Origin: Trichoplax sp. H2
Lineage: Eukaryota
DNA length: 64,000 nt
Direction of reading: 5' to 3'
NCBI GenBank assembly: GCA_003344405.1
Contig: NOWV01000016.1
Location: forward strand, 186,001 to 250,000
The notes under the pieces were generated by a model, which saw only the letters and a list, made by a program, of their open reading frames with translations, ran no database searches and was not told the DNA's origin. The translations under genes and the position numbers were made by a program. Numbering within the stretch: the first letter of the stretch is position 1; each line of letters starts with the position of its first letter. Below, piece by piece: positions 1 to 64,000 of this stretch.

Positions 1-2399
1 AAGATACTTATAATAATTCCATGAAACAGAAGAGTAAGTGAATACTCGCATGAGAGCGTTACATCGACCAGAACACAACGTGGGTCCCAAGATTTGCTCA
101 TGGTACACATACTTGGGAATTATCGATAATTTAGTTTGCTATATTAATAACTATTATTATATTGATTGCTTTCAATTCCTATTTTGCCATTTCTATGCCA
201 ACCTGATCGGTTTTTCTGAAATGATAAGCTGAGGACTTTACTTTGATTACAGTAATTCAACTGGATCATGAAGTATAGATCAATGATCTTTAAGTGAGTT
301 AAGGAATTTAAGGAGAAAGAAATTGCCGCAATTGTTTCGACTGGCATTCATAACCGCCTTCATAATACTGTTGTTAGGGTATATGTTATTTCAGCTTGAT
401 CGAATTGTGCGGATATCAATATTTTAAATAATCTTGTTTATGAATAATTCATATCGATAAATTGTTTATTGTCCAATCTCATAGGAATAGCGTTTTCACT
501 TTTTCCCTAAACTTGAGAAGAGATTGATAGTTTGATCTTGGTAGTTGTCCCCAATGGTTGGATAATTTAAATGAAATACGATTGAATAGCCGTAGTAATA
601 TAACAGATCAAAATTCAACAATACAGTCGCAGGAAGGCGTGAATGATGTTATAATCCTAAGCTAGCAGTATGCGTCATGATTAAAGGCGGTCAATATCAT
701 CAGCTGATTACTATCATCGCATAACATTGTCTTATAAATGGATAGATTAACATATGTGAACTGCACAATAAGAGAGTAGTTGAACACTTTGTGCTGTTGG
801 TATTTGAAATAGCGTCTTGATCATCAGGGCTAATGATTCATCAAATCTATCGTGTAGAACATTCCTGTTTTATGCTATAGTTCGAGGGTCTAAAGTGGGG
901 TACTAAATAAAGGTAATAGGAATCATCGTTGATATTGCAATGATCTATTGTTTGGATTTGGTACTAATTTACATGATCCATGGTTCAATTCCAATATAAA
1001 TTATATTGTGAGATACAATTTTTACATGATAGTTTACACTCAGACTCGACATTCCTCTAGATAATAAATATTATATTATTTTAGACGGAGCTCCAGTTAT
1101 AGATTAGGGATTGATTCTCTTTGTTAATTTTATTCCAGCATTTATTTAGTTTAAAATTCAAAAAATCGGGCTTGGCAATATTAATTGATTATCGTGTTGT
1201 CCCTGCCTGTTATAAATAAGTACATCTTGAGAGTTTACATAAATTATGATTTGTGTAGTACAATTATATAATTCCTAATATCAGTAGTTTAAGTATGAGT
1301 TGAGTGTAGAACAATTAAAGTCCGATATTTGTAAACAAGAGCAACTGGATTAATTTTACAATTTGACTATGAAAACAAGTATAATATTGGCGGTTCTAAC
1401 CTTTATAATGACGATTATCTATTTATATCTAAAAAAAATTATTTAGCAAGGAGTTATTATTAATTAAAATTGAGAAGCATTGAAAGCATTGAATATCTAG
1501 CTCTCGGTAGTTTATTGATTAATCCTTAATTAATATGCAATAATATAAAATATCAAATTATTCTGTAAAACTGATAGCAGAAATTTGATATCTTGGCATC
1601 ATTTCCTGAATTTGTTATTATGTTTGTTGCCTTAGCGATAGGATCTTAGTTTACTGTATTGAGCAATGATATTAACGTTATGAATGCAGCACTGATGAGC
1701 TTGATGTTCATTCTACTGAACAAAAATTACTTATTTCTAGGCCTAACTTATGCAATCATCTGCAATGAATAACCAATACCATACATTACTGTAGCCTAAG
1801 CTACAGGCTTAATTTGATCTTTCCTTAACACTAATTCATGATGTTGAAGTTATCGCCTTTCAAGTTATCTGATAATAATCAAAACTGCCCAATAAGCTAA
1901 TAAAATAGCTTTGAAGATATAGTTGTTATGTATGATAGACTGGTAATGTCTAGGAATTAGGGCAGATAAATTGCATAGCTGCCTAACTGATAAGATAACC
2001 GTATGATACTAATATCGTAACTGTATTGATACGTTCACTAGTAATTTACTAATACGTATGTAATATATATATATATCACTTGTGGGAAAGGCAACCCAGA
2101 ATAAAGAAATGGACTCCACGCATCAGGCTACTTTGCAGTGTCTAAAAACCGAGTATTGCATGATTGACCTAGGGTCGCGATAGAGAATATAACGATAGTT
2201 ATCTTATTTTCTGCAACTAGAAATTGACTGATAACTGAGTATCTTTTGTTTGAGTACATTTGGTCTTTTATCAATATTAACTGAAGAATAAACTGTGGTA
2301 GGATTCGGAAAAGCGATACTATAGTTTACATGTACACTATATATAGTTTATGCAGTAGATATTGGGTACAGAATATCTTGTATCATCGGTGTACAATAC

Positions 2400-3090
2400 A
2401 CATAGTAGAAGTGTTAGAAAGAGATTTTCTACAGGATGTGCTACATGATCTGATCACCAACCAACTCCGAATGGAGGGATACTGTATGTGGGCTGATTTC
2501 AACTGAGATGATTATAGTAGTAAGTTATAGCAATAAGTTCCTTGATGCTATATCGCATAGTAGCGGTACTAGAAGGAAAATAAGAAAAGTTCCATCAGGA
2601 TATCGAAGATAAGTTGATTTCTACCGACTCTGTGTTGCGGGATAGTGTGTATGGCCTGATTTTAACTGTAATTATAATAATCACAACAGTTTATACTATA
2701 TACCCGCGTACAGCAGTTCTACATACTGTACGTGCAGTATATCGTGTAATCACTTTAGAAAAGGAAATTTCCTGCAGGATATGGGACATGATCTGATTTC
2801 TACCGACTTCAGGTGGAAGGATAATTACATGGCCTAACTGCAACTGCAATAGTATAGTTATAACCATAGCAGTAGTTTTGCAAAGCTAAAACAGTACTTT
2901 GGTATGCAGGACACCATATCTACCTTGATTTCACTATAATCCCTTGCACTACTTTGCTGCAGGTAGGCATCGGCCTGGTTTCAACTGCAATATAATTATT
3001 ATAGCTGTAGGCTCTAAAGTCTACAACGGTCAATATATGCAGGAGAACAGGCAGGAGAACAACACCTGGCCTGATTTTTACAATAAGCAA
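2400..3090. repeat. Degenerate ~150-180-bp tandem repeat (3-4 copies)
   Basis: The blocks TTAGAAA..CAGGAT..CATGATCTGAT..CCxACT..GGGATA..GGCCTGATTTxAACTG recur, with anchors near 2492, 2656, 2834 and 2975. Confidence 0.7.
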
Positions 3091-4802
3091 GTAAGCTTCA
3101 GTATATTACAAGTATACATCCATCGTTGCTTGTAAGATAGTGATTATTGGTCGATTAGATAGCACTTATGATCTGATTCCTATTTCCAACGCCACGACTA
3201 AGTTGTGTTTATTTATGCAGTAGCAGTAGCAGTAGATTAGATTAGATATACTGTACACGATGTATATATCATATATACGCGTATGTACTGAAATTTATAT
3301 ATAATCTAAATGTTACATTATCCAGTCCTACCTACACCTGTCGAAGGTTCGGTTCTTAGCTAGGATAGCGACTGGTTTATTGCTTGAACTAAATTTGATT
3401 TTGCAAAAGAGTATAGTACAGTATCGCAGCTATCAGGTGGTGCCGTTGATATGCAGTACTATATCTTATCGGTGTTATGTACGAATTATGGCTTCAAACG
3501 ATTCGAGATAGCAAGAAGAACTAATTTATCTAGGCATTCCTATCATACTGCAAGGTGAAGAGAATCCCATTGGTTGTACCCTACTACCGGTAGCTAGACC
3601 GAAGTACGCCTGTATAAATATCGAATGAGTACTGTATACTATAAATAAATGAAGTGTGAGTCTTTTCATAGAGTTCAGTAAACAAAGTAGGAGACTTTTT
3701 AAAAATTTCCCCTTCCCTCTCTTACAAAATACGTTGACGCTTTTAAGGCTAGGTCTAGCTCAGTTACCTCTTCCTTCTCTTGCAAAATGCGCTAATGGAA
3801 TAGTAGAGGAGCATTTTGAAGGGAAAAGATTCTTTGAAAGGTTCAAGTACAGTCGTGCAATACTACACTAGGTCAACACCTACGCATACCGAAACAACTT
3901 CATGTAGTAAGGGTTATAAGGCCCCCAAATGGGCTAAAGGACACAATATTGATAAATGCAAGTACTTTCCTTACAAGATAAGTCAGAGTCGTCAAGAGAA
4001 AGCTGTTTTGGGCCACCGTAGAAAGTTTTAACAAGTACAGGCTTAAGTTGGTGAGCAACCAGGTAAACATGTCAACCTGTAGAAGAAAATGATGTGATTT
4101 TCTTCAATCGCAACACAACTCGACAGCTTTATACTGTTTCACCTACTAATAATCAATAATAATAATAATAATCATAATTATAATTATGATATCTGTAGGT
4201 CCATAGAGTTGAGAAAAAAAAACAGGTATACTGAAGGTCCCATATGATAGAGATCGAAGGCGATAAAAACCTTTTGCTTCCTTGTGCGTGGGGATTCTAT
4301 GATAATTGATACTGATTAATACAGCACCGTACAGTGCTGTAGAAAGATAGATAGATAAAATCATTTCTTAGATAATTCTAGTCGAATAAGCTATCGATAA
4401 CATTCTCATGTCATGTTAACACCTCCCTCATTTCTTAGATAAAATATGGTTCTAATTAATTAGTGAATATTAATTACAGTAGATACGGTAGATGATTCTG
4501 CTTCTACTGTACAGAACAGTAGAAGAATGCCGGTCTTGGACAGTGTAGACTTAATACTTTCTTTCCCTACTTTCTTTTACTGTATAGTACGGTACTTATC
4601 CACTCCCACTATCTGAACGAATCTTGAGAAGTACAGTACTGTACTACTGTACTTTATAGTAGTACAGAGAAGGCGTTATTAACAAGTTGATCGATTCGCT
4701 TTGATCAAGCGCTGAGAACGAACAGTTGGCCATCTCCCTTCGCCTGCTAGATCAAAGTGATTACTACAGCTTGATTAACTCGATCGGATAACTATCATCG
4801 CT

Positions 4803-7800
4803 ATGGAAAGCACGTATTACCAAGAGAATGGTTATTTTAGCGATGGCCTGCTTAATTTTTCAGTCGGTACGATAGGGCCCAAGCTACTGAAAGATTGCAA
4901 ACCAATCATCCAAAAAGCGACCGATATCAAACTAGTAAGTGAAAGTTTACTTTGACATCATGATTACTCATCATGATGCAATGATACATCCAATGGCTAC
5001 ACAACTGACGGTACACTGCCACATGGATTGATCCAAGGAGTTAACGCCATGGAGAGCAATCGAGTCCTAAATTAAACGTAGGAAAGTTTTGATACAATAA
5101 GTTCTCGTGACGGTAGTCAGTTCTTCTACTAGACTGTACCTTGGTGCGTATTTGTCAGCGTAACATGATTAGCAAACATCCATCAATTTCGTTCTTAAAA
5201 TTGAAATTGTTAACCTCTTTTCATCTTACAGTTAAATAAGACAAATTCAATTTTTACGCTTCATCAATTTCGTTCTTAAAATTCAAATTGTTAACCTCTT
5301 TTAATCTTACAGTTGAATAAGACAGATTCAATTTTTAGGCTTCATCTAATTTATTGCGGTTGAATTATTGGAAAATAATTTCTGAATAATGAGATGTAGT
5401 TAAGAGAAGTAAGAGCCGTTTCCACAAATTCATAAGACTTAGTATGAATACTCGTATGGTAAATTTATTGCTGATCATAATCACTAAGGGTTAAAATACT
5501 TACTGTAGTGTTCGTTGCATTCATCTATTCGGATCGGTTGCAGTAGTAAGACACTTAAGTTATAAAAATAAAATAAAATAAAATGACTAGTTTTTCATGC
5601 AATCAGCCATTTTAGTGACATGATATTGCGTTCACTTCTGCAAGATTACATCAATGATATATTGTACTGTACTGCCAAAGTAGCACAGATTGAATTGAAT
5701 TATATCTCAAATATTCAGGAATGGACGAATTGCAGTTTTCATAAGCTCGATTTTGTTCAGTACCGTATAGCGACCACAGCTACTCACAGTGTACTCATTT
5801 ACCATACAACTTCCATCATCACTTTGACTCCACAATATGCTATTTTGACAAGATAGATCATGCTGTATTATTAAAGTCTCAATATCTTTTACCGTTTGTA
5901 ATAATTCGCAACATGACTTTAATAAATTATCCTACTGTATAATAATGGTGTACATGCTACTTGACTTAAAGATGAAGATGTAGTGACCGATTGAAACGTA
6001 TGAATTAAACAAGAGATCATGATAATTCAATACTAAAAATTTGCACACATATGTACATTGTACCATACCGATTGAATGAATGAATTTGCTAGCTAAGTCA
6101 ACATTTTATTATAAATTACTATCGATCTTGAACGTTTGCTTCTTAGCTGTTAGCTACTACGTCTTATAGTTGGTTTGAACTAATAGTTACCTTTTCCATC
6201 TTACTAAATAAATTTACAAGTCTGAAGAAAATTGTAGCGGTTTGTTCCAGTATGGACCTACATGTGGTGATCGATATCTACGAAAGGAATTGGCAACATT
6301 TTTAGAAGAACGTTATGGCGATCATGTCGATCGGTAAGTATGTGTATGACCGATCGGTTATGATAGAACTTTGCTACTCATTCATCTTGTCTAATCGCTT
6401 CTAATGGTGTACCATAACCCTAGACCAATAGAGAATGATTCATCTCAATTATTTAACTTCTTAACTCCTATTCTTATACGCATACGTTTAGAGATGACTT
6501 GATCTGTACCGCTGGCGCAACCAATGGTCTAATTACAATATGCAATCTATTATTTACTGCTGGGGATTATATCTTCATTGGCGATGTTTCTTATTATTCT
6601 AATATTATGTATATGAAACATCTTCAATACAATATGGTCACAGGTAAATTGTACTGAATTCATAAAGGCCATCCCAACAACGTTTATATAAGGAGTTGAT
6701 CGATATCCATCATCATCATCGAATACAACTTTTGCTTTACTTCTCCCTTTATCGACAACTTTAGTTCCTATGGACGATAATGGTATGATTATCGACAAGT
6801 TGGAAGAAAAGATAAGAAGTATCGGAAGTTCGCTGACCAAGAGTGATGATAGTGATAAACCCTATAGTGCTATGGTTTATATCATACCTACCTTTCAAAA
6901 TCCTACTGGGCGATGCCTGTCGGAAGGTAATACTATACCACATTAGTCTTAATATTAACCTCAAGGCTATTTAATGAATACTTAAACGTAAGAGTAGGTT
7001 GAAACACGTTGATATTGAATTTCTTTACACAGATCGTTGTCGGCAGCTCGTACAATTGGCTCGTAGACACAAACTATTGGTATTTGCTGATGATGTTGCT
7101 AATCTTGTATATCATGGAGATGAAAAATATCCACCAAGGAGATTATTTTCCTACGATTGCAGGTTGTAAGCTCACAAGATAATTGTAATATTAAATTGAA
7201 TTATCAGTCTTGTCTCAAAATATTACCAACCTGCTGTTTTAATTACTTGTTAGTACTTGATAGAATGAAAAATTTTACTATTACATATAGCATGGTTATA
7301 TGTTATGTTCAATGGAACGTAGGATTGATACATAAATGACTTGTTTATTAGCAGCAGATTCGCTAAATTTGCCGACTTTGCAGTAATTGAAGTAGTCACT
7401 TAACCACTACGAATTGCATATCAAAACATTAACGTTTATAGGTGATTAAATGATTTACATTATGATAATTCTCTTAATGTTGTCGTTAAGCAGAAGTCAA
7501 CTTATTTTGCATGCTGTCAAATTTCGCATTATTGTGTAAGGAGCAAGTTGTTATGGCCTAGCTTATCTCCGTATATACGCGTATACGAGTATACCCATAC
7601 AATAGGTATAGTTTATATGAACTGTAATCGTATCCAAGACCTCCACAAAAATATGCGACAATGTAATTTAACAAATGGGTAGAGTCTTTTACGAAGTATG
7701 CGATTACGACAAAATACTTGTAGTTAGCTATTTTCTCATCTAACGCAAATCAGTTATCCTACGTTGGAATGTCTTAAGTTTCTGTCACGTACGGTATGAT

Positions 7801-8969
7801 AAGACATGACTTAATTTCGTAACAAAATACCAAGCTGAGATATCTATTACTTCCGTCATCTCGGATAAATTGTTATACACAGTGCTAACAATGTTAATTG
7901 TAGCTGAGGTATACTCGTCTTGTAATGCTTTAATTAAAGAAGATAACCGTTTGACAGCTTTTAACCTGTCTCGTTTCTAATTGCAGGGAAGATGCCGACT
8001 TTTATGGAAATGTTATTTCTAATAGTAGTTTTTCTAAAGTTTTCTGCCCAGGAATATGTAAAGGTTGGATGGAAACTCCAAAGAGAATTATAGACATGCT
8101 AGAACTGTATAGGTTAGATTTTCTGGAATGTGCATGCATATCAGTAGAAGACTTGTATAAAGTACTTTTCTTATTACCAAAAAACAAATTAAGCGAAATA
8201 TGCTGTATGTTTTTTAATTGTTAAGTCCTGTATCGTGCGGCTATAATCATTATATGGATGGCATTATGGAAGTGGTGATTAACCATGGTTTCCTTGATAA
8301 TTTCTTAAACGATCTCAATTCGACTTTACGGGCAAGTATCGCCATAAAATTAACTCAAATTTACTGGGTTGCATGTTTTCTATAACCATCATTTACGTGC
8401 ACCCCAGCAGAAACGGAAGCTTGCCATTAAAGATGCTCTAATAAAGTATATGCCAGATTTTGTAGTTTATGAAATCCCTGAGGTAATCAATTTTGCAAAG
8501 CAATTATCGCTTTGGCTTAAACCATAATAGTTATGCATAAAAGTGTAATGACACTTTAACTAAAATTTATTTAATATTCTTTACCAAAATGTATAGGGTG
8601 GCTACTTTATCTGGATAGATTTACATGTCAATGCTGAAGGTTGTCACAATATGGAATAAAAATTGTGAAAGCTCATACTTATTTCTTTAACGTCTACTTT
8701 ATTAATATTGTACCCATACAGAAATTCTGAAGATGTGTACTGAGCAACATCGAATTGCATTTTTTCCGGCGTCCAGGTACTAATTCCAAATCTTCCATTT
8801 GAGAATTGGCAGTGTTACAATTTCTTAAATCCATTTTATTGATAGGGTTGCTTTAAGTGGTGGTTACGAAACGCAAATTCGATTTTCTGTTAGCTATTAT
8901 GAAGAAGATATTTTGACTAACGCAATCAGGAAAATAGCTGATGTCGTCAAAAATTATAATCAAAACTAA
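4803..8969 (+). CDS. Class I/II PLP-dependent aminotransferase, paralog A (ARO8/2-aminoadipate transaminase/YER152C-like), 11 exons
   Basis: Exons approx 4803-4934, 6221-6333, 6492-6643, 6765-6926, 7033-7162, 7987-8112, 8226-8331, 8411-8482, 8597-8639, 8722-8776, 8846-8969 splice in frame. They give MESTYYQENG..FQYGPTCGD..TAGATNG..IPTFQNPTG..FADDVANL..SFSKVFCPGICKGW..GGYFIWI..QIRFSVSYY..NQN*. These are fold-type I aminotransferase motifs. There is an in-frame TAA at 4776 upstream of the ATG. Confidence 0.9.
5181..5345. repeat. Two-copy ~81-bp direct repeat in intron 1 of aminotransferase A
   Basis: CATCAATTTCGTTCTTAAAATTxAAATTGTTAACCTCTTTT...CTTACAGTTxAATAAGACAxATTCAATTTTTAxGCTT occurs twice in tandem. 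Confidence 0.93.
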
Positions 8970-10068
8970 GTATTTAGCCATTATGCTGCGCGTTGAATTT
9001 TCGTCCAATCGAATTGTTGTGAAGGCATTTTATGTATCGATCTTTGAAAAATATAGCTATAATTATATTTAGGAGACCGAAACACACGCGTATGTTATAC
9101 TGTATATGGATTATGTATACTTTTATTGTTATCAAGCTGCACTTACACGGGCGTCTAGACTACATTTTGAGTACAATATTGTCTACGTTACAGATTTTAG
9201 TGTTTAATATCTTATAACCTGAGATATGATCGTGACATACATGTGCTAACTGGTGTAGTAGTACGAAAAAGTGTTGTCGCTGGTAATTAAATTTAAGCTT
9301 ATACTAATATTATTAACCTTTTTTTGATACTATTTTCAGTACCTACAGTATTATCGTATGATGTTTCATATTCTACAGTATTACATGAAGTTATGGTCGA
9401 TGCTATATGATTATGTTAATTGGACAATTTTGACTTCGTAATTAAATCGCTTCTAATTGTGATTATGGTCTCCATAGCGGGTGTCATTGTAAATCATTCA
9501 CCAGTGACTATAGTGCTAAATTATCGGGTTTATTGCTTAAATTAAAAAATTAATTTCCGTTGTTGAGTCGACTGAATTTAAGTATGAGAATCAAATCGAG
9601 GTTTAATGTACCTTCATTTCAAATTTATGCGTAGAATGTGAACGGCTGTACAACGAACGTTCCTTTAATTGTATTCATAATGGTAACTTGTACTGTGTTG
9701 CCGAAAAGCATTTTATTTGATATAAATAATCCAGTACCTCCAGATGCAAATAGAATTGAGTAAATTCACTAGAAAACATAAGCGGGACGAACCACATGCA
9801 ATATTTGCAATTTTTCAGGAGGGACAGACTGCATTTACGGTAATAACTCCATTATAGTAATTTACGTATATAATTGATCATGTAGTCGAAATATTGAGAA
9901 TGTTACTTAGGATAGATAGAAACTTTAGATTTTTTAAGTAAAATCTTAGCTTAGCAACAGATGATCACCTTTTCTTGGAGTACTGTATACTCTAGCGGAT
10001 ATATAAGCATATAATATGTTTATAAGTGACTAAAAATATAAAAATCACAACTTCCGCATTATTTTAGT

Positions 10069-13000
10069 TTACATCAACCGCTTAATGATTGCTGCAACCG
10101 CCTTCATGGCCTCTGTGAGTGCAGCTTCATCGTAATAGCTAAAGCTAAATCGCAGATAATTTTGAAATCTACCCGTTGACGAAAACCTGAAATAAAGGTA
10201 GAAATTAGGGTTATTGATAAGTCTTACTAATACAGTAGGTAATACAAAACATCAAGAGTATTTTTATTAGGACATACTTTGTTCCTAAAGCAAATGCAAT
10301 TTTATGCTCTTGTTTAGATATTTTTAAGACATCTAGAAAGAGTTATGAAAGCATTTGCAAATGTTACGTTAAATTCACATTAGATGACAATAAAATTGCT
10401 AAAAAGGGCAGGAAAAAATAGTCTACAATTAGGATTTACCTTGTGCATTGATATGCTCAGGTAATTCAACCCACATAAAGTATCCACCCTATGAATAGAT
10501 ATAATTAAAATTTGAAGATTTAGCTGGTTTGTATTCTTAAATCATAGGCAATCATTTAATCTATGACCCGAATGCAATTTGAACATTATTAGTAATATTG
10601 AATAAACATTTACCTGTGGTTTGTTAAATTTCACCCCTTCTGGCATGTACTGCTTAGCAGCATTGTAAATTGCATCCCTTCTTAGCTGCATTAGCAATTA
10701 AGAGAAATTTAACTTGGTAAATTTTTCAATGCTTTCATTCGTTTGGATTATTTTTAATTAATTATCGATTTTGAGCTTACGTGAAACTGTCTTCTAAATT
10801 TGACTAAAATCTCATCGAGCAATCCAGTTTCTAAAGCGCTAGTGACTATTCCACAAGTATAAGAGTTAAAGCCACCTCCGCTCTGAATATAACCACTACG
10901 AAGAAAGCAACATAAGCTTAATTTTTAGTTGACTTAGTGTCATACCTTCCTAAACTCTTCTAAATGTAACAGTCCTTACAATTGTTGACAACCATACATT
11001 ACGACTGTTACATGGATTATCTATTCTGTCTATACTATTAGATTTAACTAAATGATAAAGTGAATTAGATAGCCTATGTAATATTGCAAATAGGGGCACG
11101 CTACCTGCCGTAAAGAATCTTTAAAACTCTTTTTGGAGCTTCATACCAGCCTAAACGAAGCCCTGGGCCGAAGAACTTCGAAAACGTTGCATTTGAGATC
11201 ACATTACCTTGATAATCAGGATCGGATCTGAGATAAAGTAGTACCAATTTAGTTCTAGAATATATTTTTATTTCGTACATTGTATTTTGCTGTCAAAGCA
11301 GCTCACTTATCATCATATGCGAAGAGTCTTTTCGGAGCTGGTACAAATTTGTCAGGATCATCGCTCCTATACGAGAGTACGTTGTAGACGTCATCACACA
11401 AAACCAAGCAGCCATATTTACGAGCTACGCTTACAATTTGCTTGCTACGCTCTAGACAGTTCAAAATTCGAGGTAAATCTTACAATAGCAAATGTATAAT
11501 TTTCTATCTACTGGTATACAAAATGCACAAACGCGAGAGATCATACCAGGTGACACGCAAAAGCCTTTCGGATTATTGAACGTCGGAATTAGGTAAATTA
11601 TCGACCAGAAAGGTTGCGCTTCAGATACAACATGATTGCTTTTGGCTTTGTGAATTTTTAGGGATTCTTCTAATGTGTCTATTTGTATCCCTTCATTATC
11701 TGTCGGAACTGCAACAAATGCAATCGAATATACGATTATTCACCAATTAATCCAATAATAAAATTGAGAGTAAGGACCCAAAAATGATAATGAAGCATTC
11801 AGACACTGTGTAAAATTTATCATACGTGTACGTATGAGTATATAGTTATATTTGTAATATTATCCTTGACATAGAGCTAAATTAGATAACATTTGGTGCA
11901 AGTTCGCAACTTACTCGGCACAATATTCAAATGCATGTCCTCGCGCAACATGCTCAAAGCGAGGAAATAAGTTGGTTCTTCAACGAATACGAAATCGCCA
12001 CTTTTTAGAAGCAGGCCAGCCAAGGCTACAGCACCTTGCGTAGCTCCAGCATTTGCGTGTATATCTTCACTAATATATTTTTAATATTTACAGAAGTAAA
12101 TAGATGTTGACTCTTTCAGCCATATAGTAGATAAACTAAGTAATATTACAACTACGTCTCGTACAGCATAATATAACGCTAAAATTTAAGCCGTTGTAAA
12201 GAATTTCATATTTAGTCATTAATTGATATTGACGTAAAGTATGAAATAAGTATCTTACTGTTAACAAATTTTACCTCGATACTGGATCACCATAATGACG
12301 AGAAAGAAATTTTGCAACTTCTACTGGAAATTTCCCATCGCCTCTTGTAAGACCATATTGCAAGAGTTGGCAGGCATCTGGTTGAGACTATTGCAAAAAA
12401 GGTTTAATCTTGATTAGGAAATGAAAATTTACAAAAATCACAGCAGTAATAGCCAGCGATCAGTACAATAAATATATTTATTATGCCATCTGCTTCGATT
12501 CCATTCATCAAGGGTATCACTGTTAAAAGTATTTTCTTACGCGCTATTACGTAATAGACTAAAGTTTTGTTATAGCAGTTTGATGCTTTTTCGAAAATTC
12601 TTAACAAAAATCCCTTGATATCTAGTCAAGAAATTGATACTGAGGCGCTATAAACGGATACAAATCTGTTAGCACATAAGTGAATATTCTTCGATTAACA
12701 TAACACAAGATTAGCACGCACTACATTCAATAAGACTTTCAACTTTATGACATCATAATGAAGGTAGACGAGAGTGCATTCTTATTCCGGTAAATTTTTG
12801 ATTGGTTCTGTCTATTAGCAATTTAGCATGGGATCGCAATCATTTTCATATGTCAAGTACAGCATCATCTCGAAAAAAGACTGCTTAGTTAATAGGAGAT
12901 TTTCAAGTTATTGTGATCCATATATTCTAATTATCAATATTGGACAAATTACATTTATACTGTATATTGGAGGGTCTTTACTGTACACTCAGTGTACTAC

Positions 13001-14353
13001 TGTACAGTCAGTACATAGAGTATAATGATCTACGAGTATATTATGGTGGTATGTAAACAAAGCAGGAAGTTTGGCGAGGTAAAAAGGGTAGTTGCAATTT
13101 ATTTATTTTATTAAGATGGGCTTTCACAGTATCAATTTTATAGCTAATAAAGCAAGCCGAAATAGCCATGAAAGTTGTTGTTAAGCACACATCATTCCGT
13201 GCCAGTATACGTGTAGAAAAATCTTTTTTGAATATCTAAACACACTAGCCTCGTGGTAATTTCACACAGGACTCTGGAAACTTGCTAGCATTAGTTACTA
13301 GACCATTATTAGAGATTGCTAGCAAGTAGCGATTCTATCGTCAACGGGCAGAGATGCGATCGGTTTGATGACAGCCGTTGTTTCCCTTGATTGTTGAAAA
13401 TCAAAGTGGAAAGTAGGTAAAGGTCGTTACTGTAGTGATTCTTTAAGATTTTAGGTACCTTAGGTAATGACATACGCGTCTCTAATCGGTAATTTACATA
13501 ACGTTGTAAAGCAGAAAAAGCTTGTGGAATATGAATAGTCAATCGTATAATACAATGTGGGAAAATGTAGGCAATACGCAACGGTAAGTGAATGGTTGAT
13601 ATGAGCCAAAGTTTGAAGTACGTATATTTCATAGCAAGGTAGAGTACAATTTGTTGGTAAGTTTATCAAGTTGATTGAGTTTGGAAACGTCGTCCATTGG
13701 CACTATTATCTATTATCTACAGTAGGAAGGGAATTAATTAACCAGTTGTTACAATATTTCTAATTGATAACTCGATTATGCAATTCAGTGGCTTACGCAT
13801 CTTCCTACAACGCAGTAATAACCCTAACTGCAAAGGCATACAAGTTGTTTATGCCACTGATGAATTTTTTGCTTTTTTTTAAGCGAACGTATCGAGTGAC
13901 CAATGTATACTAGTAGAACTAGTTGGGTAGCTCTACTCTATCCTCCATTCATTAAAGTAGTCAGAAGACAATTTAGATCTAATACGGTGTCCATTGCAAT
14001 TGTACAAATTGATCCATCCACATCATCATGGTCACTGTCGACCATGGCATCGAATTGGATGGAATCCATTTTGTGCAACTTACCAATCGATGTGTTGTGG
14101 CTTTTTTCAACACTTCATTAGAATGGATTAATAAATCAGGGCCAGGAGCACCAACCGTCAGTGCAGTAGAAATGTTGTTAAACGCGCCAACTTCTTGGAA
14201 ATAATTTTCTGCCATATTGGAATTGAATTGCAATGCTGTGGTATGAAAATTGCGTCCTTTGCAAGTAGTAAGAGGCAAATAGGAGGAAGGGAGCAGCGAT
14301 CTAGTCAAGGTCTTCTTACTGATTTGCAATACAAGACTATAACAAGAATTCAT
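10069..14353 (-). CDS. Class I/II PLP-dependent aminotransferase, paralog B, 11 exons, with a 46-aa N-terminal presequence-like extension
   Basis: Exons approx 14353-14084, 12387-12275, 12069-11915, 11708-11547, 11451-11307, 11227-11105, 10895-10781, 10685-10614, 10488-10440, 10332-10279, 10186-10069. They give ..[90 protein letters not shown]. Intron positions match paralog A. Confidence 0.92.
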
Positions 14354-14484
14354 ATTAGCCAATCACTGTTACGCCCTTCCAACATTCAAGCCTAGAGAGG
14401 GAGTAACTAGGAGTAACTAGGAATAACAAGGAGTAAGAGTAACCACCAGCACCACTGGCTGCGGGTTAGCGAGAGGGGTGGTGG

Positions 14485-14512
14485 TGATCAGAGTTCAGAT
14501 GGTCAGAGTTCA
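14485..14512 (+). promoter_or_regulatory. Candidate nuclear-receptor response element (array of four half-sites)
   Basis: TGATCA-G-AGTTCA-GA-TGGTCA-G-AGTTCA, ~130 bp upstream of the aminotransferase B ATG. Confidence 0.45.
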
Positions 14513-14963
14513 CTGGTTAAGAATGATAGTGTAGAGTATACTGTATCAGTCTGTATGGATGGAGCCCTACCCTGGGCAAAGGGTGGTCGTCGACCACTCG
14601 CTATTGTTGCAAATATAATAATAATACTGTACATGAGGTGGTTGAAGGCGTAAAGTACGTGGTGCACAGGAGTCAATGTAGCGGGCTGAATGATACAGGC
14701 GTCACTCAGAGCGACGGTTGTATTATACCAGTACAACAGCAACGGAAAGAGAGACGGACGACGTTCCATTCTTTTTCTAGTCAGTCTCCACTTCTGTACT
14801 CTACAGTATACTGTATGCTACTACTGAAATCGTATACCATACTGTACAAAAGCAAGCAAGAAGCTGCTAACAAAAATGCATACGATTGGATCGTTTCAGC
14901 TATCCGGTCCAGTTGAGATGACGCTTCAAATAGTCGACCGCCTCATTTTTGTACAGTATATAT

Positions 14964-15130
14964 TGACATAGCTATTGGACCGTTCTGCTAGCCTGCTATT
15001 GCTCATTTGAGTGAGTGTTCTATTGCTGATGCATTTTTGGCGGACTATGACATAGCTATTAGACCGTTCTGCAAGTCTGCAATTGCTCATTTGAGTGAGT
15101 GTTCGATTGCTGATGCATTTTTGGCGGACT
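14964..15130. repeat. Two-copy 84-bp direct repeat in the divergent aminotransferase B/FUBP intergenic region
   Basis: TGACATAGCTATTxGACCGTTCTGC...GCTCATTTGAGTGAGTGTTC...GCATTTTTGGCGGACT starts at 14964 and again at 15048. Confidence 0.95.
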
Positions 15131-15797
15131 GGAACCACGGTACAGTACACAGTATTTCTGGAAGTTCATGATACAGTACAGTGCAGTACAGTACAGCGTA
15201 CTGTACTGTACAGTACTGTCCACTCATGCTACAGTGCAATGCAGCTGCGTTCTCTTCTTTTAATAACACAGTCGCGTCTGTATGTCTCTATGTCTGTATA
15301 GTATCGAATAGATTAGTAGCATACTGTACACTGTACTGTACAGTGTACAGTTGAGAAAAAACTCAACTCTATGATGAGTACCCAACGCCTACTTCGTCAG
15401 ATTCTTGACCGTACCAGAATTCCGCGGGGGCTTGCAATTAGCGTACACAGTACTGTACAGGACGTACGGTACAGTACTGTATTGTAGTCTACAGTCTACT
15501 GTACTGTAGGTAAAAACTGCAAATCTCATACCAAAGTCGACAATGCTACAGTTTGGCATAGTTTGGCCTACAGCATACAGTACTGTATGATACAGTAGAA
15601 GCAATTTTTTCTTTTTACCTTACAGTACAGTTCACGTCCAGTACTGTAGCACAGTGGACTCCATTTTGCATGCTTATTGGTCAAGTGGAGAAAGAAAAGA
15701 CTCTGACTCTCATTGTCATCCCAGTTGAAGAACTCTACTGTCGAGGCATTTGAACGTTTTCATTGCTACTAGTCGTGTTGAAAGAAAAAAAAAGAAC

Positions 15798-18700
15798 ATG
15801 TCCAAGGTTGAAGAAGGTTCTAGGCAAGGTAATCCTGATGGTCCAGCTGCAGATGATAAAGTAGCTGAAGCTATAAAGAGAGCGCAAAAAGTAAGTCAAG
15901 TACATCAGGAAAAAAATGCAAAAATACGTCGTATTGTACATCCATTGGAGATTGATAGTCTACTGTAGACGACAAAAGCATCAGTGAAAAATGGGTAGAA
16001 AATATCCCATTTCTTTCTTCATTCGCCATTGGATAACAACGATATTTTACCAATAAAAATACAGTAGATAAGAGCGGTGGTAATGACTGTACTGGGTTAT
16101 TTATCCCAGTTGAATTCTTGCCTCGCTATGATTATATCTGTGTCAAAAAAAGGCGATCAAGTGAGCTGTACTGTAAGTCAGTGATGTCATTATGGTAGCA
16201 GGAGACGAGAGCATACTGTACTGTACACTGCAGTGACATGTATACGATACACTACATGTAGTCGATCAGAAATGAATAGCCACCATGCAAAACATGTGCT
16301 TTGATAAGACATAGACTGCAATGGCAGTATGGATCCCTATCGCCTCGGAGGACATCGGTTATTATTCTCGGCTATCCCTTTAGAAATCATTTCCTACCTG
16401 CAAAATCATTCCTTATTTGATCGTATCAAAGTTTTACTTGTTAATACGGAGAAACAATCGCATTATTGCTACTCTGAAATAGTAAGATCTACAATATACA
16501 GTTCGTACGTCGTGCTAGCCTCTGTCACTGTTGAAAAAACATTCTCATCGCCCTTTCTGGTTAAATCTTTGAATTGGAAGGCAAGGAACGGAGTTAGTTC
16601 AATGAAATAGACAAATACATTTCTTACGGCTTGTCATGCAGTTGTAAATATATTACAGTCAAAATGATTAGTACATATTTAGTCCTTATGAACTAGCTAG
16701 CACTGATGTTCGATGATGGTGTAGCTGAGCCAATTCAATCAACCATACTGTACCAACCCAAAAAACGATTGATTGTACAGTACTGTGCGCTTATTTCAGC
16801 ATCTCTTGTACTTAATTTTGCTAACAATACCATCCATCACGGTCGTTAGGATGATATCAAAGTGGTCTGATATATGGTCCATACATGATAACGCTTTATC
16901 ATCAATTGATATTAATTTTTCTTTCCTTTCCTTCTAGATTGCAGCGCGTATTAGCGATGTCGGAGGTTCTGCTGAAGGTCGGTACTTGTATTTGAATTGT
17001 TTCAATTTGAAAATTTCAATCCAAAAAAATACTCTTTCCGCATAATTTACTACTAAGCGCAACGTGCTTATGTCAGCTTTAATTCTACTTTAGTCAGTCA
17101 ATAATGGAATTAGTCATCCTGTATAGCTGCATTTGGGCTATAAATACTGTACATTTTCATGACAGTGGGTACATTATCGTAAACCGTCAGCAAAGCGACG
17201 GGAGCTTGTACTAGTATTTATTATAATGTTATTTTCATTTTTCTCAGGTGATTCGACAAGAAAAAGGCCATTAGATACTCAGGGTACCACAATTGTAACA
17301 AGAATAGATGGTTTTTATAAAAGCAAAAGAGTAAATTGATCTATGTATAATGTTCATTAATTCTTGATACATCTTATGTAGACATTAAAACTATTGGAGG
17401 CGCCAACGAACCGCCATCCAAAAGAGCAGCTCCATCGGAAGGTTAGAATGCACTCATTTCAGAGATTTGGATACTATTTTCTCGACGTAGTTCAGTGATT
17501 GGCTAGCTAGTGTGATATACGTCGTAGCCGATATGATTTCAGTACTTTTTTGATACGATATTACTAACGCAAGATCGATCTATTAAATTTACTATGCATA
17601 GTAATAATACTCGATGAATTTGGTATCTACTCTTTATTTAAAAATAGTCGCACAAGCGATTCAAATTTGTTCATCTCATTTTACTTTTTTCTGATATGGT
17701 AATTGACAGCTACTGCAGCGGCTATTGATAGAGCTCAAGCTGTTGCGGCTAGTATAGCTGCAAGGTTGGTAATTTTTAAAGCTAATCTTGATTGCTAATT
17801 ATGATACTATTGGGAATGATTCTATGACATGAACGACTTATTGTCTACGATTGTGAATGATTGTAATGTATCAATTATTTTATTGGCTAAAAACAATTTT
17901 TTCACGGTCAATAATATGTATTCGTATAAATTTTTTTATGCATGACAGATCGGGTTTAAATTCAATTGTTGTGGAAGAAATCAAGATTCCGAATAAAATG
18001 ACAGGATTAGGTTAGTTTTGGACGTCATCTCTCTTTCTATTGGCTAAAGTGTAATCATATCATTAACAAACAACGTACGTGTACTTTTATTGTTTTAATT
18101 TATGTCCTGTTCTATTTGTCTGTGCATGATTATACCTGCAGTTATCGGTAAAGGTGGTGATTCCATTAATAAATTGCAAGCGGAATCTGGAGCAAAGATT
18201 CAAGTTCAACCAGGTGGTGATTCGTTTTATTTTTTATTCGCTTGCAGCTAGTACGAACTACTGAAATGTAGTACATATTCTTGAAAAGAAAGATCCAATT
18301 ATGTATTTGAAAGCATTGTCTAATAATACCGTCATTAATATGTAAAACATACAAAATTTTAATTCGAATGTGATAATGATACTGACTATCGCTAGATTCG
18401 ACTAATTATTACGGTATAATTAATTCCTTCCCAATGTATATTCAAACAGATGCTGATGCACAAGGAAAACCAGAAAGGATTGTTACCATAACTGGATCTG
18501 CTGTGAATGTTGAGTACGTATTGCCTTAAATTGAAAGAATAATGGAAGTCATATCTTACATTAAACTGCTTTTGAATCCCTTCTCATACTATATTGAACT
18601 CTTATTTTACGCAGTCAAGCAAAATATTTAATAGATCAAATGGTTAATGAAGGGCCAGCGGCAATGGTAAATTTCTTTATCATCAATCAAAGTCGATGCC

Positions 18701-21562
18701 TTAATATTATACGAGTTAGAATTAACTGATGGACGATTACATGTAATTTCTATCGGTAGCCGGGAAATGCTGCACCATTAGGTGCAATACCACCAGCTCA
18801 AAATGAGATAACCGAAGAGATTTTAGTTCCAGCAAATAAAGTAGGACTTGTAATTGGTAAGCAAGATATAACTTAATAAACTGAGTTTTCGTGGACGTGT
18901 GCATATTGAAAAATGGTTAAAACAAAGAAAATCCTTTCTATGTATTTCCATATATTTAACAGGCAAAGGAGGTGAAATGATTAGGAGCTTTCAGGTTGGC
19001 TGTATTACTTTACATTTCATGATCTTTGAATTTATTTGATGAAATATTTAACCTTTTTCCATCTTGCTATAACGTAATTAATTATTGACAACTTTATACA
19101 GGAACGAACACAAACACGCATGGTAATGGTCCAGGAATCATCTCATATTACTGGACGTGATAAGCCTCTTAGAATCGGTGGAGATCCACAACGAGTTAAG
19201 GTAAGGAAACTATTTCATATACTGGACGCCTTTATCTACAAATGTATGGAAAAATTAATTAATATATTATCTTACACGTTTACTACCACTGCTGTATATG
19301 TAGAGAGCGAAGGACATGATTATTGATTTTCTGACTCAACATGAAATGGAAAGCTCGGTCGGTACCTATCTATGTAGTGGTTAATGTGTTACATTTATAT
19401 TGTACAGTATTAATAGGCTTACCTTACTTTCTGCCATATTCAGAATTAAACTTTTGTTATAACGTTGGTATAACAATTTATTTACTTTATTAACAATAAA
19501 ATTGTCAACCAATTTTTGCAGCCGATGAAACCAGGTGGCGACTTTCGTAATCAATCTACTAATGATTATGGTACTCCTGTTCACAAACAAATGGGTGGAA
19601 TGGGAATGCTAGAGGTTATACTTATGCTTGATAAAAATTAGCATTGTATTATTATCATTATTATTATTATGTGCTAACAGTGTATACCGTTAGGTACCTG
19701 TACCTCGTGACGTTGTCGGCGTCGTAATCGGTAGAGGAGGCGAAACTATTAAGCGTATACAAATGGAAACTGGTACTAAAATACAGTTTAAGGAAGGTAA
19801 CGATATACTAATTAAAATCTATACTGTATAATATGGGTAATATGACAAGCTCAATTTTTTTTGTAGACAACTTTCGTATTTTTGCATGTAGTATAATAAT
19901 TATTCTTATTTCAGACTCAAATCCAAATCTACCAGACCGCATTGCCATGTTAACTGGTAATGATGACTCTGTGCAACGTGCGAATAAAATGATTAGTGAT
20001 CTAATAATGGAGGTACAGCGTTAATTAATATTAATATTAATAACAGCGGAATATAAGATTGCGCTATATGTAATATAAACACATTCGCGTGCGTATGTTA
20101 GAAACGAAGACAAGGCCCACCTGGAGGACAAGGTGGTATGATGGGCGGCCAAGGTGGAAGTGCGGAAGTTGTTATCCCAGCGAACAAATGTGGATTAGTG
20201 ATTGGAAAAGGTTAGATTATCCAAGTAACGTGGAACATTTATTGTACATAATATTACTATAGTTGATTGATTTATAATTTTTTTTCTAATAATAATAATG
20301 AACCTTTAAGGCGGCGAAACGATAAGACAAATTATCCAACAATCGGGAGCCCACGTTGAGTTAAATCGTAACACTCCACAAGAATCTCCCACTCGAATCT
20401 TTGTAGTCCGAGGTAAGATGTATTATGAATAAAAATTATAACTATATAGTATTAACTCCCTTGATGATAATTATTATTCACTTTTTGACCCTATCTAAAA
20501 TGTTGTAATTATCTCACTTAGGTGGACCGCAACAAATTCAGCATGCACAAATGATAATAAAGCAAAAGATTGGAGAAGAGATGGTATGTGTATAAAATTT
20601 TTATTGTTTAAATATAATTGGACCGTCTTGAGAGCTTAAGCTTTGATATATTGTGAATTTAAATTTAATTTTAGGGTGGAGCAGGCATGCAACCTGGAGG
20701 GTAAGTTTTTATTATTATTATAATAAATTTTTTTGTATTGATAATCATTGTTGTACTATCCATAGGCCTGCTGGCGGCTATCCTATGCCAGGTCAACAAA
20801 TGGCCTATTCCATGCAACAAGGTCAAAATTTTCCAAATCAGCAAAATTACACATCTTCACAGCAGCAACAACAACAACAACAACAATCTTATCAGGGATA
20901 TACATCACAGCAATCTCAGATGCCCCAACAGCCTGTAAGATACAGTATACTCATCTATTTGTGATGAGATACTTTTATTACGCATGTTTTACTTTTTATA
21001 TTTTATTCATATTTTGATTGTATTTGCTAAAGATCGCTGGTACAGCTACTCAAGCTGCAGGTAGATATTTGAAGATTTTATTTAAACTTGCAATTGAAAA
21101 TACAGGATTGATTCATCAAGTAATACCATAAACAATTATTTAAAAATTTGTAGGTCAAACAGGTCAAGATCAGAGTGCTTGGGCAAATTATTACCAAAAC
21201 TTCTATAATCAACCAACCGGAACAACTGCAGCCGCTGGTCAAATGGCAACTGCAAATCCTGGCCAGGCAACTGCAGCAACAACTCAACAAGGTATTGTAG
21301 TAATGCCAACTGGATATCCTGTTCTTTTACCCCATTTACTTGTAAAGTCTCAAACAAATATTAATATTAATTAGCAGCTCAACCGCAACAAGCTGGTAGC
21401 CAGCCAGATTATACCCAAGCTTGGATCGAATATTACCGTCAACAAGGTTTAAGTTACAACCCAAGTACAGGTACATTAACGCAATTAAATGCAGGTGGTC
21501 AAGCAGTTGGGAATCCGCAAGCAATGCAACCTGGACAAATGCACATGAATCCTACCCAATAA
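15798..21562 (+). CDS. FUBP: Far upstream element-binding protein (FUBP1/KHSRP/FUBP3/Psi family), four KH domains, many short exons
   Basis: N-terminal [14 protein letters not shown] helix (N-box-like). Four KH domains with GxxG loops: [11 protein letters not shown] (~18000-18170), GLVIGKGGEMI (~18840-18990), [11 protein letters not shown] (~19720), GLVIGKGGETI (~20190-20320). A Q-rich region follows, then Tyr-rich motifs [10 protein letters not shown] and [14 protein letters not shown]. Stop TAA at 21560-21562. Confidence 0.93.
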
Positions 21563-24500
21563 AGTAAAGAAAGTAGCCATTGATGGTAAGTATACATTTT
21601 CAGTGACGGTAAGAATAAGACATATGTCAACAGTTGTACAATTGAATGCCTTTATAGTATTTGATGAGACTAGTTTTAGTATCCATTTAATTTCAGAAGA
21701 ATCCCCTGGAGTAAGTATTAATGTACTTGCCTAATTAATGTAGTACGTTTATTTTGAAATAGGACATTGAACTTGTTGGTCATTCTATATATATTGTTAA
21801 GAAATTAACATGCTAAACCTTCCTGATGTTGAAGAAGTCTTAATAGTTTTTTGTTTGGATGTATAAAATTGTTATATGTAGTATTTTATATCATTTGGTA
21901 TATGACCAATTTTAGGTTGCATTCCTTATTCTTTATAATATCTTAATTCCTTGTAAGCATCTTTAATATCTAATGGAATATAACTACAGTCGATATGTTG
22001 AACAAAAATTTTGTTTAAGTATATCGAACATTCACGTAGTAGTATCCAAATTGTATTTATAGGTACATATAGATGGTATCTCTATTGGGTAGTTGCTATA
22101 ATGTTTGGCAGCTGTTGGAGATGGCTTAAGCTTAATGTACACTGATAGTAGAAATTGCTTCTTCCTGTTCAACTAACATTTCCTTTCTCTTTAGCGTTTA
22201 TCTTTCATATATTTTCCACTTTCGCTTGATTAAAAGATCGTTGAATTTATGCCTTGTTATATCATAAGTTGATATATGTGTTGATTCTTGTTGATGCATT
22301 TGCCCTATAGAACAATATTTTATATATATATACGCATAATTGAGTTTCTATGCAGTTTCTGTTTTAAAGCTTAGTGTATTCGTATACAACAATTTACTAT
22401 AGTATGATCACAATTAAGACTTTTTCATTGTTATTTCTTATTAGTCAGGTTTATATATACCGTATAATTTATTCGATGATAATTTTTATCCAGTGGGAGG
22501 AGGGTTTTGATCATTGCGGTATATCGTAACTTACATTGATGTTTGACAAATGTTGAATCGATATAATAATCTTATGCTACTGTAATTATGCAAAGTTTAG
22601 ATAGCATTTTGTTATCTATGTATTCGTTTCATCAAGTTGTTTAATGATATACTAATCCGAAATCTATGAATGATCTACGTTATAGAAATTATTACAATGC
22701 TACATGTGTCAGTATTCGTATTATGATGACTATATGATTTTATATATCCACTACGCGTTAATAACATTGCAGCACTAACGTTTCGATAATCAGATGTTGC
22801 TTAAGATTTATTGGCGTAACGATTGATTTTCCTTGGTTTAGAAGAATTTGCCGTAGATTCTTCCTTTTCCTGCACAGAATACAATGGGTTACTAAGCCTG
22901 ATGGCCTTGAGCGGATTATTGAAGTAGTGAGACAGTAATCGAACAATTCGATAAAGTAATCACTGTTGCATTGTGACTTGACAATAGTTGTTATAGCGAA
23001 ATTTTTATATCATTGAGCTACATTTCTAGTGGTTTTATGACTTCCAATTTTAAACCCTTAGAAGGTGAACGCATTTTACAGATTAGCTAAGCTTTTATGA
23101 TGAAGTTTACGTTAGATTCCAAATAATCCTAGCTGTTTTTTAATACTAGAAAAGTGATAGTACATGTGCTATATAGATCATACATTACATAGTTTCATTG
23201 TTATTGTTTTATTCGTTGATTGATAATGTATAATCATAATGCCCTTAATCTTATGCAATCGGATAAAGTTTAACTCTACATGATTCTTATCATATTAATA
23301 TTACGAAATATTTCAATTTCATTAATAATATTGAAAGCCACATTATATCAACCTTTTCTATTAGGGAAATTCATGATCACTCTGCATTTATCACTCCCTA
23401 GATTGTGATTTTCTATCTCCTATATCGTATATGATATATCAGATGTAGATACGTATATATGTATATGTATATATTTATAGACTCCTCGGTTCGCAAGTAC
23501 TACGATAGAATAGGTTACTTACGCGTGAAGACTACGTGTCTTTGTTCTTTCTTGACTGACCATTTGAAGCACGCAAGTAGGTGAGGACAGTTAATTTTAT
23601 CCGTGATGGTGAAAAATGTATTTACATTCTTGAAAAAGTGTCATATTTTCATAAAGTCTGCGTATTATGAATTTATTATTGGGAGCATAATCTCGTATAC
23701 CATAATAGATCTATCTTGATTGCGGTGCTCTTCAATTTTTTATCCTGAAAATGGTCATTAATTTGTAATCATTAAGTTAAGATTAATTTCAGTTCTTGCT
23801 ATATTAATCATCCCTATGCTACAAAATTCGGTGTTGAAAGTTATATCAAATTGTTTTACATCTTTATACTGCACGTGCAATTTTGATGGTTTAGTGGTTT
23901 AAGAAAATGTATCAGCTGTTTCCATCAGACCAGTCAAGTTAAATTCGTAATAATGATGCACAGTCTTGATTATAGATGATTTTAAACTTGAACCAAAGTC
24001 ACTTAATTACGTAATAGTAAGGTAGATCATATGGATGATATTTCTTCATAAATCGATAATTCGGATAAATTAAATGATCAAAATACATTAGAAATGCAAT
24101 TAGTTGATAAAAGCACAATATCAGATATAATTCATTCATTTGTTTGAAACTGGAGTAAGCCGGCATATAGTTATTTTGGATAGATAATTTTTAAGATGAG
24201 ATGTTGTCACCCTATGATTGATATTCGATTGAATAGCGATCGCTTTGTTACGATTAGATGCAGAGTTTTATTTTGTGTTTAACATATTTGTAGTGAATGT
24301 TAAAATAATATGCCAGCAGAATTACCAATGGTCAAGTATCTGAAATAATGGACACTAGTTTATGTTCTTTCCATAATTAAGCTAAATTTAACCAATAAGG
24401 TAAAGTGTAGACATGTATAGGATGTAGGATTCTATTCGCACTGGATATGTAATTTAAGACTAGAATTTTATAAATTAATCGCCTAAATTGAGTATTGGAG

Positions 24501-25490
24501 GTGATATGCTACGTACTATAATATCCTTAACTTAAATAGACTTTTAGATATACAGTATCTCGTGTATATAAGGTGTTTGAAACAAAATTTTAGCTATCAG
24601 ATAGAAGCTATGACTGGTCTGGATGCTCTTTTATTCTATCCGATTTTGACATAGATTTGAAGTAGTATAGAGCTATTAAAATGCAGATCTAATTAGCAGA
24701 ATTGGTGATTTGGATAGGCATCCATATTTGACTGTGTCCCTTAGCGATATATCTATGGGGGAAATAATTACTTAGCAATCTGGCAGGTACCGTATCAAAT
24801 CATGATATTATTGCATTTGGTAGTATATTGATTATACTATAGTTGATCTGTTGCAATTATTTGAAATTTAACGTTCTTAAGCATGTACAGTTAATACGAG
24901 TTGGTTGTAGTAATAGTAACACACCTGTGTAGAACTATCATTCGTAATTGACAGGAAGCTTAGGAACTTTTTTCATTAACATTAATTTATGAATTTCTAT
25001 GTTGTATTTGGGAATGACTGTGAATACTTTAACGTAACTTCAGCTCTTTATTTGGTCAGTTGATGAGTGTAATTGATTATTTATCTAATCTGTTAAAAGC
25101 GTAAATTTAAAACTTTATATTGTGTATGTGATGTTATTTTTATTGTTGTAATTACTATTTGAGATATCGTATGAAAAATGATTTGTACTTCTTACGTGTT
25201 TGATTGATGATCAAGTTCAATAAAATTGAAATTATATTATTGATAGACACCATCTCATAATGAAATTTTATCGCTTTTACTTCCGTTGTATATGCATGGC
25301 GAGAATTACGATATTTAGATATAAGCCTTGGTATTGAATAATTAGTCTATGTAATAGATACAAATACTTTAAATTTTATGACGTTTATTTGAAATATCAG
25401 CATCAATTTTACAAATAAGAACAATCATTCCTTTGATGAAGGATGAATTTGGTACATGGTTGCATTGTATTCGGTTAGTTTAGATTTAGA

Positions 25491-28009
25491 TTAAGATGAA
25501 CTAGTTGGAGTTGCTTGTACATCGGTAGTTTGGGTTACGTCGATTTCTTCTTCTGGGTCATCATCACTTCTACTATCGGATTGACTACCAAGATAGCTCT
25601 GACTATCGCATTCATTACCAGGATTGTCTATTGTGGTGGTATTCGGTGTTTTGGTTGTATTGCTACTTAGCGACGGGCGATGTCGGGCACTTTTCTGATG
25701 AGCCCTTAATCCAGCTAGTTGTGAATATGCACAGTTGCATACGTTACATTTATAGGGTTTTTCGCCAGTGTGTAGTCTCACGTGGTTGCGAAGTGTTGAT
25801 GATTGAGAAAAGCATTTCCGACAATATTTGCATTGGAATGGTTTTTCAGCTGTATGAATTCTCATATGCGATCTTAAGTTACTACGAGAGTTGAAGCCGC
25901 GAAAACATATTGTACATTTCATACGTCCTATTGGCATTTCCTGGTTATTTTTTTGAACGTTGTGCATGCAATTTCCAAATTGTTGGACGTCTAGATAATA
26001 TACGAAAGAAATCAATATATATATATATATATATATATATGTAAATATATATACATATGCGTGAAGAGTAATTAAAAGTTATTCCTATAGATTTATTGCA
26101 ATCTGTTATTCGTAACAGGAACGATCAGATACTACTGAATAAGCTGCTGTTGTTAGCTTTTAAAAATGACTGCAAATTTGTATGATGAATATCGATGTCG
26201 AAAGCAAAGGTGAAAATAATGCATGAGTGTTTAAAAATACTAGCAATAATATCCAAAACTTTATTGATTTTATTGTAATATCACCTCATATTATAACTTA
26301 TGATAGGGCTGATTCCCTAAACTGAATGGGCTACCAGTACTGTAGCAATCATTAACTAAACTGATTGCTATTATTTTCATGATCAATATTTATGTCATAT
26401 GAAATATGAAGTTGAAACTATACTAGTATTTGAAATACTACTGTGTAACAATAATTGATAACTCGTCTATTGTAACGTATTTTACTGTTTTGCTAATTAC
26501 GTCTTCAATCTCAATTCATTGTTACAAATTGGCTATTAGCAATTCATTACCGGGAATTCCAAGAAATTGAGCGTATTCAGGGCCATACCAAATTAATAAC
26601 TCGTGATCTGGAGGGATATCCTTGATTGCTTTATAGTACAACGTTCCATCACTATGTTGATGGAGGATTAAATTTTGCTCTGATGCATTTCGTGCGCAAT
26701 TGACAAAGCACATCCAATTGGTTGTGTTGCCACCACTGCCATCGATAAAATGACTTAATTCTCCATTTTGGTTGAGTACCTGCCAATATGCATAGAAGAT
26801 GATAATATTAGCATTACGTTCGTTTTCTCCTACTATGTCAGGATAATCGAATCTATGAGAAAAAAATTTACTATGCACATAAATATCATTCATATATCGT
26901 ATCTGCATAATCTTTGCTGATATAAGTGTAGTAACTATTCTAAATGTCATTGATCTTAAAGCTTGACAATTGTTTACATTATAACTCTACCTTGTAAGAC
27001 TAAAGTCACTACACAAGTCTAGTAACGTTAAGAAAATCATAGGATGTTAAATGGCAAGCATAACTAAATCAGCTCTGTATCGAATAGGGTAGATAAATAA
27101 CGAGATATGATTCAGTTTAGACTGAACTTATTTACGTTGTGAGCATAATATATAGGAGAAATTGTATATGATGTCGAACTTGATTGTAAGGTGTATTTTT
27201 ACTAATGTTAATTTTACCCATAATTACCTCCCACATAAATTCATTCCTGGTTGATTCATTAATTTCATTCTTAGACACATAGCGACCAGTAAATGGGCCC
27301 ATCTCTGTTCCTTCGCTTATCCATCGATCATGGCTAAAAACACCCAGTTGGACATGAGGTAGGGATGATTGCTTAATAATGATGCCATCAGGTACATAAA
27401 CTAATCGTTCGCTATCACGACCACCTAGAAATAGTGGATGAGGTTCCAGCACAGCTAATTTTTGTGTTCGTCCACCTTATCGAGTTGATGGATTATGGTG
27501 GTGAATATATTTAGATAGAAATAAGGACTAATTAATAACGGGATATATTTTAGATACGAGCAATGACTAATTAATAACAGTTTACATGATTAAGATGATG
27601 AATATATTTTAGATAGAGGTAATGGCTAATTAATAACGGTTTGCATTATTATCATCATAAATATATTTAGATAGCGATAAGGACTAATTAATAATGGGAT
27701 ACATTTTTACTAGAAATAATATTAACGGGCGCGCATAGAATATCTGTGGAATTAAAAAGTTTGAATGACTTAAAACTTACAATCATCACTTTGAACGATA
27801 AAACGATAGCCTCGACATTGATAGAAATGAGATCCAGGCGTTAATTGTCTCTTTTGATCACCTAAGACGTCGCAAAATTTTCCATACAAGATATTGCGTA
27901 GGTGCTCTTCACGAAATGAGAAAATTTTTCTACTGTTTGTTAGTGGTTCTGATAAAGCATAAGAAGGATGAGAAGGATTAGAAAGGAGCCATGGTAAACT
28001 TGCTGCCAT
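25491..28009 (-). CDS. PRDM12: PR/SET-domain zinc-finger protein PRDM12, 4 exons
   Basis: Exons 28009-27781, 27425-27228, 26779-26551, 25990-25491 are phase-compatible. PR domain motifs: [33 protein letters not shown]. The three C2H2 fingers [60 protein letters not shown] are nearly identical to vertebrate PRDM12 as I recall it. The N-terminal [11 protein letters not shown] also resembles PRDM12. Confidence 0.95.
26016..26056. repeat. (TA)n microsatellite close to the acceptor of PRDM12 exon 4
   Basis: About 12 TA units directly visible, plus an interrupted extension. Confidence 0.9.
27500..27720. repeat. Four copies of an ATATATTT(T)AGATA..CTAATTAATAA unit in PRDM12 intron 1
   Basis: CTAATTAATAA at 27528, 27567, 27626 and 27684, each preceded by ATATATTTAGATA-like sequence. 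Confidence 0.85.
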
Positions 28010-28774
28010 TGCTGAGGTCAGGATGATTTGAAGTTAATTGAGAGAAAGAGTTTCAATTTTTTTTCCGGGATCAACAGGATAACGTATAAGGTATGAAGTA
28101 GACTAAATAATTTCTATGTCATGCAATTATAGAAGTATTATAGACTAAAATTAGCTTGTAAAGGGAAAGTTGTAGTTTTTTTAATATTGGCGAATGAATA
28201 AGCTGATTAATGAGAGGATTATCTTGATCATCTTTTATATATATATATACACTCCTAGCATAGTTATTGTCATAACTTTGTTAATTAATTAAGGAAGTTT
28301 ATGGTGGGATTTTTCCTATTATTGTTGATATTCTTCTGATTATTTCAATTGGCATTATTGTGATAGAGTAAATAGACAACATAGTTATGAAGGTCATGCG
28401 ATGAGTGATAGAAATAGCAAGAAAATTAAAATCGTTTTAAAATAGTTATTTACTATCATTAAGAAAAGTTTAGTGATTGATTAAAATGCATTGATGATAG
28501 ATGTTTTTTGGATAGATCTCTATTTATTTTAGTATTGTTGAAGCATGGAAAAATAACCATAATAATCTATTGTCAATAACATCACCTGTTCTAGTAATAT
28601 CTTTTTAAATAGTAGAATTGGCTTATGTCAATAACGTTAGCAGTTGGAATGAAAACATTCCAATCCTATTCTACAAATGGGAAAATTTGCAGGCACTTGT
28701 TTTGCATCAATACATACAATCACTGTGATAGGACAGTGATGAGAAAGTTGACAAGGAATTGTTTGCAAGATGGA

Positions 28775-29200
28775 CAGGATGTACAAATGATTTACATTGC
28801 AATTTGATGGTCGGTTAATGTTAGATTGAAGACAAATGATTGAAGAGTAAATGGCTTCCTTTGCAATGAAAAATCTGTTAATGATGGATTAAGGACAAAT
28901 GATTGTAAAGCAAATGAGTTGTATTGCTATGATCAATCTGTTATGGATTTTGGACAAGTCATAGAAGGTTTTGGATGAGTCATATTGCCACGGAATGATC
29001 TGTTAATGACAGGATTGGAGATAAATGATAAAAGAGAGTAAATAGATTCTATTTTATTTTAAGGATCCATTACATCAGTAGATTGAAAATAGATGCAAAT
29101 GACTTGGTTTTGTTGCTCTAAATGATCTGTTTATAATCGTGGAAGAGTAAATGAACTGTTAATTTTAGTTTAAGAATTGATTACATGAGATGATTAGAAC
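28775..29200. repeat. Degenerate ~62-bp tandem repeat upstream of PRDM12
   Basis: ACAAATGATT near 28783, 28832 and 28895; ATCTGTT near 28873, 28936, 28998 and 29124. Confidence 0.65.
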
Positions 29201-32200
29201 AAGTTTGATATTAAATTGAGTTTTATAGTGACTGAAAGATTTTTTAATTAAATGGAACAACAAATGAACTTTCTCTATTTCATGTTAAGGATCTTTTGTA
29301 CAAGTAGATTGAGAACAAATGACATAAGATTTCGTTTCGTTATAACTGGACAATCTATTAGTCATGATAGGAAAGTAAACGAGTTCTATTCTGTTTGAAA
29401 ATTGGATAGTCATGGACTGAAGATAACGGAATAAAAATTGGAATACACTGATTAGGAAGAATAAATCTTAACCTGAAGATTTTTATTTCAAGAGATGATT
29501 ACAATGAGTCAATTGAACGATAACTATTAACACTGATAAGTAGCTGGAAAGATGCCTTTGGCTTATTGCATATTAATGGCAATGATCTTATTCAGCCAAA
29601 TAAAATAAATGCTATTAAAGGTGTCTGATTGTATGAATAAGATTAGGATTATTGCATAATCGAAACATAATTAGGCATTAACGAAAACAACAGGCACATT
29701 TTGGGCAGGGAATAATTTCTAAATAGTTTCGATTAATTATCTTCCATTATCATTTATGAGTAACATTAAATCAATCTACTATTTTTTAATTTGCCATCAT
29801 CACATTTAAAGTCAAACGCTGTAATTTTTGAAAGAAATTTAATTTTTGTTCCAGGAAGAGAATAATGAATGAAAATACAGAGTAGACTGATCAAATTTTC
29901 AAATTTAATAACAGCTAGGACACGACGATAAATTAAGAAAAAAGAAACGCTTTAAAGACTAGAAGATAATTTCTAGATTTCATTTCCATGAAGAAAGATA
30001 TTAGATATCAAAGAATTGGCTATTAAATTATCAATTTCTTATTCTTGTAGAATATATTCATTTCGAGATCATGTTAAGTCTTAACATATGTCTTAATATC
30101 GTGAACTTTACATAAGATATTTTTATATTTCATTGATATAATGATGTTCGAGATTGGGTAAATAAAATTCATGAAGATGGGCTTTATTTAATTAATTAAA
30201 GGATAAAATTCCTCAACAAATTGAGAGCAACGTATCACGTTGACTCATAATTTGATATTATTTGATGCCTTCTATCGTCATGGATGATTTATTTGTCTTA
30301 TATTTGATACTGTCTTAAATGGATTATAATTATTAACAACATACTAAACAAAATATGAAAGACTTTACAGATAAATAGGGTAGTCGCCAGTTACTTTCTT
30401 GATGATATTGCCAGCATTTTACGCTATATCGTAAAGTAGTTGATAGAGAACGTATAAATACCGTAACTGGTTTTAAACGTAATCTGTAGTATTTTATTTT
30501 GTATTTATTCGTTTATCGTATTAAACGGATACTCAGTAACGTAGTAAAAATTTAAAACATAACGGCTGTAATGATAAAGAAAACAATCATTAATAGCTTT
30601 TGATAATTTTCAGTAAAATAGCTTACTGGAGGCTCATTAATATTAGCGACTGCTTTAAATGGAATTTTTAATGTCATATTTTACATTATTCATAGATGAT
30701 AGACAACCTAGTAAAATAAGAGCATGAAAATACTTTATAGGTAAACAGAATTGCGATCTTGTTGGTATTACTATCATTTGCAGTAGTATCAGTATATAGA
30801 TAATAGATAACGTACGAACTGTTTTTAATAAATGTAACCCAGTTTAATTAATTTTATATCATCTTAGATGGATAGTGACCAACTTGTAGAGCGACAAAAT
30901 ATCGATTTTAGAGATAGACATGATAACTATTAACAATCAGATTTCCAATCAAGTTGTTGATGGAGAATTTGTAAGCGTTAGAACTGCTTTTTAAATAAAA
31001 TGGTTATTGAATGATACCCTTATTGCAAGGTAAAATTGTAAAAGAGTTTATTCGATAGCAAGATAATCCTTCATTGGATGTGATATTTTTCAGTAATGTG
31101 ACTAGTCGATAAAGGATTAATAGTTAGAACTGCCTTTACGTTTAATCTAGTTTATTAATTTTCGCGTTTTATACCACTTCTAATTTGTAATGAATAGCAT
31201 CATGAAAAATGTTAAAATACAAAGGATTGAATTAATAAATAAGAAAAATATTAATTATTGTATTGATAATATAATTATCTGCCAATGCTACCTATAAAAC
31301 TAGTTGATAGACAAGTCGATAAAACTTATCGAAAATGAATACTTTGATAATTAATCATTGTTTTTAAATTATGTTCAAATTACATAAATATCCCCGACAG
31401 TGGAGGCAACAATAAGGATAAATAGTGTTGAATAAGATTATGATGTAACCTAATCACTAAAATTAGTTGAAAGCTATAAACTTTAATTAGTGCAGTTGGA
31501 ATGACTATCTTTAACTTTAATTTAGTGCTTGTGATTGACTACTATTATATTCTGAATTTTATGATGAGAGAAATGACGGCTGAATATTGCTCACTCTAAT
31601 TAAGACTTGTATTTGTGTCTACTTCTAATATATGATATCAAACTAGTTACTTTGTGGAATAATGATTATATTGAGTAATCTCTTTCTAAATGCGCTACTA
31701 TAAGAAGGATAAAGACATTCTAGATTAATGATTGGATTAAGTATTATTCTATCTTATTAAATGAAAATAGATAGGTAATATTTCTTGCATTCTTGTGGAT
31801 TGATGATTCCTGATAGCTTTTACTACTAGTTAAGTTAGCACCATGACTAAGGTTCACACATTTTGATAGCTTACCAAACCTATTATGCACTTCTAGCTAT
31901 GCAGTGAAACTATTACATAAAGTAATCATATATTACCACCGCTAATTTAATTAAATGACAATTAACTAATAACTTGATCAGTTTGGTATAAGAAACAGAA
32001 TACTACTATACATAGTACTAGTGATTTGCAAACTATCAGGAACATGTAAGATAAGACGGGTTTTAAGTCTTGATTTTCTGTAGAATCTTGTCAGTTTTAA
32101 CTGTTTTTGACGATATTATTATATCCATCCAGACGTGTGTAGTTATTGGATGATCAATCTTTAGTTTTAGTTGACTTTCTGTCTAGTATTAAATACAGCT

Positions 32201-35200
32201 TCAATAAAAACATTATACCATCTGGTTGAAAAGGTCAAGACTTGCATAACAGTCTGCGATACAAGCCAAAAAGATACAAGAAAGTGAATACATATGCAAA
32301 AAGAGTAGCGAATATTAATTAGATTAGATAAGGATTAGAGTCATTAGACTAATAGATAATAATTATAATCTTACATCATTTAATATATTCATCTAGATAA
32401 TCTGTTAGTAACATTATGTCAACAAGGGTAATCTTGATGCATAATGATCCATTATACCGATGTTGTTTTTAGCATAGACAGAATAGCTTAATTATACTGG
32501 ATCAATTTTTAAATAGACATAAATCAAATAAACGGATAGAGTCTGCAACTATTCCCATAGCTCTTATTGTTGGTATGAGTTGGTTTTTATTTTTAGAAAT
32601 AAATGAAAATTGTGTTGTTCACGCAACTGTATTATCAGGGCAAAATATTTATTTCTATTTCTTTATTCTAAATTACATGATAGTTTTTCGTATCCTGACT
32701 GATTTCTATTGTCATCTTACATTCATTAAATATCTGTTAGTTGGTAGGAAACATGACTTACGATAGTTACAGTACAATTTAAATGTAGAATAATGTAAAT
32801 TTAATTGATAATCTTGATCTAAGTAAGGATTACTTTAAAATACCTATTTCTATTTCAACGCTCAATAACGATTAAATTAATAAGTTAAGTATTAGCAATG
32901 AAATTTTAATGATTTAACTAAAAATCTCACAATGGTCCGCATAACTTATTATACATCATAAATTTAAATTTCAGAAGATTACCATATCTGATGCTAACCA
33001 TAGTCGTTTTCAAATTAATTACTATTGCAATTTTCTTCTAAAAAATTTGGTAATAACACTCGATAGAACATGTTTAGAGATTATTAAAAATAATAAATAG
33101 GGCAGATATAGGATGGAAGATAAGTATTTTGTAACGTATTAGGGTAACTATTGCAAATTTGTTAGGCGAAAAGATCTCCAGGAGTATAGAAATGATTGAG
33201 AAGTTTAAAGATGTTAAAGAATTAAATATTATAAAGATATATATTCGCATAGGACAACGTTTCAGAAATGTGAGATATAAAAGCTTCCTATAGTTGGGAA
33301 ACTCTTAAGGTGCCAGGTTCGTAACCTACCAAGAATTAAGTATTTTTATCTCATATTTGCCTGCGGATTACAGTATAAAGTTCATTCTAGAGATATGGTA
33401 TATACAGATCAATTGCGTATTATTTGGAAGCAATAATTAAATTTAAAGTCTATTCAATATTAAATATTACATAACATATTACATAACTGGTAAAATTATT
33501 TTAAAGAATTAAAAAATATTTTAATACGCGTATTATTAAGAAAGAGGGAATTTGGAGTATCTGTATCGATGAAAAGACTTCAAATGAATTCATAACAACA
33601 AAAGTTGTCGGCTGTTATATATTACAAACCTTAGCGTTCCTATTATTCAGGATGAAATAATTTTTAATCATTTGCTAAATAAAATTAGTCAACAGAAAGG
33701 AAGTTTTATAAAATAATTAAATCTTCACTTTAATTACATAAGATGGATTAATTTATAAGCTGGTATGTCAAACATAATATATCCACAGCCTAATTGATAT
33801 TCCTTTATAAACATGCAAATCAGCGGGATAAATAAAAATAATCTAGGATGGACATACTGTACATTATATAGTGTTAAATAGCTAAACTAGATGAATACGT
33901 TCGTCGCCTAGGCATCTATAGTGAGAATTGACCAGTCTGTTGTAGTTTGATATATCATTAATTGGAATTATGCATCTATCGTTTCATATGCATTTGATGA
34001 AATTTAGACTAACTGAAAAATACAATCAAGTAATTATTTGTTGAGTAGCAATGGAATAAACATAATGTGTCTAATTAAGTACGAAATTTCAACTTTAAAA
34101 ATCATGCTATAGAATCAGAAGAACTATTTACTTGTATCAGTTTACGAATACTTTATACTGAAAATGGATGTAATTGAGCCTATTATATATTAATTAAGGC
34201 TTTAATGCCAATTATATCCTAACGTATTAATTAGCTTTGTAAGACTGCAGAAAAAAATAACAAGATTAATATCGAACAAGCTTTGAAGAGCAAATGACTT
34301 TTGATAGGTGAGCTAGTCCAGAGGATTGTCGAGAAAAAATAATGAGGTCAACATGCAATAAGACTGGAATAACAATCGAATCTCAACTAGCTGATTAGTT
34401 ATGAAGAATTAGAGTGAAAGGGTTATAAGATAGCACTCGAATAACTGATAAGAAATTTCAATATTTTGTAATCGACATGCTGCAAGTTGATGTTGGAAGA
34501 TTTGAGGATAGCAGTAAAATTAATGTTCATCCCGACTTAGATAACAAATTCAACTTGTAGGTAAAACTTAGAGCATTACAAATAAAGATAAATAAAAAAT
34601 AAAATTAATAGGAGTGTTCATTAAATTTTTCCAAGGTGGATTACTTCAACTTAATAAACAAGATTTGAAGGTATCGTAATAAATAAAAAGAATTCTGTTT
34701 TGTATTATTATTACTACTAAAATATCTAGATGATTGTGTGAAATACCAAGTGCTGATCAATCATGAACTTTTAAGAGAGATAAAGTTATTTAACCTTGAA
34801 TATTTTCGAGTATCTAGGGACAATATCAAATCATTTCAAATAATTAAAATAGAAATTTTTATTCTATGCTATATTATTTATTTCCTGGAAATTAATAAAA
34901 GCTATGTTGATCAATTTTATTTAGAAGGAAAGGATGCTTATATACTCATTCCTTCAGGTTACTTTTTATCATGTTGACTCAAATCTCAATAAAAAGTTCT
35001 GTTGGCATCTTAAAAGTAAGTTAAATTTTGAAATTACTCTACAATCATTATTGTAACTTACTCTTGATAATCTTATATTCACTTGTTATTGCATAAATTA
35101 TTATCAGTTAATTGGATTCAATTTTCTCTTTACTGTTGTCTTTTATCATTCAACGTAGGAATAACTATCACTTGATTCTCATAAACAAATAAACAACCAT

Positions 35201-36449
35201 CACGAGCAAGCTGTTCTTTATTTTTTAGCTTAGCGTGGATGAATTTAGTGAATAAAAGATGTAGAGGCTGCTTTGTTGCTTATGTTTTTCATTCTCTTTT
35301 TAAAAAAAATAAAATAATAAAGTTGGGAAATAATTAAATAGAAGTAAAATAAATCGTAAGAAACAGTTCTTCTTTATTGATAGCATCAAAATTAGTTTTC
35401 ATGATAAGATCAAAAATAACTGTTGTTTTGATTAGAAATACAGAAAACTGATGGTTTAATATAAGTTGATGCTTTAGCAGTATCACTACTATATAGTATA
35501 TAGATGATGATGAACAAATAGAGTAAATAATAGGAGTATTGCAATTACGATGAGGATAAATAAATGATTTTCTATTAAAATAAACTAAAATTTTTATCTA
35601 AGATCTTCAAATGATATCTTACCATTGTGGCTACTCTACTCTGACAAGCACTTATAGTAAATGAAGTAATACTAAAAACTTTAGAGCAGACAGTTCCGTG
35701 GCCTTATAAACTGATATACTAATCCTAGAGACGGTATCAAGGCAGTATCATTATTTCGCTATGACAGTCCAGTACATTAAGCAATATCAAAAGGATGGAA
35801 AGAAACCTATAACGCTATTTGGAATACTAGATAAATTAATAATTTATTTGCTTCAAATCTAGCGATGATGTCTTTGCTAATATGCTCTCATATTCAATAT
35901 AGAATGCGTAGTATAGTAATATCCTTCTATACAATATATTCGTATGCTATATAAGCCTTGTTATTGCACTACATTCTGTAATATACGTACAGGAAATATA
36001 CGAGTATCCTATTTTATATCCTACTTAGCCTTAGCTGCAGTATCCTCATCGCGTAAGCGCATGTAAACCTCTGCAATCCAACTCTTAGATAAGTCCTTAT
36101 CATCTCATTCTTCTTATTCGTGACATTAGCATCATTTTAGCATACATTGTTATCATCGTCACAAAATCATCAGTTGCATCCTTTTTCACGTTGTTTCTAT
36201 CTCATCCTGAATTAAATCTCTCTACTTTAAACAAGATATTATTGTATTTAATTATTACAATATCCAAACATCCTTTACGATGATTTCGGACCAAAGGTCT
36301 ACAGTATTCTTAGTTTATGTAGAACGATGAATATTCTACTCTCCTGTGACTTATGTCAATTTTAAATAGAGACTAGAGAGGGAAATCAATCCATCCAGAA
36401 TTAATCCAATCTGCCATTCCATCAAGATGATAGATTAGATTGAATTAGA

Positions 36450-36520
36450 ACCGGAAATGATGATCATCATGAATAAGATTGGACTTGCGCATGCGCGATG
36501 CAACTGAGATCGCTTCCGTT
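36450..36520. promoter_or_regulatory. Candidate DOLPP1 proximal promoter: NRF1-type palindrome and ETS-type sites
   Basis: GCGCATGCGC at 36487-36496, ACCGGAAAT at 36450-36458 and CTTCCG at ~36513. All lie 120-190 bp upstream of the ATG in an otherwise AT-rich background. Confidence 0.55.
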
Positions 36521-36635
36521 GGAATGGATCTCCTTTATTACTACGCATGTCTGATCGCTTTCTCGTCTTATTCTAGTCGACCATGTTGGCTGCCTCCAAG
36601 TAGAAAGAGAGATAGAGAGAATCCAAATTAGAGCC

Positions 36636-39600
36636 ATGGCTGCTAGTCCTTGTCATGATCAAGCTGGTCCAATAATGTGGAAAGCTGTTAGTTTAACTTA
36701 TGTAGAATATCCAGCAGGTAAAAATTAAAAGAATGATGATAAAACTCCATAAATTGCTGCAATTCGATGGAAGAAACCAATTATTTCTTGTCCTCCTATC
36801 TTGAATAACACCTACCATCGTAGGCAAATCTTCTTCATTTCTATGCTACCAGTTGGTTGTTTCAATGTATTAATCCTTCATTTAAGTCGTAGATGATATA
36901 AGATGATTGATAGTCGTTTGCAGCAAGTATGATAAGGATGCATATTCTATTATGATCAATAGAAGCAAGTACGTGATAGGATTGGAGTTGAATGTGGGGT
37001 GGAGAAGTTATTTTTTTCGTGTTTGTTGTTGTTTGTTATTATTATTGCCTTGATCGAGTTATGGGGAAGATCTGTCATACATATATTTAACTTTGCTAGC
37101 CGGTATCCATCATCGTAATATGGGTGGGTGAAGGTGAAGTCATTAAATGCCCTTTGATCGTGAGCTGTAGACACAGTTTGATTAGGATGATTCAGAAAAG
37201 TTTTTGATGCCATGATAGCAGTCATCCTGATTTTTTTCCTGAATTAGTTGCATCACAAAGATTATCGTGATCTATTTGGATTAATCAGTACAATTACAAC
37301 TTACTTGTGGCCTATCCGATTACATATATTATCAGACACTTTGCTGCAATTAAAAAGAATGACCATATGCTAATGCATTTATTAGATACATAAGTTATGA
37401 TCATATCCTAGCAGATTAGTGGTCCACTTTGGCTGAAAGATAGCCTGTCAGTGATTATAGTTGGAGGATAACTGGTTCGCTAATGGTAATGTTTGTATTA
37501 CAACAACGCTGTTAGCATGCCGTATCTTCTACTTTATTAAATGGAAGAAAGTTTACATTCTGGACTAAATGTATACTGATCCGCTCGCTACGTCATAACT
37601 CATGATGCATAATCAACTTTATTAATTAATAATAATGCAATCGGAACATTTTCCACTGCAGCTTTGATTAGAACGAAAACAGCTTAAAATAACACCCAAA
37701 AATGGCTGATAAGTAATTCTGTGAAAAGATATTACTACATCACATTACTCATGGGAAGGTACGTTGATCACAGATACATTGCAAAATTACTAAAGTCTAT
37801 TCTTATTGTATCCGTTTTATTGATGACGACGAGGTAGAACGGAATTCCTCAACACAATAAATTTTCAGGAGAGTGCTACTATGATCGGAACTACACATGT
37901 TTACCAACTCTATTAGATGGAACACTAGCACCGAGTATTTTACTGTTATTATGCAAGCAAGTTGGTTTATATGGATAATGAAATAAATCTGTGCTCTTTC
38001 AGCCAGGATAAAGCCATGAATTTGTATATTGAATTCAACTTGTCTACTTTTATGCTCATGCCTGTTTTTAGACATGTTTGACTAGATCACCGGTGTTAGC
38101 CCTTATTATATTATTGATAATTTCTCGCCAATTTATTAGCCGCGATAAATGTTGATTAATGCGATGGAAAATTTAGCAGATTAGCATGGAATCTTGGAAT
38201 ATTGAGTACTATATTCGCTTAGCTAGATACTAACGATGTACAATCGAATGGTTTTAGGTGATTTAATTGGCAAGTTATTAGCCTATTCTAGCTTGATGCC
38301 GGTATTTATTGGAGTGAGTTTCGTCACTTTAATCTTATTCAAGCGCGATTTGCATACGGTAATACTATATAATATACATATCTATTGAGACAGATTAATT
38401 ACTACGGATAATGAATTATCTTCTCAAGCGTAAAATAGTTATACTTTCGATGTACGTAAAAGGAATACTATGTGCATAGTTAGCAATATTTTAAACGTAA
38501 AATCCACTTTATTACCTTTATCTAACTATATATCACCTGCTTTAATGTAATGCTAGATGTCCTTTTTCTTTGGCCTTGTACTCAATGAAATAACTAGTTT
38601 GGCAATAAAGTACTCCGTTCGTCAGCCTCGACCATGCCGAAGTTAGTCAACATCTGAAATTTAAATTTATATATTATAATAATTGACTTACTGTAATTAG
38701 TTTCTGCTGCTTAATGTTATGCAATGTCGTTAGGTTCTGAAGACTTGGCTACTGAATTTGGTATGCCATCTAGTCATGCACAATTTATGGGCTTCTTTGC
38801 AGTTTACTTTATTTTGTTATTAAACGTCAGGTATTATAATAATTATCCAGTACTTCTGTAGCTATCACAATATTCCTACAACATTCCTACGGTGTTTCTT
38901 TGTGATTTCATAGTTTGTATATCTTAAAATATATTTGTAATGCTCTAGGGCTTATGCATTGTCGTCTAGCGATCGGCTATGGAATATTGCAATATCAGCA
39001 GAGGTTGCAGCCATTGCTATTGTCGTGTCTTATAGCAGGTAAAAACTGAATGATGAATAAATTATCTCAATATATTTCTTTGTATAGCGTGCACCGAATA
39101 AGTCATTTTCTCAATTAAACGTAATCTATACCAATAGAATTAGCTGAAATTAAATCATTTCCTTTCATCAATATAAATCATGTCTATATGGAATAGATTA
39201 AATGAATCATTTTCGTTATTAAAATTTTCTTCATGTCTATATTATGAACCTGAGAAATCATTTAATTAGCTTAGCTGTTGCTATAGTCTAGGTCTATACA
39301 ATTAAATCATTATTATTTACAACATGTCGTAAAGCTTTCAAATATGTTCTTATTACCTGACAAATCATTTAATTAGCTTTTGTTATAGCGTAGGTATATA
39401 GAATTAAATCGTTATTATATTGATCACGTCGTAAAATTTTCAAATATGTTCTCCGACTATCATTTAATTAGCTCTTGTTATAGCCTAGGTTTATAGAATT
39501 AAATCTTCACGTTCTTTACAATATGTTGTATAACCCTTCAAAATGTATTCATGTTATCATTAACGTTTAGGATATATCTGATGTATCATACTACAATGCA

Positions 39601-40119
39601 AGTTTTGGTTGGTTTTTTGCTTGGTACCTTATTAGGTGTCTTGTGGTTCTTAGTCAATCGTGTATGTCAACTGAACAATATATTTTCTAATTAGGCAGTT
39701 ATATTCGGTTACGATATCAGTCTTTACTACAAAGTTATGATTCGAATTTTGGTCTAATTTTCCATCATATATTTTTTTAATAGTTATTTCTTGCCCCTAA
39801 ATTCTTTACAATTGCTTCGTGGTGAGTAACTATGTAATATATTATCCGTGTGCTAAAAGTTTTTAAGCAACCTACCAGAAATATTATGTGTGTACATAAT
39901 TAAAAACATAAATCGGACTATTATATAGGAGGATTTCAGAGTATTTTTGGATACGAGATTCTTCGCTTATTCCTAACGTGATGAGATTCGAATATGCATC
40001 AAGTAGAGGAGAATCTAGGTATAACCTTACTTTATTATGTTTTATGTGGATTTTTTCTGTTTTGACTGACACCAATTCTACTATTTGACAGACTTCGAAG
40101 AAAGAAATCGACGACTTAA
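36636..40119 (+). CDS. DOLPP1: Dolichyldiphosphatase 1 (PAP2 family), 9 exons
   Basis: Exons approx 36636-36717, 38258-38358, 38557-38641, 38734-38830, 38949-39038, 39571-39661, 39784-39821, 39930-40018, 40092-40119. They give [82 protein letters not shown]. The PAP2 motifs KxxxxxxRP, PSSH and SRxxxxxH are present. Confidence 0.95.
39250..39550. repeat. ~100-bp tandem repeat (3 copies) in DOLPP1 intron 5
   Basis: CATTTAATTAGC..TATAGxxTAGGTxTATAxAATTAAATC..TTCAAA near 39259, 39366 and 39461. Confidence 0.85.
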
Positions 40120-41806
40120 ATTTTTTTTTAATTATTTAATTCTGGCATTTTATAGTACGTGTAGTTTAATCGCGTCAAGATATATTTTTGACTGTAATAT
40201 TGCTTTTATATTGCACTAATACTCGTATCATCATCTATTTACCAATGGTTTGCATCATAGCTACGGGTTGATCATGAAGAGGTAAATCATTATTGTTGAA
40301 ATTACATAATCAGTCTTATTACACGAAATGTTTTATAATATTGTTGAAAATTTCAAAAGTTAAAGGTTACGATGACTTCTCTTAATCGCGATACGATATT
40401 GTTACTCAATTTGAGAATATATTTTTGTGGCTGTTGCTACGTCAACGTCTGTCCAGAATATTCGATCTATATTGTCGGGACTGAAATAACGTCTCTGCCA
40501 TCTATATTGAAGATACCTGTAATGGTATTGCTTTAGTAATAATTTGTAAATTTCAAAATTTTATAAGTGTTAGCGTTTTGTACTAAAATAATACAGAAGG
40601 TTGTGATTCTCGACAATTTAAAACTAACACAGAATGCCAATTAAAAACATCAAAAGTACATCTTTTGCGGTCATGTGTATATGCGTTGTTATACAATTAG
40701 AGGAGACACCATCTACCGATTATGCCAGTTTTTTAACACAAATAAAATAAAGGAATCACTATTTTATTAACAAACCACATAGTTTAATGATAGGAGGGAG
40801 GGGATCTTTAGATTGCTTTATAAAATTTTTTCTGAATATTTTGCTTTTATTTCTAGCATAGTCCCAGTTGTAGGCTCAGCAGTCAGTCACAGATATACGG
40901 TAATGACTGACAAATACAACTATAGTTTTTCAAATTTTGTTTTATGTTCATACTATTGACACAGTAACCAGGTTTATCTTGAAACGATAGATAGACAGCT
41001 ACTCTAAATTTAACCGATAAATAATATTAATAGTTTCCGAATTCATAACTATTTATAAATTATAATTATGGATACAGTAACAAGTTCCAACTGTTACATA
41101 GATTTATTCCTCACGCATATATGTGTTCGATTGATTACTAATGAGGGAATGATACTGTATGTTAGATATAGATATACAACATTTAAACGATGACTATTTA
41201 GTAATTTTCAGGTTGGTTACATACGCTACCATAGGTATGGCAGCGAATTTTAGTCATGCAAGAAGGTAGTTACTCAATGAACCATAAAGATAATCGAGAC
41301 TAGATGAAAAACGAAGTTAGTTACATGGACTTTACGAATGGATATCTAACAGGTTCTAAATTTCTTACATGCATAGCAAAGCTACAGCAAGCCAGAGCTA
41401 TTAGAAAAAAGAATTCATGAGTAAGCTTAGTCAGTTCTGGCCGTAGTAAAGGCTTAGGCTATACTATAACCAAAGTGTCCTCACTTCTCACCCATTGTAT
41501 ATCAAAACTATCAAGATTAGAGACAACTAAAATTTTATTACACAGTATGGAAATAATAACCTAACTATATCTGAACATTTAACCAACTTCTTTATTGCTG
41601 AAATTCGATAACCTGTGATTTACTATCTAGAATAACATAAAGTTTAAACTAGAAAACTAAGATAGTGAAAAGTACTGCATATCACTTAATTAAAAAACGA
41701 GTTTATGCTCCCAGAGAATATCGATAACCATACACTTAAACAATGAAGTTCGATATAATGCAGGTATAATTCATTTAGTAGATTGTTTTAATTTACTGTT
41801 GATTTT

Positions 41807-44800
41807 TTATAGCTTAGGTTTTGTTAAGAGTAATGCTTGCATGTCCAGAAGGCTCTTGCTCACTAATTCGGCAAACAATTTACCATTTGTATCAGGACAG
41901 CTATTAAAAGTCGAGCAAGAGTATCGATAATTATTTGGATTTGGGCTATAACAAACACCATAACAATCAGGAGCGGTTGGACCAAAAAATAGAGAGAGAT
42001 CACAATTTGACGATACCTATGTACAGCCAAGAGCAAATGCTAAATTAATTGATATACATACATTCCAATAGAAAATAAATTTAGGTTATAAAAGTTTTAT
42101 CCGTAATTATTACTGTAAATATTTTCATGAGACTTACTTGACTAGTAGACAATAGGATACGAGTACTTTTAGTATAGCCAACATCTTTATGCAACTCTGG
42201 TACTTCTAGACCTTGCTCCATTGCAATTAATTTCATTCCCAAAAGGTGACGATCCCAACCATGTCCCGTTATTGCCTATTTGAAAACAGTCAAATTAAAG
42301 TTATACAGGTGCTAGTATGTAAGATGTAAGTGAGTCCAATTCTATTATACTTTTATGGTGACATCTTTGTGGCGATTTAAAGCCGCAAGCATCAGCTCCC
42401 TTCTTTCTTGATTCTAATACATAGACATTGACAAGTCCCTTTTAGCATATTTATACAACTAAGTTCTTCATCTTGAAATTACGATATATTAAAATGACTT
42501 ACGCTGTAACTTGGCCAATCGATAGCTCGAGCAAAGGTATCTGATTCTATCGTCGCAGATCTAATTGTTTCAGTACGTCCCAGTATATACTGGCGAGTGC
42601 CACCACTTTCATATGTTGGTGGTGATCGGCCATGCAATCTGTTTATTGTAATTGCAAAAATGTTAATAAGATGTTTAACCCAGAAGAATAGGAGGAATTT
42701 AAAAAAACTGATATCTACAATACCTGTAATATGCTAGCTGCATTGCTATTTGGAAGAAACCGTCTGGACTTAGTTTATATGACCTTACAAAATTTGCACC
42801 GAATGCATCAAAGACTATGGCCCTAAGATCTACATCTTTTGCCAGTCTATTATCATAAAAATAAAACTTCGATTTTATGTCTCTGTTGAGTCTAGTATGA
42901 AATGCTTATACTTTTATAGGCCTAGATAAACCTACTTGTTAATTTTTGTTGTTGCTTGTAATATATCATTTCTTGTTTGATGGGTTATAAGCCAATGGAG
43001 TGGTCTTACTGTAGGTAATGATTCAGGGTTGATATTTTCATTTGTGTTTAAGCGGTTATTCATACTTAAAAATTAGATAAAATTTCAGTTATAAGTTTAG
43101 GATCATATTACTAAGTAGTTAGGGTAAGTATCTCTGTATTATATTTTACTGATATATCACTATCATACCAATAATTGCACACATGATCAAGTGCTGTAAC
43201 AACTGGAGGGCCTTCGCCAGCAGAGTGCTCGTAGTTTGCTCCAATTAGACCATCTGGGCCAATGATTAACTACAACATTATCAATTTGACGATATTATTA
43301 GACATGTATTAAACAATTCCTTCTATGCTAACGTGTACATCTAACTCGTTAAAATATTACCTCAATGGTCTTGTCAAACCACCGATTACCGCTATTGAAT
43401 AAGCTACCTTCACCATGCAAGAGCATTCTACTGTGGTAATTCCTAAAGTATTGCATATATTCCTTGCCATCAGCATTACCAGAATAGCTAATACCAGGAC
43501 GGTCAATACAAATAGCAAAAAGTGCCGTTTTTATAGTCTCTAAGTTGTCCTTATTGATGGGATCTGTAAAAATTAGATCAGCTATTTGTTACTGTACTAT
43601 TGCTACCAATATCAAAATTTGGATATGTTACATGGGTTATCACAACCTTGTGCAAGATGAGCGTAAGCTTCGGCCCAAGAATCTCTATCATTCGATGTTA
43701 ATATACCGATAGATTCAACAGGTTGTGGAGTACTAGCAACAACTAATTTTAGTTGTTGGTGTATCTGTTCGGCAGATATTTTCTGTCCGTTTCGCATCAC
43801 GTCAACAGCAAAAATCTAATCAATTCGGTACCGGAAAAAAAATTGAAGTTAATGGTATTCATATGGCTACAAATTAACGAATAATTAATGTTGCGAAATA
43901 ATGAGATCTGTATTTATATTTTGAAATCGATTGTTCACTGTAATAAGTATATGTATGTACGTCTTACATCCATAGGTAATTACTTGTCTTGTGTACATGC
44001 ATATAGCTCTGAATGTACATTTTATCTATCGTGTGATATTGTTACAAGATTTTACCCAAAGCAGAAGTTATTTGGTATGTACTGTAGATATCATATTTAG
44101 TAGATCTTCTAATTTTTTTCATTAAAACGGTTACCTGATTATTATAGATTACAATAATGTGATTGCATGGTGGGTTACCATAGGGATGGGTGTAAAAAGC
44201 ATCTCTTTTTGGTTTAGGAACTCTACAGGAACCAAAGATATTCGTGTGTTGTATCATACACATTGGGCGCTTTCCTGCAGTATCCACTTCTAAATCTCCA
44301 CTACAATATAAATAACGAAATAGCGACAGTGACAAGAATTAATAAGTAAGGACTTCTATGCTTGAATAGCTCTATTTTTAGCAGATATTGAGCATTTCAA
44401 TACAGTAGTTGCTACTAATAAGCAATGGATACTTTATCTCATACCGAATTATTTTTTCGTAGTATTCTAAGGCAGAATAAGCCGCCATTGCTCCATATCT
44501 ACAATTATTTAATTAGTGTTGAGAGTTATTATGGTTTGTTTTAGCAAAAAAAAGATCATTTGAAATAATTTCTTTCTGGCACTGAATTCAATTTACAACG
44601 TATCAATGATATCACGTGCAACAATCAATATGTAAAAGAATATTTTGAACGACATACTCAAGTTGGCCTTCTAATCCACTGAAATTAAATTTTGGAAATA
44701 TAATAGCTGGATTAGAATTAACAATATTGGGTGCACGATACTCCAAGTAGGCGTAATTAAGCCACCATTCAGCAAGCTAAATAATGGATATTCATTAGTT

Positions 44801-45315
44801 AGAAATTTAAATGTTTTCTTTGCAATTATAAAATATCTCTTAGTTAATAGGTGTTCACGACTGGCCGTCAAATAGACGAATGTTTTAATTTAAGTAAAGT
44901 AGGTGTGAACATGCGAGTTATATTATAAAAAACATTTAGGCAAGTAAGTTATTCAACTTATGGATGAGTATTTTAAAGTAGTAGACATATTATTTTACTG
45001 TATACTTGTTATTATATCGATGGTTATTACCCAATTGTTATGCTGTTTGGCTCTTTCTTTCAGCTTTTCATTAAGAGTATGTCCGATACCACCGGATTCA
45101 CCAAATTTTTCAACTATTTTTTTGGTATTTTCGAATTCAACAGAAGTTAATAATGGCTTAATTGATAGCAAGTATCGATCTAATGTATCCTTTAACGGAG
45201 GAACAGGCAAGTGAGGTAGTGAGGATTGATGAGTTAAAAACCCACGAGCAGCAGTGATTACTGGTAATAGCCTTTGCTGATGATAGAGCTTCGTTTTCAT
45301 GATTGTTTTCAGCAT
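41807..45315 (-). CDS. CRAT: Carnitine O-acetyltransferase (choline/carnitine acyltransferase family), multi-exon
   Basis: Motifs: HQSSLPHLPVPPLKDTLDRYL, NWLAEWWLNYAYLEYR, PMCMIQH..CRVP, GILTSNDRDSWA, NRWFDKTI, catalytic NYEHSAGEGPP, SPDGFFQIAMQLAYY, TYESG..GRTETIRS, GHGWDRHLLG, LSTSQV, FGPTAPDCYGVCY. The protein ends LLTKPKL* (TAA 41809-41807). The true N-terminus is uncertain: ATG 45315 or an upstream exon. Confidence 0.9.
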
Positions 45316-48169
45316 GAGGAACAATTAACGACTAAAAAACAAAAGTGCAAAATTTATAAGTACCATGTTCATAAAGTAAGGATATTCTTAACTTATCCAG
45401 TACTCTCTTATCCATTCGCAACATGAAGTCAATAGAAAATGAATGTATGACAACTAATCAAGATATCACCCCTAATTGGTTGTATTACAGATTTGGAAAT
45501 AGATCGCTAGCCCAGCCGAGCTGAAGCTAGTGAAATAACTTATTTGATGGACGCACCAAAATTGAAGGAAATGATGTAGGGTTTGCATGCAATGACATTG
45601 TCAGTATAGGTTATCAAGTAGGCACGACCTTATTAGACGCCTATCGTATTGGCATGATGGAAGATGGCAAGGTAAACGAAATGGTCAGCTACTTCCATGC
45701 TATGATAGACTGCTTACGTAAGTTATCATCAATATGCCATACATGGATCATGTAGTTATGGCTAATGATGACAAGGTGTAGAGCATTTTAAGCTGATTTA
45801 CGTAGACCAAAGCTTGAAGATTAACTTACTATGCTATGATAGATTATCTACACAAGACTAATGATACGCGTCTATTCGCCAGACATGAACATGGCGATAA
45901 ATTGTAGGACATTTTACCTGGCGTAGCTAAGAAGTTGAAGTGATAAATCAACTTATCCTATGAGCATATATACAAGATAGCAAGGCCTAGGGCATTTTAC
46001 AGTTAGTAGGATTTACGTTGTAGAAAAGTCTTAAATGGTCCGTCAATAAATATGATGATAAACTATCAACATACATATGTGAGTAAGTGGCAATTGATGC
46101 GCACGTCTATAAAGTAGATGAGATGGAGAAAAGTTGGAATGATCAGTTAATAAATGTTATGATAGACTATCGACATATATGTACGAGTAAGACGCCATGA
46201 TGCCCACGTCTATTATATTTAAGTAAGGGTAATTATAGTGATGAAATATTGGGCGTTTTAGCAGAATTGACCGAACTGAAAAGTATAAATGATCAACCAA
46301 TTGATGTTATAATAGAGTATCTACATATGATCCATCAATTCCTGTACGAATGTTGGCATGGCTATGACAACAAGATGTGGCGAATGATAACAAGGTACAG
46401 TATAGGGTATTTTAGCGGAGTCTCCTTATGCGTAGATCCAAGGTTTGCATGATCAACTTATGTTATCGTCGAGTATCTCTACATGATCAATGATACATTG
46501 ATTGTGTGGCATAGTCAAGGATGGCAAAACGTGGAGGTATACAGCACTAGCGGAATTGATCTCCGTCTTATTGGTATAGCAATGATGAAGGATGATAAAG
46601 CATAAGGCTTATGAGTAGAATCGACGTAGGTCACAAGTCTGAGCGATCCAAGAATAAAATTGGATGATAGAGTATCCATGAAGTGATCGATAACGATGGT
46701 TGAAAAAAGGCTTTGAAAATTTGGGGATATAGTGCTGATCTAATGGTTTCTCTCCCGTTCTGGATTCGCCAATTAAACAGATAGCGGATAAAGGATCGGT
46801 CCATCACTGAATCATTCATGAAATGACCGTAATCAATTTTATTGCTACGTATTATGGTAGAATACTTGTCCATTCTTTCTTTCTTCCCGCTGTTATGATA
46901 CAAGCGATGGGGGAAGAAAGTGATAATAAAATTAGTTGGATGATGGTGGTGGAATCGTATATCGTTTCTAGCATTTATTTGCATAGGAAAAATCATTTTG
47001 TTGTCAAATGATGGCCGATTTTAATATAATAACGTGGTTGTCAGCTCAAGGAAGAAATGGACAATCTACTATATAGGGAAGGACACCATGATAGCAACAT
47101 AACAGCAGAAGCCAAACTAAACAACTGTATCCATAACGGAAATGATCGTTAACAGCGAGTAGCGACAGTAATCGAAGATATGGATGAAAATAGTGAATAA
47201 TATCGATGGAAAAGTCTCTACCTTGTTAAGCTGGCAGCTGCAATCGTCCAGAGGAGACTTCCGATTGGATTTGAGGCCTAGGGGTACTGTCAATGAATTT
47301 CTCTTCCTGTTAAGAGATAGACTGTACTGTAGAATAATATTACTAGTATTCCCTAAACAGTTGAACAGCCGGCGCAAGCAGGTTGTAGAGTAGGATGTCT
47401 CCTCATGTAGGAGGTTCTAGTAGTCATTTAGACTGATCAATCATGTCTTGGGCAAGGATACAAGGGTCATCAAGGGGTGAAAAAGGAATGGCTTCTTGCT
47501 CATAACGTGCACTAGTCATCCATTAAAGTAAGAGCGATACTATGGGCTATTAGTCAATCAAGCTTACGCCTATCTCGCCATACAAAGTTCGCACCCTTTC
47601 CGCCCTCGGGGTCATTAAGCTCATGAATAAAATCAATCAATTATAATAATAATAATTCTATCATACTGAAGGCACTGCTTGCAGTATGATAGAATACAAT
47701 GTCAGCAAAAGGTAAAAGAGGAGAGGTTTTGTTTAAGTTTTCTCATGCTGTCTACTGTATAGTATTGCCTAAGGCAGTATTGTACAATTACTGTCCATAG
47801 AGAAAGTGTCCATCCATTTTTGCTCTTTAAAGATACGAGCTCAACTTACATTGATTCTGTGCAAGTGCATTGGAAGATCCTCTTTTTTTTTTACAGGACT
47901 TTTTGGTGCCTATTTAAGAAGATCAATTCTTCTGCCAGCAATCTCCATGCACTTCTGTCTAACCCGTAGAGTTAAGAAAAAAACAATTCTATGGTCTAAC
48001 CTCGTAGAAGCATCATCTGCAGTATTTTAAGAGTACACAAGAGCAAATTGACCGAGTTCTTACTATACTTTTGCATTTTATTTTTTTTGGGGGGGGGGGA
48101 AGGTCTGGACGAGACTGCGGACAAACTGATCACTATAATCGTCTATTATTATTATACGTAATGACTAAG

Positions 48170-48686
48170 AACTACGAACCGGTAGTGCTAGCCATGAAGA
48201 ACTAGGCCAAGGAAACCTACAGTATAAGCACTTGTGATCAATTCGGCAAGAACGTACCGACTAAGAACTAAAAACCAGTAGAGCTAGCCATGAAGAACTA
48301 GGCCAAGGAAACCTACAGTATAAGCACTTGTGATCAATTCGGTAAGAACGAACCGACTAAGAACTAAAAACCAGTAGAGCTAGCCATGAAGAACTAGGCC
48401 AAGGAAACCTACAGTATAAGCACTTGTGATCAATTCGGTAAGAACGAACCGACTAAGAACTAAAAACCAGTAGAGCTAGCCATGAAGAACTAGGCCAAGG
48501 AAACCTACAGTATAAGCACTTGTGATCAATTCGGTAAGAACGAACCGACTAAGAACTAAAAACCAGTAGAGCTAGCCATGAAGAACTAGGCCAAGGAAAC
48601 CTACAGTATAAGCACTTATGATCAATTCGGCAAGAACGTACCGACTAAGAACCAGTAGTGCTAGCCATGAAGAACTAGGCCAAGTC
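48170..48686. repeat. 96-bp tandem minisatellite, 5 full near-identical copies plus a partial
   Basis: CCATGAAGAACTAGGCCAAG recurs at 48192, 48288, 48384, 48480, 48576 and 48665. Confidence 0.97.
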
Positions 48687-49590
48687 GACAATCTATTTTG
48701 CACACTAGGAGACTGGTAGTAGAACACTAGAGCAAAGATACGATGTGCAAATAAATTGTCACCTATTTCATGCCACAGTCTTCCTTATACTGTAGTGTAC
48801 TTGTATCTTGATAAATAAGAGGAGAAACGAAGGCCATGCGACAATCTATTTTGCACACTAGGAGACTGGTAGTAGAACACTACAGCAAGATACGATGTGC
48901 AAATAAATTGTCACCTATTTCATGCCACAGTTTTCCTCATCAGTAGTAGAATTGTATCTTGCTAAATAACAGGAGAAACGAAGGCCATGCGACAATCTAT
49001 TTTGCACACTAGGAGACTGGTAGTAGAACACTACAGCAAGATACGATATGCAAATAAATTGTCACCTATTTCATGCCACAGTTTTCCTCATACTGTAGTG
49101 TACTTGTATCTTGCTAAATAACAGGTGAAACGAAGGCCATGCGACAATCTATTTTGCACACTAGGAGACTGGTAGTAGAACACTACAGCAAGATACGATA
49201 TGCAAATAAATTGTCACCTATTGCATGCCACAGTCTTCCTCATACTGTAGTGTACTTGTATGGTGCTATGCGGCCATCTATTTTGCACACGAGAAGACTC
49301 GTAGTAGCTTAGAAGAGCAAGATACGATGTGCAAATAAGTTGTCACCTATTTCTTGCCACAGTTCTAGTTGTACTGTTTATGTATTTTGCTGAAAAAGAG
49401 ATGAAACCGAGGGCGTGTGAAAATCTATCTTGCACTTTAGCAGACTCTTAGTAGTACAGTACAATAAGATACTATGTACAAATAAATTGCCATCTATTTT
49501 ATGTTACAGTCTTGTTTATACAGAATTTGTATCCAGCTAAAAAAAAGAGATGAAACGGAGCCCATGCGACAATCTATTTTGCACACTAGC
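48687..49590. repeat. ~152-bp tandem repeat, about 6 copies, decaying toward SNRNP40
   Basis: GACAATCTATTTTGCACACTAG occurs at 48687, 48840, 48991, 49143 and 49568, with diverged copies near 49273 and 49419. Confidence 0.95.
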
Positions 49591-49788
49591 AAACTCGTAG
49601 GGTGGTTAATGCGCTTGTCTCTTCTGGAAGGTGCGCAGACTCTGTTCAATCGTAGCATCATCCTTGGCTGTGATATTGCTCTGTATACTATACCATAGTG
49701 TCAAGAAGTACTGTATGGGATAGTCAACTGCAGTACAATATACAACGCACGCTTGGAGCGCCTATACAAAGCTTCAAGAAGTGCAAAC

Positions 49789-52700
49789 ATGGCGACCGTT
49801 GGTGTTAAACGCGCTAACGATGACAACTTTGATGGGACTGTAGTTGCTGTCAAGAAGAATAAATATGAATTAGAAGTCAGCCGAAAGAATCAGCAATTAA
49901 TTGCTTCGGTAATAGTCAAGTTTGATAGGGTTTAACTTAGCTTAATAACACTTTTATCTTGTATGATCAGAAAAACATGTCTTTCGCTTATGCTGTCGAT
50001 AGTATACCAACCCAATCGACCCTTTGATCCATCCATAGACACTTTTGCATTCAATAGACTGTATATTCAGTGATCTTGCCATAAAATCATATCTTTCCAA
50101 CCTCTATCTAATTGAACTAGATGGAGTAATGTCCTCGTTAGGATATAGAAGCGTTCGAATGTTGGAAAATAACTTGCATGGGCTCAATAGCTTATTTATT
50201 GTCGAATATATTCAAATCCTATGCAACAATCACTTTATTCCTCGACAGTCTAGTATAGCCCTGTGTTGATCGTAGTTTGTCGCATTAATGCTCAATTACA
50301 ACACTTACAGTTTTGGACTTTATCCAAGACAGTAACTGCGTGGAATAAGCATGGATAGTGTAAATAAATTGCCCTAGCACAAACCATCAGTATGAGTAAA
50401 GAGCTGATGTCCTTTTTAATATTCTAAATCGTATGCCATCGGAAATGGCCTCGGTAGACGATCAGCTTGAAAGAGCTACATGATTGGCATAAGCTCAACA
50501 GCTTGTTGTCTGATATCGAAATCCTATACGACAGTACAGTAACTTTTATTCCTCGACAATAGCAGGTATTTGTTGATAATAATTTGTCGTAGTGATGTCC
50601 AGTTGACAACACGTATTTGGACTTTATGCCGCACACTGTGTGCGTGAAATAAGAATGGATAGTACGAGTAAATGAATTACCTCAGTAGAAATCATCAGTA
50701 CGAGTAAAGAACTAGTGAGCCTTGTACTATTATTATATCCGTAAAGCGTAAACTATCAGGCTGAAACAGCTACATGATTGAAAGGGATATTTATCGAAGT
50801 CATACCCGGTGACAGTACCTGGTGCATTTTGTCAAATATAGGACTGTAATAGGTGAAGTGAAAGTGGATGGTAAATCACTTGTGTCACTACAACCGAAAG
50901 GTCTGTGGATATGCTCGCGAAATTATACTGTAATCTGTTTTCTTCCTATAACCTTATGCCTTTGATCACCGAGCAATAGACTTGTTGCAATCAAAAGATG
51001 GTGTATGCTATCTTATGACAACGAACTACATCTCAACATTTTATAGCAACCATACCATGACGATGTAGTAATAAACTATATATAAATGTTCTTGTTATAT
51101 TTCTACCGCCCAATTAATATACTCTTATGTATACGTGATACTAAATCCTTCTTTGTCTGTAATGACAGGGTCCTCCTCGAACTTCATCACTTTTGGCACC
51201 AATTATGCTGCTAACTGGTCATGAGGTAAACTGAATAGTCATAGATTACTTATTACTAAGTAAAAGCTGCTCGGAAGATTTACTGTATGTATGACTAAGG
51301 ATCGATGGAATATGACCACTGTAGAAAAGTGATCAATATTGCTATTGGGTATTGTAGGGAGAAATATATACAGCTAAATTTCATCCTGATGGGGAAGTGC
51401 TGGCTTCTGCTTCCTTTGAAAGAAAAATTTGTAAGTCGGTTTTCTACACATTCTATTTTTTATTATTCAAAAAATTCGTTTAAAAGTGGACATGATCAAT
51501 AAGTCAGCATTCTCACTGCAACAGCAGTGCTAATAAACACCTTAACCATTAAGGTTTCTACAAAATACTATCTTTACTCTTCCTGTTCAAGCTGAATGTG
51601 AGATGTTATTTACAGTTGAGAAATTAGAAAATATTACTTGTGAAAGGATTGATTCACTATGCATATTGATTTAATATTACTACGGTATAATCTACTGTTG
51701 ATTATTTACGATTTACTACGGGTTTAGTCTAAATTAAACTGATAAATGTGTAAAGTCTCAATCTCATGCAAGTAATCATCAAATGTAATCCCCTTAACTT
51801 TAAGCGTATAATAATGATCACCAACTTTAACCTTGTCAATAAATTGTACCCTTATTTTCTTAGTTTTGTGGAATATTTATGGTGAGTGTGAAAATTATGC
51901 TATCCTGGAAGGTCATAAAGGAGCCGTTTTAGACTTGCACTTTTCTACAGATGGCAGGTACTTACTGAAACCATATGCGTATTTATTATTTTAGACTGGC
52001 ACTATAATTGCGAGAAAATAGTATTTTAAGGAATTGTAGCATAAGCAGAAAAAAGTGCTATCATTAAGATCAAACTATTGTGGTATTGTCTAAAAAGGAT
52101 ATGTTGTTTATTCTTTAGCCAACTGTTTTCAGCTTCAACAGATAAAACTGCAGCAATATGGGACTTTGAATCTGGGCAAAGAACTAAAAAGTTTAAAGGC
52201 CATACAGGTATTGTAAATAGTTGCCACCCATCTCGCCGTGGGACCCAAATGCTTGTTACAGGATCTGATGATTGTACTGCGAAATTGTGGGATGTTAGAA
52301 GAAGAGAACCAGTACATTCATTCCAGAGCAATTATCAAGTAATTTGATAAAATATTTCTCTTATATTTTAGAGGTATCAACGTAAGGATATGATTCTAGT
52401 TTATAAAATTAACACTTATTTCGTTTCCCTTTAAAGGTCACAGCCGTAAGTTTTAACGACACAGGTGATCAAATTATATCTGGTGGTTTGGATAACGTGA
52501 TTAGGGTAATGGATATGATTTAATTACATTCTTAAATACGATAAGTTATTTTTATGTTACGGCTATTAATAAGAATGTGGTGAAAGCATACGTACATGAG
52601 ATCTATAATGTATTTTACGATCTATTCTCTCGTTTAGGTGTGGGATTTGCGTAAGAACAATATCATGTATTCTATGTCTGGACATCTTGATACTATTACT

Positions 52701-53550
52701 AGTTTAAGTGTAAGCCCTGATGGATGTTATGTTATGTCTAATGCTATGGATAATTCAGGTATGTGAAATATTATTATATTAGTAGTGAAATTCTTTCAGC
52801 ATTTCGTAATTTTATTAAGGTACCATTTTATCTCATCCTACTCCTTCTTAAATCGTACAGTTCGTATTTGGGACATAAGACCTTACGTACCGGGTGATCG
52901 ATGTCTTAAAATTTTCACTGGAGCTCAACACAATTTTGAAAAGGTAACATTGTAGGAATGCAACATTGATAAACCTCTAATTATATGAACTAATAAAAGC
53001 TAACTCTTGGTATTGTATTGCAGAATCTTTTGAAATGTAGCTGGTCACCGGATGGCAAAAAAATTGCAGCTGGTTCAGCGGATAGGTAAACGATCGAATT
53101 ATTCGTAGGCAGTTCCATATACTGTATACATATTTGTATCCTTAATTTGTAGTTGGTATCACGTAATGACCAATACCGTATGAAATAATTCTTTAACACA
53201 GTAGATTCAAGTAAATATCATTTACTTGCAATCTCAAGGCATCATTTCTGGCAAGAGACAATAATTGCTAATTTAAAATTTATATTTACTAGATTTGTAT
53301 ATGTATGGGATACTGCGACACGACGTATATTATACAAACTACCAGGACATGATGGATCAGTAAATGACGTCCAGTTTCATCCTATCGAACCTATAGGTTG
53401 TTATGAGTCTGATTATTATCATAGGATACTGTCAGCTACCTTTGTGTAATTAAATGTGCTAATACATCTTGTGCTTATTCTAATTTTCTCATTGCAGTGA
53501 TGTCTTGCGGTAGTGATAAGAAAATCTACCTTGGAGAGCTTGAATTGTAA
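49789..53550 (+). CDS. SNRNP40: U5 snRNP 40 kDa WD40-repeat protein, about 11 exons
   Basis: MATVGVKR..|GPPRTSSLLAPIMLLTGHE|GEIYTAKFHPDG..LWNIYGECENYAILEGHKGAVLDLHFS..FSASTDKT..GHTGIVNSC..GSDDCTAKLWD..VWDLRK..SNAMDNS..GAQHNFEKNLLKCSWSPDG..GSADRFVYVWD..LYKLPGHDGSVN..FHP..GSDKKIYLGELEL*. Confidence 0.95.
50170..50785. repeat. Diverged ~300-bp tandem duplication in SNRNP40 intron 1
   Basis: The blocks AAATCCTAT, TTTATTCCTCGACA, TTTGGACTTTAT, TGCGTGxAATAAGxATGGATAGT and CATCAGTAxGAGTAAAGA each occur twice, about 300-315 bp apart. Confidence 0.8.
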
Positions 53551-53949
53551 ATAAGCACGAAAGAATATAGTGATAGCAATCGAGATATGAATCTGGATCA
53601 TCGACTTTTCTGTATCTGTTACAGCTAACCATATTGATAGTATTTAATGTTTTTATAATTGCTCTTATTATAACTGATAGTACAAGGCAAATTACAAATA
53701 CCTTTATGTCATTCCATATATGGAAGCATTTGTTATTTTATGGCAAACCCTACTGTCTTTGTACGGTTATAGCAGCATACTTTTTTCCCCTCTACTTGAA
53801 ATTTAGATTAAGTCACCATTTAAAATTTCCGTTATTACGTCAAATAAAGGCAGACATGATATTCTTAAATTGACGTAATACAGAGTATATTGCTTTAATT
53901 GAGCTGCTATTATAAATATTCAGCTTCTTTTAATGTTTAAAGCTTTAGT

Positions 53950-54620
53950 ATTCCAACATAAGTCCATTTATAATATATGCATCTTGAAGTAGAGCAGTAG
54001 TTTAGTACTGTAGGTCGGCTCGTGTAAGGTAATTTTTTTCAATTTCTTGTCGCTGCTCGGTGTGAAAGGTCATTGTAAACCAATCCGATCATTAACATAG
54101 TACCTTCAGGTATACCGTAAATGAGTAAAAGCACAGATATCGGAATGCCTGATAACACTAGAGTACACTTTCGTCTCACTTTTTCACATACAGTATTTCA
54201 TCTGATCTATTATAAGGAAAAGTTAGCAATCGTTTTTATTTCGATATGCACCATACCATTGCTATAAATCACATACCAAGTATCATAGCCTACAAAGGTA
54301 GATCGCAAATAATTATCAGTACTTTTTCGTCAATTTGTTGCATTCTACGTATGTGCATAGTAGCGTCTCTTCTAATATTTAGCACGGAGAAGTCGAGGAT
54401 ACAGGTGTGAAACAGAATCACATTCAGTATGTACTTTGCGTCGACTCATACAGCTAGATATTTTAAGAGAATGTTTCTGCATACAGTGATACACTTTTTC
54501 GTTAGATTATTTATAGACTCCCATTTCAATCTGCTTTTTAGTGGTAAGAAGTTTAGCAATGGTAACTCAATCATACGTATCATCTGCCATACACAGAAGC
54601 ACGCTTCTTTACTCGAATCA
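53950..54620 (-). pseudogene. Possible decayed multi-exon gene with an F-box-like first segment
   Basis: There are canonical-looking introns at 54451-54372 (GTATGA..TTAG, 80 nt) and 54276-54207 (GTATGT..GCTAAC..ATAG, 70 nt). The upstream exon reads IELPLLNFLPLKSRLKWESINNLTKKC. Downstream exons contain in-frame stops. Confidence 0.25.
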
Positions 54621-57558
54621 TAAATTATAAAAAACAAATAAAATTTGCACATTAACTCAATAAAGGATTTATTATCATGCTTTATATCATCAAACAAGCT
54701 TGGAATTAGATAATGAAGGAACAAATTACAGCAGCTGGTATTGCAAAAGAATAAGAGAAAAAAATAGAGCCAAAGTAGAAGGAAAAAAGCTAAAAACTTT
54801 GAATGATATTATGATTAGTTGGAATATCGGCAAAACGAAGATTCAGGAAAATTTGATTTGCTATCATATATTTTTCATCTAATTTAATTTTCAATTTATG
54901 AAGATGAAAAACATTTGTGAATTACCTAGTTAATTAATTAAAAGGAATCAATTTTGCCAGCATAAATTCAATATATCGCCGGCATAGTATAGTTAAAGAG
55001 TATAGCTGGAAATAACAGCATTATGCATTAAATATAATGACAGTTATGATGATATTACACATACGTATGTATGTAACGACGACATTAAGAGTAGCAATAA
55101 GCAGAATAGGATATGGTAATAATATAGAATGATTAATTAATGTGACAGCGACAATTTCTGTTATTTTGAGCATCTACGATCTAAAAAGACCTGAAATTAA
55201 TTTCGCAGTGGGAAAACTAAACGTTCTTTTCCAGTATTCTGCAGAAAATAGGATATTTCTATATTCAAGGTGTTGTCAATCCTGGTAATAAAGTTAACTT
55301 TAAATTGTCTTGAATTGATATTGGCGGTCTAGTTGAGGAGTTATAACAAGGAACAACATTATCAATATCCGCAAAATGGATCATAATAATTTGTACTATA
55401 TAGACCAAGTTGACTTAATTGTTATTGATCATTGATAAACTCCCAAGTAACTTATCTACATGACGAGAATATGCACTATTACGATGGATATATATCTATA
55501 ATATTATATAACTAGATATTAGGTCACAGATGAATTTCCAGCACAGAAATAGGTAGTAGGGATGTGGTAAAATAAAGAAATTGAAGAAAAGCATATTTTA
55601 TATACGCATATATATATATATATATATACATGTATGTATCAATGTTTCCATCTCCTAATTGTATTATGGATTGTGATATATGTTAAGGTCATGATCGAAA
55701 TGGAATAATACAGATCATGGCTGTCATTTTTCTTACGGCTTTTTAAGCAAATCGAAACATATAGCTGAGACTTGTCATTTTATAAATGTGACAAGTTATC
55801 TTGGCATGCGTGATTCACCATCAAGCAAAATAGTTACTATTGAGTTGTAATATGTATAATTCAAATACCAATTAAAGATTTATATGAATATCACTTGTAG
55901 CCAAAAACACGTTAGGAGTATGATAGCATTATACAACTACATTTATAATTCAACATTGGAAACGATTTTTACAATATATTCATTGATGTGAACACAAGTA
56001 TCAAAGATTAATTGCTTGTAGTAGCTAATGTCTCTCATTATTTTCATTAAAGCTCCTTTAATATACCGTCTATGAGCTAACCAGTAATTCTAGCGCAGAA
56101 GTAGATGATCCAAGAAGTACTAGTTGATATATCTAACATGCCATTATTGAAAGGATACTTCATATGAATGATTTTTAACAAGCATGGTAGTAGATGTTAA
56201 ATTATTTTCTTGTAAACTGCTTTTAAAGCCAGTTTAAATGAATAAAATTTGTAGCAAGTGGTATAATAATCATATAGATGTGTTGCCTATTAGGAACTGA
56301 ATTTTTGGACAGACGGTAGTGATGATGGTATAAAAATTAGAAAATCGACCAAAGAAGATAGTGCAAGACCAATATAACTTGAAGCACAGTAGTAGAAAGA
56401 TACCATCCACGTTAAGGCTATATTTAGAGCTTTGATTGCCCAATACTAAGGCAATAAATTACATACACGTAAGATATTCTAGCGGAATATACAAGTAGCT
56501 GTAGAAAATGAGCATAATACGATCGATACTACAGTATTTAAAATATTACAAATAAGGCAAAAAGAATTAATTACAATCCTGCTATAGCAATTTACTACCG
56601 AGTAACTACAATAATATAATAATAATGGATTGAAAACATAGATAATAAATATCGAATGTGCAGTCTAGAAATAACATTTTTACAATATTTTCAAGTAAAA
56701 TTGCGTTTATACCTTCTATTTGAGCTATTCTTGAATATAGTACATTGGATTATAAAATCGTAAGATATAGTATTAATAATAAAGAATAGTTATGACTGTA
56801 ATAATGCAAGAGCAATAATAATATTATTAATAATAACATTATTCATTTAATAATTAGTAATCATACTAGTAATATATATATAATAGTAAGAATATTAATA
56901 ACAATAATATTAATAATAATATGGAATATTCGAATAGTCGTAATAATAATAATATTATTATTAATTTAGCTTAGAATCTTAATTGACGAGTTTCAATTAA
57001 CTCATGGGCTACATCTGATATAATAGACTAAACTGATGGAAATGGTCGTATCTCAAATTTTAATTTTTATGAAAGGCGATCGTATCATAACATGGAAAGG
57101 AAAAACAGCAAAAAATCTACAAATTACTGAATAAGAACATCAAAAATTTTTATCTTTAAAAATATTAATTGTCATTTCTAGGTACATAAAGTGTTCACAT
57201 ATGTAGATTTGCGCATATGAGTAAATTAGAGAAGTGAAAGATGTGGGAGATGAAATGAAAAAGTGAAAGAAACAGGAAGCAACAAGTTCTATAAGTTAGG
57301 AATGTAGAATAAACCTAAGCTAGAACATCAGTAGACATAATCGTGACTGTTAAAGGAAATAAATATTCCTACAATATTAAGACAGTTTCAGAAATGGTAA
57401 AGAATTGATTTAAAAATGAGATATTAAATTTTAACCAGATTATACAACAGTATCTTTTTCCATTGCTTGCATGCTCAAATTATTTCGGTACTATGTATAT
57501 CATTTTCCGATACTGTTTTCTATCACGATAGACTTATGATTAAGAGTCCATCTATCTA

Positions 57559-60500
57559 TTAGACAACAAGATTCAAACCATTGGAGTTGGTTGAATTAGT
57601 CTTATCTACTTGCTGTATTGATCGACGATATTTAGCTCGGGCATTCTGAAACCAAACTTGTAATACACGCTTGTTTAATCCTGTCTTTATTGATAATTGC
57701 TTTAGATCTTTACTATCTGGGTTATGATTAAGAGCAAAATAAGTTTTCATAGTTCGTAACTGAGGTTGTTTAAATGATGTTCTTATACGTTTCGATCTCC
57801 CATGTTCATCAGTAATGTCATCTAATACCATTTTACCGAAATCGTCGTCGTCCTTGTCGTGGCCTGATTAAATGAATAATATATATATGTATACCATGAG
57901 TTATATTGAATTCGTTAAAGATCATAATTATTGTGCCGTCGCAATTGAGAAACATAAGTATTGGGCAGATTTTCCTATTACTTATCTTGTTTAGTGTATT
58001 TAGTTTAGATTTAACGCGTTTATCAGCATACGGCATGAAATTGATGATATAAATGACTAGTTAAATTACTAATGACTTTTAAACGTAGACAAGTATTGAA
58101 ATTATTAGAATTGTATTAATTTATGTGATAAATAAGATATCAAACTATTAGTACTCGTAAATCTAAAATTAGAGGGAAATATTACTACTATGCCATGTTT
58201 TTAAACGGAGATAATAGCGTTTACTAGTATTATTTACTCAAGTGATTGTTATAAATACCGTAATTAATCTATACTAATAATTAAATATCTTTAATTTCGT
58301 AAGAGAGTGCTGAGCTAGTTATTGTTTTATCAAGCTAAAAATACTATATAAATCTGAATAATTGGCTAGTATAATATTACTATAACAATTATACTCTATA
58401 TACGCGCTGAAATACTATTCACTATTAGTTATAGTATGTATTCATTGCTCTAACACTTACGGTAATCTAATGATTAGTATTGAACACCGATAAGTACTTA
58501 AACTTTACAAATTATTTATTCATTCAATTAATTTACAAAGCTAAATATTACTACGTAGTCTTACACGAAAATTTAGTAAATGTGATACTAGTACGGTATG
58601 ATGCTTCTGAACTGAACTGGTAAGTGTCTGATATATTAATTAATTTAATACTATTAAAGCTATACAGTAATTATCTATACTAAGAATTAACTTTTATTTT
58701 ATTTTTAAGAAATTACAAAATTTATTAATATTTCATCCAAATTAAAATACCAATATAAATTCAGGGAATCTGCTAGTACCGCATCGTTTTGGTTCTAAAG
58801 ACTACATACATGCTAATATGTTCGCTAATATTCATTACAAAAATTATCATTTGGAGCTATTTTGTACAGAAGGAAATAACTTATTTAGTACATTGTAGAA
58901 ATTTCAGTAGTCCAACTTTGTGGCTGATACATGCACTGTATACAAGCATATTATCTCGCTACATTTTATCGGTTATACGGTTTTACTATGACAGTTAACA
59001 AAGTATGCTATGTAAGAATAGTTTCAAGATAGGCAGCGCTATTCTCAGCTCTTGCCCACTCAACCGACAATATCTTACCTTTTCCGTTGATGCTTGGATT
59101 ACTGTTTATATGATGGTTACCATAATCAGGACTTGAATTAGAGCTATCATGATTTTCTCCTGAATTATCTTTATTAGAATGATGTGAGTGCCGATGATCG
59201 TTAGTAATAGATTGAAAATGCTCTTTGCAATATAATTTGCATCCTCTCATTGCAAATTCTTCGCCAGTTTTTAACAATCTATTACATGTGTGGCAAATAA
59301 AGCAAGAACAATGATAAGCATACTCTCTTGCTTTCATAACATGTTCTTTAGGTGATATACCAGAATTACAAGTTGGACATTTGATGCTACCAAAACGGCT
59401 ATAACGACCATCATTTCAGGTGATGAAGAGCCAGGTTGTAGGATTGATCAAAGGGAGATCATATATATAATAAGAGGATACATTGATTAATATATTGATC
59501 AGGAATTATAGTTTCAGCGAAGATCAATATGATCACATTAGAGCCAGGTATGGAAATAGAAATCAATTTTAATAGAGTATTATATAATTTATTAAAAATG
59601 CATTCATAAAGTCTTTAAAGCAATGAAAAAAAGGGATCTAAATTAGCTAATTTATTGGTTTTAATAAATCAGAACTGGAATTAGTTATGTAAAATAAAAC
59701 TAGTATATATTATTTTAGCTGCTCAAAAATTTTATGTTTGTAAAGTGGTCCTAAGTTCTATTTAATAGTCTCATTATAGTCCGTAAATTTAAACTATAGC
59801 TATAACTTTTGTTAGGTTTAGATCTCTGGTATGACATAGAATACTTTTACCTGTAGATATTGATAGTTTATGTTATGAGTATAGATATTTTAGAGCTATA
59901 ATACCATCTCTAAAACATACTTTCGATACACGAACATCAACTCAATCGTATGAATTTGTATATAGCCGCAAAAGAATGATCAAGTAATATAGGAGTCTCC
60001 ACATGTCTGAATATAACCTATAAAATTTCGCTACATAATTGGCTGTTCTAAAACTATCCATGAATTCTTTAGTGAATTTGTAATATGGGAATTGTTTATA
60101 CGTAAAGTATCAATCTCTAAATTTTATAATACAAAAGGTGCCTATATAACAAGAAAAAACATTGTCTCCTTTTGACTTTGGACCTTCAAAGCAAAAGCTA
60201 ACGGTACGAAAACACGGTTATCTTGTTATTGTTGTCATATGGTTGTGGAAAGAAATCTATAGGATCGATTTCAGTGTTATTCATTATCATTTTAAGTATA
60301 CAGAAAAACTGGAATAGAAGAACAAAGAGGAATTGTAGTTATTTTGAGAAAGGATTCCTTTATCTCTGAGCTACTAGTTAAGGGTCCAACAGCTAATATC
60401 TACCATAACAGTAACAGGATGACGGATTCGATGGCATGGTATTAGTCTCTTAAAGTTTTTGCGGTAATGATTAAATATAGCTGAATCTATTAGTCAAGAG

Positions 60501-63500
60501 AATAAGTAATAGATGGCATGGTTGAAGTCTATCCGAGGTTAATATCAATTATTGGTCTGTAAATGGCGAAAATCAAAGAACTAAGTAGACAACATTATTA
60601 AAATAAAATCTAAATTAACTTAGCATGATAGATCATGACGTCAAGATATTATTGCTGTTATTAAGCTATTAAGCTATAAATTATACTTATAAGACCAATT
60701 CTAGATACAACTTTAAGCTACAACATGTTTTACAAGCTAAACTCAAAGTTTTAATCAATGTCTACAGTTGCTATTGTCAATAAAATATTAATCATTGTCG
60801 AATGTCGATAAAGTTATTTACAAAAAAATTTGATGAGTCTTAGACAATCTATATACCTAGCTCAAATCCTCATAAATTTAGATATCTTCACTAGACAGTT
60901 TGTATCTAATACTTGGCAGTCACACTCATTTAAGGATGAGAATATTTCGGAAAATGGCGAGGGAAGAACTAGAATATACGCGTACGTAGAAACAACCTGC
61001 TTTCAGTATTTCTACTGATCTGACTTGCTACCTCATCAAACTGCTATGATAAGCCCATAGGCTGTTGTACAAAAATGGATAAGACTATAGTATATTATTC
61101 ATAATCTACATGAACTATCAATAAATCAGTAATTTTGCTACGTTGATTACCTAGATCGTTTAGTAAAGGGAAAAATATTACGAAAATTCAACATCAATGA
61201 ATTAGAGTGGATTCTGTAGCTACCGAGTTGAAAACGGAAATTGAATTTGGGATCAAACAAAACAATAGATGTCATCTACAGAACTCTATTTGAGATCTAA
61301 ACATCATGGGATATGGAAAAATTAAACTGTTTTAGACTATGAGAGTTAGTGATAGCAAAATACCGAAATAAACTGTTAGTAAATATCTGGATAGCACGAT
61401 GGTATAAATTTCATTTAAAAAATCCATAAAAGTGTGAGCAGAAAGTAATTAGAGTGTCCATATAGAATACTTTTACACGGTCGATTGAATGCAGAAAAAC
61501 ATTTTGATGAAACTAGTTCTTAAACTCGACTATTCATCTGTCGCTGATCTCTCTATTAAATTAGGAAGTTAACTTATCTATCACATGTTTTTATGAATTA
61601 CTGGACAGTATTGTTATTTAACATAGAATTTTTATAAACGAAGACATATAAAGTAAGAACTGATAGATAATGTGTTACATGGAAGCTATTTCTTCCTCGG
61701 TATATACATTTATCTACCATATTTTTTCGTGAATTATTGGACAGTATTGTTATTTAACGTAGAATTATTATGAACTAAGATTTATAAAGGAAGAACTGAT
61801 GAACAATGTTTTACATGGATGCTGTTTCTTTCTTGGTAGATATATTTATCTATCGTATTTTTCGTGAATTAATGGACCGTGTTGTTATTTAAGGGAGAAT
61901 TTTTATAAACTAAGACTTATAAAGTAAAACCGATAGTCAATGTGTTACATGGAAGCTATTTCTCTCTCAGTAGATATATTCATCTATCATATTTTTTTAT
62001 ATATTACTGGATAGTATTATTATTTAACGTAGAATTTTTATAAACTAAGACTTATAAAGGAAGAAGTGATAGACAATATCTTGTATGGAAACTATTTCTT
62101 TCTCGCTAGATACTTTTATCTATCATATTTTCATGAATTACTGGACAGTAATGTTATTTAATGTAAAATTATTATAAACTAAGATTCATATAGGAAGAAG
62201 TGGTCGATAATGTGTTAAATGGAACTCTTTCTAACTGAAATTGTAAAATATAACACCAATCAATAAAATAATTTATATTTCCCTATAAAAATAGGACAGT
62301 ATATTTATCTATCGTTAAGTATCTTCATTATTTTTGAGCAATATTACTTTTTAACCTCAAATTTTAGAGGTAAAGAAGAGTAAAAGTAAGAATAGATGGG
62401 TACGGTAATGTATATTATAAGAATAAAAATTTGTTAGATTAAAAATACAGACTATAATATCAATTGATATAACGATTGTTTTTCCTCTTTTATAAATGCA
62501 TATGTTTATCTATCACTAAATTTCGCCTGTAATAAGGGGGCAATATCAATTTTAATCTAGAATTATTATGAAATTAGAGTGATAAAATAAGGACTGATCG
62601 AAAATACATAAAATCATAGCCTAAATACCACAAACTATAACATCAAGAGCTATTTCCTCAGACAAGAAATCGTATATAACTAATACAATTTCTCGTATTC
62701 TATACAAATGTTGTATGAGATTTAAGAAGATCGCTGTTCAAAGTTGTAAATTTAAATAAAATTATTCAATGGTGTCTAGGAATGAAATCAGTATTTCTTC
62801 TATTTTTTTTGGAGAGGGATTTACATGTTCTCTGTCTATATCAAAACAATCTATCCTTCTATTGCAAGATTACTTTCTATTTTGATTAAACTGAATTGAG
62901 CATTCATACGAAAGAAAGAAAGAAATTCCCTTATGACGAAATTAGATGATGTATTTGCAATTGAAAGAAAAGGAACATGTATTGTAACAGTAGATTGGAT
63001 GTATTGAAAGATTAATATGGATAGATAATGGACAAGAAAGTTAATCGACTACTTGACAAAATGACATGTAAAAAATAAAAAGTTTTCAATGGGCATTCAA
63101 AGAATAAAACGGCAGACAGGATGGAAATTGAAAAAATAATAAGAGGGGAGACTCTGATAAAATACTTTAAAAGACAAAAAAAGTATAGGAAATCAATTTA
63201 ATAGCAGTTGTGACATTGATTAGCTATGTCTACGTTATGAGTATTGCCATGATTACAATTACTTAGACACCTACTTGAAATAATCGGTCCTACAAAAGAT
63301 GTTGCCTTGCTTAACATAGCAACTTTGATCTTTATCTAATGGTTCATTGCAGTCATAGCATCGCAAACATTGTATGTGCCATTTTTTGTCGGTTTTTTGA
63401 ATACCCAGATATTCTTGATCCATGATACTACGACCACAGCCAGCACAGTATTCATTAAGTCTTCCCAGTGGATGACGATGATGATGAGCATGAGTTGTTA

Positions 63501-63513
63501 GTTCATTAAGCAA
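57559..63513 (-). CDS. LHX2/9: LIM-homeobox protein of the LHX2/9 (apterous) subfamily; 5' end not identified
   Basis: Exons 63513-63275 (LIM1, CAGC..WHIQCLRCYDC..FCRTDY), 59398-59079 (LIM2, CPTC..YHCSCFICHTC..LYCKEH) and 57863-57559. The last encodes the homeodomain KRIRTSFKQPQLRTMKTYFALNHNPDSKDLKQLSIKTGLNKRVLQVWFQNARAKYRR, which is diagnostic of LHX2/9. Position 63513 directly follows an AG acceptor, so an upstream exon is missing. Confidence 0.93.
61570..62230. repeat. ~135-bp degenerate tandem repeat (5 copies) in an LHX2/9 intron
   Basis: GAATTACTGGACAGTATTGTTATTTAA...ATAAAGxAAGAA...TTACATGGAAGCTATTTCT recurs, with GGA(C/T)xGT anchors near 61603, 61739, 61874, 62009 and 62143. Confidence 0.9.
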
Positions 63514-64000
63514 CTATTAATATCATAACAGAGGGAAGAGAAGGTAGATAGAATTAGTAATTTATTTATCGTACTAAATTGAACGTATTTATACAGTAGT
63601 TTACGATTAATAATCTATTCGCTATATTGACGGCATCATGAAGATCGTTAGTATCATCCTTTTTCATATTACTTGAATGTAGGATTTAGATGTTTGAGAA
63701 ATAGCAAGAGAATGGAGAAAATATGGTTTGATAGTTATACTATTAGTTAAAATAATATTCGATAAATTGATTACAGAATTTGTTGTTGGGAGTTGAATGA
63801 TATTGAGGGAACATGATGACTAGATCTTGATCGCTATCATAGCTAATATCAGGTGATAAGGTTAATCCAGAATTTATATTTTATAATATAAATTGATTAT
63901 CCTTGAAAGGCTCAATATAGAATTTTATGGTTGGTAAACATTAATTGATATTCTGGAAGCTTGATACGGAAATTCTGTTGCTTGTAAACTAAAATGATTA

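Follow-up and report, generated by a model that had tools for sequence, protein, structure and literature searches.

The analyzed window, a 64,000-nt stretch of DNA from a Trichoplax placozoan, contains six genes in the order FUBP(+), PRDM12(-), DOLPP1(+), CRAT(-), SNRNP40(+) and LHX2/9(-) (Table 1). Their identities, order and strands had been proposed in an earlier note on this DNA, and all were confirmed by open spliced models with GT-AG introns. A codon-score scan between the six genes revealed no extra coding-like segment except a 48-aa stretch (45546-45689), for which no Pfam match was obtained. RNA contigs linked the PRDM12 exons at the modeled sites, confirming the introns of this gene, and also confirmed 10 listed CRAT introns, which are most of those in CRAT. 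Between 29.1 and 36.4 kb, RNA contig cover was almost nil, an absence that does not prove that no gene is present. A comparison of the window with one related DNA run gave too small a number of differences for constraint to be shown.

Table 1 Genes and other features of the window.
Feature	Position	Strand	Description	Basis
TACAGTA/TACTGTA-type short-repeat cluster	14780..16300	.	FUBP promoter and first intron	motif count, repeat scan
FUBP	15798..21562	+	23 exons, 625 aa, four KH domains, FUBP_C motifs	gene model; Pfam KH_1 and FUBP_C
PRDM12	25491..28009	-	4 exons, 401 aa, PR/SET domain and three C2H2 fingers	gene model, RNA joints
AT-rich interval	28010..36635	.	8.6 kb, upstream of both PRDM12 and DOLPP1	28% GC; no coding-like segment
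DOLPP1-type PAP2 phosphatase	36636..40119	+	9 exons, 233 aa	gene model; weak PAP2 match (E 5e-4)
Gap between polyadenylated DOLPP1 and CRAT ends	40657..41516	.	about 0.86 kb	A-tail after 40656, T-tail before 41517, one run
CRAT-type carnitine acetyltransferase	41807..45315	-	13 exons, 631 aa, ends PKL	gene model; RNA joints
Two tandem arrays	48156..49600	.	96-nt and about 151-nt units, in the CRAT-SNRNP40 gap	repeat scan
SNRNP40 (U5-40K)	49789..53552	+	11 exons, 351 aa	gene model; best natural PDB hit U5 40 kDa protein
LHX2/9 (apterous class)	57559..63513	-	LIM-LIM-homeodomain, three exons modeled, introns 3876 and 1215 nt	gene model, Pfam

FUBP is the single pre-duplication gene for FUBP1, FUBP3 and KHSRP. 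It occupies one locus in the genome; its top matches were Trichoplax FUBP and then vertebrate FUBP3, and a homologue search returned mostly fish and shark FUBP3 among the matches listed. The 22 introns of FUBP, short with a median of 106 nt, add up to 3.9 kb and are similar in size to those of CRAT; the longest is intron 1 with 1047 nt. Within -1000 to +500 of the ATG, FUBP displayed 46 hits of the short-repeat motif, compared with 7 for SNRNP40, 1 each for DOLPP1 and CRAT, and 0 for PRDM12. The cluster may resemble the placozoan loop-anchor motif. The neighboring PRDM12 matches the printed Tadh_prdm12 (Vervoort et al.) when compared by eye, and its finger array is the only one of the PRDM12 type in the genome (runner-up 53%); a homologue search with the zinc-finger exon yielded only many-finger proteins among the 120 matches listed. 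PRDM12 is convergent with FUBP, with coding ends 3928 nt apart, and its gene-free 8.6-kb upstream interval points away from FUBP. This interval would be the likeliest site of putative PRDM12 enhancers.

The DOLPP1 model exhibits visible PAP2 catalytic motifs, and its name presumes a likeness to the human protein. A DOLPP1 exon used in a homologue search returned one unnamed fragment, and its pieces gave no usable match against the ESM Atlas and NCBIfam. For CRAT, the best PDB hits of two exons were CRAT. The genome holds at least nine CRAT-like copies, four of them on this contig. Conservation is strongest for the DOLPP1 neighbor, whose identity is the highest, or joint highest, for 19 of 20 references. 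Orthology is supported for PRDM12 (Tadh_prdm12 match) and FUBP (best hits, single locus), is one-to-many for CRAT in a tree without ChAT and CROT references, and for DOLPP1 comes from the weak PAP2 match and the presumed likeness. The DOLPP1-CRAT pair includes no developmental gene, and no overlap of the two transcripts was seen in the RNA contigs.

Suurvali et al. reportedly treated the chr1/6/9/19 (MHC) paralogon as an ancestral linkage group in 2014. The chromosome-scale match of Trichoplax to this human 1/6/9/19 paralogon is already established: the macrosynteny behind it has been described (PMC2828406, PMC3283319, PMC13012124), and Trichoplax apterous was previously reported on this linkage group. 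On the contig (C197:1-460000), 23 of 34 assignable genes fit the paralogon (1q/1p31, 6p21, 9q32-34 and 19p13) in scrambled order, a count that excludes ambiguous families and uses presumed human positions and partly presumed gene names. Furthermore, DOLPP1, PBX and DARS2 have B. floridae gene numbers of 14908-15855, the range of the MHC-like VARS, GTF2H4 and ABCA. With SNRNP40 excepted, the data support the proposed assignment of the window to the 9q33-34 paralogon linkage group. In amphioxus, the chromosome carrying SNRNP40 (gene number 29201) is not the one that carries DOLPP1 and PBX; the gene does not belong to the paralogon, so its location on human chr1, listed in the earlier note, provides no support. 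The LHX2/9 model, which does not include the 5' end, has Lhx9 as its sole PDB hit at E<1e-14 and represents a single locus in the genome; a candidate first exon about 7.8 kb past the window gave no convincing joining. LHX2/9 is not known to have a neighbor in common with its human orthologues. As members of a shared neighborhood, SNRNP40 and LHX2/9 were rejected, the former on its amphioxus position and the latter on this lack of a known common neighbor.

Within the 460 kb, the only strict pairs shared with human are DOLPP1-CRAT and FUBP-PRDM12, together with one loose pair; neither strict pair was found in the texts searched on MHC-paralogon synteny. We take human FUBP3 and PRDM12 to be strictly adjacent on the same strand, and human DOLPP1 and CRAT to be strictly adjacent and tail-to-tail, as in the window. 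Published data place PRDM12 and FUBP3 in one 9q34.1 segment and group CRAT, DOLPP1 and PPP2R4/PTPA at 9q34.11; the latter three also lie inside one 50-kb bird window. For the human arrangement given in the earlier note, co-location is supported for both pairs, strict adjacency and strands being presumed. The differing orientation of FUBP-PRDM12 in human and placozoan requires a break between both genes.

A block table of five amphioxus species, 40 metagenome loci with short flanks and the PRDM12 loci of other animals revealed no intermediate lineage with either pair. FUBP was present on 0 of the 40 metagenome loci, and at one locus from another animal (L032), BAF and not FUBP lies downstream of PRDM12. 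In all five amphioxus species, DOLPP1 terminates a block with QTRT1, TRMT1L and PPAN; CRAT lies outside this block, and the two CRAT/CHAT-labeled rows are thousands of gene numbers from DOLPP1. Because the table, from which FUBP and PRDM12 are absent, is restricted to blocks of at least three shared genes, a multi-copy CRAT beside DOLPP1 could be hidden.

The published human-Trichoplax shared adjacency is 1.38% of 3557 markers, fitted by a model without local-order constraint. This is about four to five times the chance re-adjacency of 0.2-0.4% that we estimated. On that estimate, 14-31% of shared adjacencies (10-17 per genome in simulation) are attributable to chance, and about 70-85% are above chance. 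With the published genome-wide rate, two shared adjacencies out of five have a probability of about 0.002 (about 1.3 windows per genome); under pure re-adjacency, as we estimate it, the probability is about 1e-4 (0.03-0.11 windows per genome). Given the excess over chance, each pair is probably ancestral, and inheritance of the two pairs, as suggested in the earlier note, is more likely than re-formation.

Our preferred reading, which we regard as an even call, is that both pairs are remnants of ancestral order in slowly rearranging genomes. The window is a fragment of the ancestral animal linkage group that gave rise to the human 1q/6p21/9q32-34/19p13 paralogon. As published and in agreement with the contig, inversions reshuffle order within the chromosome, and genes stay on one chromosome because inter-chromosome exchanges are rare. 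Slow rearrangement and gaps that are small break targets may have allowed the pairs to survive in placozoans and the vertebrate line, with DOLPP1-CRAT retaining its tail-to-tail layout and FUBP-PRDM12 undergoing at least one local inversion. A regulatory tie is not needed for either pair. A point against such leftovers is that survival of an adjacency is rare (about 1-2%), and the few that persist may well include an excess of constrained pairs; Irimia et al. (PMC3514665) found developmental-plus-bystander pairs to be overrepresented among conserved ones (29.4% vs 19.5%). The persistence of FUBP-PRDM12 through a break is also well explained by selection for proximity. Chance re-formation of one or both pairs, with inversion shuffling on a single chromosome re-creating neighbors in two lineages, is rather unlikely. 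It draws on the chance share of adjacencies, the lack of either pair in the intermediate data compared, the FUBP-PRDM12 orientation unlike the human one, and the four CRAT-like genes on the contig, which raise the odds if any copy counts. However, two chance pairs in five adjacencies are expected in very few windows per genome, the CRAT copy concerned is the most conserved one, and the DOLPP1-CRAT layout agrees with the presumed human one.

FUBP-PRDM12 could be an ancient genomic regulatory block with PRDM12 enhancers in FUBP introns, its proximity selected and inversion tolerated, which we consider improbable. It has the right composition (a developmental regulator and a housekeeping gene with 22 introns; PMC3514665), its adjacency persists through an orientation change, intron 1 of FUBP offers 1047 nt, and published placozoan promoter-enhancer loops make up 7-10% of contacts. 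Yet the FUBP introns are otherwise short and CRAT-like, PRDM12 has its own upstream interval facing away from FUBP, BAF follows PRDM12 in L032, and the motif cluster suggests a housekeeping promoter hub at FUBP, not an enhancer. Moreover, when 15-41 kb of the window was compared with 12 PRDM12 loci of other animals, non-coding matches reached at best E 0.13, at a low power for such distances and with no FUBP on those loci. PRDM12 is a neural regulator and a determinant of pain neurons in vertebrates. We likewise doubt that the block is older than neurons, i.e., that PRDM12 has been kept beside FUBP since the placozoan-bilaterian ancestor, driven by FUBP-internal enhancers, in a tie that outlived the inversion. 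If true, the block would locate enhancers of a sensory-neuron gene (in human FUBP3 introns), and PRDM12 regulation would predate nervous systems. For DOLPP1-CRAT, a shared 3' element with overlapping termination or 3' processing signals of the convergent genes is very improbable: the transcript ends are close, the human layout is identical and the cluster is kept in birds, but the transcripts do not overlap in the RNA contigs, CRAT is missing from the amphioxus DOLPP1 block, the two genes have no common pathway, and the majority of co-regulated pairs published as conserved (54.8%) are arranged head-to-head. The proposal of a regulatory block with PRDM12 and LHX2/9 enhancers in or near bystanders is thus unsupported, since DOLPP1-CRAT lacks a developmental gene and is absent from the amphioxus block, FUBP-PRDM12 has changed orientation with short FUBP introns, and LHX2/9 has no known shared neighbor.

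Among the rows listed, the block table of Robert et al. has none for PRDM12, FUBP, KHSRP, DOLPP1, CRAT, LHX2 or SNRNP40, nor do all but one of the supplementary files of Nakatani et al.; judged by title and abstract, the papers found on PRDM12/FUBP3 or DOLPP1/CRAT do not report deep synteny. Like the ancestral MHC-paralogon group, the contig keeps PBX, LHX2/9, DOLPP1, DARS2, VPS52, TSC1, SEC16 and ASPM, among others, on one chromosome in scrambled order; at chromosome scale there is no difference, and the two gene pairs are finer detail. Compared with GRBs such as Isl-Scaper and Otx-Ehbp1 (PMC3514665), FUBP-PRDM12 also combines a developmental regulator with a non-developmental housekeeping gene, which DOLPP1-CRAT does not, but its bystander introns are not long (shorter ones are to be expected where the genome is compact), and no non-coding match to the PRDM12 flanks of the loci compared was seen; LHX2/9 has no known shared bystander. 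The pairs resemble CAMPs (Irimia et al. 2012, PMC3514665) in that unrelated genes are adjacent across distant animals: they are non-paralogous and, with human adjacency presumed, directly adjacent where up to four intervening genes are allowed. CAMPs require linkage in at least four major lineages, whereas these pairs are seen in placozoan and vertebrates only; they may already be listed in the published CAMP table. Otx-Ehbp1 is a published conserved pair from placozoan to human (PMC3514665), and the window, as known now, represents another case of placozoan-human synteny, which is already well described, and contributes two candidate ancient pairs.

The six genes yielded open reading models with GT-AG introns throughout, which bore out the order and strands read earlier from the sequence, FUBP(+), PRDM12(-), DOLPP1(+), CRAT(-), SNRNP40(+) and LHX2/9(-). 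The window (C197:186001-250000 in the 94.9 Mb assembly; C197 is the contig) consists of intron-rich, eukaryotic DNA of 27-42% GC. RNA contigs confirmed the PRDM12 exon joints and ten listed CRAT introns and shifted one modelled CRAT acceptor. A codon-score scan, Pfam and the RNA contigs revealed no extra genes between the six, absent RNA cover being no proof. Two paralogous genes outside this set presumably resemble PLP-dependent aminotransferases; the three exons scanned gave no Pfam match.

FUBP carries KH and FUBP_C domains (Pfam) and occupies one locus in the genome, as the single counterpart of FUBP1, FUBP3 and KHSRP together; the nearest protein to a FUBP exon is from Trichoplax adhaerens. 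The PRDM12 SET exon alone slightly favors PRDM14 (74.4 versus 71.4 bits for PRDM12), so it is the complete protein, fingers included, that supports the name PRDM12; the model agrees by eye with the printed Tadh_prdm12 of a PRDM family study that made this assignment (Vervoort et al., PMC4760075). Together with the FUBP match, this identifies the animal as a Trichoplax placozoan. Lhx9 is the sole PDB match of LHX2/9 at E<1e-14, U5-40K the top natural match of SNRNP40, and CRAT the first PDB match for two CRAT exons. DOLPP1, the least tested of the six identities, is a putative assignment from a weak PAP2 match, PAP2 motifs in the model and a presumed resemblance to the human DOLPP1 protein.

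Features of the window and of its contig C197, with gaps measured between coding ends
Feature	Location	Strand	Description
FUBP-PRDM12 gap			3928 nt
PRDM12-DOLPP1 gap			8626 nt
DOLPP1-CRAT gap			1687 nt
CRAT-SNRNP40 gap			4473 nt
SNRNP40-LHX2/9 gap			4006 nt
Two convergent genes	window ~4780-8400; 10040-12400	+; -	paralogous to each other
TACAGTA/TACTGTA cluster	window 14780-16300		clusters of this kind also occur in 23 bins of 1 kb across C197:1-460000
Tandem arrays	window 48156-48650; 48735-49600		units of 96 nt (94-100% identical to one another) and of ~151 nt, immediately 5' of SNRNP40
Candidate LHX2/9 first exon	L001:7805-8044 (locus beyond the window), ~7.8 kb past window end	-	Met-led coding-like segment, not joined to the model
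MHC-region orthologues	C197:1-165000		DDX39, ABHD16A, C6orf136, VPS52 mixed among 9q34 and 1q genes (some names tentative)
PBX and ATP13A1	C197 ~104-127 kb (loci L016-L019)		head-to-head, one small CHCH-domain gene between
CRAT-like loci	C197 (four), C320, C408, C424, C544, C1085		
Genes fitting human segments	C197:1-460000		DDX39, NDOR1, DARS2, ODR4, RABL6, PTGES2, ABHD16A, PBX, ATP13A1, C6orf136, DUSP12, VPS52, ASPM, SLC31A, FUBP, PRDM12, DOLPP1, CRAT, LHX2/9, SLC44A, SEC16, TSC1, ZER1
Genes not fitting	C197:1-460000		RPL28, TM9SF, TXNL4B, SNRNP35, LYRM2, SNRNP40, NIN, CBS, ISCU, CLIP3/4, SLC25A19

At least nine CRAT-like genes are present in the genome, four of them on C197. The eight alignable placozoan copies form one clade (support 93.7/76) in which the window copy branches first, and for 19 of the 20 references this copy is the closest by identity or ties as the closest, in a set that left out one reference without shared columns and one partial copy. 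References were retrieved using the window's own exon, and one paralogue exon scored equally for CROT and CRAT. On this evidence, CRAT orthology is one-to-many. The tree carried no ChAT or CROT reference. The expansion may be of interest for acetylcholine synthesis, the animal being one that lacks neurons.

C197:1-460000 was annotated by codon score, Pfam and recognition, with several gene names tentative and human positions as generally known. The count took in the 34 genes that could be matched to one human gene or a small human family, and set aside large or ambiguous families as well as ORFs without an assigned identity; of these 34, 23 map to human 1q23-31/1p31, 6p21, 9q31-34 or 19p13. 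Gene order is scrambled relative to human; the only strict pairs are the two inside the window, and there is a loose one, PBX-ATP13A1. The latter is a third candidate old pair, one with a developmental gene; human PBX4 and ATP13A1 presumably lie two genes apart at 19p13.11. The location of SNRNP40 on human chromosome 1, which the earlier note had counted among the correspondences, gives no support, since its amphioxus gene number is far from those of DOLPP1 and PBX. Macrosynteny of this segment with the human paralogon is already known: Srivastava et al. 2010 (PMC2828406) assign the Trichoplax apterous scaffold to the same ancestral linkage group as human segments on which six or seven LHX genes lie, human 1, 6, 9 and 19 correspond to a single amphioxus chromosome (PMC13012124), and the placozoan proto-MHC is the topic of a 2014 paper cited in a review (PMC5002281).

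The FUBP promoter bears a dense TACAGTA-type cluster that is not present at PRDM12. Such clusters lie near the starts of FUBP, DDX39, DARS2, PBX/ATP13A1, ASPM and SEC16. They may represent the loop-anchor motif published for placozoans, which is Mutator-linked and sits at hubs of housekeeping promoters; only 7-10% of placozoan contacts are promoter-enhancer (Kim et al. 2025, PMC12221973).

In human, we take both pairs at issue, FUBP-PRDM12 and DOLPP1-CRAT, to be strictly adjacent, with DOLPP1 and CRAT convergent and FUBP3 and PRDM12 on the same strand. LHX2/9 is flanked here by SNRNP40 and an SLC44-family gene, which presumably differ from the neighbors of human LHX2 and LHX9. Published vertebrate studies place CRAT, DOLPP1 and PPP2R4 at 9q34.11, each no more than ~12 kb from a common set of SNPs (PMC4581711), PTPA, CRAT, DOLPP1 and MIGA2 in one 50-kb bird window (PMC10516731), and PRDM12 and FUBP3 in a common 9q34.1 segment (PMC8383316) and a single pig QTL region (PMC4837538).

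Intermediate lineages offer little evidence, all of it negative. In the block table for five amphioxus species (PMC13012124 Dataset S2), DOLPP1 lies at the end of a block of six genes that includes QTRT1, TRMT1L and PPAN, and two CRAT/CHAT-labelled rows lie thousands of gene numbers away; the table has no rows for FUBP, KHSRP, PRDM12 or ATP13A1. This table takes only blocks of at least three genes common to all five species, so a multi-copy CRAT could be hidden. None of the six genes appears in the searched portion of the Robert et al. block table (PMC8851819 supplement) or is named in the main text of Irimia et al. 2012 (PMC3514665), whose pair tables may list them. A metagenome scan yielded 40 zinc-finger loci, ~15 of them PRDM12-like and from animals; none of the 40 matched FUBP or the other four genes within flanks of at most ~6 kb downstream and ~1 kb upstream, and at PRDM12 locus L032 a convergent BAF gene, not FUBP, lies directly downstream. 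Three of these PRDM12 loci (L023, L026, L027) are organized in four exons like the placozoan gene and share a short conserved segment near the N-terminus, separate from the SET domain; L030 and L032 have additional introns.

Could the pairs have formed by chance? Human and Trichoplax share 1.38% of adjacencies (~49) among 3557 markers, 51% of them macrosyntenic (Lv et al. 2011, PMC3283319), versus 0.19-0.42% by our own chance estimate (13-29 linkage groups; 10-17 chance pairs in simulation), so that 69-86% of shared pairs exceed chance. Two shared adjacencies in five have P 0.0019 at the observed genome-wide rate, which corresponds to ~1.3 windows per genome; pure chance would give 0.03-0.11. 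The window, chosen after the fact, lies in the upper tail yet is not unexpected. The survival of two pairs from an early animal ancestor, as the earlier note proposed, is supported: both are probably ancestral leftovers, and a chance origin of one or both is rather unlikely. That the pairs were retained without special constraint is an evenly balanced proposition; the model fitted by Lv et al. constrains chromosome membership, not local order (PMC3283319).

A stretch of 8.6 kb free of genes lies in front of PRDM12, and among the six genes LHX2/9 has the longest introns; from these features each looks to have its own regulatory space. Going from the same strand in human, as we presume for FUBP3 and PRDM12, to the convergent arrangement here implies that the DNA separating the two genes was broken at some point and did not come down unchanged; such a break fits chance, local inversion or selection for proximity. 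DOLPP1 and CRAT transcripts end ~0.86 kb apart (RNA contigs), a small target for breaks, and a shared 3' element holding them together is very improbable. The proposal that PRDM12 and LHX2/9 enhancers in or near bystander genes form a regulatory block that explains the pairs finds no support here and appears improbable. The published criteria for such a block are a developmental gene beside a bystander, long introns in the bystander, conserved elements within them, and enhancers; co-regulated pairs are mostly head-to-head (PMC3514665). FUBP-PRDM12 does join a developmental gene to a bystander, but FUBP introns are short (median 106 nt), much like those of CRAT (104 nt); DOLPP1-CRAT contains no developmental gene and is arranged tail-to-tail.
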